35,304 nucleotides of DNA from an uncultured Planctomycetales bacterium (GTDB lineage: Bacteria; Omnitrophota; Gorgyraeia; Zapsychrales; Fredricksoniimonadaceae): assembly GCA_964480185.1 (NCBI GenBank), contig CAYZPQ010000001.1:8240-43543 (forward strand), written 5' to 3'. The position numbers were made by a program, and so were the translations under genes. The notes under the pieces were generated by a model. The model saw only the letters and a program-made list of their open reading frames with translations. It had not been told where the DNA came from and did no database searches. Below, one piece after another: positions 1 to 35,304 of this stretch. Positions within the stretch are counted from its first letter, which is position 1; every line of letters starts with the position of its first letter.

Positions 1-3000
1 TCGTCTTCATGCCGTTGAAGTAAGTGGGAATAATGTGAAGGCTATAAACGCCAAAAGGGCTCGTGCACAACGAGCCGCGTTCCGGTCTTACCCGGGACGC
101 TTTTGTAAATCTTTGTAACATTGCATGGGAAACACGCATTCCTAAAGCTTTATGAAAATCTTTGTAGCTATTGATTAAGTCCACCGTCTTGGTTTCAAAA
201 TCTGCAAAAAGCCCATCTAAATCTTGATCAATATCTGCATCTTGTTTTTCAAAAGCACGATAAATCTTTTGAAAAGAACGATGCCACGCTTCATACGCAA
301 AAATAATTGATGAAAAAAATAATGACGTGTCTTCTTCTATTTCTTTAACATGCTCGACTATATGATCTTTCATGGCATTAATCCAATGCTCCATCTCGCG
401 TGCGAATATAAAAAATAGAATGAAGTCTTTGAATATGATGGCTTTATACATTCTCTGATGTTGATTCTTTAGAGAGGTGAATACTTTCTTTAATTCGATG
501 AATCTATGGTTGATAGGATCAAAATTTGTGAACATCTGTACTGAATCTTTTCTAAGTTCAACCAATAAAGCCTGCAAAGATTGCAGCGATTGCTCTATAG
601 TGGTGAGTAGTCCCTCTTCTTGATAATGCTTATTATCATTATAAAAATCTCGCCATTGAGTAAAACCTTTATCTAGTTCACTTATATCTAGCGTCATTCG
701 AGCAATGCCTTCAGCTAAGATCAATTGTCTATTAACATGTTCTAATTGTTTATTGAGATTTTGAGACACATCATTTAATTGAACATTACCTTTAAGTAAT
801 TGATCTAACGTTAATTTAGCTAAAACAGCATCAATTACGCTAATTCCTGTTCTTAGGCCTTGTGTAACTTCTGGCATATCATGCAATGCTTCTATCTTTG
901 GTTCAATTGTACTTTTCCAAGATGCTGTACTTGTTCTTAACTCTTGAATATCTTGCGCGTGCTCAACGATGACCTGAACTTCAGCATGTATGACAACTGA
1001 CCGTTTACGGACAGAATTAATAAATCTATGCGTTGCTTGATTATTCTTTACAGCTGTTTCAATACCTTTATGCAAACGTGCCAATATTTTTCTTTTATCA
1101 TTAACTATACCTGATTCCTCATTGATCTTTGCCAATGCTGCTTTTGAATCTTTGAGATCTTTAACTAATGTTTTAATAGCTGCAGCTAAATTATCGTCGA
1201 GCAAGCAATCTTGCACATAAACCTCAACAGCTTCATTGACAAGACTTTCAACTTTCTCTAATGAGAGATATTCAGGATCTTGATCGTCTTCGGCAATAAC
1301 CACTAAACGCTGTTGTAATGCATTCAATCGGGATAATGCGATTTCCATATAATCAAAACCTAATTCATCCACTATCTGTTGCACGGGCATAATAATAGTA
1401 CGTTCTAATTCTTCAGCCCTTGCTTTAATTTGATCTCCTGATCTTATTCTAAATGTTTCCCAGCGCTCATCTAAGGTTTGCATGGCATCTCGATAGCCCT
1501 TAAATGTGTCATTACCCGCACGCAACACAGATACACGTGCTAATAATGCATTAGCATCCCCTTCTCTTCTTACAACTTGGCCTATCTTAGAGCTTGCTTC
1601 ATTGACATATAATGCCTCGATCCTGCCCCCTAAACTTTTGACTTCTCTCAATAATTTACTGTGTGGCGGTTCCCATTCACTAATGCATTTGACAATAGCT
1701 TTCGCTGTCTTGGCTGCCTCTTCATCTCTTTGCTCAAAGTCACGTACTTCACCTCGATTATATCGACGTGTGGTGATTTCATTCACAGGTATGTTACACT
1801 GCTCTTCCTTAGCTTCAGCTCTTTCTGATTCTCCACTTAACCCTTTAAATCCTTGTGGCCAATACTCATTAAGACGACTATCGGATAATTGACTTTGTAT
1901 CCACTCTGTTCTATCGGCATGGTCCGTTAAATCTTCATCAAATAACACTCCTTCTAAATCTTCGATAAAAGCCATAAAGTCATCTAAAGTAATTGGCGCT
2001 CCATCTGCGACGGACATCACGCTATTTAGAATAATTAATAATGCATAATCATTAATACTTAACGTTAGCGTCTCTCTTTGACTCTCAAAAACTGCTTTGA
2101 TAACAGGGGCCACTGGTCTTTTTTCTATAGGTTCTTCTGCAGGTGCTTGTGGATTATTTGTTACAATTTGGAGCCTTTTAAATCCATCATGCACAACATC
2201 AGTATTGATGATCAACGTTTCAACCGTGTTATATATTTCTTCATCTATCTTTCTCTTGCTGCCTTTTAGAACAGCTTGAGCAGCTCTGTCCGAAGATAAA
2301 AACTTCTTTGTTTCTTCAATAAATAATCGTCTAAACAATTGCTTTAGCTTAGGCATGGTATCTACTACATCTGGCAATTCTTTGTATTGAGCAAAGACTT
2401 CATCTCGATGTTCTGCAAATTCTCCTTCGCCATTTGCCCACTCTAAATGCACACGCCATTCCGATGGAATAATGCCATTACTTGTGCGAAGCGTTTGAGC
2501 CCAGCGTGATAATAATTGTAATGCGCTTAATCGTTGCGCTACTTTATTAGGGCTCGATGTTTCCCAGGCCGTTAGTAAATCATCTAATGTGGCCCGCACC
2601 TCTTGGACATGCCCTAAGACTTCATCATCGGCCGCAACAGGATTTCCTTGAACAAAGGTGGTCCAAATGGTGTATAAGAATTTAATCCCTTGGCGGACAA
2701 TATTAAGTTCATCCTCGGTATTCTGAAGGCTATTCTCATATTCTTGCCACGCCGTTGTCAGAGCTGTTGGATGTGCTGCCCCATTCGTTGGTTTCTTCAA
2801 TTCTTCAGGAATAACAACAGGTATTAGGTGATCCTCAACACGATGTTGATAAAATTCAATCAATCGACGGATACGTGTATGACTCTTCGACATACTTTCA
2901 TGACGTGACGATAATAATCGTGTATCGATGATCACAGCCATGTGATCGCGCGCGCGTGATAAGGCAACGGTAAGCATTTCTGGCTCATCTTCCATGAAGC

Positions 3001-6000
3001 CTAAATCTCCAGCAGCATTACTATGAACCGTATCAACAATAATCGCTTTACGTTCTCCGCCTTGAAAACTTTGTGGCGTTGTAACGAGAATATCATCAGC
3101 TGCTGCACCAAACTCTTGCGCTAATAATGTTTGAAGGAGTTCAATTTGACCTGTATAGAATGTGACAACGGCGATATCTTGAAGTCTGATCCCTTGTGCG
3201 TGCCATTGCTTCATAATAGCGATAGTTTGTGCGGCGCTTACAGGATTAGACCAGGACGATGATCCATCTTGATGTGTTGCAAAATACGCTCCTGAGGCAT
3301 TAATGCTCATGTCATATAATGCCAAGGGCGCTACAGGACTATCAATGGACTCTCGATGAGCTCTGACTTGACCAGCGTAGGATAATTCACTGACTAAATC
3401 AGCAAGCAGAGGAACAGCGCGATAATTTTTTGTCAACATCACCCGTTCACCAAGACCAGAAGCGATCATCAATCTAAAGGTACTGATCATTTCTAAATCA
3501 ATGTCTTCTCTCGATACATTTTCACGACGTAAATAATCAAGATGTTTTCTATTTCTAAATGGTCCCATTTGTTCTAAATCGCCGATGAGGATCAACTTGC
3601 CATTGGCTTTGAGATTTCTTAATAAGGTCAATGCGCCCGGAATCGTTTCGCGACTTGCTTCATCCATAATAATGACATCGACTGATGAGAATATCGGCAA
3701 TTGTTGAGATGCCCAATCTAATGATAACCCTGCATTGGTGACAAAAAATACTGCCCCACGACCTGGAGTACGACGACGGGTAAATATAGCTAAGGCTTCG
3801 TGATTAATTCCTTCTTCTCTATTGCCTAACCAATATTTCTCATACCCATCACCCTTAGGCTTATTACCTAAACGCAACACGGGAATATCTTCACGATCCA
3901 TCAACCTAAATAACACCGTATTCACCGCCTGATGCATTTGAGCACTGACAATAATATCTTTACCCTGCGCAACCAATTGAGCCACAGCTTCCGCTAACAT
4001 TTCTGTTTTACCTGAAGCTGCAGGACCTTCGACGACTAAGAGAGGTTTACCATTAATTGATTTTTCGACCGCAAATAATTGTGAAGAATCATCATTCACT
4101 TTATTTAATAAAGGAACAAGCGGCGTATAAGCACCTTCTCTAACTTCTTCAACTTGATTAAAAAGTCGATCCACAAAAGTTTTTGCGCCTTCGTGAAGAT
4201 CCCGTCCCCATTGACTTAATGCCACCAGGTTAACACGTACAGTTGTGTCGTCGGTAAAACGATCGTTTAATTTAACATGGGTGGCTAATAACCTATCCAC
4301 CATAGACTTAAATTCAGGAAGACCAAACGTCATTCTGCCTGCATGCGACAAGCTGTTTGGCATGGCAATGCCTAATAACGAGGGGATTACGTCTTTCAAC
4401 CCCTTCTTATCAATAGTCATGGGCCTCTTAAATGCATGAGCCCTATTAAATTCCAAATGGATGCGGATAGCATCATTATGGGCTTGTTGTTCTGATTTTC
4501 CTTGTCTGATGCCATCAAGAACCGCATCGCGCATCGCTGTAATAAGGTTGATTAATAATTCTATTTCCTCTGGAGTAATTAGGCGGCGTTTGACTGTTCT
4601 TGTTTCAATATCAATTTCTATGACATATCTATGCCAATCTATAAATACCTGCACCCAATCATGGAGAGGTATGAATCTTAATCGTTGTTGTTCTTCAAGA
4701 GCCTTAGACAAGAGCGTTCTCCCCACTGCCATTCTTAATTGGGAAGGGTCAGGATTTTCTTTAAATATATCGCTAAACAGACGCTCGTTTAGAAGACCAT
4801 TATCTTCGTCATTACAAAAGCCTAAGAATGTAGGTTTTTTACCGACACTTGAATTTCTATCTGTAGTTGATTGACGAAGAATCCCCCGCTTAGATAAAAA
4901 TAGCATCGTGGCAGACAGAATTTTTTGCCAATATGTCATGACAATAGCAATACCCACAAATACGATTGATGTTAGTAAAAGTATCAATGAAATCCACGGG
5001 TACTCATACCACATCTCCGGCGTAGTAATAACGAAAGGTGTTATTACTGATGAAAAGATGAGTAAGAAATCCCTTATCTTGTCTTTCGTAAACGCATCGT
5101 TACGAAAATAGGACAATGCTTTCTTAACCTTGTTGAGTGGAATCAAGGAAAACGATCCTAATGCGAGAGCTGAGGGTAATGGGGATGCTACGGGTTCTAC
5201 TGTTACTTGATGTTGTAAGAAATAAACACTACTCAACAATGCGACAAACGCAGCAACTACAGGAAGTGATTTGGAAATAAATTTAAATAACTTAGGCGGT
5301 GATCTTTCTTTTTGATGTTTAGTGATGGCGAGTTCAATCGCAATTAAATCCCACCACATTCCTGCCCTTGGGGATAAAGCTTTTCTACTTTTGTTAAGGT
5401 CATGGGCATTAGCTGCGAATTTAATCAAATGATCATGCAATTGATTTAAATCATATAAGAAATCTGTGCGGACAGAATTATCCTGTGGATGTTCCCAGTC
5501 AGTGGTCTCTACTCTCCATTCTACCAATAACGAATTAACATAGTGAAGTCTTAACTGAGGCAGGCTTGATTGACTTTCACACATATCAGGATGAGCCATC
5601 CAATCCAAAAATAATGGGGTTGATAATAGCACAGTCACGACATTACGCTGACGATTTTTAGCCCATTTATCATTGGCTAATAATGCTTTACCATGGGTTG
5701 ATGCTCTAAATGTGGCAAACCATTCCTGTAGCGCGAAAAGAAATCCTTCTTCCGTCTTAAAGCGCGCTTCGTCGATACCACCTGGGTGTTGTGTTAAATG
5801 AGCATAATATGAATCACCATACTCACGCATATTTTTGGCTTGCTCTTGAATATCTGAATCATCTTTTTGATCATTATCATCCATTTGATCATGTAAGAAT
5901 GCTGCTGTGGCTTTGGTTCTTTGGAAAGGTGTGAGCATATATAATGAATCGAGATCTACATAATCTCCTCTCGCTCTGCCCCCTTTATAAAGATCATTCG

Positions 6001-9000
6001 TCCCTTTAAGTGAAATAATTTCCAATAATTTAAGACGATAAAGTTCGACATCGCCTCGTTCACGGTAAATTCCAGCTAATGTCAACCACTCATTGAGTGG
6101 TAAAACCCCACCCTTCATTCCAGCATGGGGCATACCTGCTAAAGCCTTGTCAAAATATTCACCGGCGCGTGCAAAATATTGTTCACTCTCAAAAAGTTGA
6201 CCTGCAAATTGATGTTCTTGTCCTTTGAGCTGACACACAGACCCTAACACAAATGCGGTGCGCACATAATCAGTCCATTGATCTTGTATCCTATTTTCAA
6301 TAGATTCGCCTTTCACTTGAATAGGATTGTCGATGCCTAATTTAATGTTTTCTAATTCTGTTGCTAACTCATCCTGCAATCTTCCCCACTGTACTGTAAA
6401 ACGCCCATGCCTTAATGCCCACAGCAATACATCTCGTACACGAGGATCATCTTCAATTTTAAGTCGATCAATAATCGTTCTGATGGCATCTTGATGCCCA
6501 TGTAATGCCAAGGCCATGGCGGCCTGAATACGGCCTTGATAATATTGATCACCACTGTTCCTTGTACTTCCTAACAATGTGGCCAAAATATCATTGGCTT
6601 TCTTTTTCTGTTCTGCCGTCGGATGTTGAGCTTCACCTAATAATTGCGCTGCTGCTAAGCGTGACGTACGTTGTTGATCGCTTAAATCAGTAATAATTTC
6701 TTCAAAATAGGCAACTTCCTCATCCGTAATCCATTTTCCCGATGCTTCTAAAAGCGCTGCTTTACTTAACGCTAAATCGTACTCATATCCTTTATTAATG
6801 AGTTCGATAAAGAAATTATACGTCCTGAGTTCTTCGTCGGTGAATTGAGCTAAATATTTGGGTGTCGATAATCGAACAATCTCGCTCTGTCTAAATTGAG
6901 GGTCGCAACAGGCAATGGCATTAAACATATTTGTTTTCTGGTACATGCGCTGATGAAGATCGGTGAGCTTAAGTGCAAAATTAATATTCGCTTCATCGAC
7001 TTCGCTAAGCCAAACAATAGGATCGATACGGCCTGTTGTTGGATCGGTAGAACGTCTTAAATGCAAATAAATATTCTTCGCAACAAATCCTTTAATGCGA
7101 CCAATCAATGCTTGAATCGAATAACGGTCCATCGGATGACCACCGGGACTTTGTGATTCATACAATACGGCTGTCGCATCACTTTCACCGGGATTTGCTG
7201 TTGAATAACGCGTATATAATCGTCCCTGCTGGGCCAGGAACATTTTTGTCGATTCACGGGCAACTAAAGGACGTTTTTCAATAATAATCCCAGCCTGGGT
7301 CAAATTACCCTGTGCATCTCTGGAAGCATTCACTAAAACCTCTGCCATGCGTTGATTGAAAAAGTTCACAGGGCCGGTTAAATACAACACATCGCATTGG
7401 GCGATTTTAGGACTTGGGTTTTGAGGATCAAAGTCTTCATACTCTATTTCTGGATGACGATCTTTAATATCTTCTAAAACTTCTAAAGCAAATGATGAAT
7501 CACGACGACGAATATTGTCATTAATACGCTGGATAAAAATAGGGGCAATTCCTTTAGGATCTTTCGATGTGACAATAACCCATTTTTGGTCTAAATGTCC
7601 CCATTTTCTTAAGACTAACATGCTAACGACTGAGCTTGCGTTTTCATCATTGTTCATGGCATTGATTAAATGCAAGAAATTATCATCATATCCACCGTGA
7701 ATACCGATACGTAAACCTATCGGTTCATTATTTTTTGGATTAGATCTCACAGCAGATAAGAATTGTTCTTTAGTATCAGGAGTGCGCGAATAAACCCGTG
7801 CTGCTGTCCAGGCACTTAAACCATTAAATTCAGAACCTACAGCAATTGCGGTTACAGGAGTAAACGGTTTTCCTCTTGCCGTTTGTTGACGCGCAACCTT
7901 CTGTGCTTTTGCCTGCATGCGGTCAATGTGCTTTTTCTTCACGCGTGACCCGTTGGTGATAACAATATTGGCCTTAATACCAGACAACATCAAACCTTCA
8001 ATAAAGTCTGCTAAAACCAAGCGTTTAATCGCCCCACGCCCGACAATAAGGCGTGCATAACCACGGTTAAATTCAACCGTATCATTACCCGCATCAGCCA
8101 CTTGGCGTGATGCAGGGATCGTCGGTGGTAAATATTCTTTTGATCGATCGGCATATTTCTTATCTTGAGTTTTATTGAAAACAAATAATCCAGCGCCAGC
8201 GATAATCATCGCTAATCCCGTAAAAAATATCCATTCTGGCCAATGCGTACTAATTGCTGTTTGTAAATCAAGCGCTGTTCCCGTAAAAAGTAACATCAGT
8301 GCAGAGCGATATAACCAATTCGCCGTCTTATCGCCTAATACATCGAGGGTAATATCAACCAAATTAGCTTGTGCTGTGCCATTACCATAGTAACTAAATA
8401 CCCCATAACATTCTTTGATGGGGAAGGTGCTTTGACGTGGCAAGACAAACACAATTTCCTCGGGGGCATACCCTTTATCATAGCCGGCAGGACGATGTTC
8501 TTCATGTAAGAGTGGGATAAGAGATGACTTGAAACGGATAAATAAAGGTAAAGCTCCAGTTAGGCGCGTAAATGATGTTGTTTGAGGATCAGCAATATAA
8601 TCAGCAGTGCCTGGAACTAAATGCTTCTTTAATTCATTCTCAAACCCGCGAATATTATCTTTATTAAGAATTTGGGCAATGCCAGTTAAGGCATCATTTA
8701 ATGACTTGATGTGGGTCTTCGGTGAATTACTGTTGTTGCGTATTAAGTTAAATAGATAAATAATAAATGGGATCATCAAGAGCCCAATTAAACTCATGAT
8801 AAATATGTCTTTAGGCACAATATCCATCGTCGATGAATCATTTCCGTTTGCGGCTGTTTGGGCCATGGCTATGGATGGGAAGATGGCGATTAATCCAATA
8901 ATCCAAGGCATAACATAACGTGCCACTATTCTTTTGAGTTTTTGAGCTATCCCTTGTGTCATAGGAATAAAGGGAATCATCGCTGGTGCAAGATGTGTCG

Positions 9001-12000
9001 CGCGAAGAATTTTCTCTGCAAATCTCTTAAAAGCGTCAGGAAACTGAACTAAAATATCAGCGAAAGAATCACGCCAAATAAATGCGAATCCAAACAACAG
9101 TGACGATACTGCAACATAGATCCAAGGCATGTCAAATTCATTTTTAATTCCTGTCACATTCTTTGGGATAAATAACGTTAAGAACATTCCCACTAAATAG
9201 GCCGCGCTCAGGGACATAAACGCAATAACAATCTTTTCTACTGTCGCCATTGTAATGTGTGGGAAGGTAATCATGGCAAAGGAAGACAATTGAGTCATGG
9301 TGTTAGGGTGTAGTGCGACGAATGAATTGTCTGCCATCGCTGGGGCAATAGCAATTATTAATAAAGATGTGACTATCAACGCGGATTTTAAAGAATTTCT
9401 TTTGGTAGCTTTAACTGGTTGTTGTTCTATCGTGATAGGCATTTGTGGAGAATATGCAGCACGATTGTTTCTATCTAAACCACGTTCTTTCAACTCCTGT
9501 TCCCAATTCGTCCAAGAGAATTCTTTCGCCAATGAGTCTCTGATCGTAGGATATTTTCTAAATTTTCTTTGAATGAATTGTCCCAGCCATTCCTGCCAGT
9601 CATCTGCATAGCCACCATCTTCGAAAATATTAGCCTCCGATATATCTCTTAAATGGCTAATATCAAATCCTTTTAATTCATTGCCTTCAAATCTCAAGTT
9701 GCAGAGATTATTATCTGAAACATCTATATCAAAGACTCCTCTTTCTAAAACACGGGCCTTGAAATTAATCATCGTTCTAATTATCTCTGCAATAACAGAA
9801 TATCTTGGTCTTTCACGTTGGAGTTCTTTATTTAATTTGTCCTCTAGAGACTCTCCTTTAACCATATGTTGAATAAAATATTGAGGGCTTTCATCTGTCG
9901 CGTTCACGAATTCTGCTTGATCATTAATTTCTAAAGCCTGAATATCTGCGTACACTACCCCTAAACGTGATTGAGCTAATCTATACCCTTGGGTTGAATA
10001 TTGCGTAATCCAATTTCTTTTTGAGGCATCTGAACTATTATTTACATACTTTATAACTATTTTTAAGAGGGGTATCCGAAAAGCAATAAATACCGACCCT
10101 GTCACATCGATTTCATACCCTACCCCTTTAGAGCGTGTGTAGCGTCCAACAGCAACATGAGCTCTATAGGCATGTTGAAGATTATCGAATTCTTCATTAT
10201 CAATAGTGATTTCTTGATAGGCATTAACAACTGCGTCTTTAAGATCTCGTCTGTCAAAATCTCTTTGATCTTCTAATAATATTGTTCCTGATGCTTCTAA
10301 CACACCAAAATATTTGTTTGGAAATGTGCTGGGGTGATCTGATCCTCTTTTTCTTAGAATGAAATAGACGCTGATTAACCCATTCGCTGTATTTGTCATT
10401 AAAATATTAAAAGGCACTCGTTCAAGCTCAAGCAATGTTTCTAGTCGGTATATTTCATCAATTAGACCTTCAAAATATCTGCTTTGAATGACAAATGCTT
10501 TTGTGGGGAAATCTTCAATCAGACTGACACGCACATTATCATATTCTAAAAATTTTTGGTGAGTTGCTGTCTCAATAGGGAGTTCTTGTTTGAATAATTT
10601 ATAAGCTTGATGTTGAACCTTTCCACCTGAGTCTTTGTGATTGTATCCGATACGGTAACCAAATGGTCCAAGCTCATGCAGCATTTGAACCATCGAGGAG
10701 ATCAAATCATAGTCGAGTTGAAGTTGTTGATGTGATTTCCTAGCTATCGTTGCTGTTTCATGAAAATAAGGATAGTCTTCTCGTATGGCAACAAAATCAT
10801 TACCTACATCTAATTTATCTTTATGCTGTAATGATGAACAAAGTGGACAACGTCTCGGGGCCTCTAATAATCGTAAACCACTTTGACGTTTTGCTCGATG
10901 TGTATTGAGAACCACGGAAACGGGATATCCTTCAATGCTTTTCTGCTGAAGCTGTCTTTCATCCATTGAGCCAATTAATTTACTAAATGCCGGATTAATG
11001 GACACAACCCCATCCGTCACTGTTGTAACAAATCGATGTGTTAAAATTCCTTTATTTCGTCTTTGACCTTCACGAATCTTACGACTTCCTCTTACTGCGC
11101 CTAATGCAGCAACTGGTGTTACTGCTAACCATAACATGGGCTTAGGAAGAACTTGCGTAATGAGGCGTTGTGTCTTGGTGTTTCCAATCGCTTCTGCGTC
11201 AGCCTCACGCTGAGAGAAAATATTTGGTTGGATAAATTCAATTGGGTCTGTGCTAGATTGACTGTCGACGTACACATCATCTTCTTCACCGTTGATAATA
11301 GTCATGAGAGCGCCTGATATATCTAGTACTGGCTCTTGGGGCATAGGCATCACATCGCTAGACTCATTGACTACGTATTGCCGCGACAAATTAACGAGAT
11401 GATCGAAACGTTCTAAATGGGCATCGATTTGAGGAGCGAGCGTTTGAGCCATGCGCAGGAAGAAATCGTTCTTAGCTTGATTATCTTGCCTATCCTGTTG
11501 ATCAAATGATACGCGCATCTTTTCAGCTAACAGCAATCGCTGCTGTAATCTAGGTTCAATACCTTCCGCTCTTTCTGATTTTAAATAAAGATCTTGTTGG
11601 TATTCCATAAAGGCTAGGACGACTTCTGTCGTATCATTTCCTTGCCCCTTACGGACAAAATCATAGATCTCCTCGACGCTATAACCTATCGCTAAAGCCA
11701 AGCGCTTGGTAGGATCATTCTTTAATCGGGTGTACCACTCATAGATTGTGCTAGATAAATACCCTCTCTCTTCATGGGCTTGTTTAGCGCGTGTGATGTT
11801 GTAAATACCTTGAGCATCAGCCCACGCAATAAACTCCATTTGTTTTAAGAATTCATAGCTATTCATCGCTATGTCATAGGCAAATAATTCTGTGATCGTT
11901 GCGGCATGGTTTGCCCAGAACTCCTGACGAGCGGGAGATCCTCTAGGGAGATATTGCACTTTGCTGTACGCTGTTAAGAAAATTCTTTTTTGTTCTAAGT

Positions 12001-15000
12001 TGGTTTTTAAGACGGGATCTTGATGCTCTCCAAGGCTTAAGCTCCACGCGCTTGATACCAGCAATGAATCTAAATATTCAACAATAAGGTCATGGTCTCT
12101 TAATCCATTGAATTTAAGATGCAATCTCAATGGATCGACTAAAATAGTAACTTTATTAATGCCTCCTACGGGTTGGACCATCGTGGCCAAACCAGCATCT
12201 AACGTCGCTTCTTGAGTCCCACCATCACTATTAAGACGTTCTTTGTACTTGCCTATGATGTGTTGATGAGGATATTGATAGTTCGTTATTACATTTAACC
12301 GTTGTGTCAACGCGGCTTTTGCCCCCGTCGATGTTGGTTTAATAATCAGAGGATCGGTATTGCGAGGTTGAACGTGTTGCACAATGGGCGTAACGGATAT
12401 TTCTTCACGTTGATGAGCCGGACGAGGCCTGTTTAAAACTATAGTTACCATCAGGATGAGACCCGCTATGATCAACCCGCTTAAAGTGTTTATATAGCGA
12501 CGATATTTAAATTCTGGGGCCGTTAGTCTAATCCACGACAACACGATTAAAACAATAACCGGCAATAAGACGCCCGCCGCACCTAATAAACTTAATGAGA
12601 GCGCGGGAATCACGGCTAACAATAGACCGCGGGTATTAAAGTTAAATGCCTGCGCAGTGGGCTTTGATTTAAGATGATTTACAGAATTAATTGTTGGAGC
12701 TATACTATTTCTTAACGAGCTTTCCCCAGGCTTATTTTCTGTAGTCGCAATTCCCCCTGCAGGTTGTCCTGATAAATTTCTTGGGAGGGAGTTTGTGTTA
12801 ACCAAATTTCGATTGGATTCGTACAAATTAGATGTGTTAGGTAAATTCGGGCTCGACTGTGCTAAAGTAATATTTGTAACATTGGTTATTGGACCATTGG
12901 CTGGATCTGTTCTTAACTGGCCGTTATTTGTTTTTGGATCATTTTTATTTTCATTGATCTTATTTCTTGGGCTATCAATTGTTAACTCATCAGCAGGGAG
13001 AAAATAATTATGGACGATATTACTTTGTACTATGCTGTTCTTACTCTTTTTATAACCGCTCTTTGTGGTGTCTTGACCTGGATTGTTCACAACAGCCGTA
13101 AACACCCCGACGCCTGAAGTGTTTTGTTTGCTTATGCCTATCCTCTGCGCTATAGACGGACGCCCCCCATTATTGCGGCTTTGAGTCATGCAGCCTGTCA
13201 ATGCAGATACGGCGATAAGAAGTGGTAATAGCCATGAGGCAATAAATAACTTTATTTCTTTAAATCGTGAAGAAACTGTAGCTTTTCTTTGATCTTGGAA
13301 ATACGCATCAATAAGCCCATCCTGATCCTCAGCCGCTGTTAAACGATCTAATAAATCAATATAGGCTTCGAGCTTACCATCAAGGGGTTTGCTTAATCTT
13401 GGTCGATTTATTTTAGCAGTTTTTACTTCTGCCCCTGTTCTTGACCACTCAAACATGGCTTTAAACTCTTGGGTTAAAAACATTCCTCGGCGAGATAGAA
13501 CGGGCTTATGAGCTGTATAGAATTTAGCATTCTCTTTAATAAGCTTTCGTTCTTCATCAAGACGTTGTTGAGCGCTAAGTTTACCTTGATCTGTATGATG
13601 AAGTTCATGTAATAAAATAATCATCATAAGCACGTTTCTTACTAAGCCCCAATCTGAGCCATGACAATTGATATCTAGTAAGGTATTAGCGATATTTTCT
13701 TGAATTAAAATATCAACTCTGAACCCATCAAAATGATCATAACGAGCAGCAGGCACAGGCAGAGCTTCATCGGCAATGACATGAATGCTAATCTTCTTTG
13801 AGAGCAGATTGTGTCGATTAATGCTTACAACAGCTCCTAAGTCCGAATCTAGTCCAATTAATGCCCCAACCAATTGACCAGCTAAATTTATTGCATGCTC
13901 ATTGTTTCTATATGCAGGAGTAGGCATTACACGATTGTAGATATCAAGAAAATTCTTTGGCGTTGTAAAATCCAAATCTAATGAATAACGAATATGATCT
14001 TTGATATATTCATAGTCTGTATCTTCAACATTCCAACCACCAAGTGATGCTAAGCGCACTAATGACTTTCTTTGTTCTTTACGATTTCTTCTAAAACCTA
14101 AAAAGACAAATGGCAGTAAGGCAACTGCAGGCGTCGATGTTGAAACGGGTTCGGTGACTTTACTAAAACGAGGATTAAGATCCCTTGCCCCCCCTTTGCC
14201 AATATTTTTCATGCGTTTAATCGAAGGCTTAAGTTTAGTCGGCTGATTATCTTGTACTGGTGTAATCGGTTGAACTTCCGTCGGTATATCCATGCCCTGC
14301 ACGTGCACCATATCTAATTCTGGATGGGCAATGCCTGATGGAATAGTAGAAACTGCAGCTGGTGCATTCATTTCTGTCGTTACAGGTGGCATGACAACTT
14401 CTGGCGTAATGACCGGCATTGCTGGCGGGGTTGTCTCAATGATAGATGCTGGAAGAACGACTGGCTCAATTGCCTTCGCTTCTGCTGCTACTGGTGTAGA
14501 TGGAACTACGACTTCTTCGCGCACCGGCATATTAACAGGCGAAGGCTCAGTAATATATACAACGGGTTTTGCATCTTCGGGCAATACGCTCGACGTAGCA
14601 ATAGAAACTGGTGTCTGTACCTGGTTTGTATCAGCAACATTTTCCGTTTCCCAAGGTGTTAAGACAATATCCCATACAGGATCTTGCGCAGTTGCTGCTT
14701 GAGGTTCAACGGGTGGAGCGCTAACTTGCACTGTTTGTGCTTCAACGGGTTTGCTTACCTTCGATGCAATAGAATCATGTCCCCTATTTTCCGCTTCTGG
14801 AAGTGCGCTGGTATAAACGCTATAAGAAGAATATTGATCTTGCCCAATAAGCGCATCTAACACTGTCCTTAACCCTACATTAAATGTATTTGTGTCATAC
14901 ACATCACGGTTTTTAATCAACTCTCTTAACTGACGGTGAAGACTTCCTGTTATCGTTGGTATTTTTGATAATGACACAATGCTATTAATATAGTGCTGGG

Positions 15001-18000
15001 TGTAATCCGTCACAGGATGGGAAACTATCTGGTACAACAAGGGATCAATTGCTTCCTTGATATTAAAATTCGTCGCCACATGCGCAGCCGCGACTTGAAC
15101 ATGCGGATTTTCATCCCCACGCTTTAACGTGGTTGTAACAGCTTTGATAATTTGTAATGTATCATTGTATCTTGTCTCAAAACGTTCCATTAAGCGCCAG
15201 GCCACATAACGCACAAATTCATCCTGGTCTTGGCTCGCACTACGGATAATCTGTGCGCGGGCAGCATAGACGTGGTCAATCGACGCATCCCGTCGGATAA
15301 AGACATCAGAGAGGCTAATCAACCCAAAGGCACGCACGGGTGAGCTTGGATGATTATTGATTAGCTTGAGCATGTCTTTAGTTCCTCGACTATTGGGGAC
15401 CTTGTTTAAGGCCGCATTATCAAGAACTTGCCATGCTTTATCTATATCATCAATACCTGCCGCAGCATACTGGGCACGCACTTCTTGAAGTAAATTACCA
15501 TCAATCCCATAAGCATCATTGATGCGTACATTGAATGGTGCTGTATTTGTAAACGGTGGTCGCTGTTGAAGGAATGTTAATTCACGCTTAAATTCTGGTA
15601 GATTTCCACTTTGAAATATGGCAGGAACATTAACTGCTGGTCTCTTGAGTAATTTTGGTGCCACACCAATAACACTCACCATGAGTACTACAGCAAGTGG
15701 CCATGCTTGACGATTTTTATATAATACACGTCTTCCCACCCATAACAGCACAAGCGCAACGAGAGCTAATCCAACCATCACGGATGACATCGCTGACATA
15801 GCTAATATTGCTAAAGGATTGATCATGGCGAATGGGGTTGTTACGTGAGCTGCATCGACGATATCTGTTACACTTTGGGCATTTGCTAAAGAATATTGTA
15901 AAGCAATTAAGCCCGCTATAAAGACTGTAGCGGCGCCGGAAGCTGCTGAAACAATTTTGCCTTGCAGATTACGTCTAGTAATTGGAACAGTTAAACGTTT
16001 GTTCTTCCTTGCGCGTTCATCTGCAGCTTTACGATCAGCTTCGTCTTTCATGTAAGATGCGCTTAGATTCTTTTCCACACGCTCAGCGACAAAAAGATCT
16101 CGTTGCATCAAATCATCTAATGTTAATTTTTTAATTTCTGGTAATGGTGGATAACCAGCTCTGATTAACATGTAATCTAAGAGAATACGGGCCTGTTGTC
16201 CTCGCGCAAATTCAAATGGTTGTATGCGTAAATAGCGTAAATATAATGAAACGATGGTTAATAAATTCGCTCCCGGAAGAACACGTTGATTAATATCTTC
16301 GATGAGAATTGTCATCAATTCTGGAATTCTACTCGCCTCGGGAGCGCCCGGCATAGGGTAGGTGCTATGCCCCACACGCCATTTCCCTGCAAAAGCATGT
16401 TGCTCTTCATCAGAATATCGTTTGGAAAGAATGCGATTAATTTCAAAGAAATCTTCTTCAACCAATGCTTCGCCTTCACGAATTAAATTCAACACATAAA
16501 TCATGGCATCATAATTACGTTCATAAACTGATCTTCTTGTGTCTGCATTTCTAACCAATGATGCGGCTAATGACGCTAATTGATTCTCCGATATTGCTTT
16601 TGCTAAACTAATCACGTTAACAGCACTGAAATCCCAAGAGCCATCTGCTTTCTTCGTCATCCCTTCCCATGTCAATTTTCTTGCTAAATCAAAATCAAGA
16701 TTATGCGTTTCTGAAGATTCATTCATTTCACAGAGGTAACACTGTTGATTAGCTTCGACGCCATCCTCTTTAACCCATGTATGGACAAGCCCATCAAAAG
16801 TCGATGTTTGTGCCTTATTAGAACGTACGCGATGCACTTGTTCTTCACCATCGAGGTTAAACGTAATAATAGCGCCGGTTGTCCAGAATGGTGGAACATA
16901 GCGCCCTGTTTCCGGATTCCACTTGGCTTCAATGCTCACTTCTTTTAAACAGTCATATGGTTTATCACTGATTGCATTTAACAGAGCTGCACCTGTTTTC
17001 TTTCGGGCTATCTCATAATCCACACCATTAATCTGAATATAATCTTCCCCATGGGATACCCAGACAGGACCTTCGATATTACTCTTAATAACTTTCCCAT
17101 TTCTCACCGCTTGCGTAACTTGATCATCAATAATGGCTGCTAATTTATTAATAATGAATGTGCGATAAATTTGGAATTTCTCGCGATCTTGGAATTGTGG
17201 GTATTGCTTATTGAAAGCAACAACTAAACGGCTCGTATTTTTAGGTAACCCTGGCTTACGCAATGAATCGGAAATATTCACGATAGTAAATGCAAGATTG
17301 TGTTCCCTATAATATTGCTTCGCTAATGCCATAAGATCCATGACATACTCTTGCTTATCTGGTCTAATAACTCCCTTTTCATCAAAAACCCCACTCAATG
17401 GAGAATTGAAATAAAAGAAGATCTCTTTTCCCTCTTTACCAAATCTTTTTTCATCGTAGAGGGCATCAATGGGATTCCGTGCATTATTCTCTAACTGAAT
17501 AATTCTCACGGCGTCATATGCTTCTCGATCTGAACTATGAGAAATATTAAATTGCTGAATTAAACGCACAATAAAGTTCATGTACAGTTCTGTTTTAGGC
17601 GTCATCTTCGATGGATCGCGATTATCTGTATCCATTAAGGCGGTGGCCTGAGCTAGTCGGACAATATCTTGAGGTGGCATAATCCCTAAGCCCATGATAT
17701 ATCCCCAGGCTAATAAAACACTGGCCCCAATGCTTTCATTATCAACTGGCCAGTCATTCTTTGGTTTATTGTCCAACATATAGGCATGGTGATCATGAAG
17801 GGCAATGGCATTATTAATAATGTGAGGATCAAGCTCTCCTGGATTGGACGTATCCATAATGAAAAATTTGAAATGACTCGTCCCATTTAAATTAGCTTTC
17901 GATTGAAGATTTGTGAAATCAAAGACGGGTATATCTATTTTCTCTGACCCCTCAACTTTGTTATAAATTCTGCCATTGGTATAACGAAGCACGCTTTGAT

Positions 18001-21000
18001 CAATATGCAACACACCAATTTGGGTTAACATGTGTTTAACTTCTTCGGGTAAATCTTGATCATCATCTAATTGTACTAAAGGCAATACTTTGACTTTATC
18101 GCCATACACCGTGTGATACCACCAGGCTGTTAACATGGCTGATATGACAGCATCCATGTCAGGCTTCTTATGGCCAATAACACCGATAACACGATCACCA
18201 GGTTTAACATTTTTTAACACATTTGCGCGCGAAGAAATAAATTCTTGGGCTGTCAACAGAGGCTTATCTACGGTAACACCAAAAAGGCGTTGGCCAACCT
18301 GATGCCATTCTTCTGCTTGTTCATTTTGATTATAGGCTTGTGCATTTTGATAGAAATGGCCAATCATCTGTAAAATACGTATGCTTAAAATATGCGCTGG
18401 CATTGCTTTATATGGATCTTTGTCGTCGCGATCATAGACAGCTAAAGGCATTGCATCCCGTAATTGTTGAATCACCGGACGATTCACACGGTTTAAAATG
18501 CTTAATAATTTTTCGCCATGCACTTGATAAAAAGCTGCTTCATCTGCCTTTATAGCCTCTTGATTAACATCAAAACCATATACCTCGGCATATTTCGTGA
18601 TGATAGGATTTAATTCTTTCTCTAAATGAGATATCGAAGCTATGCGTGTTCTTAATATCATCCAGGCCTTGTGCGCTAAGAATCCTACTATCAGTGAGAA
18701 TATACCAACAGCGATGTTAAAACCCATGGTTGCTAAGAGCGTCTCATGATGTTCAATGGGTTGAATGACTTGTGCTGCTTGGCCCCTCACAAAATATGCA
18801 TCCAAGCCCCATAAGCCAAATACAATATAGAACGCTTTTACTGCTATATTTTCTATGCCAAAGAATCGAATCAATTCTCCTAACTCATTCATCAATATTG
18901 ACCTGCAAGAAGGCTCAACAAACAAATCAGCAGTTGTACCAGAACCATCTCGACCTATGACGATATGAGACGTCGTTGCTGAGTTAAACTTCAATTGAAT
19001 TAATAATTGCTTGGCTTGCTCTATAGTCCTGATGCCATATCCATTTTGAAATGGGATTCTATTCTCTGTTAAGACATCAATGCTAAATAAACCTTTGGCG
19101 TCTTCTAACACATATACTCTTGGCTCACGGTAGCCCCAGAAATTTCTAAGTACATATTCTTTCAAAGGATCTAATATTCTCTCTTGTAAAACACGATAGT
19201 CGCTTGTTTTAAATAAGATGGCCCCGTGTCCATTGATAGCACGAGTAAGCTCAGCAATACTCATGACCACGGCGCTTTCCGAGATACTATCAATTTCTTC
19301 TAATATTTGATCGACATCGATTGAAACTATCTTATTCTTAGACTTATTATCGAGACTACACTTTATTTCAGGAGAAACACCAAATTCTTTATCTAATTCA
19401 CCACTGATAAAAGCAATTAATTTCTCACGTGGATGAGACGCTATTGTGTGGGCTTGCTCGGCTATATCCAAAAGTCTATGCGCTTGGGCTAAAACCAATA
19501 AGGGTTGAAAGACTTCTTCAGTAGATCTTAAATTGAATTTGATTGTCGATACTAAAGTAACGCTTGTTAACACTAACCAACGTATTGGATCAATGGTTGA
19601 ATCATAGGCAAATAACCATTTTAAATAGTCTTGAGCTGTTTGATGATACTTCATGGTCAGAGGGGTCGTTCTAACAAAGGTATTTAAGAAACCATTCTTA
19701 TCTACTTCGGCAATAATATCTTTTCGCCCTTGCTCCTTTAACGCAAATGCATATAAACCAAATAAACTGATCCCAATCTTCGCATGCTCATACGCGCGGT
19801 CATAGCCAATATCTCCGCCTCGTGGATCAATAAGCCTAAAATCAATAACAGGATCATGCATTGTCTCCGTATTGATCATGACATTTTCCAACATAAAATC
19901 CCCGTGAATATGCTCGAGTGTGTTCGGAGCGAGTCTATCACCATAATGAGCTACTACTTGTTTTAATCTACGCTCAAAACCCTGTGTTCTTCTAGCATTG
20001 ATCACGACGGTGTCTTCAAACATCCCTGCCATCACCTGTGATTCATCTTGTGCTTCATGCAATCGCTGAATTGTCTTTCCAAGAATAAATTTATCAACGT
20101 AAGCTGATCTATGGCAAGGCTCACATATTTGATAAAACCCTGCCTGATTTAGGCTATCAAATATGGACTGAAGAATGCGCACGATGTCTTGAGGACTAAT
20201 ACGCTCATCGGAAATAAGACTTTCTAATGTTTGCCATTGGGGACTTGGATAATAAGGCATGTCATACCAAATCGTATCTCCTTGATCTCCTGTATAGCTT
20301 TCTAATACAGGAGGAAAGAATTTGGCTGATGATGGGCGATTAGCTTCTTTTTGAAGCGCTTCAATTTCCATCCTCAATTTTACAGGTTGCCCTGGCTTAA
20401 AACGTTCTTCCTTACGAACAACTAAACCATGTGTTGGGCTCTTCACTAACATGACCCGCGCATTGGACGCCGACCAGAATATCTTGACAACAGTACCTAC
20501 TCCTTCTCTTCTCAGAGGTCCTTGTTGTCCTTCTGCAGATTCCCACAAAATCTTTTCAATATCTCTATCGCTATCAATCAATGCCTTTGCAGCTTCTTCT
20601 AATGGCTCTTCGGATAGTTCTTTAAAATCATGAATCCTTTCATCTGGCAGCATCATGCCCATGACCTTAACGCCAGATGTTTCTGTTCTATCACCAAAAT
20701 TTGTTTCTAAATAAAAATTGCCATTTCTAAAGCGCACATCCCATGGGACTGGTGCCTTTAACATATCGGCGAATGCATCGATGGTCATATATAATCTAAA
20801 TGCACTATAACAAGCCTCTCCACTTGCTAATGATGCTGCTATTTTTTCTCTGAGTACAGGATTGCCGCGATGACGACGGTCTTCAACTAAAAACCGTCTT
20901 GACCCATCAGAAAATAAATAGGCTCCTGATTGAGGTTTATCATAATTACGCACCATTTCGCTCACAACACCCGCATTGTATTCATCCATGATACTCAATG

Positions 21001-24000
21001 CAGCGACCCATTTATCAATAGGAGAAACGTGCTTCATGACAAGCCCTGTTAAATCATTAACCCGATGAGTTCTCAAGTAGTCCACTTGTCTTGCTTTCAA
21101 CATCGCTATTAAATTTTCTGGAGAATATTCAATGCGACCATCTTGTTTACCTTGAACTCTAAATATATTGTATGGTTTCAATGCACCACTAATATCTCCA
21201 TTACCAAATGGCAATTCCTGACTATTGTCATCGACAAATGCACTGCTTGGACCAATGTAATAGCCTTTGTAAACGCCCTGTGAAATAAACAAAATGTTGT
21301 CAGGATTAAATCCATAAAATGCGTTACTGATAAAATTATCCACAACCTTTGTAACAGTTTCATCGTTAACAATAATAATGATTGTCTTAGAGGCAATAAC
21401 TATTTTAGGGTCACGGTTATGCTGTTTAGCTAAACGTTGCAAATAGCCTCGATAAATGACGAGCTGACGAGGACCTAAAGGAAGAATGAATCGATGCGCA
21501 AATTCTCTTAAATAAGTGTGTACTGTTGAATTGGGATTGGCTGCTGTGAAACAATCCAGCGCTTCTCCTAATTCTAATGAGAATAAATTATAGGCTGTAC
21601 TCAAAAAGACAGACCCAAAGGTCTTGCGCATGCGGGTCATAGCCCCGCCAAAAAAGAATATTGGGGCAAACTTGCCATCAATTTCTTGCTGTTCTGCGTT
21701 TGATCGTCCAGCCGCACTTATAGGTATATTGCGCATATTAACTGGTGCATCAACGACTACGTTTGATGCGGGGATCAATTGATTAACCTCATCTACTTCT
21801 TGGTCAATACATTTACCTAAAGCGTTGGTATCTTCTAGTCTTAATGCAGCGGCTTGATATTTTAATGATAATTCTTTGATGGATCTGTCACGTGGCTCTA
21901 TTTTAGTAAGCAATGTTCTTAAAATATCAAGTGGTGGCGGTTGACGGAAAATAAGGCGCCCACGCTGAAAAAGTAAATACTCGGGGTTAACCCTAATCCC
22001 ATATATTTCGGGGAAAGATAACACATGATGTACCGCATCGTTCATTGAACTATTAGTAACAATGTATTTCTTTGTTACTTGAATAGCTTCCCACTCATTA
22101 TGAATGCCCTTTAAATGTATTCTTTCATGCCCTTCAATAAGCCCTCTTAAAAATATTTTTAATTGTCTTAGATTATGTTCCTGAACATCTCCTTCGGTTA
22201 ATAATCTTTCAATGACATTAATAATAGACAAATGAACGAAGAATATTGTTCCCCTTGAACTGACTGCCATCAGCGACTTTTTAAGTAGTTTCTCATTAGA
22301 CGTAACCACCAGTGTATCAATATTATGGATGCCCAAATTATTATGTGCTAATTTAGCTACTAAACTAATCGCACGTCTGGCTTTATCACTCAATTTGACC
22401 ATCTGAGAAACATCAAATCGGTCATCTCGAACTGCGTTAAATGTATAGTGCTGGGTTACTTGTATGCTGGAATCAAAATAATAATCATCTGCGACTAAGA
22501 AAGGGGCTTTAAGAATATGAGCGACGCGCTGTTGGTGTAATGCTTGTGCAATAATCTCAAAATATCGTCCTACACGTGAAGGCCCTTTGATAAATGAATT
22601 TACGATATATGACTTATCCCTGCGCGACTTGCCTACATTGACAGCTAAATCTACAAAAGGTAAAACAGGTTCATCATTTCCATAAAATTCATCACCAAAA
22701 TAAACAATGCGCGGAGAAATACTGCCCACATCACGTAATAATTGAGTGATGGCGCTGCCTTTATTCACATCTGGTACAAATATATCTATGGTTGATGTCC
22801 CAGAAATTCTAACGCCTACTGAAAGGCCCTGTTCTCTAACCTTGTCTTTGATATATCCTTCCCACACGCGTCTCTTGTTATAATTGGGATCGAAATTTTT
22901 CCGTAATTGATCATCGTGGATTCGACCAAGCACGCTAAGACTAATTTGCGCGCCTTCTTTATAAATCTGTTGCTGAGGCTTACCTTGCCAAAAGGAATAC
23001 TGGCTAATTTCGCTAAATGCAGCAATGGTTTGTTGCAAAATTAGTTCTGCACGATGCTGAATATCAGGATCCATGGTGCGGTTATAAAGTAAGATAGGAT
23101 CGGAGTCGTATAAGTTAATCTTATACATTGTCGATCCATTATTAATAATGATGTAAAAATATCCCCTATAACCTCTACGTTTCGCTTCTGCTCTCAATGG
23201 TTGAATAACATGTTGATCAACACGCTTGTATTCAACCCCTGTGGCAATAGCAAAAACCGCCCCTTCTGCAATCAAATCAATAATCTTAACGGCCATTGAT
23301 GCTGGAAGTGGATGGTGTGTCTCTGCCAATGTATTATCTTTGTCGGCAATGACAATCAATCGACGGTTTTGGGCAACAATTTGTTTTAAACGATATGTTG
23401 GTGATTGTGTATATGCGTGTCGTCCTGCCACGATAAAAGTCAATACCAAGGCGATGAGACTCATATAATTCATTGCGCTCAGTGTTTGAGGAGGCAAGCT
23501 AAACTGATCTTGAGCATAAGTATTCGCTGCTAGCTTAAATAAACCAACCGCTAATAACATGCCAATAATATTTCTTTGCTTAAACCAGCGGCTGATGAAT
23601 CCTTTCTTAAACAATAAACTCAAACCAAAAACAAGGGCGCCTATTCCCGCGAATGTTGCGGTTATTGCCAACATCGTCCCTAACTTGATAAATGGACGTG
23701 AGGGGTCCACATTCACCACAGAAGCCAACCCTAAAGGCAATACCGATGCCGCATGGACAATTGGCCAGTAAAAGAATGCGTCTGTCCAGCCCACTTTTAA
23801 ATCCAACACAGTATTGGTAAAATTATCATTAACGGTGGCTCTTAGTTCTTCGGTAATCGCTTTTGCCCGTCGTGATTCACGTAGAGATCTGGCAAGTGTG
23901 GCAACCGTCTTGGTGTAATATTTAAATCCTTCAAATATCATTAACCCCACAAAACCTTGTAAGGCAAATACCCAGGCAAATTTTAATGACGCTTCAGTTT

Positions 24001-26164
24001 TAAGGATTAAATGCATGCCCGTAAACAATGTCACAATCGCTGCTTGAGCAAAAATAATAACTGTCATCATCAAATACTTCTGGGCACGCTGATGAAGCCA
24101 TTCTAATGTTAAAAGACCTTTGATCTTCTTATTGGCCATATACCCATCAATGATCCACGCAAAACCCTTGGCACGCAGAAGACTTAAAACTAAAATCCCG
24201 CCCGTCGTTAACCAGAAATGTGTTTTACCTAGTACGGCAATCAGCATAATCTCAGTAGCAATAGCAATGGCCATAACGCTAATGCCTTGAAGCAAAAGAC
24301 GGTCGATATGACGTTGGCTCATAAATGTATTATCATAGGCCTTCACACCACTGCGTATGATGCGATGGAATCCATAGTACCCTGCATAGGTTGTAAAGCC
24401 TAATAGAGACGAGGCGACAAGATGAATGCTATCAACACTAATTGGAATATAGGCGAGAATATGCTGTGTTGTATCTTTAAAATATACAGAAGCAATGGTG
24501 ATCATTAAGAATGGCACCAGCGATAAGGGCCCAACAATATTTGGAAATCCTTTCATCCCTTTGTCATACATACTCTCTTCCCAACGACGGACATCTTCTT
24601 CGGTCCCTGCCGGTGGTTTATGTTTCATCCATAAATAAATGATCACAGCCGCTGTGATCAAAGCAACAACACTGCTTCCCGTTAACGTACTTAAGCTCGC
24701 GATGAGTGGAACGATCGACGATAAAACCATTGTTGGTTCTTGAATAATGCCTGCATTGACGGGTATTGCTGTGGCTGATGCGGCACCGACGAGTAATAGG
24801 GGCCATAAAATGCTTCTTAGGGTACCATTGCGATGTTTACTTTGTGTATGTTGTTTACGTTGTTGTATATACGTATTAAGTCTATCAATAGCCTCTAACA
24901 CACCCCATGTTAGAGCAGTTATCAGTCCAAACAATACCACAGCCGTCATTGTTTTTTGCCACCATGTTGTCGTGAGCATAAATTCATCGAAATAATCAAT
25001 AGGCATCACCATACGACCCGCATCTTCAGTCAGAATAAATTGTTGAGCCAATGCAGGTGTGCCAAATGCGATGAACGATAAAACGATAATATGCATGGGA
25101 TTCTTTAAATTCCATCTCGCAATCGCTGCAATAAAGATAATCGCTATAAGGATACTAATTGTTTCTGGTGCAATTGTGATCTGTGCATTAAGGCCAATAG
25201 CAGCAAAGAGTGGGCCTGAGGTATTTTGAATCATACTCACAGGCTTATGCTGATAGGGATCATGGCTATTGGTATTGCGTTTGAAAATATCGAATCTGCC
25301 CTTAAACGTATTGGTTGGATACGTGATATTCGTCGGGGCATTCATCTTCATCAAATATGTCGCACCACCTTTAGATTCTAAACGTGGCGTTGATGGCGTA
25401 TCATTCGTCGTAGTCTCTCTTGTCACTGGCTGACGACGCCCAAGGATTTCTGCGCCTTTGCCAGTAGAGTGTTGCACAGGATTGACCGTAACCGTCGGTG
25501 AAGGATCGCGTTGGAATACTTTCCATTTCCAGAATTTAAGCCATGAGAGATCAATTTTCTTAACGACTTCGACAACCTTGGTAAATGGCTTGCCGATACT
25601 AAAACTATTCGTACGTTTACTTAATTCATTACTCCACTGAGCACCTTTAGTATTAAATGGTGTTGGAGTCACAACGTTACCAGTTGTTATACTATTCGTC
25701 GCTGCAGGTGTTTCTCCACGGAATGCATCAACACCCTTTCCACCTTTGTAAGCAAGTCCCTTGAATGTTGGTGTGGGCAATGCGCTGTTAGTCAATTCAC
25801 GTGCTCTGTCACTTAATGCTTTGAAATCAATGACTCCCTTGGATTGTTCCATCACACGAGGACGCTGTGGCAAGGCAAGACCATTGGTCATGACAGCCAA
25901 GTTTTGTTCAAGGGCTTCAAGATTGATCGGTTGTGCTGGTATAGTCGCTGGTGTATTGGTGACCTGTGTGCGTCGAGGTGCATCAATGGTAAAGCTAAAT
26001 GGATCTTGGGCGTGCGTATTAGGTGCGAGTGTAAATAAACCAAATGCTAAAAATATGGCGAAGAGCCCTCGCTTCTTAAACCAACGATTTAAGTAGCCTT
26101 TCTTGTATAAATAACGAATGCCCCATACGGTGGCACCCATACCAGCGAAAGAGACTGTAATAGC
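1..26164 (-). CDS. Giant multidomain membrane protein, downstream segment. It has 8,721 sense codons in the same frame as the upstream ORF and is 3'-partial, running off the window.
   Basis: Hand translation of the minus strand immediately after the TGA, in the same phase, gives uninterrupted protein-like sequence to position 2. The track lists no complete minus ORF in this phase below 26165; the four small minus ORFs there are in other phases. That is expected if no stop is reached. The first in-frame ATG after the TGA is at 26138-26140, inside a predicted TM helix, with no spacer and no SD-like sequence. Many enzyme motifs are listed as separate features below. Confidence 0.85.
2..2900 (-). 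other. Long Gln/Glu/Leu/Lys-rich, probably all-helical or coiled-coil region with no recognised domain
   Basis: The translation is rich in heptad-like helical sequence, for example ...LVELRKDSVQMFTNFDPINHRFIELKKVFTSLKNQHQRMYKA.... It has no hydrophobic TM stretches or catalytic motifs that I can recognise. Confidence 0.35.
2920..4100 (-). other. Superfamily-1 helicase/ATPase core, Upf1/DNA2-like (AAA_11/AAA_12 type)
   Basis: Walker A is VVEGPAASGKTEM, with GPAASGKT at 4004-4027. Motif II is VIIMDEASRE at about 3651-3680. Motif III is LILIGDLEQMGPF at about 3555-3595. Further motifs are LTKNYRAVPLLADLVSELSYAGQV, VVTFYTGQIELL, TTPQSFQGGERKAIIVD and LTVALSRARDHMAVI at about 2930-2975. Confidence 0.7.
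4890..5290 (-). other. Cluster of predicted transmembrane helices
   Basis: Hydrophobic stretches include SLPVVAAFVALLSSVYFL, FLLIFSSVITPFVITT and WISLILLLTSIVFVGIAIVMTYW. Confidence 0.5.
6390..6680 (-). other. HEAT/PBS-lyase-type repeats
   Basis: The translation reads RLAAAQLLGEAQHP...GRIQAAMALALHGHQDAIRTIIDRLKIEDDPRVRDVLLWALRHG. Confidence 0.45.
8861..8941 (-). other. Internal Sec-type signal-peptide-like segment (AMA|Q)
   Basis: The segment reads KLKRIVARYVMPWIIGLIAIFPSIAMA|QTAANGNDSS. It lies within a TM-helix cluster spanning about 8150-9420. Confidence 0.45.
9332..9412 (-). other. Internal Sec-type signal-peptide-like segment (AMA|D)
   Basis: The segment reads KATKRNSLKSALIVTSLLIIAIAPAMA|DNSFVALHPN. 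It shows a classical n/h/c-region layout with an AxA site. Confidence 0.45.
10230..10870 (-). other. HIT/GalT-superfamily-like domain (GDPGP1 / Ap4A-phosphorylase-like nucleotidyl transferase or phosphorylase)
   Basis: RRCPLCSS has its CxxC at 10838-10849. It is followed by GNDFVAIREDYPYF...ATIARKSH and GYNHKDSGGKVQHQAYKLF, with QHQAY at 10601-10615; compare HLHFQAY in GDP-hexose phosphorylases. The histidine pattern is not canonical. Confidence 0.4.
13190..13267 (-). other. Internal lipoprotein-signal-like segment with a lipobox (LTGC)
   Basis: RFKEIKLFIASWLLPLLIAVSALTGC|MTQSRNNGG has L-T-G-C at 13190-13201. This fits the [LVI][ASTVI][GAS]C consensus after a positively charged n-region and a hydrophobic h-region. 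Confidence 0.45.
13595..13609 (-). other. Second HExxH motif (HELHH), a possible metallopeptidase-like site
   Basis: The motif sits in MMIILLHELHHTDQGK, within a soluble block at about 13300-14060. Only the short motif supports this call. Confidence 0.3.
14240..14765 (-). other. Pro/Val/Glu/Ala/Thr-rich low-complexity linker
   Basis: The translation reads KPVEAQTVQVSAPPVEPQAATAQDP...TEPSPVNMPVREEVVVPSTPVAAEAKAIEPVVLPASIIETTPPAMPVITPEVVMPPVTTEMNAPAAV. The 136-aa plus-strand ORF at 14292-14702 is its antisense shadow. Confidence 0.6.
14900..15400 (-). other. HEAT/PBS-lyase-type helical repeats
   Basis: Repeats are recognisable in SSPVRAFGLISLSDV, DEFVRYVAWRLMERF and ENPHVQVAAAHVATNF, at a spacing of about 30-40 residues. 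Confidence 0.45.
15878..15976 (-). other. Internal signal-peptide-like segment (n-region, h-region, ANA|Q)
   Basis: The segment reads RRNLQGKIVSAASGAATVFIAGLIALQYSLANA|QSV. Two or three further TM helices follow downstream to about 15650. Confidence 0.45.
16100..16570 (-). other. Fic/Fido-like domain with a degenerate active-site motif
   Basis: YLRIQPFEFARGQQARILLDYMLIRAGYPPL has its motif at 16187-16222. QPFEFARGQQAR replaces the canonical HPFx(D/E)GNGRxxR. Helical Fic-core-like sequence lies upstream (EEDFFEINRIL...GKWRVGH). Confidence 0.5.
17190..18210 (-). other. DHH/DHHA2 phosphoesterase domain (family-II inorganic pyrophosphatase-like)
   Basis: Motif I is RVIGVIGHKKPDMDAVISAMLTAW at 18121-18200, matching GHxxPDxDxxxS. 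The DHH motif LHDHHAYM has DHH at 17786-17794. A C-terminal DHHA2-like part follows, around FYFNSPLSGVFDEKG...FTIVNISD. Confidence 0.6.
19740..20530 (-). other. APH/choline-kinase-fold small-molecule kinase domain
   Basis: The catalytic loop LEHIHGDFMLENVMIN has the HxDxxxxN motif at 19883-19906. It is followed by FRLIDPRGGDIGYDRAYEHAK at about 19801-19833, matching the IDxxxxxxGDxxYD pattern. An N-lobe-like segment VGTVVKIFWSAS...VVRKEE lies upstream. Confidence 0.6.
20680..21690 (-). other. UDPGP-family (UGP/UAP-like) sugar-1-phosphate nucleotidyltransferase domain
   Basis: APIFFFGGAMTRMRK at about 21625-21675 resembles the L(A/N)GGxGTR(L/M)G loop, with Gly replaced by Met. LPFGNGDISGAL at about 21181-21216 resembles PxG(H/N)G(D/G). 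Further on is GAYLFSDGSRRFLVEDRR. Confidence 0.5.
22630..23365 (-). other. HAD-superfamily subfamily IIB domain (phosphatase or PMM-type phosphomutase)
   Basis: Motif I is RRLIVIADKDNTLAE, with DxDxT at 23330-23344. It is followed by FAIATG, and the C-terminal motif is VNKGSAITQLL...IVYFGDEFYGNDEPV, matching the KG...GD..ND pattern typical of HAD-IIB. Confidence 0.65.
23500..24840 (-). repeat. Polytopic membrane module, copy 2
   Basis: Copy 2 runs KHRNGTLRSILWPLLLVG...ALITAAVIIYLWMKHKPPAGTEE...KGMKGFPN...YIPISVDSIH...QKYLMMTVIIFA...WVFALQGFVGLMIFEG...NDNFTNTVLDLKVGWTDAFFYWPIVHA...KLGTMLAITATFAG...KKGFISRWFKQRN...NTYAQDQFSL. Similarity is visible at nucleotide level, for example 26401-26470 against 23921-23990. 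The offset between copies is about 2.49 kb. Confidence 0.8.
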
Positions 26165-27330
26165 TCACATCACGCCAACTTTGGCTAATGGATGCTTTAC
26201 ATCAACTAATGAGGCAATCCATGGGAATACTTTTGTTGATGCATGTAAAATTGGCCAATAGAAGAATGCATCGGTCCATGGTATTTTCAAATCTAAAATG
26301 GTGTTTGTAAATGTATCGTTAATCGTCTTACGTAAGTCGTTTGTCACATGTCTTACTTGAATGGCAGTATATAATTCTCGAACAATGTCGCGTGTTTTAT
26401 TGGTGTAATACATTAATCCTTCAAATATCATCAACCCAACAACACCCTGCAAGGCAAAAACCCATGACGATTGTAATGAATAGCCACTATCTAAAATTAA
26501 ATACATTCCTGTAATCCACGTCGCAATCGCAGCAGGAGCGAATAAAATCGCGGTCATTAATAAATATTTTTGCGCATGTGCGTAGATTAGTTCTAATGAC
26601 AACTTGCCTTTATTATTTAAGCTCGCCATCTTCGCATCCATGATCAACTTAAATCCATAAGCACGTACCATGCCTAATACCAAAATACCAAATGTCGTCG
26701 CGATGACTTGGGTTTTTCCGATCATGTAAATCAGAGCTATTTCCGCGCCAATCGCTGATACAGCTAATAATGTTCCACCAATGTAATTATTTCTGATAAT
26801 TGTTTTCGAAACACGCACACGATCAAGAGCATTCACAGCGCTGCGTATGTAACGATGGAAGATGTAAAAACCAACATAGGTTGCCAACGCTAAGATTGAC
26901 GTGGCCACATAGTGAAGACTTAAAGAGCTAATGGGGATGTAACTTAAAACTTTTGTCGTTTGTATTGGGAAAAATACTTGAGCTAATACGATACCAAGGA
27001 ATGTTGGGACAAACATCGGAGCAACTGCATTCGGGAATGTCTTCATGCCCTTTGCATGAATTGTTGCAATCCATTCAAATGCTTTCTCACCTGTGCCTGC
27101 TGGGGGTCTGTTGGCGATCCAGGTGCGGATGACGATGGCGGCGGTGATGAGTGCAACAATAAAAGCGCCGGTTGGGGTTGATAGTGTCGCGAATAAACCT
27201 AACACAGGTGTTTCGTTAACCATTGTTGTACTAGAACCAATGACATCTGCATTAAGCGTGCTGAAATTTGACGTAGCAAGAATCAATCCTGCTAAAAATA
27301 GCATCCAGCGAATGGAGCGGTGCATTTTTA
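25990..27330 (-). repeat. Polytopic membrane module, copy 1. It spans the in-frame TGA.
   Basis: Copy 1 runs MHRSIRWMLFLAGL...ALITAAIVIRTWIANRPPAGTGE...KGMKTFPN...YIPISSLSLH...QKYLLMTAILFA...WVFALQGVVGLMIFEG...NDTFTNTILDLKIPWTDAFFYWPILHA...KVGVM*AITVSFAG...KKGYLNRWFKKRG...NTHAQDPFSF. It is collinear with copy 2 at a roughly estimated 45-50% amino-acid identity. Confidence 0.8.
26165..26167 (-). other. The only in-frame stop codon (TGA) in 11,767 codons. It could be a read-through or recoding site, a nonsense mutation, or a sequence error.
   Basis: The minus-strand context is aaa gtt ggc gtg atg TGA gct att aca gtc. The flanking peptide KVGVM*AITVSFAGMGATVWG aligns with KLGTMLAITATFAGIGALVFG in the paralogous module. 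In that copy the equivalent codon is TTG (Leu) at 23669-23671. Confidence 0.6.
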
Positions 27331-30300
27331 GTAGCAAGGTCTTAATTTGATGATGGTAGACTAAAGCAAGTACCGTTAATCCTACTGCAATTAAACTATG
27401 TGAATAAAAAGCCATAAGGATTGGCAACATAATATGGGCTGAACCACCATCTGGACTCGCTGGTGGATCAACACGGGTTACACTTTGTCTAAACACATCT
27501 TCAACTCTTTTCCCTGGTTGAAACTCGTCTCTGACAGCTGCTGGTCGGAAAATACTCTCATATGGCTTCTTTTTGCTCATGACAAAATCTAAATCTTCTT
27601 CTGCTATTAAATTCGAATCATTAAATTGATGGCCCATTACGCCGGCATTAACAAGTGCGTAATAACGCATATCTTCTTGTATGCCAAAAACATTTTTAGC
27701 TTCATGGAAATACTGATACTCAAAACGATTATTAGCATTATTGAGGAAGTACATCCGGCTCACATCACGGGCAGGATTTTCATCAGGGCCTAATAAATGA
27801 TGCCCGATGATTTCATGACGAAGAATATCATTAAGCAATGCAATAAATCTAACGGAGTCTTTATCCTCCACATTTAATACTGGTGCTCTCATTAATTTCT
27901 TATTAATGACAACAGGCTTCTCTATTCCGGTGAAATCATAATAAGCCACGTCATCGCTATCAAGATATCTGACATCAACAAGTCTCTCAAACTCTCTAAT
28001 TCCTAAATAATCAAGAGAGTCCAAAAGATTCTCTTGTTTTTTTATACCTAGAGAGTATTGAATGTATCGATTAATTTGCTCATCATTAAGCGCTTCATAC
28101 GTCAATCGCTGATTAGATAATAACTTTGCAGGATAATTTGATGCCGCCGCCGCTTCTTCTTCTTTAATACGTTCTTCTTTCATATTGGATGGAACATCCC
28201 AAACAACATCATAATCATTATCACCTGAGGCAATTGGTTTTGGAGATCTCGTTGTATAGACTTTTGTCTTACTTGTTGAATCCCATGGAAAATATTTCCA
28301 AATCAAAGCCAAGAACTTATCAGATCCCTTCGCCTCAATTAAGGATATGCCGGTAAACATCTTCACAAAGAAACGTTGAATAGCGACCATGCGTACTAAG
28401 CCGTCATACATTTTATTATGTAGTTCGCGTGTGTGAGAATTAAAGTTTGTGAAATCAACATCACCTAAATGATGGTGACTATCTGTAGCATTTTTATCAT
28501 TCAATTGACGCTGGCCAAAAGTAAAGACTTCTGCTGAACCCATGAATATCTTCTGGAATCTCCAGAAACCACTTAATACACCCTTGGTTTGTTTCGCTGT
28601 CATTTTAACAGCATCAAACTTAGCATCTTCAATCGGCATACCAAAAATACCTTTGGTACCTCTCACCACACCACTCAAGAAGCGTGCTCCAAAATGATCT
28701 TCGGCATTTCCACCATGGACATGAACTTCTTGGCTGCTATGCGCTGTACCACGTAATTTTCGAACCAATAGCTCAAGAATTTGATGATAAACAGACTCTT
28801 CCCCAATAACAATAGTTGGATTTCCTAAACGCTCCCATAATGGACGTTTTTGAATAAATCGTAATAAAATCGTAAACGCAAATATATTAAATAAATATGC
28901 TGTTGCTTCAATCAAATACGCTTTAAAACCAGGATCCATATGTAAAATGATTCCCGTCACAAGTAACTTATGGAAAAGTAAAGGCGCAATAATAACCCCA
29001 AGAATGACATGCACCACACCCACAACCTTGCCCCACATCACTTCTTTAACACGCCATTCCCACTTTGAAGCATCTTTATCAATAGCTTTCGTCATATCGC
29101 TTTCAATTTGATTTCCATCAGCATCTTTACCAACAATTGTTTCAATCTTAGCTAACGCCTCGTCACGTTTTTCTTTCAATAACTTAAGTTGTATTTCATC
29201 TAGACGCATTCCTAAAGGATTATCTTTTGGAAAGGTATTCTTAACGCCTTCCGCTAAATTAATTGCAATTTCTAATATCTCAAAAATTAATGCGGTTGTA
29301 TCTACTGTGGATGCTTCCGAAAGCCTAATATTTGCTCCTGTGACAAATATTCTGCCCTTAAATCTACTCTTACTGTTAAATCGCTGACCAATAGCCATAC
29401 CCATCATGCTATCAACACGATTTGTAACAACGAAGACTCGGTCACCAAAAAGTTTATAAAGCTTTCCCGTCCCAGATAATGTTGGGAATGTTTGTCCAGA
29501 ATCACTGATTGCAATAAAGATAGTACGTTTTGTCGCACCAAATTTCTTAGGATCAGCGATTAACTTATTTGATGAAATTGCATCAATATTAAGATCCGGA
29601 AAAATATGTTCTAAGACTTCTTTGAGTTTTTCACCTGCCCATTGTGATTTTTCAAAACCTGTAATAATAATGTGTCTTTGTTTAAACTCTGGCAACACAT
29701 TACGTCGCGCGTCTCTACGGAATATAGAACGTAAATGGTGTACCATCCGACTAAAAACTGAAAGGGCTTTCTGAAATGGCATTTTCTCAGATGGAAGTTC
29801 TTGAAATGCCTTTACTTCTTTTTCCCACTGCTCAACTAATCTTCCTTGCGAGTCAACAAATGCTTTCACCATCCATTGAGACAATTCACTCAAATGAGCT
29901 TGAATATCTTTATCAAAATCAGTGATAAGTTCATGCATTTGATCTGGCGTAATGCGTGTTCTTGGATTACGACGGTATAAGCGTGACGCCAGATTCTCTG
30001 CATGCGAGCCAAGTTGATTCGTTAACATCATCTTCACATAATCAACCATAACTGTATTATTTTCCACCGCTCGAATAAAATCTGCTGTTAGCGCACGTCT
30101 CGCATCAGGTTGGAGATCTACGAAAACTCGGTTTGTATAACCAATAAGTTGATTACGAATTAAACCATCTAAAGAACCCCACTTCGTTGAATACTTCCGT
30201 AAATATCGTTCAATTTCAATACCATTAACCATCTTAACTAATTCATTTGTACTAATGGCATTGAATTTACTTTGTTCTAAGTTCTGATTTCTTAATGATG

Positions 30301-33300
30301 GATTTTCTACAGGTAAGAAACTATTTCTTATCCAATGCAATACAGATGCTGTATCTTCAAAATCAACCCATAATAAATTTGCACCGGGGTCATATTCCTG
30401 TAACTTCCTAAAGTATGGATTCTTTTGTTCATCTAATTCCATCTTTCTAGCTTCAATATCTTCAGTTGTGAGTTCGCGATTCAGATTCGCGTTAAACCCA
30501 CGTATTTTTGGACGGCCATCTTTAGTCATCGTAAAGTCAATTACTTCTCCACGACCTTGAATATCCATATCAAGACGATGTGTCAAATACCCACGATCAC
30601 CATATTTCACTTGTAATACAAGCGCTTCGGAAGCAAAGGCAAAGAATTTCTCAACAGTGTTCCATCCTAAGGAAATAGATTGATCTAATGTAAATAACGT
30701 GACCCCGTCATCAGGAATTGACGTACGAATAACAAAACCAAAGCTACCAAAAGATCCTTTTTGGAATTGACGCCCTGCATGATAACGATTATTTAAGAAG
30801 AAGTTGCGTACCACCCCTCCTACAATTTCATTAATCTTTGCTTCGCCACCACCAAATGTTGAAATAATTTTCATAGCTTTGGCATCGCCTTGAAGCTGTT
30901 GCACTAAGTCATTTTGTAATGCTTGTAATGCATCGTACTGTGCTTTTAATTGAGGATGCTTTGCTACTTGTTCTTTCGTCACATACAAATGATTTAATGC
31001 TTTCGATTCCATACGAAGTTTTGGACGACTTACGGCAGCAGCATGTTTAGCAAAAACGCGATCTGAGATTGTCGCTAAATAATTACGGTCATTGATAGGT
31101 AACATGGTGTTCGGCGCATTCTTATCATCTAAGTCTTTGCCACCGGTAAGATCTTCAGGTTTCGATAAGCTCAAGACGAATCCTAATTGCCATGACGCAG
31201 TAAAACGTTGTTGTGTCCAGAATAAACGAGCGATACCAGATGCTGGTGGAGAATCACCTGGAGTGTCATCAGCCCATGGGTAATCCGATGGTTTCTTTAA
31301 TTGCTTAACATACAAGGCTCTTCTTAAGAATGGTCGTAATTCATCTTTGTTATTACCGTTATCAAGTTTACGGCCAAGAATAAAGTAGTCATCAAAATCA
31401 CCGTTATGCGTAATGGCGATAATAAAGTTACCAAACTTTTGAACGAGAATACCCTTTTCATTAAAATCCCAATAAGAAATTCTCTCTTCAATGAATTGCA
31501 CATGTGGATGAGATGCTTTCTTCGTCGCCTTACCAGCTGTTGCAAAACGCACGTGCCCTGACCATATGCCTAATCGTGTGCCTAAGAAATACCCTGATTC
31601 GATTAATTTCTCAATAACGCTTAACCATCTATTTAACGTGATGTTTTCTAAATTTGCGCGTTTTCCCTTAATTTCTTTTAAGAGGACAAGAATTGTTTGC
31701 ATTGATTTATTCATGACAAAATGAACTAAACCAATTGTCTGACCACCCCGAATTGTAATTAAATTGATCTGATTCTTGATCCCCTCTTGAACCCAGTGAG
31801 GTGCAATTTCTTTGGATTCTTCTTCAGTTAAAATACCGCCAATACCAAAGTTTCCGCATTCACTCTTATCGCCAACACCTAAACGTAATATATCCGTCTG
31901 AATAGACCAAATTAATGCAAATACGGAAGCTGCCATCACAATTGGCCAAGGTAAAATCGTTGCTACTGGTGAAGTCATCCAATCATGCTTATAGGCAATC
32001 ACTGCAGCGACTAAGGATATGTTGACCGCTGCCCCTGCTAAACGATTTGTCAATGTGGATTGAACGGTTACAGAAGGACCTTTAGCGTAGTACCCAAGGA
32101 CAGGAATTAAAGCGCCAACGATATGAAGAATATTGAGATTGCCTAATATATTACTTAATGTGAGTGTTCTAAAATTACCTCTTAAGACACTTTCAAGAAT
32201 ATGTCCCCACTCATTAGCAATAAAGAATCCAAATACGGCAGCTCTCCACATGAAGGCATATTCAATAGCCATCTTCACATCGCGCGTTTTCCATAATGTG
32301 AGCGCAATCACAACGATATCTAACAATCTTAAGAGACGATTTGGCGCAGCTTCCTCGACATAATCGCCCTCATCGCCAACCATGACCTTAACGCCATCCG
32401 TATTATCGCTTGGGATAGTTGTTGTATCATCTAGTACCGCTGCATTGGTCTCAACAATGGGCTTGTCATCTGTTGCAGCTGATGAGGCATTCGTTGAAGT
32501 GTCATTTGAGTCGACATTATCTAAGATGGGATTATCGTCCTCAATCATTAAATCATCTTTAGCATCTGCTGATTGTGCTGCCGCAGGCTTCAGCTGTGGT
32601 GGCGGAGGTGTTGTAGTTTTCGTCTTAGGAGTTGTTGGCTTCGCCTTGTCTGCTTTCTTTGTCTTCTTTTCTTTTGGCTTTCTCCAGGCGCGAATAGCTA
32701 ATTTAACTTCTTCGAATATCTCCGTCATATTGCTTGGCACAAAACCACTTAGTTTTTCAGTTATAGCAGACGCATAATTTTTGATGACATAAAATGCAAT
32801 AATAAGTCCTAATAAAGCAAGGATCGCATATCCGATGAAATGCATATAAATATGATTGTATTGAATGTACTTAGGATAGAAATCAAACTTGTGGCCCTTT
32901 CTTAAGTCTCTTACTTCCACCGCTTCCGCAGCAGGATCAATTTCTTTTAATAATGGCAAAATACGTTTAATGATAATATTAAACTCATTTGTACGATCAC
33001 GTTGTTGATTCAACACAATATACTGTTTCAAATCAGGTACAGCATATTGGCCTATCTTACGAAGCGCATAGTGTGCTGCAGCCTGAGCTGGTTCATATTT
33101 GTTATAAGGTGAAAAACGATTGAAGAACATTGGGTCGCGATCTTCACCGCTCACCAACACTTTAATAATCTCAGGAGTAATGACACTGCGTTGATTACGG
33201 CTTGCTGCTAAGTCTCCAGCAAATTTCACCATGGCAATTTCTTGATATGTTTTAGGACCAGAATGAGTACTAAATTCTGCTAATACACCCGCCATGGTCG

Positions 33301-35304
33301 CTTCGGCTTTTCCACTATTGGATCTGGAAATTTGATCTCCTGCTAAAACTTGTAAATCCCCATTATTGAAATTATTTGTGGCGTTTGCTGCCGATGTGTT
33401 TAACGCGATATCTTCATAGAATTGAATTGCCCCATTTGTTCTCACAGGATATTGACCCATAACCCATTGAATACTCATTTGCGCATCAATACCGCCAAAG
33501 ACAGAAGCATCCTTGGCAATATAAGGAGCTAAGGCTTGTTGTGTATTACCTAGGCCAATGATTGCATTTGTTAAAAATGCTTTGTCACCGATTGAAAGTG
33601 CTCTCGCTGATTCATATAATGAATTTGTTGACGGCGCTACACGACTATAATTTTCGCGCAGATCACGATGCTTTTGCACGAAGTCTTCATATAAATAACG
33701 TGTCTCATCTGTCCATCCATGCCATGGTTCATCATAATGAATTTGCCACCAGCGTGGTTGCTCATCAAGCAATAAGCTATCTTGGCTATAAGGTTTGTAT
33801 TCCACAGGTAAACGTTGTGCAAATGTGTGATAAGCGCGCTCATCTACTTCGGCTAAGATCGATGCCAATGGCCAGTTGACGCGCCCCTTGCTATATTGCT
33901 TAGCTAACTCATTTGGGAGAATTATTGTGCTAGCTGCTCTATATTGTTGAGACAACATGACTTCACGCATAGCATCCATTAACTTGAAATATTCACGACG
34001 ATGTTCAATGTTTTCATTCCAATAATTAGCATGGAAAACAGTTTCTGTTTGAGCTAAGCGTAATACATTATCTTTGCGTTGTTCTGGTGTTAATTGTCTC
34101 GTTGGATACTCTAAGACATTCATTAATGCCACTTTATTGTCATTCGAATAGTTATCGTAGACAGTCGCGACATTATCCTTGGTGTAATTTAATTCTTCAA
34201 AGATCGTATTGATCGTTGGATCATTTTTCGGTGCAATATAGAAATCTGGTTGATTAACAACTTTATTAAGTACGACAATTGCATTCGAGGTGGTCACATC
34301 GTCACTCTTTTTCATATCAAGCATGATGCGTCCACCATATGGCGGAATATAATTTAATCTAGCTAATTGCTCAACTGCAGTACTTGTGAGACCATGTTTT
34401 GCTTCTCTTAATAATCCATTCGCTATTGTCGTCGATGTACGAATCGTTTCTACTTCTTCGGCTCTTAAAGCAACCACGCCACTCTCATCATCAATACGGA
34501 TACCTAAGGCATTGGCTGCCAGAGCACGGATAACATCGACTTCATTTAATTTCTTCGGATCAGTCCCAACACTTAACAAGGCTTCACGATGACGTGCCAC
34601 TAAACGTGTTTGAATATCTGCACGACGATCTAATGGGACATTGCGGATGCTTGTAACCACATTGCTAAATGATTGGTTAAATAAATCAAAGCTATCTGGT
34701 GTAAGACCACTATCTCTGAAATAACCTAACATTGGTTCAATGGATAAATTAATAGGACGATTTTGAGCTGCTAAACCAGGCACTGTAGCGACGACAGCAC
34801 GAATATTTGGATTGGCATGGTTGATGTAAGGTTCTAGGCTTCGTAACGCTTCAGGTGTACCGATGTTAATTAATCGTTCTAACAAGCTCTTGGTATGAAT
34901 ATAGTCGGTTGTTTTGGCTAAGCGTGCTTCGATCGCTAAACGGTATTGATCTTGAGCTGGGTTGATCAACATCACTTTGCGACGTTCTTCATGCATTTGA
35001 TTCAACACATCAGCCCAGTCATTGGCCATCTCATCATCAGGTGAATCACGGAATGCTTCTTCAACAATAGGCCAGAACACTAAATCAGGTGTGGTTTTCT
35101 TGAAATACTGAGCCAATCCTCGACGTTGATCTAAGGTAAGTCTGTCATTGGTGACATTGGCTAAGTACATCACGTTCTTAAAATCTTGTGGATTCGTTGA
35201 GAGAATTAGCTTTTGTACCAATCTTAAACGCATTGCTTCTTGTTTTTTGCTTGTGCGTAATGAGGTTTCGATTCTCTTATTTAATAAGTCATCAAAGTCA
35301 GCAG
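26165..35304 (-). CDS. Giant multidomain membrane protein, upstream segment. It is 3022 aa from the first ATG at 35231-35233 and is probably 5'-partial. It ends at the in-frame TGA.
   Basis: The ORF track lists a 3022-aa minus-strand ORF ending in TGA at 26165-26167. The same frame stays open for 23 more codons upstream of the ATG, to the window edge (...ADFDDLLNKRIETSLRTSKKQEA-MRLRL...). I see no clear Shine-Dalgarno sequence before that ATG. The translation carries class-II amidotransferase and SIS motifs, an HExxH motif and several TM clusters. Confidence 0.9.
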   Translation of the reverse strand, partial: ADFDDLLNKRIETSLRTSKKQEAMRLRLVQKLILSTNPQDFKNVMYLANVTNDRLTLDQRRGLAQYFKKTTPDLVFWPIVEEAFRDSPDDEMANDWADVLNQMHEERRKVMLINPAQDQYRLAIEARLAKTTDYIHTKSLLERLINIGTPEALRSLEPYINHANPNIRAVVATVPGLAAQNRPINLSIEPMLGYFRDSGLTPDSFDLFNQSFSNVVTSIRNVPLDRRADIQTRLVARHREALLSVGTDPKKLNEVDVIRALAANALGIRIDDESGVVALRAEEVETIRTSTTIANGLLREAKHGLTSTAVEQLARLNYIPPYGGRIMLDMKKSDDVTTSNAIVVLNKVVNQPDFYIAPKNDPTINTIFEELNYTKDNVATVYDNYSNDNKVALMNVLEYPTRQLTPEQRKDNVLRLAQTETVFHANYWNENIEHRREYFKLMDAMREVMLSQQYRAASTIILPNELAKQYSKGRVNWPLASILAEVDERAYHTFAQRLPVEYKPYSQDSLLLDEQPRWWQIHYDEPWHGWTDETRYLYEDFVQKHRDLRENYSRVAPSTNSLYESARALSIGDKAFLTNAIIGLGNTQQALAPYIAKDASVFGGIDAQMSIQWVMGQYPVRTNGAIQFYEDIALNTSAANATNNFNNGDLQVLAGDQISRSNSGKAEATMAGVLAEFSTHSGPKTYQEIAMVKFAGDLAASRNQRSVITPEIIKVLVSGEDRDPMFFNRFSPYNKYEPAQAAAHYALRKIGQYAVPDLKQYIVLNQQRDRTNEFNIIIKRILPLLKEIDPAAEAVEVRDLRKGHKFDFYPKYIQYNHIYMHFIGYAILALLGLIIAFYVIKNYASAITEKLSGFVPSNMTEIFEEVKLAIRAWRKPKEKKTKKADKAKPTTPKTKTTTPPPPQLKPAAAQSADAKDDLMIEDDNPILDNVDSNDTSTNASSAATDDKPIVETNAAVLDDTTTIPSDNTDGVKVMVGDEGDYVEEAAPNRLLRLLDIVVIALTLWKTRDVKMAIEYAFMWRAAVFGFFIANEWGHILESVLRGNFRTLTLSNILGNLNILHIVGALIPVLGYYAKGPSVTVQSTLTNRLAGAAVNISLVAAVIAYKHDWMTSPVATILPWPIVMAASVFALIWSIQTDILRLGVGDKSECGNFGIGGILTEEESKEIAPHWVQEGIKNQINLITIRGGQTIGLVHFVMNKSMQTILVLLKEIKGKRANLENITLNRWLSVIEKLIESGYFLGTRLGIWSGHVRFATAGKATKKASHPHVQFIEERISYWDFNEKGILVQKFGNFIIAITHNGDFDDYFILGRKLDNGNNKDELRPFLRRALYVKQLKKPSDYPWADDTPGDSPPASGIARLFWTQQRFTASWQLGFVLSLSKPEDLTGGKDLDDKNAPNTMLPINDRNYLATISDRVFAKHAAAVSRPKLRMESKALNHLYVTKEQVAKHPQLKAQYDALQALQNDLVQQLQGDAKAMKIISTFGGGEAKINEIVGGVVRNFFLNNRYHAGRQFQKGSFGSFGFVIRTSIPDDGVTLFTLDQSISLGWNTVEKFFAFASEALVLQVKYGDRGYLTHRLDMDIQGRGEVIDFTMTKDGRPKIRGFNANLNRELTTEDIEARKMELDEQKNPYFRKLQEYDPGANLLWVDFEDTASVLHWIRNSFLPVENPSLRNQNLEQSKFNAISTNELVKMVNGIEIERYLRKYSTKWGSLDGLIRNQLIGYTNRVFVDLQPDARRALTADFIRAVENNTVMVDYVKMMLTNQLGSHAENLASRLYRRNPRTRITPDQMHELITDFDKDIQAHLSELSQWMVKAFVDSQGRLVEQWEKEVKAFQELPSEKMPFQKALSVFSRMVHHLRSIFRRDARRNVLPEFKQRHIIITGFEKSQWAGEKLKEVLEHIFPDLNIDAISSNKLIADPKKFGATKRTIFIAISDSGQTFPTLSGTGKLYKLFGDRVFVVTNRVDSMMGMAIGQRFNSKSRFKGRIFVTGANIRLSEASTVDTTALIFEILEIAINLAEGVKNTFPKDNPLGMRLDEIQLKLLKEKRDEALAKIETIVGKDADGNQIESDMTKAIDKDASKWEWRVKEVMWGKVVGVVHVILGVIIAPLLFHKLLVTGIILHMDPGFKAYLIEATAYLFNIFAFTILLRFIQKRPLWERLGNPTIVIGEESVYHQILELLVRKLRGTAHSSQEVHVHGGNAEDHFGARFLSGVVRGTKGIFGMPIEDAKFDAVKMTAKQTKGVLSGFWRFQKIFMGSAEVFTFGQRQLNDKNATDSHHHLGDVDFTNFNSHTRELHNKMYDGLVRMVAIQRFFVKMFTGISLIEAKGSDKFLALIWKYFPWDSTSKTKVYTTRSPKPIASGDNDYDVVWDVPSNMKEERIKEEEAAAASNYPAKLLSNQRLTYEALNDEQINRYIQYSLGIKKQENLLDSLDYLGIREFERLVDVRYLDSDDVAYYDFTGIEKPVVINKKLMRAPVLNVEDKDSVRFIALLNDILRHEIIGHHLLGPDENPARDVSRMYFLNNANNRFEYQYFHEAKNVFGIQEDMRYYALVNAGVMGHQFNDSNLIAEEDLDFVMSKKKPYESIFRPAAVRDEFQPGKRVEDVFRQSVTRVDPPASPDGGSAHIMLPILMAFYSHSLIAVGLTVLALVYHHQIKTLLLKMHRSIRWMLFLAGLILATSNFSTLNADVIGSSTTMVNETPVLGLFATLSTPTGAFIVALITAAIVIRTWIANRPPAGTGEKAFEWIATIHAKGMKTFPNAVAPMFVPTFLGIVLAQVFFPIQTTKVLSYIPISSLSLHYVATSILALATYVGFYIFHRYIRSAVNALDRVRVSKTIIRNNYIGGTLLAVSAIGAEIALIYMIGKTQVIATTFGILVLGMVRAYGFKLIMDAKMASLNNKGKLSLELIYAHAQKYLLMTAILFAPAAIATWITGMYLILDSGYSLQSSWVFALQGVVGLMIFEGLMYYTNKTRDIVRELYTAIQVRHVTNDLRKTINDTFTNTILDLKIPWTDAFFYWPILHASTKVFPWIASLVDVKHPLAKVGVM
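27800..27817 (-). other. HExxH motif (HEIIGH), a possible zinc-metallopeptidase-like site
   Basis: The translation LNDILRHEIIGHHLLGPDENP covers residues 2473-2478 of the 3022-aa ORF. Only a short motif supports this, and I do not recognise the surrounding family. Confidence 0.3.
29330..29700 (-). other. SIS (sugar isomerase / sugar-phosphate binding) domain, GlmS-like
   Basis: The translation reads IIITGFEKSQWAGEKLKEVL...TIFIAISDSGQTFPTLSG. Compare the GlmS SIS motifs ACGTSxxAG and AISQSGETADTL. Confidence 0.6.
30500..31858 (-). other. Class-II (Ntn-type) glutamine amidotransferase domain, GlmS/PurF-like, with insertions
   Basis: Motifs appear in canonical order. First is SE-CGNFGIGG, with the Cys codon at 31856-31858 (residue 1126 of the 3022-aa ORF). 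Next is GIWSGHVRFATAGKATKKASHPH, compare GlmS GIAHTRWATHG...NAHPH. Then come ITHNGDFDDY (HNG motif), DDTPGDS...IARLF, GSFGFVIRT and FAFASEALVL. The motifs spread over about 450 codons, which is more than a typical domain of this class. Confidence 0.7.
31895..32345 (-). other. Cluster of predicted transmembrane helices
   Basis: Consecutive hydrophobic stretches include LLRLLDIVVIALTLW, AAVFGFFIANEWGHIL, ILHIVGALIPVLGYY, AAVNISLVAAVIAY and ILPWPIVMAASVFALIW. The cluster ends 15-20 residues before the amidotransferase Cys. Confidence 0.5.
32560..32690 (-). other. Lys/Thr/Pro-rich low-complexity linker
   Basis: The translation reads KPKEKKTKKADKAKPTTPKTKTTTPPPPQLKPAAAQSADAKDD. It follows a single TM helix (YMHFIGYAILALLGLIIAFYVI, about 32775-32850). 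Confidence 0.6.

Follow-up and report, generated by a model that had tools for sequence, protein, structure and literature searches.

Bacterial giant ORFs of tens of kilobases are recognized and functionally unexplained, and it is asked whether each product is synthesized as a single chain, by what route it enters the membrane, and whether and at which points it is cut. In Omnitrophota, such ORFs exceed 20 kb, and they encode many transmembrane (TM) helices and few annotated domains, with poor conservation (PMC10066038). HEAT is the most common domain of these giants, which also contain PGM/PMM, glucose-phosphate isomerase, and other sugar enzymes (bioRxiv 10.1101/2023.11.21.568195). Named examples include the 39,678-aa protein of Velamenicoccus archaeovorus, the "Archaeovorins," and the "multi-enzyme metabolic cluster" class of Nielsen and Lui (2026), which has HAD, kinase, and HIT content with HEAT scaffolding (bioRxiv 10.64898/2026.06.07.730766). 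TM helices or a signal peptide occur in 94% of this class, 80% are sequence singletons, and 15% have no Pfam match (bioRxiv 10.64898/2026.06.07.730766).

The window, i.e., the whole stretch of 35,304 nucleotides analyzed here, matches in its architecture this kind of giant, TM-rich, domain-poor ORF described for Omnitrophota in 2022–2026, as a real but not categorically new example of what is an architectural class and not a homologous family. The first-pass annotation, made from the sequence alone, had found no characterized family with such an architecture; the Omnitrophota ORFs are its published counterpart. Shared features were a single, non-repetitive ORF of at least 20 kb (~7,000 aa) that no repeat dominates, TM helices that number in the dozens and occur over the length of the chain, HEAT repeats together with scattered divergent HAD, kinase, HIT, and sugar-phosphate (PGM/PMM, isomerase/SIS-type) domains, a scarcity of annotated domains, and sequences that are very poorly conserved. 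On the other hand, SecA_DEAD, C39/S8 peptidase, glycosyltransferase, and dockerin domains were absent from this slice of the gene (for SecA_DEAD and C39/S8, no Pfam match at E ≤ 1 in the soluble segments or at E ≤ 0.01 over the full length), and it carried a Upf1/IGHMBP2-type SF1 helicase instead. Most full-length members of the class contain SecA_DEAD and/or C39/S8 peptidase domains, although their absence from a mere slice carries limited weight. The window was also denser in TM segments (one per ~200–260 aa, compared with a reported one per 370–950 aa), its frame was broken by a TGA, and sequence comparison detected no homology between the frame and any catalogued protein, including the catalogued members of the class.

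Searches for relatives returned next to nothing. No giant relative was found in a profile search of 1.84 billion representatives or in word-based searches, 25 kb of sequence compared by megablast with plasmids and phages gave no match, and the last 1,500 aa had no relative in genome, metagenome, or viral contigs. A 1,200-aa homologue search and the profile A2 search also returned no relative; the candidate list of these searches saturates at 8,000, the A2 profile search missed ORF A itself, and these are weak negatives. Adhesins, RTX proteins, and NRPS/PKS megasynthases resemble the locus in size only, whereas the window has many TM clusters. A repetitive adhesin/RTX or NRPS/PKS giant was rejected, since the only DNA repeat within the window was a trivial 35-bp tandem repeat, and adhesin, RTX, condensation, KS, and AT domains were lacking; the contrast with such giants drawn in the earlier annotation was upheld.

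The minus-strand frame and its two ORFs

The entire 35-kb window was confirmed to be protein-coding in one minus-strand frame (codons at forward positions 2-4, 5-7, and so on). This frame comprised 11,767 codons with exactly one stop, whereas each of the other five frames contained 520–1,165 stops, with 144 codons as their longest open run. From base composition, ~787–790 stops were expected in the minus-strand frame, and the log10 P of at most one stop was approximately −351. GC1/GC2/GC3 were ~50/37/32% and were uniform across every 500-codon block of the window. A chance or non-coding ORF was excluded by these stop statistics and the uniform codon statistics, and several conventional genes with their own stops were ruled out because the frame has no stop besides the TGA. 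The single-stop open frame of the first-pass annotation was therefore reproduced, and the frame ran from the TGA to position 2 and left the window at position 1 as it had described. No RNA genes or marker genes were found in the window. Codon usage and effector-like domains were the sole hints of a Legionella-like or Chlamydia-like origin, which is not claimed.

The TGA separates two ORFs (Table 1). ORF A was the sole listed ORF of at least 150 aa and is also publicly called so: an entry of the protein collection (P0014, NCBI source) is identical to it, with the same ATG start at 35233 and the same TGA end. A full-length scan of ORF A detected no Pfam family at E ≤ 0.01. The 23 codons above its ATG were open, as previously reported; however, such a run is expected by chance with p ~0.2 (0.067 stops per codon), so it is uninformative on a longer upstream gene, and there was no evidence that the frame continues beyond 35304. 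By itself, ORF B, with 8,721 codons or more (26 kb), already constitutes a giant gene. Its earliest possible start was the ATG at 26138-26140, and exact look-ups of the four products that would run from candidate starts to window position 1 found no entry in the protein collection. The earlier claim of one gene longer than 35 kb was thus retained in part: the frame was probably continuous ancestrally and its 26-kb part is giant by itself, but two ORFs are present as sequenced and called.

Table 1. Positions of the ORFs, the in-frame stop, and the predicted features of the window (forward coordinates).
Feature	Position	Strand	Remarks
ORF A	26165..35233	-	3,022 codons plus TGA, starts with ATG; frame open for 23 more codons, to 35302
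ORF B	2..26164	-	8,721 open codons, exits window at position 1
Sole in-frame stop, TGA	26165..26167	-	Inside a TM helix predicted for copy 1 of the membrane module
Ntn (class-II) glutamine-amidotransferase-like region	31313..31858	-	NCBIfam GlmS models, E 7e-7 and 9e-6, far below cut-offs
SIS (sugar-isomerase)-like region	29399..29680	-	NCBIfam PRK00331, model positions 286-375
Membrane module copy 1	25991..27319	-	aa 2662-3104, ~10 hydrophobic helices, broken by TGA
Internal signal-peptide-like segment, RWFKKRGLFAIFLAFGLFTLAPNTHA followed by Q	26006..26086	-	Pattern search only
Membrane module copy 2	23495..24817	-	aa 3496-3936, unbroken
Five more signal-peptide-like segments, same pattern	25043-25117, 23510-23590, 15875-15976, 9329-9412, 8858-8932		Pattern search only
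HAD-IIB (Cof/phosphomannomutase-type) phosphatase	22625..23350	-	Pfam Hydrolase_3, E 1.5e-8, 35.1 vs. 20.9 bits
APH-like (aminoglycoside/choline-kinase fold) phosphotransferase region	19832..20473	-	Pfam APH, E 6.5e-4, 20.0 vs. 23.2 bits cut-off
DHH phosphoesterase-like region	17786..18187	-	Pfam DHH, E 8.8e-5, 23.2 vs. 28.1 bits cut-off
Fic/XopAC-like region	16130..16522	-	PDB 3cuc Fic-domain protein, E 0.0011; NCBIfam XopAC, E 0.0014
DUF4922 (HIT-like) region, weak	10625..10861	-	Pfam DUF4922, E 0.0048, 17.3 vs. 23.6 bits cut-off
HEAT repeats	6410..6685	-	Pfam HEAT_2, E 9.4e-8, 32.7 vs. 27.7 bits cut-off
SF1 helicase, IGHMBP2/Upf1/DNA2 type	2843..4090	-	Pfam AAA_12, E 2.4e-29; AAA_11, E 9e-13

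Membrane segments and divergent domains

TM helices were predicted from hydropathy alone (Kyte-Doolittle, 19-residue window), which gave 52 segments at ≥1.6 and 59 at ≥1.4. At the lower threshold, these formed 17 groups, including seven single segments and a largest group of 16. Most segments were clustered with soluble stretches between them, in agreement with the alternating TM clusters of the first-pass annotation. The product would be a very long, non-repetitive protein threaded through the inner membrane, with groups of TM helices alternating with long soluble regions. A few of the latter are recognizable as divergent enzymes or scaffolds (GlmS-like plus SIS, HAD-IIB, APH-like, DHH, HIT-like, a dead Fic, HEAT, and an Upf1-like helicase), whereas most are dark. 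Any domain match covered ~13% of residues, and roughly 87% of the soluble stretches had none. The earlier count of at least ten enzyme-like domains was not borne out: approximately seven were detectable, and two (HAD-IIB and the SF1 helicase) scored above curated cut-offs. The HMM scans that it had proposed did recognize divergent enzymes and HEAT repeats, but most of the enzyme matches were sub-threshold.

The two best-supported enzyme domains retained their motifs. The SF1 helicase contained intact Walker A (GPAASGKT) and Walker B (IIMDEAS) motifs, matched TIGR00376 (1.6e-38) and PDB SMUBP-2 (5.8e-20), and is assigned to the IGHMBP2/Upf1-like helicases; its best database relatives shared 26–37% identity, and none of these was giant. 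The HAD-IIB domain contained intact DKDNT and GDEFYGND motifs, corresponding to DxDxT and GDxxxD, which together with its Hydrolase_3 score place it in this family, and it also matched alpha-phosphoglucomutase (PDB 4bnd, E 1.4e-6) and TIGR00099/TIGR01484. Additional, weaker HEAT-like matches were located at about aa 128-172 and 6729-6761. Among the sub-threshold regions, the APH-like region carried a catalytic-loop motif, HGDFMLEN, at aa 5133, and the DHH-like region carried GHKKPDMD and DHH motifs and matched the NCBIfam Mn-dependent pyrophosphatase (E 1.9e-4). The active-site motif of the Fic-like region was degenerate (QPFEFARGQQAR), with Gln in place of the catalytic His.

The amidotransferase-like and SIS-like regions resembled GlmS in motif order and in partial HMM matches to both halves. 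The amidotransferase-like region starts at Cys1149 (31856-31858), which is the sole cysteine in ORF A (3,045 residues with the upstream extension), and contains the motifs CGNFGIGG, IRGG, GHVRFATAG, SHPHV, and THNG in GlmS order; the likeness thus includes a candidate nucleophile Cys followed by Gly, as well as R, N-G, and S-x-S-G-x-T motifs. A FIAISDSGQT motif was present near the SIS-like region, at about aa 1927-1936. A colinear blastp match to a GlmS sequence was also obtained (E 0.001). In contrast, the score was 28 bits against a family cut-off of 381 bits, ~450 extra residues lie between the halves, and the Cys lies within the chain, at residue 1149 of the frame, and not at the N-terminus. 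No Pfam GATase match was found in the amidotransferase-like region, and the Pfam SIS match to the SIS-like region was below its cut-off (E 0.02). A phmmer search of both pieces against PDB returned nothing meaningful, and an AlphaFold2 (AF2) model of aa 1132-2092 built with no alignment was unusable (pLDDT 35). Because Cys1149 is internal, the predicted amidotransferase domain would be active only after proteolytic exposure. The GlmS-like, phosphomutase-like HAD, APH-like, HIT-like, and DHH domains, which are mainly sub-threshold matches, could belong to one nucleotide-sugar pathway, an idea that is only a lead. The product may be a membrane-anchored array of enzymes, several of which are sugar-phosphate or nucleotide related, and it is perhaps cut post-translationally.

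The duplicated membrane module and the in-frame TGA

The window frame contained one internal protein duplication, namely, a helical membrane module of ~440 aa. Over 445 aa, the two copies were 49% identical (E 2e-138), and copy 2 lies 830 residues downstream. Copy 1 matched DUF2269 (PF10027), a family of predicted integral membrane proteins, with an E-value of 0.0014 and 19.1 bits, which is under the 28-bit cut-off, and copy 2 had no match to it. A profile search with the module among 1.84 billion representatives retrieved eight distant relatives, comprising two larger proteins (P0015 and P0021) and six membrane proteins of ~290 aa. P0015 matched the module with an E-value of 4e-10, and five of the six shorter proteins matched Pfam DUF2269, with scores that exceeded its threshold in three cases. 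The module is therefore distantly homologous to P0015 and P0021, and its link to DUF2269 runs via intermediates; it differs from DUF2269 proteins in occurring twice within a giant ORF, in being ~3x as long, and in its sub-threshold Pfam score. The module profile found only the P0015 contig among metagenome contigs and nothing among genome contigs. The AF2 model of the module was all-helical (pLDDT 67, pTM 0.63), and Foldseek detected no fold match in PDB, with nothing below E 0.2.

The TGA interrupts copy 1 at a position where copy 2 has Leu (TTG), with the sequence KVGVM, stop, AITVSFAGMGA aligned to KLGTMLAITATFAGIGA. The TGA is a single nucleotide from TTA, the commonest Leu codon of the frame (584 of 1,159). 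Furthermore, the outgroup protein P0015 (1,606 aa) aligns straight across the TGA position (aa 2758-3060). To judge from these alignments, the TGA does not mark an ordinary boundary between genes: it falls inside a duplicated module that both the paralogous copy and P0015 read through, so ORFs A and B would be halves of an ancestrally continuous frame. The window is thus interpreted, with a probability of roughly three in four, as a slice of a bacterial giant-gene locus whose ancestrally continuous frame is now split into ORF A (3,022 aa) and ORF B (>8,700 aa) by one TGA that differs from a Leu codon at a single base. Since no further stop occurs in the 26 kb downstream, the TGA would either have arisen very recently or reflect a base-call or strain variant, or else ORF B is translated independently. 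In the last case, translation may re-initiate at the ATG 8 codons past the TGA, and the product would open with a signal-peptide-like segment.

It is unlikely that the locus instead consists of two conventional, separately evolved giant genes, in which the TGA is an old boundary and ORF B begins at ATG 26140 with an N-terminal signal peptide of its own, as an operon neighbor of ORF A. The public call closes ORF A at the TGA, the ATG that follows within 8 codons precedes a good signal-peptide-like segment (KKRGLFAIFLAFGLFTLAPNTHA followed by QD), and the 8,721 codons downstream are intact throughout, which means that ORF B must be translated in some way. However, this boundary would cut a TM helix halfway, within a module that runs on unbroken in the paralogue and in P0015, and the 58 residues after the stop were 57% identical to the paralogue, no lower than the part before it. 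The same "signal peptide" is also internal within copy 2, no Shine-Dalgarno-like sequence was found upstream of ATG 26138-26140, and the two ORFs share one frame with a stop-to-ATG gap of only 8 codons.

The continuation of homology past the stop, both in the paralogous copy and in P0015, would equally be expected if the TGA were decoded (code 4/25, selenocysteine, or programmed readthrough) to yield one polypeptide of >11,767 aa, and in many bacteria no other stop codon is as leaky as TGA. This is very improbable. The 11,767 codons included 159 TGG and one TGA, which rules out a general reassignment of TGA, and the aligned residue is Leu and not Cys, Trp, or Gly. Moreover, the RNA downstream of the TGA formed no stable hairpin (z = −0.8), and neither a Rfam SECIS match nor a SECIS-like hairpin was found after it; recoding by code 4/25 or as selenocysteine was rejected on these grounds. 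An accidental giant ORF in a chimeric or mis-assembled metagenomic contig is hardly credible, because, although the source is apparently a single 57.9-kb NCBI contig and assembly quality is known to affect giant ORFs in MAGs (10.1101/2023.11.21.568195), a chimera cannot by chance keep one frame free of stops over 26 kb (log10 P ~ −351, calculated on the whole frame), the codon statistics are uniform, and there are no repeats to promote mis-joins.

Possible processing handles and the giant-protein class

A further reading, which is quite unlikely, is that the giant frame encodes a bacterial polyprotein with readable cleavage points, marked by the internal Ntn Cys and the signal-peptide-like sites. 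C1149 would then act as N-terminal nucleophile in an Ntn-type amidotransferase located inside the chain, which would require autoproteolysis between E1148 and C1149, immediately past a TM cluster. The six internal segments that resemble Sec signal peptides, each with an AxA site followed by Q or D (Q3099, Q3420, Q3931, Q6476, D8658, and Q8815), could be cut by signal peptidase I, and the cuts could release enzyme modules one after another or re-anchor them, alternating between the two sides of the membrane. If true, giant proteins, whose cleavage points the literature describes as unknown, would gain their first concrete processing sites that can be tested, and tolerance of the TGA split would demonstrate that synthesis of the chain in one piece is not required.

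The locus is an orphan example that offers three testable handles, namely, the TGA in a duplicated module, which is a natural "split" experiment, the internal Ntn-type Cys, and the signal-peptide-like segments. Beyond these handles and the reuse of a module, it confirms rather than changes the published picture of giants. The presence of two copies of the module in one frame indicates that a conserved, DUF2269-related membrane module can act as a recurring building block of giant proteins.

Coding status of the window

Residue numbers refer to the minus-strand frame with codons at forward positions 2-4, 5-7 and so on. Translation of this frame gave 11,767 codons and one stop, the TGA at 26165-26167 (residue 3046), exactly as claimed by the first-pass annotation, where approximately 787 stops would be expected from base composition. 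The remaining five frames contained 520 to 1,165 stops each, with a longest open run of 144 codons. GC content at codon positions 1, 2, and 3 (approximately 50, 37, and 32%) was steady across every 500-codon block. The stop count and the steady codon-position GC therefore identify the entire window as genuine coding sequence in one frame, which the TGA divides into ORF A and ORF B (see table). The 23 codons open above the ATG of ORF A are not significant (p ~0.2). No RNA genes or tRNAs and no meaningful tandem repeats were found in the window; its sole tandem repeat, a trivial 18-bp unit in 1.9 copies at 5858-5892, lies in the coding frame. The translation contains 27 Cys in all (0.23%).

The TGA and the duplicated membrane module

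Self-comparison of the translation revealed one internal duplication, a membrane module present at aa 2662-3104 (copy 1) and aa 3496-3936 (copy 2), with 49% identity over 445 residues (E 2e-138). Copy 1 spans the TGA, whereas copy 2 is uninterrupted. The TGA aligned to a Leu (TTG) within a predicted TM helix (KVGVM*AITVSFAGMGA vs. KLGTMLAITATFAGIGA); TTA, the commonest Leu codon of the gene, is one base away from TGA. The 58 residues past the TGA are as well conserved relative to copy 2 (57%) as those ahead of it (49%), and P0015, an independent distant relative of 1,606 aa, aligned over aa 2758-3060, straight through the TGA. The paralogue and P0015 alignments therefore indicate that the TGA interrupts an ancestrally continuous reading frame. 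The proposal that the window is an internal slice of one gene longer than 35 kb was partly supported, in that a stop splits a giant, ancestrally continuous coding region; as sequenced, the window holds two ORFs.

Reading of the TGA as a recoded codon was ruled out by the codon counts in the frame (159 TGG vs. 1 TGA), the alignment to Leu, RNA folding 3′ of the TGA that was no better than that of shuffles (z = -0.8), and the lack of any match to SECIS families. The exact 3,022-aa product of ORF A is in the public protein library (P0014; from NCBI, on a single contig of 57,898 bp), and the TGA is therefore also present in the deposited sequence; the ORF B product was not found in that library. 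No further stop occurs across the 26 kb downstream, which leaves two explanations: either the TGA arose very recently or is an error, or ORF B has its own translation. The first 80 codons past the TGA contain one start codon only, an ATG 8 codons downstream with no obvious Shine-Dalgarno sequence ahead of it, and a product from this ATG would open with KKRGLFAIFLAFGLFTLAPNTHA and then QD, resembling a Sec signal peptide.

A module profile built from both copies and searched against 1.84 billion representative proteins recovered, besides ORF A, no more than eight weak relatives, namely P0015 (E 4e-10), another larger protein (P0021), and six membrane proteins of ~290 aa. Five of these six matched Pfam DUF2269, three of them over its cut-off, and module copy 1 itself matched DUF2269 with E 0.0014. 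P0015 has an ordinary bacterial genomic context, its gene (2104-6924 of contig L001) being flanked by truA and rplM-rpsI-asd on a JGI metagenome contig of 9.3 kb with a GC content of 43%. The two larger relatives, P0015 and P0021, have in common an N-terminal domain of ~350 aa (44% identity, E 2e-89) without a Pfam match. The AF2 model of copy 2, built from a shallow alignment, was an all-helical bundle (pLDDT 67, pTM 0.63) without a fold match in the PDB.

Domains and candidate processing sites

Hydropathy analysis of the whole translation predicted 52 TM-like segments at a threshold of 1.6 and 59 at 1.4. At the lower value these formed 17 groups, the smallest being single segments and the largest a 16-segment cluster at aa 3377-4023, with soluble stretches between the groups that measure 200-1,500 residues.

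Open reading frames, domains, and signal-peptide-like segments of the window
Feature	Position	Strand	Details
ORF A	26165..35233	-	sole complete ORF, 3,022 aa
ORF B	below TGA, out of window	-	8,721 open codons
HAD-IIB/Cof hydrolase	aa 3985-4226	-	over curated cut-off; DKDNT and GDEFYGND intact
IGHMBP2/Upf1/DNA2-type SF1 helicase	aa ~10405-10820	-	over curated cut-off; Walker A and B intact
HEAT repeats			over curated cut-off
APH-like kinase			below cut-off; motif HGDFMLEN
DHH phosphoesterase			below cut-off; motifs GHKKPDMD and DHH
Fic/XopAC-like region	motif 16187-16222, aa 6361-6372	-	below cut-off; QPFEFARGQQAR, Gln replaces catalytic His
DUF4922/HIT-like stretch			below cut-off
GlmS-like pair	in ORF A		Ntn glutamine-amidotransferase region and SIS region; below cut-off
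Signal-peptide-like segments	26006-26086, 25043-25117, 23510-23590, 15875-15976, 9329-9412, 8858-8932	-	pattern

The recognized domains together cover ~13% of residues, and the remainder had no match in Pfam, NCBIfam, or PDB sequences. The earlier count of at least ten enzyme-like domains therein exceeded the verifiable matches, although different enzymes do occur between the TM clusters. The closest solved structure to the HAD-IIB region by PDB sequence comparison is an alpha-phosphoglucomutase, and the best matches of the SF1 helicase are proteins of 600-730 residues (26-37% identity). The Fic-like region probably has a Fic fold that is catalytically dead. The GlmS-like pair scored E 7e-7 and 9e-6 in NCBIfam and E 0.02 for Pfam SIS. 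A low-complexity linker at ~32588-32725 (minus strand; aa ~860-905 on to ~980), first Lys/Pro/Thr-rich and then Asp/Thr/Ser-rich (KPKEKKTKKADKAKPTTPKTKTTTPPPPQLKP...), comes directly after a single TM helix at aa 822-840.

The nucleophile of class-II amidotransferases is an N-terminal Cys, which in some of them, such as PurF and GltB, is exposed by propeptide removal. ORF A has one Cys in 3,045 residues, C1149 (31856-31858, minus strand), within DKSE/CGNFGIGGIL (slash before C1149) at the opening of the GlmS-like region; IRGG, GHVRFATAG, SHPHV, and THNG, which we take to be GlmS motifs, come after it in the correct order. C1149 is predicted to lie exactly at the position of the class-II (Ntn) N-terminal nucleophile. 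An active amidotransferase domain would require a cut between E1148 and C1149, just past the TM cluster that spans aa 985-1131. A pattern search also identified six internal Sec signal peptide-like segments, with a basic n-region, a hydrophobic core, and AxA followed by Q or D; several open with an RW...K/R motif, and two are the homologous ends of module copies 1 and 2. A role of the C1149 cleavage and of these segments as processing sites, a candidate reading made at pattern level and without controls, appears rather unlikely. An HExxH motif (LLHELHHTDQG; 13595-13609, minus strand, aa 7232-7236), over which no HMM matched, falls in a soluble region that has no other annotation; it may be the site of a zinc metalloprotease with a part in processing.

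Relatives and comparison with Omnitrophota giant proteins

Nothing similar to the window was found in plasmids or phages, nor, with close-relative patterns, in GTDB representative genomes, JGI metagenomes, and IMG/VR, and the module profile found no contig beyond that of P0015. The window contains no marker genes. The word-indexed protein search also returned nothing; it was saturated by long or hydrophobic queries, and its negatives count for little. With the module profile, which includes ORF A residues, it missed ORF A though P0014 is in the 50%-representative library, and the exact-product contig look-up missed the ORF A product as well. The negatives of both are therefore weak for this locus, and the exhaustive HMM search is the meaningful negative on relatives.

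The window clearly does not belong to the repetitive adhesins, the RTX proteins, or the NRPS/PKS, in agreement with the first-pass annotation on adhesins and NRPS/PKS. That annotation could not match the architecture to any characterized family, but counterparts have been published for Omnitrophota. [quoted passage not shown] In the "Archaeovorins", TM regions are numerous, HEAT is the most frequent domain, and sugar-phosphate enzymes, PGM/PMM and glucose-phosphate isomerase among them, are scattered along the proteins, whose cleavage points were stated to be unknown (West-Roberts et al., 10.1101/2023.11.21.568195). Nielsen and Lui catalogued 916 such giant proteins, with TM helices or a signal peptide in 94% and no Pfam hit in 15%; their "multi-enzyme metabolic cluster" class combines HAD, kinase, and HIT content with HEAT scaffolding, and 80% of 5,761 clustered proteins ≥10 kAA (in-house and NCBI) were sequence singletons (10.64898/2026.06.07.730766). 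The window agrees with the Omnitrophota giants on every feature tested except the SecA_DEAD and C39 domains, which are frequent in them and absent from this slice of the gene. Architecture defines the class, and most of its members are singletons; missing homologues are therefore no argument against membership, and the window fits it by architecture.

The window would encode a polytopic protein of the inner membrane, or several proteins, by which HEAT scaffolds and a series of divergent, soluble enzymes are kept at the membrane. The amidotransferase and the ATP- or nucleotide-dependent domains (helicase, kinase) should face the cytoplasm, and the stretches after the signal-peptide-like helices may be exported. 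Sugar phosphates or nucleotides are the likely substrates of several domains (GlmS-like, phosphomutase-type HAD, APH-type kinase, HIT-like, and DHH/pyrophosphatase-like), which recalls the modules of sugar metabolism described in giants of Omnitrophota, with any specific pathway being putative. The window is a new orphan example of an already published architecture, and its main interest lies in the stop that splits a module and in the candidate processing sites.

Follow-up and report, generated by a model that had tools for sequence, protein, structure and literature searches.

The window, meaning the whole 35,304-nt stretch of DNA analyzed here, contains on its minus strand a reading frame that spans 11,767 codons and is interrupted only once, by a TGA; the other two minus-strand frames hold 842 and 1165 stops. 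The TGA divides the frame into ORF A, upstream of whose ATG the frame has no stop up to 35302 at the window edge, and ORF B, whose first ATG lies at 26140; together the two ORFs amount to 11,766 codons. Residues are numbered along the whole frame (frame aa), and segments 1 to 8 are the signal-peptide-like segments that an earlier note on this DNA had picked out. In the direction of the frame, the features are the following.

26165..35233, minus strand: ORF A, 3022 aa, ATG to TGA.
31895..32869, minus strand: hydrophobic clusters in ORF A (frame aa 812-840 and 1046-1136), absent from the list of the earlier note.
28862..29026, minus strand: helix pair in ORF A (frame aa 2093-2147).
25991..27448, minus strand: membrane module copy 1 (frame aa 2619-3104), about 11 helices, spanning the TGA and containing segments 1 (27248-27328) and 2 (26009-26104).
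26165..26167, minus strand: TGA, the sole in-frame stop, within a helix of module copy 1.
2..26164, minus strand: ORF B, at least 8721 codons, in the frame shared with ORF A, exiting the window at its left end.
25028..25162, minus strand: helix pair (frame aa 3381-3425) that ends the 281-aa loop after segment 2.
23423..24952, minus strand: membrane module copy 2 (frame aa 3451-3960) with segments 3 (24752-24838) and 4 (23513-23608).
22625..23350, minus strand: HAD-IIB (Cof/alpha-phosphoglucomutase-like) hydrolase with a DKDNT motif.
15656..15955, minus strand: three-helix cluster (frame aa 6450-6549), the first helix being segment 5 (15878-15976).
13178..13249, minus strand: single helix, predicted N-in/C-out, corresponding to segment 6 (13190-13267) and ending in an L-T-G-C lipobox.
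12431..12628, minus strand: helix pair (frame aa 7559-7624) that ends a 183-aa loop.
8741..9385, minus strand: five-helix cluster (frame aa 8640-8854) holding segments 7 (9332-9412) and 8 (8861-8941).
8174..8233, minus strand: single helix (frame aa 9024-9043).
6410..6685, minus strand: HEAT repeats (HEAT_2, E=1.7e-5, 25.5 bits, below the Pfam cut-off of 27.7).
4925..5269, minus strand: cluster of three or four helices (frame aa 10012-10126), directly preceding the helicase.
2924..4090, minus strand: SF1B (Upf1/IGHMBP2/DNA2-like) helicase with the Walker A motif GPAASGKT.

The HAD-IIB assignment was supported by Pfam Hydrolase_3 (E=1.4e-8), TIGR01484 and PDB 4bnd, and that of the helicase by AAA_11/AAA_12 (E=2e-28) and PDB 4b3g (E=6.5e-20). 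As the helicase needs ATP, it is presumably cytoplasmic. Matches to APH kinase, DHH and GlmS-like domains all fell under the curated cut-offs and are hints only. A Fic domain was rejected because the match to PDB 3cuc was weak (E ~1e-3) and the HxFx(D/E)GNGR motif is missing. Domain searches returned no protease domain in the window, and no SecA_DEAD, glycosyltransferase (GT), C39 or S8 peptidase domain was found in these 35 kb, past which ORF B continues.

The membrane module, about 440 aa with some 11 helices, is duplicated, and its copies are 47-50% identical. Segments 1 and 3 are equivalent helices in the two copies, as are segments 2 and 4, and they are conserved as the other helices are. 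Copy 2 lacks the Met found in the signal-like first helix of copy 1, and it has one more helix 10 residues past NTYA↓Q (segment 4; arrows mark putative cleavage points). Searched against 1.84 billion proteins, a profile built from the two copies matched five that carry DUF2269 (E 1.7e-7 to 1e-3) as well as the larger Omnitrophota-type proteins P0002 (7.8e-10) and P0008, and the basic stretch KKG..W..K.R, which the earlier note had taken for an n-region, is also conserved in P0002. Judged from these matches, the core of the module appears to be a distant relative of both DUF2269-type membrane proteins and proteins of Omnitrophota. The profile covers the central helices of DUF2269 (PF10027) members of ~290 aa; however, the window sequence itself is under every Pfam DUF2269 threshold, and the module here is about three times longer, with extra helices that include the signal-like first and last ones. 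No homologues of the module were found in two scans of GTDB representative genomes or in JGI metagenomes, and a word-indexed protein search with residues 1-1500 of ORF B gave no match. An AlphaFold2 model of the module from the two-sequence alignment reached a pLDDT of 37 and was unusable.

Conservation between the module copies continues straight through the TGA, which aligns with a TTG (Leu) codon of copy 2. In the frame, TGG occurs 159 times and TGA once, and TAA and TAG are absent; the genetic code is therefore the standard one, and the same counts rule out an alternative code in which TGA is read as Trp or Gly. A search for a SECIS or other RNA element at the TGA yielded no Rfam match, no tRNA and no meaningful tandem repeat. 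ORFs A (3022 aa) and B (at least 8721 aa) were probably once a single ORF. The earlier note had placed its segments within one open reading frame, which is incorrect for the present sequence, as the TGA sits between segments 1 and 2. That the stop marks a decaying or mis-assembled gene, whose translated features have no present function, would agree with the breaking of a helix of a conserved module and with the occurrence of ORF A, but not ORF B, in the two protein libraries (the exact ORF A protein is a singleton in the NCBI-sourced collection). Nevertheless, the frame runs on for 8721 stop-free codons past the TGA amid the stops that crowd the other frames, so that the inactivation would have to be very recent, the TGA a base-call error, or ORF B reinitiated or read through. 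Moreover, the catalytic motifs are intact (Walker A and the DxD-type HAD motif), and we regard a pseudogene or assembly artefact as highly improbable.

All eight peptides are present where the earlier note had located them, in one frame on the minus strand; a plus-strand reading of the coordinates was thereby ruled out. In each, a hydrophobic stretch free of charged residues comes between basic residues and a small-x-small tripeptide; the h-regions measure 11-19 residues, and the putative +1 residues are D2689, Q3099, G3517, Q3931, Q6476, C7371, D8658 and Q8815 (frame numbering). In several, a short h-region (11-16 residues) goes together with Ala at -1 and a Pro between -4 and -6, which makes them look more like signals than a helix of the typical 20 residues does. 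The description of all the segments as internal applies to seven of them, which lie 2,640-8,790 residues into their ORFs, and possibly fails for segment 2, which starts 24 residues past the first ATG of ORF B and would be near-N-terminal if ORF B were translated separately. In look, with a basic n-region, an h-region and a small-x-small or L-T-G-C ending, the segments resemble the Sec signals cut by SPase I and the lipoprotein signals cut by SPase II, but they differ from them in lying, with the possible exception of segment 2, thousands of residues from any N-terminus. Unlike Sec signals, most of them lead directly into another helix: the gaps to the next helix after segments 1, 3, 4, 5, 7 and 8 are 12, 1, ~10, ~28, 33 and 18 residues, respectively, and long loops follow only segments 2 (281 aa) and 6 (183 aa). 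Since the next helix begins within 35 residues in six of the eight, these segments form hairpins and are not export signals.

The eight were selected by hand from a larger set of hydrophobic segments in the frame, which number 52 in a Kyte-Doolittle or uncharged-run scan and 33 in a Hessa-scale scan and would amount to some 35-50 helices across the membrane; helices were called by hydropathy, which leaves their number ambiguous in several clusters, and orientations were assigned from K/R counts. Charge bias on both flanks placed three soluble blocks (frame aa 1137-2092, 5545-6449 and 9044-10011) inside, and the bias of the preceding flank alone did so for the helicase block. The loops at frame aa 3100-3380 and 7376-7558 were assigned outside. 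The bias was contradictory around frame aa 2148-2618, 3961-5520 and 8855-9023, and with such contradictory bias the 1560-aa block with the HAD and kinase-like domains was assigned to neither side.

We compared the signal-like features with chance controls. A loose -3/-1 site occurred near 11 of 13 N-in helices, 19 of 20 N-out helices and 73% of random positions, and a strict site near 9 of 13, 13 of 20 and 51%, respectively. A heuristic combining n-, h- and c-regions found 10 sites in the protein, including seven of the eight segments, and 12 in the reversed sequence, so that such sites are as frequent in the reversed sequence as in the protein itself. The signal-peptide look of the eight is at chance level, except perhaps for one lipobox. 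It would follow from the positive-inside rule, which gives helices that run from the cytoplasm to the outside a basic N-flank, and from the small residues common at the point of membrane exit.

These results suggest, with a probability of about 80%, a giant multi-enzyme membrane protein that is polytopic and is specified by two in-frame ORFs; its enzyme and repeat content comprises an HAD phosphatase, HEAT repeats and an SF1B helicase, and the eight segments would be transmembrane helices of the ordinary kind within it. The plain membrane anchors that the earlier note had offered as one option are supported by the arrangement in clusters of 2-12 helices, by the adjacent helix in six of the eight cases and by the location of four of the eight in the duplicated polytopic module, whose central motifs are also seen in DUF2269-type membrane proteins that stand alone and in proteins of Omnitrophota. 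The eight are predicted to run from the cytoplasm to the outside as signal-anchor-type helices, and the chain may be inserted co-translationally via SRP/SecYEG/YidC, each N-in helix starting translocation and the following helix stopping it. The resulting loops would mostly be short hairpins. The weakly GlmS-like, DHH-like/weakly Fic-like, HEAT and helicase regions would lie in the cytoplasm as soluble blocks, and two moderate loops, the 281 aa after segment 2 and the 183 aa after the lipobox helix, would be exposed outside.

The feature that departs from this pattern is the lipobox. L-T-G-C is located at 13190-13201 (frame aa 7368-7371), and a search with [LVI][ASTVI][GAS]C found it as the only match among 27 Cys in 11,767 residues. 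The probability that a Cys falls by chance on one of seven lipobox-ready sites in signal context is ~0.016 in a test devised post hoc, which puts the motif mildly beyond chance. A polar, tether-like stretch (CMTQSRNNGGRPS) directly follows it, and charge bias puts the ensuing 183-aa loop outside the cytoplasm. Cys7371, however, is 4,325 residues into ORF B, outside the range of lipoproteins (roughly the first 15-40 residues).

The earlier note had also proposed that signal peptidases I and II cut a polyprotein, and for this we found no support above chance, bar the weak post hoc signal of the lipobox. Under this proposal, some N-in/C-out helices would be true internal SPase I sites and LTG↓C a true Lgt/LspA site, and cuts on the outer face of the membrane would divide the product, in the manner of flaviviruses, into pieces that are cytoplasmic, membrane-bound or anchored by lipid. 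In polyproteins of the Flaviviridae type, host signal peptidase cuts at internal signal sequences, although this is a eukaryotic ER/viral system; the analogy extends to a long multi-pass chain whose internal N-in/C-out helices have small-x-small ends, but there is no homology and cleavage here is putative. To our knowledge, serial internal processing by SPase I/II has no established natural bacterial example. The geometry fits in all eight cases, with a basic N-flank and small-x-small at the predicted outer end, and Ala at -1 is kept between the module copies (STLNA↓D/IPVNA↓G and NTHA↓QD/NTYA↓QD), together with Thr at -3 in the latter pair. Detectable homology of the copies also stops a few residues past AQD.FS, and the lipobox, its tether-like sequel and the predicted outside loop point the same way. 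Against this, the sites are not enriched over the reversed-sequence control or the N-out helices, the two kept Ala are not significant at a background identity of 47%, six of the eight sites would free only a stub of at most 35 residues before the next helix, and no protease domain was found in the window. On the side of processing, the literature leaves open whether Omnitrophota giant proteins are cleaved and at which points. We consider such processing very unlikely, and its specific form, Lgt/LspA acting on LTG↓C and SPase I on sites such as NT(H/Y)A↓QD, where each module copy ends, decidedly doubtful.

Alternatively, separate exported or membrane proteins might have been fused in frame, their N-terminal signal peptides persisting as fossil helices. 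A Met opens the n-region of segments 1 (MHRSIRW...) and 8 (MTQGIAQKLKR...), the Omnitrophota protein P0002 is a protein of its own (1606 aa) with a related module and an N-terminal signal peptide, and the TGA shows that ORF boundaries can change here. However, the other six segments have no nearby Met, the signal-like helices are internal to the duplicated unit, with the Met of copy 1 absent from copy 2, and separate homologues of the flanking pieces were not found in any searched collection. This origin appears quite improbable, and ordinary helices of a polytopic protein remain the preferred reading.

Two parts of the window, lying apart from each other, have relatives that suggest a link to Omnitrophota. 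P0002 belongs to a family of >4000 proteins, the named members of which are from 'Candidatus Omnitrophica bacterium', and the closest relative of the helicase, P0010 (37% identity), shares with P0002 the C-terminal GGIDL motif of that family; nothing relevant to this motif was found in the literature. The link by sequence consists of these two distant relatives, P0002 for the module and P0010 for the helicase. A metagenomic relative of the helicase (L007) lies within another ORF of at least 7110 aa, with 22 long uncharged runs and HAD, GT1, kinase, methyltransferase and HEAT domains. GTDB representative genomes yielded no sequence homologue and viral contigs no relative; a phage or plasmid origin was rejected, as there was no plasmid DNA match and the phage and plasmid matches were distant helicases only.

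The giant genes of Omnitrophota have been termed 'Archaeovorins' (West-Roberts et al., 2023, bioRxiv 10.1101/2023.11.21.568195). Most members encode a divergent SecA DEAD helicase, and HEAT repeats and GT5/GT1 also occur (10.1101/2023.11.21.568195); Vampirococcus/Velamenicoccus archaeovorus LiM is credited with a 39,678-aa protein (Kizina et al., 2022, as cited in 10.1101/2023.11.21.568195). The gene described here resembles them in the length of ORF B (at least 8721 codons, the criterion being ≥7,000 aa), the 33-52 hydrophobic segments, the candidate HEAT repeats, which score just under the cut-off, an enzyme domain of the sugar-phosphate type (a phosphomutase-like HAD; matches to GlmS are weak), the unannotatable greater part of its length, and the Omnitrophota-type proteins that are nearest to two of its parts. 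In contrast, it has none of the SecA_DEAD, glycosyltransferase, C39 or S8 domains within the 35 kb, its helicase is SF1B (Upf1-like) and not SecA, and its ORF is broken by an in-frame TGA. The gene appears most like the Omnitrophota giant genes with many transmembrane regions, and is probably of the same kind.

The signal-like membrane helices that enter from the cytoplasm are thus mostly ordinary, their frequency lying within chance. The rarer object is the orphan gene pair itself, which exceeds 11,700 codons and specifies some 40 membrane helices, two copies of an 11-helix module and a few enzyme domains. Two of its features are concrete and open to test: the TGA that divides the ORF inside a conserved membrane module, and the single internal lipobox, with one of the 27 Cys. 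For the giant genes of Omnitrophota predators, the insertion into the membrane and the cutting of the chain are open questions; if cleavage took place here, it would free a piece of 183 aa with a lipid anchor as well as individual membrane modules, and would supply the missing cleavage points of Omnitrophota-type giant proteins.

The only ORF of at least 150 aa listed under the bacterial code is ORF A, and a six-frame scan showed that its frame is also open leftward from position 26164 as far as the end of the window, a further 8721 codons (ORF B). The 35.3 kb form a single minus-strand frame of 11,767 codons with one stop, and the remaining two minus-strand frames contain 842 and 1165 stops. 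The features of this frame are as follows, in order of translation.

35234-35302, minus strand: open frame from the right window edge to the ATG of ORF A (ADFDDLLNKRIETSLRTSKKQEA-M)
26165-35233, minus strand: ORF A, 3022 aa
27248-27328, minus strand: segment 1, in ORF A
26165-26167, minus strand: TGA, the single in-frame stop
2-26164, minus strand: ORF B, at least 8721 aa, leaving the window at its left edge
26140, minus strand: first ATG of ORF B
26009-26104, minus strand: segment 2
24752-24838, minus strand: segment 3
23513-23608, minus strand: segment 4
15878-15976, minus strand: segment 5
13190-13267, minus strand: segment 6, the lipobox helix
9332-9412, minus strand: segment 7
8861-8941, minus strand: segment 8
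2924-4090, minus strand: SF1B helicase domain

All eight signal-peptide-like peptides reported in the earlier note were found at these positions, on the minus strand and in the same frame. They do not share one open reading frame as was claimed, because the TGA separates segment 1 from segment 2, and the description of all eight as internal needs qualification for segment 2, which begins 24 residues past the first ATG of ORF B and would be near-N-terminal if ORF B were translated alone. In-frame codon counts (159 TGG, one TGA, no TAA or TAG) indicate that the genetic code is standard and the TGA a lone event. This codon sits within a helix of a duplicated membrane module, opposite a TTG (Leu) in the second copy, and conservation of the module runs past it without a break. 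Given the 8721 stop-free codons that follow it, the TGA is most likely a nonsense change of very recent date, an error in base calling, or the break in a split gene whose second half is expressed by readthrough or by reinitiation at ATG 26140. This ATG has no Shine-Dalgarno-like sequence ahead of it. Since the frame stays open beyond the ATG of ORF A to the window edge, ORF A may start further upstream or may be preceded by another in-frame ORF. Plus-strand GC skew is negative throughout positions 1-35304 and its cumulative curve drops monotonically, which fits one long coding strand (the minus strand, richer in G than in C) and no change of strand along the way. The window contains no tRNA, no Rfam family and no tandem repeat of note.

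The eight segments are a selection from a much larger set of hydrophobic stretches, which amount to 72 windows on the Kyte-Doolittle scale, 52 segments counted as uncharged runs, or 33 strong helices on the Hessa scale, and which are grouped in clusters. For segments 1, 3, 4, 5, 7 and 8, the next helix starts only about 12, 1, 10, 28, 33 and 18 residues, respectively, past the putative cleavage site, so that these six are first arms of helical hairpins and not export signals of soluble domains. Sizeable loops follow only segment 2 (281 aa) and segment 6 (183 aa), and both are predicted to lie outside from K/R counts. The same counts agree at the flanking helices of the large soluble blocks at frame aa 1137-2092, 5545-6449 and 9044-10011, which are predicted to be cytoplasmic, as is the helicase block judged from the helix before it, the side that an ATPase requires; the flanks are contradictory for further blocks, including a 1560-aa block with a HAD domain. 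The observation was partly confirmed, and its interpretation is supported only in the most conservative branch, plain transmembrane anchors, by the clustering and by the helix close behind six of the eight segments.

The alternative that signal peptidases cut a polyprotein at these sites was compared with chance. A loose small-x-small site at -3/-1 occurs in the exit region of 11 of 13 helices with a more basic N-flank, 19 of 20 oppositely oriented helices and 73% of positions taken at random; the corresponding figures for the strict site are 9 of 13, 13 of 20 and 51%. A combined heuristic required a net excess of two or more basic residues, an uncharged core 9-16 residues long whose mean hydropathy is 2.0 or higher, an uncharged c-region of 3-7 residues, and agreement with the -3/-1 rule. 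It found 10 sites in the protein, including seven of the eight segments, versus 12 in the reversed sequence, a control that retains composition and helices but loses directionality. With some 40 membrane helices in the protein, eight to ten that resemble signal peptides are to be expected, and nothing exceeded chance save the single lipobox. Cysteine is extremely scarce in the protein, with 27 Cys in 11,767 residues (0.23%), only one of them in the 3022-aa ORF A, and several form CxxC-like pairs (frame aa 5060/5063, 6188/6191 and 8152/8155). One Cys lies in the L-T-G-C that ends a helix of 19 residues whose N-flank is basic, followed by a polar stretch and then the loop predicted outside. The lipobox tripeptide occurs in such a context at only seven positions, and the chance that any of 27 randomly placed Cys would land on one of them is about 0.016, a value that is suggestive only, as the test was designed after the match was known.

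Segments 1/3 and 2/4 occupy equivalent positions in the two copies of the membrane module (frame aa 2662-3104 and 3496-3936; offset 832-834 aa; 47-55% identity). Each copy has about 11 helices and conserved loops including RPPAGT, YIPIS, WVFALQG.VGLMIFEG and WTDAFFYWPI. A two-copy profile searched against 1.84 billion representative proteins matched ORF A itself and then weak relatives only: P0002 (1606 aa, E=7.8e-10), P0008 (912 aa) and several membrane proteins, each about 290 aa long, of which five have Pfam DUF2269. A four-way alignment showed that P0002 and P0008 keep the central helices and that P0002 also retains the helix followed by the basic stretch KKG..W..K.R; therefore, this stretch, taken in the earlier note as the n-region of segments 2 and 4, is a module feature. 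Searches of GTDB representative genomes, JGI metagenomes, viral contigs and plasmids gave no relatives of the module. The AlphaFold2 model of the module was all-helical with a pLDDT of 37 and was not taken further.

The few recognizable domains are a HAD-IIB hydrolase (Pfam E=1.4e-8), closest among solved structures to an alpha-phosphoglucomutase, an SF1B helicase of the Upf1/IGHMBP2-like type whose Walker A motif is intact, and HEAT repeats slightly below the cut-off. Sub-threshold hints pointed to an APH-type kinase and to DHH, GlmS-like and Fic folds, the last without the Fic motif. ORF A is a singleton in an NCBI-derived protein collection, on a 57,898-bp contig, and ORF B was found in neither of two protein libraries. 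The P0002 family comprises >4000 proteins, and those of its members that are named come from 'Candidatus Omnitrophica bacterium'. Of 119 members retrieved, 116 have a GGI[DN][LFM] motif (consensus GGIDL) some 66 residues before the C-terminus. This motif may serve for sorting or anchoring as a tag particular to the lineage; searching the full text of the literature for it returned nothing relevant. Members (P0033-P0151; metagenome locus L001:2104-6924) have in common a conserved domain of about 360 aa at the N-terminus, whereas their middle parts vary, and several of these gave matches to enzymes of metabolism (pyruvate phosphate dikinase, malate synthase, enolase, hexokinase, adenylate kinase and others). 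Among relatives of the helicase, the closest is P0010, 37% identical over 466 aa, which carries the GGIDL motif as well. P0002 and P0010 are thus two independent leads that point to Omnitrophota.

A metagenome scan with the helicase alignment gave eight loci. One of them, L007:2-21331 (Ga0209083_1000049, a 186-kb contig), is a second giant ORF, open from end to end of the 21.3-kb locus (at least 7110 aa), with 22 long uncharged runs and the domains GHMP kinase, HAD, two GT1, two methyltransferase, HATPase_c, PRK and HEAT; its homology to the window is confined to the helicase, of the same SF1B subfamily. An ORF of 3808 aa at L004:3358-14781, on a 143-kb metagenome contig, has a helicase of the closest type (37% identity) and one long uncharged run only; thus, the helicase subfamily is not restricted to proteins rich in membrane helices.

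The architecture of the window fits the published description of Omnitrophota giant genes, in which transmembrane regions are numerous in every full-length example, the most frequent domain is the HEAT repeat and sugar-phosphate enzymes are present (bioRxiv 10.1101/2023.11.21.568195). These genes typically also encode SecA_DEAD, glycosyltransferase and peptidase domains, whereas none of the three was found within the window, beyond which the ORF extends. We file the window gene with the Omnitrophota-type giant genes, its membership of the Archaeovorin family being putative. Cleavage of the giant-gene products, and its sites, are stated to be unknown (bioRxiv 10.1101/2023.11.21.568195). Signal-peptidase processing of a polyprotein is improbable here; if true, it would provide the missing cleavage points for giant proteins.

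Follow-up and report, generated by a model that had tools for sequence, protein, structure and literature searches.

The 35,304-nucleotide stretch analysed here (the window) is covered by one minus-strand reading frame that is open over its whole length, with 11,767 codons and a single TGA at 26165-26167; the other five frames contain 500-1,165 stops each. This marks the frame as coding and places the HAD, UDPGP-like, kinase and DHH domains described below on one polypeptide. The product is a membrane-anchored multi-enzyme protein of more than 11,000 amino acids, with 36 strongly hydrophobic 19-residue segments in a hydropathy scan and weak HEAT-repeat matches. No close homologue of the window was found in any collection searched. 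The features, all on the minus strand, are listed with their basis in brackets.

2..35302, minus: giant membrane protein ORF, cut at both window ends (frame statistics, translation, hydropathy)
23426..24814, minus: multi-pass transmembrane module, copy 2 of an internal duplication (self-BLAST, hydropathy)
22562..23356, minus: HAD-IIB domain of the phosphomannomutase / alpha-phosphoglucomutase type (Pfam, TIGR01484, PDB match)
21950..22327, minus: X1, a HExxH domain, GHERIH (homology to P0001 repeats, alignment)
20534..21904, minus: UDPGP-like sugar-1-phosphate nucleotidyltransferase of a divergent family (family profile, AF2 and Foldseek)
19430..20482, minus: small-molecule kinase of the APH / protein-kinase-like fold (Pfam APH, family alignment)
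18851..19429, minus: X2, about 190 residues (no significant Pfam/NCBIfam match)
18674..18850, minus: a weak and a strong hydrophobic segment (Kyte-Doolittle 1.47 at aa 5476 and 2.01 at aa 5521)
17600..18202, minus: probable DHH phosphoesterase domain (Pfam DHH, NCBIfam, motif spacing)
16955..17599, minus: possible DHHA2-like C-terminal half (DEKRF, and ARKK at 16991-17008, read from the sequence)

Copy 2 of the transmembrane module shares 49% identity with copy 1 (25988-27316; E 2e-140, self-BLAST) and lies directly upstream of the enzymes, its last helix being followed by QNRR and then by the HAD domain. An earlier sequence-only reading had quoted seven motifs, all of which were recovered exactly where it had placed them in one minus-strand frame, including DKDNT (23330-23344), GGAMTRM (21629-21649), PFGNGD (21194-21211), HGDFMLEN (19883-19906), GHKKPDMD (18152-18175) and DHH (17786-17794). 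It had also described four domains in a row on one polypeptide. The single polypeptide stands, but the domains are not directly adjacent, with X1, X2, a probable hairpin and X3, a further stretch without a recognised family, intervening; the proposed end of the row at 17190 likewise falls short of the DHH/DHHA2-like part, which reaches about 16955. Unrelated domains, namely X1, X2, a Fic-like stretch and an SF1 helicase, are interspersed in the protein, and the motif of the Fic-like stretch, located near the cassette, is degenerate. X1 is homologous to four to five repeated copies in the related protein P0001 (E 5e-8 to 4e-4) with H, E and H of HExxH invariant in the alignment, and has no Pfam or PDB match.

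The three enzyme domains

The HAD domain carries DKDNT as motif I, the cap arginine in SVLGR (22922-22936) and GDEFYGNDEP as motif IV (22667-22696). It was assigned to HAD-IIB, in agreement with the sequence-only reading, by Pfam Hydrolase_3 (E 1.4e-10) and TIGR01484 (44.5 bits, cut-off 41.8), both above their cut-offs; the Pfam PMM model is not reached. The suggested phosphomannomutase type was borne out by the only significant PDB match, the L. lactis alpha-PGM 4BND (E 7e-8, full length), and by colinearity with human PMM2 (E 1e-3). With 4BND and eukaryotic phosphomannomutases (HAD-IIB, C2B cap) the domain is colinear over its whole length and shares the DxDNTLxE motif I, the FGD..GND motif IV and the S-x-(I/L)-G-(R/Q) cap motif, in which SVLGR aligns with SPIGR of PMM2, which contains Arg141. 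The identity is only about 20-25%, and unlike these enzymes the domain sits in a giant protein straight after a transmembrane helix, its mutase role being predicted. Mutase and phosphatase are indistinguishable by sequence for this domain, which counts against the pathway proposed below.

The UDPGP-like domain (motifs GGAMTRM, PFGNGD, RVNDLT, IHDFK) has no Pfam or NCBIfam match and belongs to a family of about 100 newly found homologues. All 13 PDB matches of the family profile are UDPGP enzymes (UAP1/AGX/USP; best E 3e-7), and so are the top 50 Foldseek matches (E 1e-13 to 1e-11, TM 0.5-0.56) of its AF2 model (pLDDT 80.8, pTM 0.84), so that the original UDPGP call was correct although library models are blind to the domain. 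The fold match to the PF01704 enzymes (UAP1/AGX1, UDP-glucose and UDP-sugar pyrophosphorylases) is full-length, about 470 aligned columns, with the glycine-rich NTP loop GGAMTRM aligning with GGQGTRL and the PxGxG loop PFGNGD with PDGNGG. The family differs from PF01704 in its 11-16% identity, in the peculiar motifs GLGPRQL, FYGF, HRINDLT, NPxxQKGG, ExVTGDxT and IHDFK, and in being bacterial and usually found within multi-thousand-residue proteins, often in tandem.

Of about 30 highly conserved family positions, 23 are kept in the window copy, including R4556, D4749, E4806, G4869/D4870 and the C-terminal Lys of IHDFK, and seven deviate. Among the latter, the Lys of the QKGG motif is lost (PQSG in the window), which again counts against the pathway. 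The Gly-to-Met change in the glycine-rich loop, feared to indicate decay, is not a sign of it, the family consensus being Ala at that site and Met being common to the window and P0001. The two proteins share both this A-to-M and an H-to-N change, which argues for a selected subclade rather than decay; UDP-GlcNAc pyrophosphorylases likewise have N in the PxGxG loop (PDGNGG).

The kinase possesses VVRKEE (Lys), HGDFMLEN (catalytic loop) and IDPRGG (metal-binding Asp). Its Pfam APH score (E 1.3e-4, 22.3 bits) is just under the cut-off of 23.2, APH matches 13 of the 22 family members, and none of the 10 columns that are invariant in the family alignment is altered. The domain is thus the APH-type kinase that had been suggested and, judging by these residues, appears catalytically intact. 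Its relatives are N-terminally fused to sugar-1-phosphate nucleotidyltransferase domains, for which the best PDB match is ST0452 (E 8e-18), or to RmlD-type reductases, and are located in a polysaccharide gene cluster. No solved sugar kinase was matched by the kinase profile, and naming an anomeric sugar as the substrate is therefore guesswork.

Bifunctional salvage enzymes or pairs are represented by the Bacteroides fucokinase/GDP-fucose pyrophosphorylase FKP, AmgK-MurU and LicA-LicC, and NahK is an anomeric kinase. As in FKP-type enzymes, a small-molecule kinase stands beside a nucleotidyltransferase on one polypeptide, and the fusions of the kinase relatives with nucleotidyltransferases have the same N-to-C order as the window. 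In contrast to these enzymes, the window pairs its kinase with a UDPGP-type partner, where bacteria usually employ the NTP_transferase type; sequence similarity of this kinase to NahK, AmgK or any solved sugar kinase was undetectable, a mutase is added and everything is tethered to the membrane.

The hairpin and the DHH part

The two hydrophobic segments at 18674-18850 probably form a membrane hairpin, or a single helix, between the three enzymes and the DHH part. The latter contains GHKKPDMD (motif I), FFIMD (motif II, 17846-17866), DHH (motif III) and LMDTD (motif IV, 17621-17641), and is a probable DHH domain on the basis of these motifs, of Pfam DHH (E 6e-5; 23.8 bits, under the cut-off of 28.1) and of the NCBIfam Mn-dependent pyrophosphatase model (E 2.8e-4). 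An hhalign comparison with pyrophosphatase was significant over motif I only, and the single-sequence AF2 model of the DHH/DHHA2-like part was unusable (pLDDT 41).

In comparison with the family II Mn-dependent pyrophosphatase PpaC of B. subtilis (sequence verified against 1K23), motif I GH..PD.D..SA is common to both, the distance from the motif II Asp to DHH is 21 residues (22 in PpaC), the motif IV Asp follows DHH after 53 residues (52 in PpaC), and DEKRF and ARKK stand where PpaC has DAKEF and SRKK. The window domain differs in that about 45 additional residues separate motif I from motif II, and in a longer C-terminal half without a match to the Pfam DHHA2 model. The domain was absent from P0001 and all 150 relatives examined and lies outside the conserved core of the cassette. 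Weakly identified and separated by the hairpin, it is at most a possible pyrophosphatase of the pathway.

Relatives and giant proteins of Omnitrophota

The closest relative, P0001, is a 5,669-aa Omnitrophota protein with 34% identity over about 900 aa (E 8e-131), in which X1, UDPGP-like, kinase and PMM-type HAD domains occur in permuted order between two membrane blocks. Its HAD domain exceeds the cut-off for Pfam PMM (E 1e-5) and has DVT in place of DxD in motif I, so the relative's mutase may be inactive. UDPGP-like domains are also fused to PGM_PMM (P0008, P0006), to GT5/GT1 glycogen synthase (P0004), to phosphorylase, GH77 and debranching enzyme (P0024) and to NDK (P0003), fusions that serve as Rosetta-stone evidence for the function proposed below; P0079 bears the name glycogen synthase from its source record only. 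One family member is encoded by a gene of its own, which has a 17-nt overlap with a PGM_PMM gene and adjoins a GT2 and an epimerase gene. The UDPGP-like, kinase and PMM-type HAD domains constitute a conserved three-enzyme cassette.

The fusion had been treated as new, but it is an instance of the giant multi-enzyme membrane proteins described in Candidatus Omnitrophota (West-Roberts et al. 2023, bioRxiv 10.1101/2023.11.21.568195), among which class 1 comprises 'multi-enzyme metabolic clusters' (Nielsen & Lui 2026, bioRxiv 10.64898/2026.06.07.730766); sugar-metabolism modules have been reported at their cytoplasmic face. The window shares with these proteins an ORF of more than 10,000 aa, dozens of hydrophobic segments, weak HEAT-repeat matches and highly divergent HAD, HIT-like, kinase and sugar-metabolism domains, and its best homologues are Omnitrophota proteins bearing GT5 glycogen synthase and PGM/PMM domains. 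Unlike in them, no SecA-DEAD, GT5, GT1, dockerin or peptidase C39 domain was seen in the window. UDPGP-type, APH-type and DHH domains go unmentioned in the main text of both papers. What the window contributes as new is the UDPGP-like family without a Pfam model, together with the conserved trio of enzymes, which adds a missing enzyme step to these proteins.

Proposed function and competing explanations

With moderate confidence, we suggest that the region comprises a soluble cassette and part of the next in the giant membrane-anchored protein, and that the trio together makes a nucleotide-activated hexose, most likely on the spot. In the substrates and direction of flux that we infer, the HAD domain would interconvert sugar-6-phosphate and sugar-1-phosphate, the kinase would allow free sugar to be salvaged as sugar-1-phosphate, and the UDPGP-like enzyme would convert sugar-1-phosphate and NTP to NDP-sugar and pyrophosphate. 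The pyrophosphate may then be cleaved by the DHH/DHHA2-like domain beyond the hairpin. Lying between the multi-pass membrane block and the hairpin, the cassette should face the cytoplasm because its steps need ATP and NTP, a topology based on hydropathy and the positive-inside rule only. The NDP-sugar would pass to glycosyltransferases encoded elsewhere in the giant protein or genome; the partners in relatives are glycogen/starch synthase and other alpha-glucan enzymes. As the sequence-only reading had remarked, the 35 kb window contains no recognisable glycosyltransferase, which counts against this pathway. The nucleotide-sugar activation line proposed there is largely supported for the three enzymes, whereas its pyrophosphatase is unproven and its context domains (GlmS amidotransferase, SIS and HIT) receive only faint support. 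The GlmS-like stretch lies upstream of the in-frame TGA.

It is also conceivable, if unlikely, that the four enzymes are mere neighbours among dozens of unrelated enzyme domains, with no channelled pathway between them; the HAD domain would then dephosphorylate sugar phosphates, and the DHH domain would be a phosphoesterase acting on nucleotides or oligonucleotides. Each of the giant Omnitrophota proteins contains 20-50 distinct Pfam families, with HAD hydrolases placed in a regulatory, not a sugar, module, which would suit such an assortment, as would the interspersed X1, X2, Fic-like stretch and helicase and the isolated position and absence in relatives of DHH. Nevertheless, P0001 again combines the three enzyme types, although it shows only about 33% identity and a permuted order, independent fusions and operons couple each family with nucleotide-sugar enzymes, and the only significant solved relative of the HAD domain is a mutase, not a phosphatase.

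That the UDPGP-like (perhaps also DHH) domains are inactive binding or structural modules is quite improbable. The seven deviations with the lost QKGG lysine, the APH and DHH scores under the Pfam gathering thresholds, the missing second Asp of motif I in P0001 and the degenerate Fic-like stretch nearby are consistent with decay, but the kinase keeps all its invariant residues, motifs I and IV as well as the cap Arg are intact in the HAD domain, most conserved UDPGP-like positions persist, two of the deviations are shared with P0001 and hence under selection, and the N of the PxGxG loop is normal in UDP-GlcNAc pyrophosphorylases.

Choline is activated by choline kinase LicA and cytidylyltransferase LicC, and choline and ethanolamine kinases belong to the APH fold. 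Activation of a non-sugar alcohol (choline, ethanolamine or inositol) in a LicA-LicC-like manner for decoration of a surface polymer would fit this fold and the matches of nucleotidyltransferases fused to kinase relatives to LicC (E 1.8e-10), inositol-1-phosphate cytidylyltransferase and a phosphonate-pathway nucleotidyltransferase, yet it is very doubtful, as the partner in the window is UDPGP-like and not LicC-like, the solved enzymes matched by profile or fold are all UDP-hexose or UDP-HexNAc pyrophosphorylases, choline activation has no use for a PMM-type mutase and the family fusions indicate alpha-glucan metabolism.

Reading frame and order of the parts

The window is essentially occupied by one gene, reverse-complement frame 2 being open over 11,767 codons and cut at both window ends. 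This frame has a single stop, versus about 520–1,165 in each of the five other frames, namely a TGA at 26165–26167 (minus strand), which splits the giant ORF into at least 3,045 codons before it and at least 8,721 after it, the latter part running beyond the window edge. Because the TGA interrupts the frame, the ORF listing gave just a 3,022-aa piece upstream of it. The translation is of bacterial-type composition, yet cysteine makes up merely 0.2% of it (27 residues in the protein). Strong hydrophobic 19-residue segments (n = 36) are clustered in blocks, and the domains found in the ORF include HAD, UDPGP-like, kinase, DHH and superfamily-1 (SF1) helicase domains plus a weak HEAT match, so that the length of 11,767 codons, the many transmembrane (TM) segments and the many unrelated enzyme domains are those of a giant protein of at least 10,000 aa.

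A multi-pass TM module of about 440 residues, for which no family assignment was obtained, is duplicated in the frame, with the copies being 49% identical (E 2e-140). The alignment of the two copies crosses the TGA without a break, the TGA standing opposite the Leu codon TTG of the second copy, and the conservation is undiminished downstream of it. The frame thus encodes, or encoded until recently, a single protein of more than 11,700 aa, and the TGA within it is either a recent nonsense change, an error of sequencing or a site of read-through. An alternative genetic code was ruled out, as TGA occurs just once in 11,767 codons and hence is no regular sense codon. A phage or plasmid origin was ruled out as well, related records being absent from the phage and plasmid collections, in which tblastn gave generic HAD-IIB matches only.

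The sequence-only reading described four consecutive domains, a HAD-IIB domain, a UDPGP-type nucleotidyltransferase, an APH-fold kinase and a DHH pyrophosphatase, as a fused nucleotide-sugar activation line. All the motifs it quoted are found where it placed them, and the domains do share a single frame, but they are not contiguous, since other stretches intervene.

Table. Parts of the giant frame around the enzyme domains (X1 to X3 are stretches without a recognised family)
25988–27316 (aa 2662–3104) and 23492–24814 (aa 3496–3936), minus: two copies of the multi-pass TM module, from self-similarity
Ending at aa 3958, minus: membrane block before the cassette, with basic residues after it, from hydropathy
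22562–23356, minus: HAD domain
21950–22327 (aa 4325–4450), minus: X1, about 125 aa, with an invariant HExxH
20534–21904, minus: UDPGP-like domain
19430–20482, minus: kinase
Between the kinase and the hydrophobic segments, minus: X2, no recognised family
18674–18850, minus: two hydrophobic segments, Kyte-Doolittle 1.47 and 2.01
Between the hydrophobic segments and the DHH/DHHA2-like part, minus: X3, no recognised family
Reaching about 16955, past the previous limit of 17190, minus: DHH/DHHA2-like part
After the DHH/DHHA2-like part, minus: stretch with a degenerate Fic-like motif
At aa 6449, minus: next membrane block

The DHH part would lie on the same side of the membrane as the trio of HAD, UDPGP-like and kinase domains if both hydrophobic segments cross the membrane as a hairpin, and on the opposite side if the strong segment alone spans it. 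The basic residues following the helices that end at aa 3958 and aa 5542 would favour the hairpin and a cytoplasmic site for both soluble stretches.

X1 is present four to five times in P0001, the closest relative (a 5,669-aa Omnitrophota protein), each time amid similar sequence and with HExxH invariant, and a possible second window copy is located near 13400–13882 (HELHH at aa 7231). Its profile matched no Pfam family and, in the PDB, gave only spurious matches to designed repeat proteins; one possibility is that X1 may be a zinc-peptidase-like module able to process the giant protein. The Fic-like stretch QPFEFARGQQARILLDYMLIRAGYP at 16187–16222 (aa 6360–6371) lies inside about 15968–16492 (Pfam Fic E 0.088), and its HxFx(D/E)GNGRxxR motif is degenerate, with Gln in place of His and GNG missing.

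Assignment of the enzyme domains

The HAD domain is matched by Pfam Hydrolase_3 (E 1.4e-10, 41.7 bits versus a cut-off of 20.9) and by TIGR01484 for HAD-SF-IIB (44.5 bits versus 41.8), and the HAD-IIB motifs I (DKDNT) and IV (GDEFYGND) are read directly in it. The sole significant PDB match, over the full length, is L. lactis alpha-phosphoglucomutase 4BND (E 7e-8; next match E 0.42). The domain is also colinear with human PMM2 (pairwise E 1e-3), SVLGR standing opposite SPIGR, with the cap Arg aligned, and GDEFYGND opposite GDKTMPGGND; the SPIGR of PMM2 contains the substrate-binding Arg141. Although the Pfam PMM model does not match the window HAD, the phosphomannomutase or alpha-phosphoglucomutase type that had been proposed for it appears to be the best-supported subfamily assignment.

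The UDPGP-like domain has no match, even at E 5, among Pfam (PF01704 included) and NCBIfam models, and no relevant Pfam model was matched by seven of its stand-alone homologues. A single-sequence PDB search gave 11 weak matches, five of which are UDP-GlcNAc pyrophosphorylases (E 0.07–1.4), with PFGNGD pairing with their PDGNGG. When 1.84 billion cluster representatives were searched exhaustively with phmmer (E ≤ 1e-3), 196 matches were obtained, about 100 of which span exactly this domain; the homologues are either stand-alone proteins of 430–570 aa or parts of proteins of 1,000–7,700 aa, and nine carry two copies. The family alignment A1, consisting of the window domain and 22 stand-alone homologues, has the motifs FxFAGAATRL, GLGPRQL, FYGF, PxGHGY, HRINDLT, NPxxQKGG, ExVTGDxT and IHDFK. 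All 13 PDB matches of the A1 profile are UDPGP enzymes (UAP1, AGX, AGX1 or USP; best E 3.2e-7). The AlphaFold2 model built from A1 (pLDDT 80.8, pTM 0.84) has the three-domain UDPGP fold, and its top 50 Foldseek matches in the PDB are all UAP1, UGPase or USP (E 1.2e-13 to 1.5e-11, TM 0.45–0.56, 400–510 aligned columns, about 470). Profile and model agree in upholding the UDPGP-type nucleotidyltransferase call, and the domain is a real, very divergent and hitherto unmodelled branch of the UDPGP superfamily.

The window copy keeps R4556, G4699/G4701, D4749 and K4893, mapped to the catalytic residues of solved enzymes by motif only, while the lysine of QKGG is replaced (PQSG) and 7 of about 30 highly conserved family positions deviate. 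The His of PxGHG is changed to Asn, as in UAP enzymes, and this change as well as that of Ala to Met in the GAATR loop is found in both the window copy and P0001. Because the two proteins deviate alike from the family consensus, these changes point to a probable selected subclade and not to random decay. The suspicion that a Gly-to-Met change in a GGxGTR loop betrays a pseudo-enzyme does not hold, as the family loop is GAATR and the Met is common to P0001.

The kinase scores just below the cut-off of the Pfam APH model PF01636 (22.0–22.3 bits versus 23.2; E 1.3e-4). In A2, the alignment of the window kinase with 21 relatives, 13 of the 22 members match APH on their own (best E 1e-8). The window kinase retains all ten invariant A2 columns, including the HGDxxxxN catalytic loop and the Asp of DPRG, as well as the near-invariant Lys of VRKE, and the catalytic motifs VVRKEE, HGDFMLEN and IDPRGG are all present. 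Its catalytic motifs being intact, the domain stands as an APH-type kinase, and its likeness to anomeric sugar 1-kinases is conjectural: with the A2 profile, no solved APH-type sugar kinase (NahK/AmgK-like) was found in the PDB at E ≤ 1, and we infer the substrate specificity solely from the fusion partners.

The DHH part is matched by Pfam DHH (E 6e-5, 23.8 bits, below the cut-off of 28.1) and, over its N-terminal 50 residues with motif I alone, by the NCBIfam Mn-dependent pyrophosphatase model PRK05427 (E 2.8e-4). It has no match to Pfam DHHA2 in the C-terminal domain, no homologue even at E 10 in the word-indexed search, and a pLDDT of 41 in single-sequence AlphaFold. BLASTP and hhalign against family II pyrophosphatases are significant in motif I alone. 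Motifs I to IV are nevertheless found in order as H5710/D5714/D5716, D5816 (FFIMD), DHH 5836–5838 and D5890 (LMDTD). Read by eye in the absence of a significant alignment, the spacings are 21 and 53 residues versus 22 and 52 in B. subtilis PpaC (sequence identical to PDB 1K23), and, by eye as well, DEKRF and ARKK (aa 6098–6101) stand at the positions of the PpaC DAKEF and SRKK. The part is thus probably a DHH phosphoesterase and possibly of the DHHA2/pyrophosphatase type, the pyrophosphatase named previously having family-like motif order and spacing but sub-threshold scores. It is absent from P0001 and every other relative examined.

Two flanking regions had been brought into the same pathway, a GlmS-like amidotransferase with SIS upstream and a HIT/GalT-like domain downstream. 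The former has no Pfam or PDB match at database level, but gives two short colinear pairwise matches to E. coli GlmS (GHVRFATAG...HPHV, E 0.006; SIS segment, E 0.01) and a sub-threshold SIS match (E 0.032). The latter has no PDB match and is hit, below threshold, by Pfam DUF4922 only (E 0.003–0.011), a member of the HIT clan. Both assignments are leads, not findings. Class-II (Ntn) glutamine-amidotransferase-like motifs, CGNFGIGG, GHVRFATAGK and THNGDF, lie at 31340–31867 (aa 1145–1320) around Cys1148 (31856–31858), the likeness being at motif level and pairwise. In Ntn amidotransferases, the catalytic Cys has to be the free N-terminal residue; an active enzyme would thus call for the giant protein to be cut immediately ahead of Cys1148.

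Relatives, fusions and gene context

P0001 (MCR4337683.1, from an Omnitrophota MAG) is the best match, covering aa 4364–5278 with 33–34% identity (E 8e-131). Its membrane blocks (aa 601, 2046) enclose X1, the UDPGP-like domain, the kinase and, last, a HAD domain which scores above threshold with the Pfam model for eukaryotic PMM (E 1e-5); hence the three enzyme types of the window are again found together, in a permuted arrangement. In the P0001 HAD (aa about 1745–1990), FDVTGTL (Asp-x-Thr) and YFDNF replace DxDxT and FGD, and the domain may for this reason be catalytically altered or inactive.

In other relatives, the UDPGP-like domain is fused with phosphoglucomutase/phosphomannomutase in P0008 and P0006, with GT5+GT1 glycogen/starch synthase in P0004 (P0079 is so named in its source record only), with a phosphorylase fragment, GH77 4-alpha-glucanotransferase and the debranching domain GDE_C in P0024, with nucleoside diphosphate kinase in P0003 and with glutamate dehydrogenase in P0005. 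Among the stand-alone homologues, the P0060 gene (locus L009, 7001–10859) runs 17 nt into the beginning of a 743-aa PGM_PMM gene, with which it is coupled in translation, and has GT2 and epimerase genes adjoining, while P0021 has a gene of the ROK family and a LacI regulator beside it.

The kinase relatives are mostly 550–600 aa long, with an N-terminal sugar-1-phosphate nucleotidyltransferase half whose best PDB match is the dual sugar-1-phosphate nucleotidylyltransferase ST0452 (E 8e-18) and which also matches LicC, GMPP and GlmU; two carry an RmlD-like reductase fusion instead. One of the relatives, the nucleotidyltransferase-kinase fusion P0080, lies in a polysaccharide cluster (L007, 1–14350) with DegT, formyltransferase, two GT2, epimerase and cupin genes. 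The same cluster also has a second NTP_transf_3 gene and a 6PF2K-like kinase gene. Through fusions and gene contexts, each of the three families thus has its own independent link with nucleotide-sugar metabolism, that of the UDPGP-like family being specifically with alpha-glucan enzymes.

The window has no marker gene; among homologues whose source is named, the best come from Omnitrophota MAGs. The scanned GTDB representative genomes yielded no locus and neither did the viral scan, while two stand-alone relatives of the kinase were all that was obtained from metagenomes. The word-indexed search found nothing with the 2,100-aa region and one protein with the family profile.

Proposed sugar activation in giant Omnitrophota proteins

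Giant Omnitrophota proteins that combine many TM helices with HEAT repeats and strongly divergent enzyme domains, including GT5 glycogen-synthase-like, GT1, PGM/PMM and glycolytic enzymes, have been described (bioRxiv 10.1101/2023.11.21.568195). A catalogue of 916 giants defines a "multi-enzyme metabolic cluster" class, predicted to be membrane-anchored and cytoplasm-facing, with HAD, HIT and NUDIX domains and a sugar-metabolism module of starch synthase, GT1, PGM/PMM and ROK kinase (bioRxiv 10.64898/2026.06.07.730766). The window protein is a very divergent further member of the same kind, and the novelty of the fusion had accordingly been over-rated. UDPGP-type, APH-type and DHH domains are unmentioned in the main text of both papers; the new elements are the UDPGP-like family, now recognised as such, and the mutase/pyrophosphorylase/kinase cassette with its conservation.

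For three of the four domains the activation-line reading largely holds; the pyrophosphatase is a possible part of such a line, and the context domains are tentative ones. In the mechanism we propose, the PMM-type HAD would equilibrate hexose-6-P and hexose-1-P, the kinase would supply hexose-1-P from free sugar and the UDPGP-like domain would synthesise the NDP-hexose, with the cassette being tethered on the cytoplasmic face by the flanking membrane blocks. The DHH part could remove pyrophosphate, yet it is no conserved partner. The product would be passed to glycosyltransferases elsewhere; as the sequence-only reading had noted, none is present in the window as far as domain-model searches can detect, but the frame is cut at both ends. 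The fusion partners argue for glucose as the substrate, while the UAP-like Asn and the faint upstream GlmS-like stretch argue weakly for hexosamine.

A more far-reaching version, which we consider improbable as a whole, is that the UDPGP-like family would be the missing NDP-glucose/NDP-hexosamine pyrophosphorylase of Omnitrophota and related lineages, serving a membrane-tethered line of the giants. They would join it with a mutase and a salvage kinase, this protein adding its own pyrophosphatase and GlmS-like amidotransferase, to form a self-contained assembly line that channels prey-derived sugar directly into the activated donor; the H-to-N/A-to-M subclade would be hexosamine-specific (UAP-like) and paired with an N-acetylhexosamine-1-kinase-like enzyme.

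Together with the assignment of the UDPGP-like family, the proposed three-enzyme cassette, being common to two very divergent giants, provides a concrete biochemical hypothesis testable on small expressible pieces of proteins that are otherwise intractable. In terms of annotation, giant Omnitrophota proteins are largely "dark matter", and the published catalogues contain glycogen synthase and phosphoglucomutase domains without the enzyme making the nucleotide-sugar between them. The domain shown here to be a UDP-sugar-pyrophosphorylase relative is widespread, with about 100 representatives and frequent tandem copies, and had no annotation; a new profile model for the family is justified and would better annotate these genomes. 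The general picture of the giants as membrane-anchored multi-enzyme arrays is unchanged.

The remaining part of the frame contains a sub-threshold HEAT_2 match (aa about 9540–9631) and, at 2915–4087 (aa about 10405–10795), a well-supported superfamily-1 (Upf1-like) helicase/ATPase (AAA_12 E 4e-29, AAA_11 E 2e-12), located in the C-terminal part of the ORF instead of the SecA-DEAD domain known from many Omnitrophota giants.

Follow-up and report, generated by a model that had tools for sequence, protein, structure and literature searches.

Giant genes of uncultivated bacteria and the present locus

Giant genes that combine multiple enzymes with a richness of transmembrane segments occur in uncultivated bacteria, and are best described in the Omnitrophota (bioRxiv 10.1101/2023.11.21.568195; bioRxiv 10.64898/2026.06.07.730766). 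Among giant genes, 80% are singletons (bioRxiv 10.64898/2026.06.07.730766). The splitting of giant genes by local assembly errors has been documented in Illumina assemblies, and the correction of one such error joined two adjacent giant ORFs into a single gene of 74,983 aa (bioRxiv 10.1101/2023.11.21.568195).

The window studied here, by which we mean the whole stretch of 35,304 nucleotides that was analysed, contains a giant ORF and nothing else. An ORF scan showed a single minus-strand frame that is open over the whole window for 11,767 codons and runs past both edges, with one in-frame TGA and no TAA or TAG. The two remaining minus-strand frames contain 842 and 1,165 stops, so the open giant frame is not due to chance. 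The whole window lies inside one giant gene of at least 11,767 codons, which is multi-enzyme and rich in transmembrane segments. Hydropathy analysis gave 36 hydrophobic segments, and domain matches were obtained to Hydrolase_3/HAD and the AAA_11/AAA_12 helicase, with weak matches to DHH, APH and HEAT; the PDB matches were 4bnd, 3cuc and 4b3g.

In its length (a single ORF of at least 10,000 aa), its number of transmembrane segments and its combination of enzyme domains of unrelated kinds, the gene matches the Omnitrophota type. Like the giant genes of that phylum it exceeds 10,000 codons and has dozens of hydrophobic segments (bioRxiv 10.1101/2023.11.21.568195; bioRxiv 10.64898/2026.06.07.730766), it strings together unrelated enzymes (HAD phosphoglucomutase-like, Fic-like and SF1 helicase, with weak HEAT, DHH and APH), and its sequence is unique, without close relatives. 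In contrast to them, no SecA-like DEAD domain was detected within the window, the helicase here being Upf1/SMUBP-2-like, and the ends of the gene, with any flanking genes for type II secretion or pili, fall outside the window.

Orthologues were sought in several collections. Apart from the protein of the window itself, a full HMMER profile search over 1.84 billion representatives returned only distant DUF2269-like relatives. A protein homologue search with two queries, one crossing the junction and one made up of the 354 aa that follow the stop, was empty, a weak result as it also missed the locus's own public protein. No orthologue was found in viral contigs, in phages and plasmids by megablast, in genome contigs searched with paralogue-conserved peptides and a degenerate WTDAFFYWP pattern, or in metagenome contigs searched with the WTDAFFY and KGMK patterns. 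The VGLMIFEG pattern matched 26 loci in metagenome contigs, none of them related by tblastn.

Genes split by a nonsense codon can be expressed through termination-reinitiation, as in the classical restarts after nonsense codons and in 70S scanning. The present locus resembles these in that a start codon follows the stop by no more than about 30 nt, in frame with it and on one mRNA, but it has no SD, and the paralogue does not share the arrangement. With bacterial selenocysteine recoding and programmed UGA read-through it shares an in-frame UGA and protein homology beyond it. In contrast to those systems, no SECIS or stimulatory structure accompanies it, the homologous residues are aliphatic rather than Cys, and the site is a membrane helix, not an active site.

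The in-frame TGA and its membrane module

The sole in-frame TGA lies at positions 26165..26167 on the minus strand, in the context TGA-G. Upstream of it the giant frame (26168..35302, minus strand) comprises 3,045 codons and is open to the window edge; counted from its first ATG, this part corresponds to the 3,022-aa public-collection protein P0001 (26168-35233, minus strand; from an NCBI contig of 57,898 bp), which begins at an ATG lacking an SD and ends at the TGA. The downstream part (2..26164, minus strand) consists of 8,721 stop-free codons and is likewise open to the window edge. Codon usage correlates closely between the two parts (r = 0.97, compared with 0.28 for an off-frame control). 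There are no frameshifts and no other stops in 35 kb, and the absence of frameshifts argues for a consensus that is accurate in general. As 5,169 of the 105,894 possible single-base changes in the giant frame (4.9%) create a stop, the target for nonsense changes is large.

An earlier sequence-only reading had placed the TGA inside a conserved transmembrane module, with homology crossing it and a Leu codon at the same position in a paralogue, and these claims are borne out. The module, of about 400 aa, is present twice. Copy 1 (25991..27196, minus strand; frame aa 2703-3104) contains the TGA, and copy 2 (23495..24706, minus strand; frame aa 3533-3936), placed 830 aa downstream, is uninterrupted and 49% identical to it. 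A BLAST segment between aa 3001-3068 and aa 3831-3900 crosses the stop (E = 9e-20). The Leu codon TTG of copy 2 (23669-23671) aligns with the TGA, and the flanking M and A-I-T codons are identical.

Copy 1 is distantly DUF2269-like. Over its C-terminal ~250 aa the module aligns to the ~290-aa DUF2269 (PF10027) proteins with profile E values of 8e-8 to 7e-4, and it shares with them a PAPAA...TG...W.F.L.G..G core and a final C-terminal helix. Unlike DUF2269 proteins, the module is embedded twice in a giant protein, has an extra N-terminal part of ~150 aa, and is followed by a signal-peptide-like hairpin. Against the Pfam DUF2269 model copy 1 scored 19.2 bits (E 0.0014), below the 28-bit gathering threshold, and copy 2 gave no match; the link to DUF2269 is indirect, via P0003-P0009, five of which lie at or near the Pfam threshold. 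A structural model of the module built from a two-sequence alignment had a mean pLDDT of 40 and was judged unusable.

The stop falls at about the fifth residue of a hydrophobic helix, VGVM*AITVSFAGMGATVWGIRYLY (26105..26179, minus strand; aa 3042-3066), which comes last among the module's helices in each of the ten family members that were aligned. We aligned copy 1 with nine comparators, namely copy 2 and eight distant DUF2269-like relatives (alignment A2). The stop column in these nine reads L, V, L, M, V, I, L, M, I, and every one of them continues past it into the last hydrophobic helix, in agreement with the earlier view that the stop interrupts a helix of one continuous frame.

The 58 codons after the stop retain 33 residues identical to copy 2 (57%), with a dN of 0.275 and a saturated dS, and are conserved at least as well as the stretch before it. 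About half of the identical residues (16/33) are encoded by differing codons, which, together with a dN far below dS, shows that the post-stop stretch evolved as protein in this frame. Judging from this comparison of the two copies, the post-stop codons are under purifying selection in the giant frame.

A probable nonsense mutation or a consensus error

Most probably the TGA arose by recent nonsense mutation or by an error in the consensus, rather than marking a gene boundary or a recoding signal. On balance we favour a derived, young one-base nonsense change in a Leu codon, be it a genuine mutation or a strain variant that entered the consensus. The sequence-only reading had pointed out that TGA is one substitution away from TTA, the favoured Leu codon, and TTA is indeed the most used (584 of 1,159 Leu codons in the giant frame). 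The simplest path would be TTA to TGA, equivalent to A to C at plus-strand position 26166, which is C in the assembly and would read A if the codon were TTA.

If such a mutation is present, ribosomes would release a product of ~3,022-3,045+ aa that lacks the final module helix, and the 8,721+ downstream codons would be translated only by inefficient routes. One may be near-cognate read-through of the UGA. Another may be termination-reinitiation at an ATG 9 codons past the TGA, which would keep the signal-peptide-like element RWFKKRG...NTHA|QD intact and could still export the downstream part.

The locus does not resemble a decaying pseudogene, since there is one lesion in 35.3 kb and downstream codon usage is unchanged, a combination that fits a very recent lesion only. 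The lack of a second stop or frameshift in the 26 kb downstream implies that the lesion is very recent, or that the downstream part is still expressed under selection. A mutation that truly inactivated the gene ought to be purged, or else decay should set in after it.

The intact 26 kb is accounted for equally well by an error of consensus or assembly, in which case the organism has a sense Leu codon and an unbroken giant gene, and the G of the TGA stems from a miscalled base or from a minority allele that was taken into the consensus. We regard this as a tentative alternative. It agrees with the unchanged codon usage of the perfectly intact downstream part, with the position of the TGA within a helix conserved across the family, and with the published precedent of two neighbouring giant ORFs merged after a local assembly error was fixed (bioRxiv 10.1101/2023.11.21.568195); the source is also a single NCBI contig of 57.9 kb, of which none of the collections had a second copy, a situation typical of a MAG. 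However, the rest of the 35 kb has no frameshift or stop, which points to a low consensus error rate, and assembly errors less often take the form of frame-preserving substitutions. Nor is there a repeat similar enough for a misjoin: repeat-driven misassembly was rejected because the two module copies are too diverged in DNA, their best stretch being 73% identical over 177 nt.

The sequence-only reading had offered nonsense mutation, sequencing or assembly error and tolerated read-through as explanations, and this list stands. Only programmed read-through has become less likely, as nothing points to selenocysteine, an alternative code or a read-through structure at the TGA; read-through or reinitiation at a low level may still occur.

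Less likely alternatives: partition, gene boundary and recoding

The first in-frame start-type codon past the TGA is an ATG at 26138..26140 (minus strand), within the helix and without an SD, both as first described. Its anti-SD duplex energy is +0.9 kcal/mol, weaker than that of 91% of the internal start-like codons of the ORF, and copy 2 has Ile (ATA) in this column. Beyond it lies a signal-peptide-like element, RWFKKRG-LFAIFLAFGLFTLA-PNTHA|QD (26009..26086, minus strand; aa 3073-3098), read from the letters of the window; it is conserved in copy 2 as RWFKQRN-IIGMLLAVGLFKLA-ANTYA|QD, where 23513-23515 encodes the A of the cleavage motif. One terminator-like hairpin (26072-26058) lies inside the coding sequence of this element; such hits occur near shuffle expectation, and a promoter or terminator marking a boundary was rejected.

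This arrangement might suggest a functional partition, in which leaky or programmed read-through of the UGA, or reinitiation at the ATG, gives a product of ~3,000 aa and a long or separate downstream product. A split just upstream of an internal signal peptide would leave both products functional, and the proximity of the ATG, the complete element that follows it, the repetition of similar signal-peptide-like sites along the ORF and the unbroken downstream frame are consistent with this. We nevertheless consider it unlikely. The ATG has no SD, the fold of the RNA downstream of the TGA is not significant (z = −1.44), and an Rfam search found nothing at the gathering score, nor at E <= 10. Conservation is lacking too, for the paralogue is stop-free and has Ile, not Met, where translation would restart; and the upstream product would be deprived of a helix retained throughout the family.

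A related and rather improbable proposal is that the giant ORF encodes a polyprotein cut by signal peptidases at its internal signal-peptide and lipobox sites, with the TGA as a functional fission or leaky partition. Were this the case, reinitiation at the ATG or read-through of the UGA would still yield a correctly exported downstream product, and the window would show a giant gene in the course of splitting where it is naturally processed.

It is very improbable that the TGA separates two genuine, long-standing genes that share a frame, the first ending at the TGA and the second beginning at the ATG. The public gene call does close the 3,022-aa protein at the TGA, and neighbouring genes lie in the same frame one time in three. 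Against this, six of the eight codons between stop and ATG encode residues identical to those of the paralogue protein, with synonymous differences, and the TGA is away from any domain boundary. A native boundary with translational coupling fits no better, given a helix that is continuous in the ten aligned sequences and conserved in all relatives, an ATG without an SD, and Ile in the paralogue.

The probability that TGA is a sense codon here (Trp in code 4, Gly in code 25, or selenocysteine) is close to negligible, because although homology carries on across it, lineages with reassigned TGA use TGA routinely and the 11,767 codons hold a single TGA against 159 TGG and 633 GGN, not the regular in-frame TGA at Trp or Gly columns of an alternative code, while the aligned column has L, V, I or M and never W, G or C, a bacterial SECIS hairpin or SECIS-like structure and an Rfam match are lacking, and a tRNA search of the window found none. 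A cDNA of a nidovirus-like polyprotein was rejected in view of the bacterial-type domains and signals (DUF2269, HAD phosphoglucomutase, Fic, Sec/lipobox) and the lack of an RdRp or protease signature.

For annotation, both parts are best treated as one interrupted gene. The 3,022-aa public protein represents only a piece of this gene, whose length exceeds 11,700 codons, and it ends in a non-native C-terminus. Nonsense changes and errors have a very large target in giant genes, so single in-frame stops are to be expected there, and such stops will systematically depress counts of giant proteins. The stop as such is an ordinary finding, and is unlikely to reveal new biology. A more interesting lead than the stop is provided by the signal-peptide-like and lipobox sites, as read from the sequence, that recur inside the giant ORF, one of them 52 aa past the TGA.

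The giant frame and its single stop

One giant reading frame (codon first bases 35302, 35299 and so on; 11,767 codons) spans the minus strand of the window and is open at both window edges. A frame scan found a single in-frame stop, a TGA at 26167-26165, and no TAA or TAG; 3,045 open codons precede it and 8,721 follow it, down to position 2. The two other minus-strand frames contain 842 and 1,165 stops, so there is no doubt that the giant frame is coding on either side of the TGA. Codon usage upstream and downstream of the TGA is closely correlated (r = 0.97; off-frame control 0.28), and GC3 is 0.315 and 0.327, respectively. There are no frameshifts in the 35 kb, and the 26 kb downstream of the TGA have accumulated no second lesion. 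The sequence-only reading had placed the TGA at 26165-26167, the paralogous TTG at 23669-23671 and the next in-frame ATG at 26138-26140, and all three coordinates are correct.

The upstream ORF, which ends at the TGA, is on record once as a public protein (P0001), from an NCBI contig 57,898 bp long. The public call begins at ATG 35233. This start lacks both a Shine-Dalgarno sequence (rank 0.6) and a signal peptide, and upstream of it the frame stays open for 23 further codons to the window edge (35233-35304, minus strand). The giant ORF probably extends past the window edge, or is broken again there.

The duplicated module and its family

Chunked self-BLAST detected one internal duplication in the giant frame, matching copy 1 of a membrane module (residues 2703-3104 of the frame; 25991-27196, minus strand) to copy 2 (residues 3533-3936; 23495-24706, minus strand). 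The self-BLAST segment runs across the TGA (E = 9e-20), and pairwise alignment gives 49% identity. The TGA is aligned with a Leu of copy 2 between the same neighbours (G-x-M-[*/L]-A-I-T), the DNA reading GATG TGA GCT in copy 1 and GATG TTG GCA in copy 2. Past the stop, 58 codons share 57% identity with copy 2 at the protein level (dN 0.275, dS saturated), and 16 of the 33 identical residues are encoded by different codons, indicating that since the duplication this stretch has been evolving as protein sequence in the giant frame. It includes the eight codons between the TGA and the next ATG, which encode the same residue as copy 2 at six positions, and on this alignment the stop is derived.

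A HMMER profile built from both copies was run against 1.84 billion representative proteins. It matched P0001 (3,022 aa, 100% identical), two larger proteins with the module embedded, P0002 (1,606 aa, E 4e-10) and P0008 (912 aa), and six proteins of ~290 aa, five of which match Pfam DUF2269; copy 1 alone scores a sub-threshold 19.2 bits against DUF2269. In a ten-sequence alignment the final hydrophobic helix begins at the TGA column in every comparator, the residues there being L, V, L, M, V, I, L, M and I. Since all comparators continue into this helix, the TGA cuts a helix kept family-wide. The column's make-up argues for an aliphatic residue, Leu being the simplest, and against Trp, Gly, Cys or Sec. 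A structure model of the module (pLDDT 40) was not usable.

In the representative library the module has no multi-domain relatives other than P0002 and P0008, which have a common N-terminal region after the signal peptide (LNLP.PG.M...FEP..IKGI......P..FDFI.D) with no Pfam match. The downstream ORF (>8,700 aa; 2-26164, minus strand) is absent from the representative library, yet its copy 2 module should match the profile as strongly as P0001; possible reasons are a length cap, masking, or a source record that annotates it as partial or as a pseudogene. No orthologue of the locus was found in any collection searched; the negatives of the word-index protein search are weak, as it missed P0001 too.

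Origin of the stop

The best-supported reading, to which we give somewhat better than even odds, is a real lesion, in which one gene carries an evolutionarily young single-base nonsense change. Leu is most often encoded by TTA (584/1,159), and one transversion (A to C on the plus strand at 26166) would turn this codon into TGA; with 4.9% of the possible single-base changes in the giant frame creating a stop, the target is large. Given that no second lesion is seen in 26 kb, one of three things holds: the change happened very recently, the downstream part continues to be made, or the change is an artefact. Termination at the UGA would yield a product without the last helix of the module. A canonical signal-peptide-like element, RWFKKRG-LFAIFLAFGLFTLA-PNTHA/QD (26009-26086, minus strand), lies 52 residues past the TGA and is conserved in copy 2 (NTYA/QD, 23513-23590, minus strand). 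Reinitiation at ATG 26138, nine codons after the TGA, would leave this element whole, so export of the downstream part would still be possible. Near-cognate read-through of the UGA would give full protein at a low level. The proposal of the sequence-only reading, that the TGA interrupts one frame within a helix, is supported by the paralogue, the comparators and the lack of a Shine-Dalgarno sequence.

An error in the consensus is the less probable alternative, and present evidence does not distinguish it from a real mutation or strain variant. It has a precedent in two adjacent giant ORFs which became one once a local assembly error was fixed (bioRxiv 10.1101/2023.11.21.568195). However, the absence of frameshifts in 35 kb points to an accurate consensus, and assembly errors less often take the form of substitutions that preserve the frame. 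Repeat misassembly through the two copies was rejected, their DNA being too diverged (best stretch 73% over 177 nt).

A tolerated or used partition is unlikely. ATG 26138 has no Shine-Dalgarno complementarity before it; its duplex energy of +0.9 kcal/mol is worse than that of 91% of 649 internal start-like codons, copy 2 has Ile at its position, and no better candidate start was found within 105 codons. The predicted RNA fold of the 126 nt from the TGA onward is no better than shuffles (z = -1.44), and Rfam gave no family at gathering score across the window and none for 25900-26400 at E <= 10.

The small remaining probability falls jointly to two long-standing genes, against which the family-wide helix and the lack of a Shine-Dalgarno sequence speak, or an altered code, where TGA as a regular sense codon was rejected (one TGA against 159 TGG and 633 GGN codons) and the window holds no tRNA genes. 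As a feature, one premature stop in a giant gene from a metagenome-type assembly is nothing unusual, and matters mainly for annotation.

A terminator-like hairpin with a T-run (GCGAGGGCTCTTCGC CATATTTTT; 26058-26072, minus strand) lies ~95 nt past the TGA, among the codons that specify the signal-peptide-like element. A 1.1-kb scan (25600-26700) found two terminator-like sites against 0.6 expected, so this one is probably due to chance.

Gene architecture and internal export signals

The giant frame is a giant multi-domain gene. It encodes a HAD hydrolase closest to alpha-phosphoglucomutase 4bnd (residues ~3983-4226), a Fic-like stretch (~6325-6387) and an Upf1/SMUBP-2-like SF1 helicase (~10405-10799; 2906-4090; AAA_12 E 2e-28, 4b3g E 8e-20), all on the minus strand, with weak matches to DHH, APH and HEAT at various positions. 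A hydropathy scan gave 36 hydrophobic segments. By eye, a GlmS-like amidotransferase plus SIS region, a sugar-nucleotide pyrophosphorylase-like motif and an HExxH motif can be recognised. The first comprises a GlmS-type Ntn amidotransferase-like region (CGNFGIGG) followed by a SIS domain (IAISDSGQTFPTL), at 29303-31864 on the minus strand (residues ~1147-2000); Pfam and PDB sequence searches gave no match to it, so if real it is very divergent.

This architecture is like that of the multi-enzyme, membrane-rich giant proteins of uncultivated bacteria, above all Omnitrophota, a likeness that does not amount to taxonomic placement. Giant proteins of this type are reported to be overwhelmingly sequence-unique (bioRxiv 10.1101/2023.11.21.568195; 10.64898/2026.06.07.730766). 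The gene described here embeds an Upf1/SMUBP-2-like helicase, whereas the Omnitrophota giants in the literature reportedly have SecA-like DEAD domains instead.

Further signal-peptide-like sites occur on the minus strand at PALA/QQ (A(-1) codon 25046-25048), LANA/QS (15878-15880), PAMA/DN (9332-9334) and IAMA/QT (8861-8863). Each recurrent element runs from a K/R-rich stretch through an 11-14-aa hydrophobic core to AxA or TxA and then Q or D. A strict AxA scan returned four forward and one on the reversed sequence. From sequence, their recurrence suggests that exported proteins which were once separate have fused, or else that signal peptidase processes a polyprotein. Mid-ORF there is also a lipobox-bearing internal signal of the lipoprotein type, KEIKLFIASWLLPLLIAVSALTGC/MTQ (13190-13267, minus strand; residues 7346-7371).

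Follow-up and report, generated by a model that had tools for sequence, protein, structure and literature searches.

The locus and its reading frame

The window analysed here, meaning the whole stretch of 35,304 nucleotides, carries on its minus strand a frame in which 3,045 and 8,721 codons are open with a single TGA between them, an arrangement like that of the giant multi-domain membrane proteins reported from Omnitrophota (bioRxiv 10.1101/2023.11.21.568195). ORF A (26165..35233, minus strand; ATG at 35233, TGA at 26165-26167) encodes 3,022 amino acids, corresponds to P0003 in the public sequence collection and holds an amidotransferase module. A giant product exists only with readthrough of the TGA that ends ORF A. 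The module (residues ~990-2335) is predicted to consist, in order, of a site-2-protease-like membrane domain, a short disordered linker, an Ntn amidotransferase domain with Cys1126 as its first residue, and a tandem SIS domain with a membrane hairpin inserted.

The critical feature is the position of this cysteine. Its codon, GCA at 31856-31858 of the plus strand, reads TGC on the minus strand, and that of the preceding Glu1125, TTC at 31859-31861, reads GAA; the surrounding text is LRLGVGDKSE/CGNFGIGGIL, with the cysteine after the slash as residue 1126 of ORF A. The original prediction had placed the Cys codon about 1,126 residues into the frame and just after a cluster of transmembrane segments, and minus-strand translation of the 3,022-aa ORF agrees on both points: hydrophobic helices at aa 991-1017, 1061-1080 and 1096-1119 precede the residue and are helices in the AlphaFold2 (AF2) model as well. 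The linker GVGDKSE (aa 1119-1125; 31859..31879, minus strand) ends in Glu1125, the predicted P1 residue. AF2 assigns aa 1119-1124 a pLDDT below 50, and a beta-strand begins right after Cys1126. The predicted scissile bond is thus Glu1125-Cys1126, at 31858/31859 of the window.

Two simpler explanations of an internal cysteine were considered and rejected. An internal translation start at Cys1126 does not fit, given that the preceding codon is GAA and that the sole nearby ATG (GA-ATG-C) lies in another frame, where inspection by eye shows a TGA about 12 codons later. A lipobox cysteine does not fit either, as DKSE/C in the window, or F[YN]/C in relatives, mismatches the L-[AS]-[GA]-C pattern. 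No in-frame start codon adjoins Cys1126 in the window sequence, and therefore removal of an initiator Met cannot expose it. In extended homologues the nearest start codon lies at least 2 codons upstream of the Cys, usually 9 or more.

A divergent glutaminase domain with intact catalytic residues

The region from aa 1126 to 1616 (30386..31858, minus strand) was assigned to the class-II (Ntn) glutamine amidotransferases by AF2, Foldseek and hhalign, and it includes about 250 aa of insertions. It is easily overlooked. Pfam, GATase_2, GATase_6 and GATase_7 included, gave no relevant match to the window protein at E <= 0.01 and left the glutaminase domain unrecognised in 30 family members at the same threshold; phmmer with aa 1102-2211 found nothing in the PDB. 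A profile of three sequences produced a marginal SIS match alone against the PDB, and hhalign with three sequences reached a probability of 44%, in an alignment that stopped short of the Cys. An alignment of 104 family representatives (pairwise identity <= 50%), built with homologues from an exhaustive search, aligned with E. coli GlmS at a probability of 92.7% (E 4.3e-7). In the resulting register the window's "EC" falls on the "MC" of GlmS, collinear with R26-G27, R73/T76, H86, N98-G99 and D123. Searched against all PDB sequences, the family profile matched GlmS/GFAT only (best E 1.3e-3), and the match starts at residue 2 of human GFAT1, which is its Cys.

Structure prediction points the same way. 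The AF2 model of the domain (pLDDT 86, pTM 0.77) retrieved GlmS, PurF, GFAT1, ASNS and EgtC with Foldseek at a probability of 1.00 and E-values down to 3.6e-7, with a TM score of 0.65-0.67 against the isolated GlmS glutaminase domain 1xff, in keeping with the four-layer alpha-beta-beta-alpha Ntn fold. On the combined strength of alignment and model, the resemblance to amidotransferases is far above chance. Cys1126, the predicted N-terminal nucleophile (31856..31858, minus strand), aligns with GlmS Cys1 and is Cys in 104/104 representatives. The other motifs, all on the minus strand, are RGG (aa 1162-1164; 31742..31750), which corresponds to GlmS Arg26-Gly27 and has R and G in 104/104; GHVRFAT (aa 1226-1232; 31538..31558), corresponding to H71-T-R73-W-A-T76, with H, R and T in 104/104; HNGD (aa 1276-1279; 31397..31408), corresponding to the Asn98-Gly99 oxyanion hole, with N, G and D in 104/104; and GDSP (aa 1326-1329; 31247..31258), corresponding to Asp123, which binds the alpha-amino group of glutamine, with D in 104/104. 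The invariant set thus comprises the equivalents of C, G2, R26, G27, R73, T76, N98, G99 and D123, and in the window includes N1277 and G1278 of the oxyanion hole and the glutamine-binding R1229 and D1327. Judged from the alignment, invariance across 104 representatives is purifying selection on catalysis.

These results bear out most of what had been proposed for this domain from the letters alone, namely that it is a class-II amidotransferase homologue, that its Cys occupies the nucleophile position (on the hhalign register, and with a strand that starts at the Cys in the AF2 model) and that it carries insertions, which prove to be large. The motifs had been described as spread over about 450 codons, and rightly so; they run from Cys1126 to FAFASE (1531-1536) in a domain that extends to about aa 1616, whereas GlmS needs about 240 aa for its counterpart. 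The prediction had also left a choice between processing and an inactive domain. All glutaminase catalytic residues are intact, which favours processing and makes the inactive domain, on sequence grounds, the less likely branch.

A GlmS-like acceptor domain and a second membrane anchor

Downstream lies a tandem SIS domain of the GlmS/GFAT isomerase type (aa 1851-2335; 28229..29683, minus strand), detected by NCBIfam, AF2 and Foldseek and carrying an SxSGxT phosphate loop (29486-29512, minus strand). The NCBIfam GlmS model matches aa 1852-1945 with E 1e-5, far under its cut-off. AF2 modelled residues 1830-2345 with pLDDT 83.6 and pTM 0.85, and Foldseek matched the model to the GFAT1/GlmS isomerase domains (E 2.4e-11; TM 0.69 on 3tbf); hhalign of the region against GlmS, in which counterparts of E. 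coli Glu488, His504 and Lys603 were sought, aligned only the SxSGxT loop. Between the SIS halves, hydropathy and two long AF2 helices mark a hydrophobic helical hairpin (aa 2064-2124; 28862..29044, minus strand) that is conserved in the homologues P0001 and P0002. It is a second membrane anchor, through which the cleaved enzyme would remain membrane-bound.

The module as a whole thus follows GlmS/GFAT (EC 2.6.1.16) in its domain order, a class-II glutaminase and then tandem SIS, and GlmS/GFAT is the best structural match for both halves. The shared elements (CG..G, RG, H.R.AT..HPH, HNG, the Asp123 equivalent and the SxSGxT loop) are collinear. The module differs from GlmS/GFAT in several respects: the window's Cys is internal; its glutaminase domain contains about 250 aa of insertions; a helical linker of about 230 aa separates the halves; the two SIS subdomains are parted by a membrane hairpin; upstream there is a membrane domain; and the protein scores 21-24 bits on curated GlmS models with cut-offs of 381-418 (TIGR01135, 20.7 bits against 418; NF001484, 24.1 against 381). 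A normal glmS is also present in 174/176 Omnitrophota genomes (bioRxiv 10.64898/2026.06.07.730766).

A site-2-protease-like domain upstream of the cysteine

Neither the SIS domain nor the nature of the membrane segment upstream had been noticed in the original prediction. The latter (aa 991-1119; 31877..32263, minus strand) has three long helices, also seen in the AF2 model, is conserved in the family immediately ahead of the Cys and resembles site-2 proteases (M50). In the family alignment columns, NEWGH (aa 1007-1011; 32201..32215, minus strand) is a degenerate HExxH with the first His replaced by Asn, and TDI (aa 1113-1115; 31889..31897, minus strand) supplies a near-invariant Asp1114, which sits where the last membrane helix ends, 12 residues from Cys1126, and might be the third metal ligand. 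The family HMM for this domain matches the window at aa 990-1130 (E 1.5e-16) and nowhere else in the 11,744-codon frame. HEIIGH (aa 2473-2478) was considered as the mark of another protease-like domain and dismissed, as this HMM does not match there.

The best PDB matches of the corresponding profile are S2P/RseP (9j82, E 3.6e-3; 7w6y, 6e-3; 3b4r, 0.05), and of 28 members 9 are matched by Pfam Peptidase_M50 and 6 by M50B, weakly (E ~1e-3 to 1e-4) and under the curated thresholds. Among the 93 representatives with an N-terminal extension of at least 90 aa, 87 carry a membrane domain in which HExxH or HExxxH stands 82-160 residues ahead of the Cys (median ~124) and an invariant Asp 11-22 residues ahead of it. 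By motif type, about 85 members include 59-65 with HEHD, 8 with HGHD and 8 with NEHD, the last group containing both the window and P0010, its closest homologue. The likeness to RseP, MjS2P and Peptidase_M50B lies in the family's HExxH in one membrane helix and Asp in a later one; unlike those enzymes, the family core is about 130 aa with three helices and no PDZ domains, its matches are marginal, and the window itself has NExxH. A literature search for an M50-amidotransferase fusion found none.

A widespread family with an internal cysteine

The family comprises 784 representatives at 50% identity, from Omnitrophota, cyanobacteria, Chromatiaceae, haptophytes and dinoflagellates, and our literature search found no description of it; haptophyte members are labelled "Glutamine amidotransferase type-2 domain-containing" in UniProt. 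Bacteria that have a member include Thiocapsa marina 5811, Thiocapsa roseopersicina DSM 217, Chroococcidiopsis sp. FACHB-1243, Scytonema sp. NUACC26 and Pleurocapsa sp. CCALA 161. The closest relatives of the window's module are Omnitrophota or PVC-type proteins from metagenome-assembled genomes, one of them a 5,926-aa protein adjoining a 12,870-aa ORF, and the best relative in a GTDB scan is 40% identical and labelled "uncultured Planctomycetales". As for genomic setting, the neighbourhood of P0001 consists of nitrogen-regulation genes (GAF-ANTAR, Amt, PII, GS-III, GltB), and cyanobacterial members sit after a multi-REC/HisKA/PAS signalling gene.

An internal Cys is the usual state across the family, including stand-alone proteins of 1,000-2,500 aa. 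In twelve cyanobacterial homologues a stop lies 2-16 codons upstream and a single ATG stands right before the Cys, giving M/CGNFG, and P0066 and P0135 likewise begin MC. Met-Cys is the classical class-II N-terminus, and these members demonstrate that an N-terminal Cys is in use within the family. At the junction, P2 is hydrophobic (F/Y/L/I) in 84/101 members, with Ser in the window, and P1 is not conserved.

Predicted maturation at Glu1125-Cys1126

In class-II amidotransferases the free alpha-amino group of an N-terminal Cys acts as the general base. A free alpha-amino Cys being required, the precursor would need a cut at Glu1125-Cys1126 for glutaminase activity, so the original claim that such a cut is necessary if the domain is catalytic gains support from the missing adjacent start. 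We therefore strongly infer cleavage at this bond. The reading we favour, and hold to be somewhat probable, is that Cys1126 is the nucleophile and that an autoproteolytic cut before it activates a membrane GlmS-like enzyme. The likeliest route would be intramolecular autoproteolysis by Cys1126 itself, presumably an N-to-S acyl shift followed by hydrolysis. PurF-type enzymes (MEROPS C44) are known to shed their short propeptides by such an autocatalytic route, and the end of the B. subtilis PurF propeptide, NEE/CGVFGIWG, resembles KSE/CGNFGIGG in the window. The "propeptide" here would be 1,125 residues long, membrane domain included. After the cut the enzyme portion would stay membrane-bound through the SIS hairpin, and ammonia derived from glutamine would pass to an acceptor bound by the SIS domain, plausibly of sugar-phosphate type.

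Known systems offer a partial parallel. In class-II amidotransferase precursors, autocatalytic loss of the preceding peptide exposes the Cys (PMC9140057, PMC7056826); eukaryotic and many microbial GPRATases remove their propeptides in this way, and Arabidopsis GPRAT2 expressed in E. coli has Cys87 exposed (PMC7056826). Like the window protein, the PurF-type amidophosphoribosyltransferases (B. subtilis PurF, Arabidopsis GPRAT2; MEROPS C44) are made as precursors with an internal catalytic Cys. However, their propeptides are soluble and run from 11 to a few tens of residues, whereas that of the window contains membrane helices, and their acceptor domain is a PRTase rather than SIS. We know of no precedent among class-II amidotransferases for a membrane-embedded pro-region of 1,125 residues. 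So long a membrane pro-region might impede the strained geometry of self-cleavage, and the conserved protease-like domain just upstream suggests, against pure self-cleavage, that autocatalysis is perhaps not the whole story.

Alternative readings

A polypeptide that is never cut, with the internal-Cys domain serving as a non- or weakly catalytic sensor of glutamine or another ligand, or as a structural pseudoenzyme, seems to us unlikely. A glutamine-sensing role is conceivable from the setting of P0001 among nitrogen-regulation genes and of the cyanobacterial members after a signalling gene, and the window has a degenerate version of the protease-like motif. Yet nucleophile, oxyanion Asn-Gly and the glutamine-binding Arg and Asp are kept without exception in the 104 representatives, as expected for catalysis and not for mere binding, and the Met-Cys members show that an N-terminal Cys is used in the family.

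It is distinctly doubtful that the bond is instead cut in cis by the site-2-protease-like domain, acting as a dedicated maturase. In that case HExxH from the first helix would combine with Asp from the last to form a zinc site, and the scissile bond would follow the Asp by about 12 residues. Several observations recommend the idea: the pairing of the motif with an invariant Asp in nearly all extended representatives, the S2P/RseP matches in the PDB and those to the Pfam M50 and M50B models, and the disordered linker to the Cys. In the AF2 model the first and third helices each have their motif close to the C-terminal end, which by the order of secondary-structure elements would be the membrane face where the amidotransferase emerges. 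Against this, the first His ligand is lost in the window (NEWGH), in P0010 and in six other representatives, and the catalytic Glu is lost (HGxxH) in eight more; these NExxH and HGxxH members retain every glutaminase residue, which argues that exposure of the Cys is independent of the metal site. The variable P1 residue and the marginal E-values behind the M50 assignment (1e-3 to 1e-4) weigh against it further. That the Cys is kept purely for self-cleavage, to detach the N-terminal part in the manner of other autoproteolytic modules, with no glutaminase function afterwards, is very improbable: Ntn folds are intrinsically self-processing, and the division of a giant membrane protein could be a function in its own right, but Met-Cys members with nothing to remove have the same invariant residues, the glutamine-binding Arg73 and Asp123 equivalents never vary, and a GlmS-type acceptor domain always follows.

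Implications for giant proteins and for the family

The protein includes a strongly diverged, membrane-anchored counterpart of GlmS and very probably needs a cut exactly at Cys1126 to work. The original prediction went further and saw in such a cut direct evidence of polyprotein processing in the giant product. This does not hold, with a cleavage that is itself deduced, an internal Cys that is normal in the whole family and an ORF that ends at TGA. As a family trait common to ordinary-sized proteins, the buried Cys is no demonstration of general polyprotein processing of the giant gene; it marks one family-specific maturation site. Cleavage of giant bacterial proteins has so far only been speculated upon: the paper describing them leaves it open, proposes C39 or S8 peptidase domains as cutters, and contains "amidotransferase" and "glutamin" 0 times in its text (bioRxiv 10.1101/2023.11.21.568195). 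The one exact bond predicted here, Glu1125-Cys1126, is a concrete target for mass spectrometry in such proteins.

More broadly, these results delineate a family of membrane-anchored, GlmS-like amidotransferases that is large, widespread and until now without annotation. It has members in cultured cyanobacteria and purple sulfur bacteria as well as in eukaryotic algae, and the catalytic Cys of most of them lies internally, after a membrane domain of protease-like character. The natural Met-Cys, HExxH, NExxH and HGxxH variants form a comparative series for distinguishing autoproteolysis from protease-assisted maturation. We give a small chance to the bolder idea that the family is a membrane-bound proteolytic switch, in which one cut at the Cys both activates a GlmS-like enzyme and frees or activates an intramembrane protease, the underlying arrangement being conserved across Omnitrophota, cyanobacteria, haptophytes and dinoflagellates. 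If this were true, the site would be the first sequence-defined, experimentally addressable cleavage site in giant proteins of the Omnitrophota type, and whether giant proteins are cut would become directly testable.

A buried nucleophile in a nearly continuous reading frame

The minus strand of the window is close to a single reading frame, in which the first 3,045 codons from the right edge are open, a lone TGA occurs at 26165-26167 (minus strand), and 8,721 further open codons run off the left edge; no additional ORF of at least 150 aa is present in the window. ORF A extends on the minus strand from the ATG at 35233 to this TGA and encodes 3,022 aa, and a 57.9-kb NCBI contig already supplies a database entry for the same protein. 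The plus-strand GCA at 31856-31858 is TGC (Cys) on the minus strand, preceded by a GAA (Glu) codon, and the junction in ORF A reads ...SIQTDILRLGVGDKSE followed directly by CGNFGIGGILTEEE..., the Cys being residue 1126. Codon and translation thus bear out the original prediction in its coordinates, residue number, and local sequence: a class-II (Ntn) amidotransferase nucleophile would lie about 1,126 residues into the ORF.

ORF A shares its frame with the next ORF (>8,721 codons), from which only the single TGA separates it (window 26120-26185, minus strand). The text across TGA 26165-26167, ...AKVGVM (stop) AITVSFAGMGATVWGIRYLYKK...KKRGLFAIFLAFGLFTLAPNTHA/QDP, could belong to an uninterrupted membrane helix, or a new protein with a signal peptide could begin there at ATG 26141; readthrough of the TGA would give a frame of more than 11,700 codons. 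The giant downstream ORF B (window 2-26164, minus strand) contains recognisable enzyme domains, including an SF1 helicase (AAA_11/AAA_12; E 2e-28) and a HAD-type Hydrolase_3 (E 1e-8), as well as HEAT repeats and weak matches to DHH and APH-kinase-like domains, and looks like a mosaic multi-enzyme giant protein.

Homology of the domain and equivalence of the cysteine

Pfam gave no relevant match in ORF A, phmmer found none in the PDB for aa 1102-2211, and NCBIfam GlmS models reached only 21-24 bits against cut-offs of ~400 bits (E 1e-5 on the SIS stretch, E 1e-4 on the GH.R.AT motif). A word-indexed search returned just two homologues, ~30% identical across aa 1002-2335, of which one is annotated as hypothetical and comes from a Candidatus Omnitrophota MAG. 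Exhaustive profile searching recovered a large family: 784 representatives passed E <= 1e-3, and 195 of them E <= 1e-30. When 104 family sequences were compared by hhalign with E. coli GlmS (reference sequence checked against 4amv/2j6h), the match had a probability of 92.7% (E 4.3e-7), and "MC" of GlmS aligned with "EC" of the window. Further GlmS sites are collinear with window motifs in this comparison: Arg26-Gly27 with RGG (aa 1162-1164), Arg73 and Thr76 with GHVRFAT (aa 1226-1232), His86 with SHPH (aa 1241-1244), Asn98-Gly99 with HNGD (aa 1276-1279), and Asp123 with GDSP (aa 1326-1329). GlmS/GFAT were the only matches of the family profile among all PDB sequences, and the human GFAT1 match begins at GFAT1 residue 2, a Cys.

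An AlphaFold2 model of aa 990-1625 (36-sequence alignment; mean pLDDT 86, pTM 0.77) leaves the six residues preceding Glu-Cys disordered (pLDDT <50) and starts a beta-strand directly after Cys1126. Its Foldseek matches in the PDB are all class-II/Ntn amidotransferases: GlmS (E 3.6e-7; TM 0.65-0.67 for the isolated glutaminase domain), PurF, GFAT1, ASNS, and EgtC. Sequence alignment, profile, and structural comparisons therefore establish the homology of the domain and place Cys1126 at the structurally equivalent nucleophile position, so that the objection of a non-equivalent Cys falls away. Equivalents of Cys1, Gly2, Arg26, Gly27, Arg73, Thr76, Asn98, Gly99, and Asp123 are invariant in 104/104 representatives (pairwise identity <=50%), and the Cys1126 column of the family alignment holds nothing but Cys. 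Because such invariance is what a conserved catalytic site shows, an inactive domain, one of the two outcomes originally proposed, is the less likely one.

The following region, aa 1830-2345, was modeled with pLDDT 83.6 and pTM 0.85; structure comparison matched it best to the tandem-SIS isomerase domains of human GFAT1 and bacterial GlmS (E 2.4e-11), with TM 0.69 on Francisella GlmS 3tbf. The SIS halves are separated by an insertion of two long hydrophobic helices (aa ~2046-2127, hydrophobic core 2064-2124), which homologues also have. In domain order the module thus follows GlmS, yet it is membrane-anchored and very divergent. By sequence and model, its glutaminase half would work like that of GlmS/GFAT, with which it shares domain order, but it falls below curated GlmS thresholds. 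Because of this, and because no alignment to the isomerase catalytic residues of GlmS was obtained in the SIS region, we class it as a GlmS-like class-II amidotransferase rather than as GlmS. Another HExxxH motif, HEIIGH (window 27800-27817, minus strand; aa 2473-2478), occurs past the SIS domain, where conservation with the closest homologue, P0010, still holds (up to aa 2524), and is followed by a membrane-helix cluster (aa 2599-2943). The HMM of the upstream membrane domain does not match HEIIGH, which was rejected as a second copy of that domain.

A protease-like membrane domain precedes the cysteine

Upstream of Cys1126, aa 991-1119 form three long helices in the AlphaFold2 model, and a membrane domain of ~130 aa precedes the Cys in 87/93 representatives whose N-terminal extension is at least 90 aa. 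Across the family this domain carries HExxH or HExxxH 82-160 residues before the Cys (median ~124) and an Asp 11-22 residues before it, invariant in a 28-sequence alignment (TDI in the window). The best PDB matches of its profile are site-2 proteases (Aquifex aq_1964, E 3.6e-3; an RseP-type enzyme, E 6e-3; MjS2P, E 0.05), and individual members match Peptidase_M50 (9/28) or Peptidase_M50B (6/28) in Pfam, values that are marginal but mutually consistent. The domain thus resembles M50 site-2 proteases, although the window copy departs from HExxH: its motif is NEWGH (window 32201-32215, minus strand), with the first His replaced by Asn. P0010 (5,926 aa, ~40% identical over aa 931-2524) has NEAAH. 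Among representatives, H-E-H-D occurs in 59-65, N-E-H-D in 8, and H-G-H-D in 8, the last cyanobacterial-type. In NExxH and HGxxH a zincin catalytic residue has thus been lost repeatedly, in particular lineages, with the Asp and the amidotransferase site intact. A long low-complexity linker rich in Lys, Pro, Thr, and Asp (KPKEKKTKKADKAKPTTPKTKTTTPPPPQLKP...; aa 827-960, window ~32380-32750, minus strand) connects a single membrane helix (aa 794-825) to this domain.

Distribution and natural variants of the family

A scan of GTDB species genomes placed the module in Omnitrophota, in MAGs labelled Planctomycetales and Elusimicrobia, in Chromatiaceae (Thiocapsa, Thiocystis, Thiohalocapsa), and in many cyanobacteria (Nostoc, Scytonema, Leptolyngbya, Chamaesiphon, Pleurocapsa, Chroococcidiopsis, and others). 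Cluster look-ups added eukaryotic members (P0099, P0139, and others) from the haptophyte Chrysotila carterae and the dinoflagellates Prorocentrum cordatum and Polarella glacialis, and the joint occurrence in cyanobacteria and algae may reflect plastid-related transfer. EF-hand pairs occur in 2/30 scanned members (E 2e-16). Searches of the accessible literature turned up no description of this family or of its fusion; UniProt goes no further than automatic labels for some of the algal proteins, "Glutamine amidotransferase type-2 domain-containing" or "SIS domain-containing".

Twelve cyanobacterial loci have an in-frame stop 2-16 codons ahead of the Cys and, as their sole start, the ATG directly before it, giving proteins that begin M-C-G-N-F-G, the classical class-II N-terminus exposed via Met removal. 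Most remaining loci have 180-1,100 extension codons before the same Cys, with no adjacent start codon. The family therefore includes both a canonical N-terminal-Cys form and a buried-Cys form, which, as far as sequence comparison goes, is the strongest argument that the latter must be processed.

How the cysteine may be exposed

It is established enzymology that class-II amidotransferases work with the alpha-amino group of their Cys1. Members that bear leaders shed them autocatalytically (MEROPS C44; PMC9140057), as do GPRATases, Arabidopsis GPRAT2 exposing Cys87 in E. coli (PMC7056826). On these grounds autoproteolysis is, by analogy, the most likely route in the ORF A protein. We strongly infer that a cut at Glu1125-Cys1126 (31858/31859) is required, and think it somewhat probable that it happens, with autoproteolysis favored. 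The module resembles propeptide-bearing PurF in its apparent need for Cys exposure, but its pro-region is ~100 times longer and includes a membrane domain. Such a cut would leave an N-terminal piece of ORF A with 1,125 aa and a second piece of ~1,897 aa, the latter remaining membrane-bound via the SIS hairpin.

For relatives with an intact motif, cleavage in cis by the site-2-protease-like domain is attractive: both putative metal-binding motifs are modeled at helix ends pointing to the amidotransferase side, and only ~12 residues separate the Asp from the scissile bond. However, variants with a crippled HExxH (NExxH, as in the window, and HGxxH in cyanobacteria) retain every glutaminase residue, which is hard to reconcile with metalloprotease-dependent maturation. 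A third possibility, an uncleaved sensor, draws on gene neighborhoods: stand-alone P0001 (contig L003, 8527-25736) has a GAF-ANTAR regulator on one side and, on the other, Amt, PII, Amt, glutamine synthetase III, a GATase, NAD synthase, and glutamate synthase (GltB), a nitrogen-assimilation setting that hints at a glutamine-linked role, and a same-strand gene with three receiver domains and HisKA (and PAS) ends a few bases upstream of Met-Cys cyanobacterial members (L012, L033, L035, L083; ~700-2990), suggesting a link to two-component signaling.

Implications for giant proteins

A cut at this junction had been expected to identify the giant product as a processed polyprotein. This is not established, because the buried Cys also occurs in stand-alone proteins of 1,000-2,500 aa, such as the 1,640-aa P0002 of an Omnitrophota MAG, whose neighbors are housekeeping genes; as a trait of the family, it does not show that the whole giant frame is a polyprotein. 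A study of Omnitrophota giant genes does not settle whether their products are cleaved and has no mention of amidotransferase or glutamine-related domains (bioRxiv 10.1101/2023.11.21.568195). For that question Glu1125-Cys1126 is a precise, testable candidate cut site. P0010, too, belongs to a giant-gene locus split into consecutive very long ORFs, where its ORF and the end of a same-strand 12,870-aa ORF overlap (contig L004, 1-27781).
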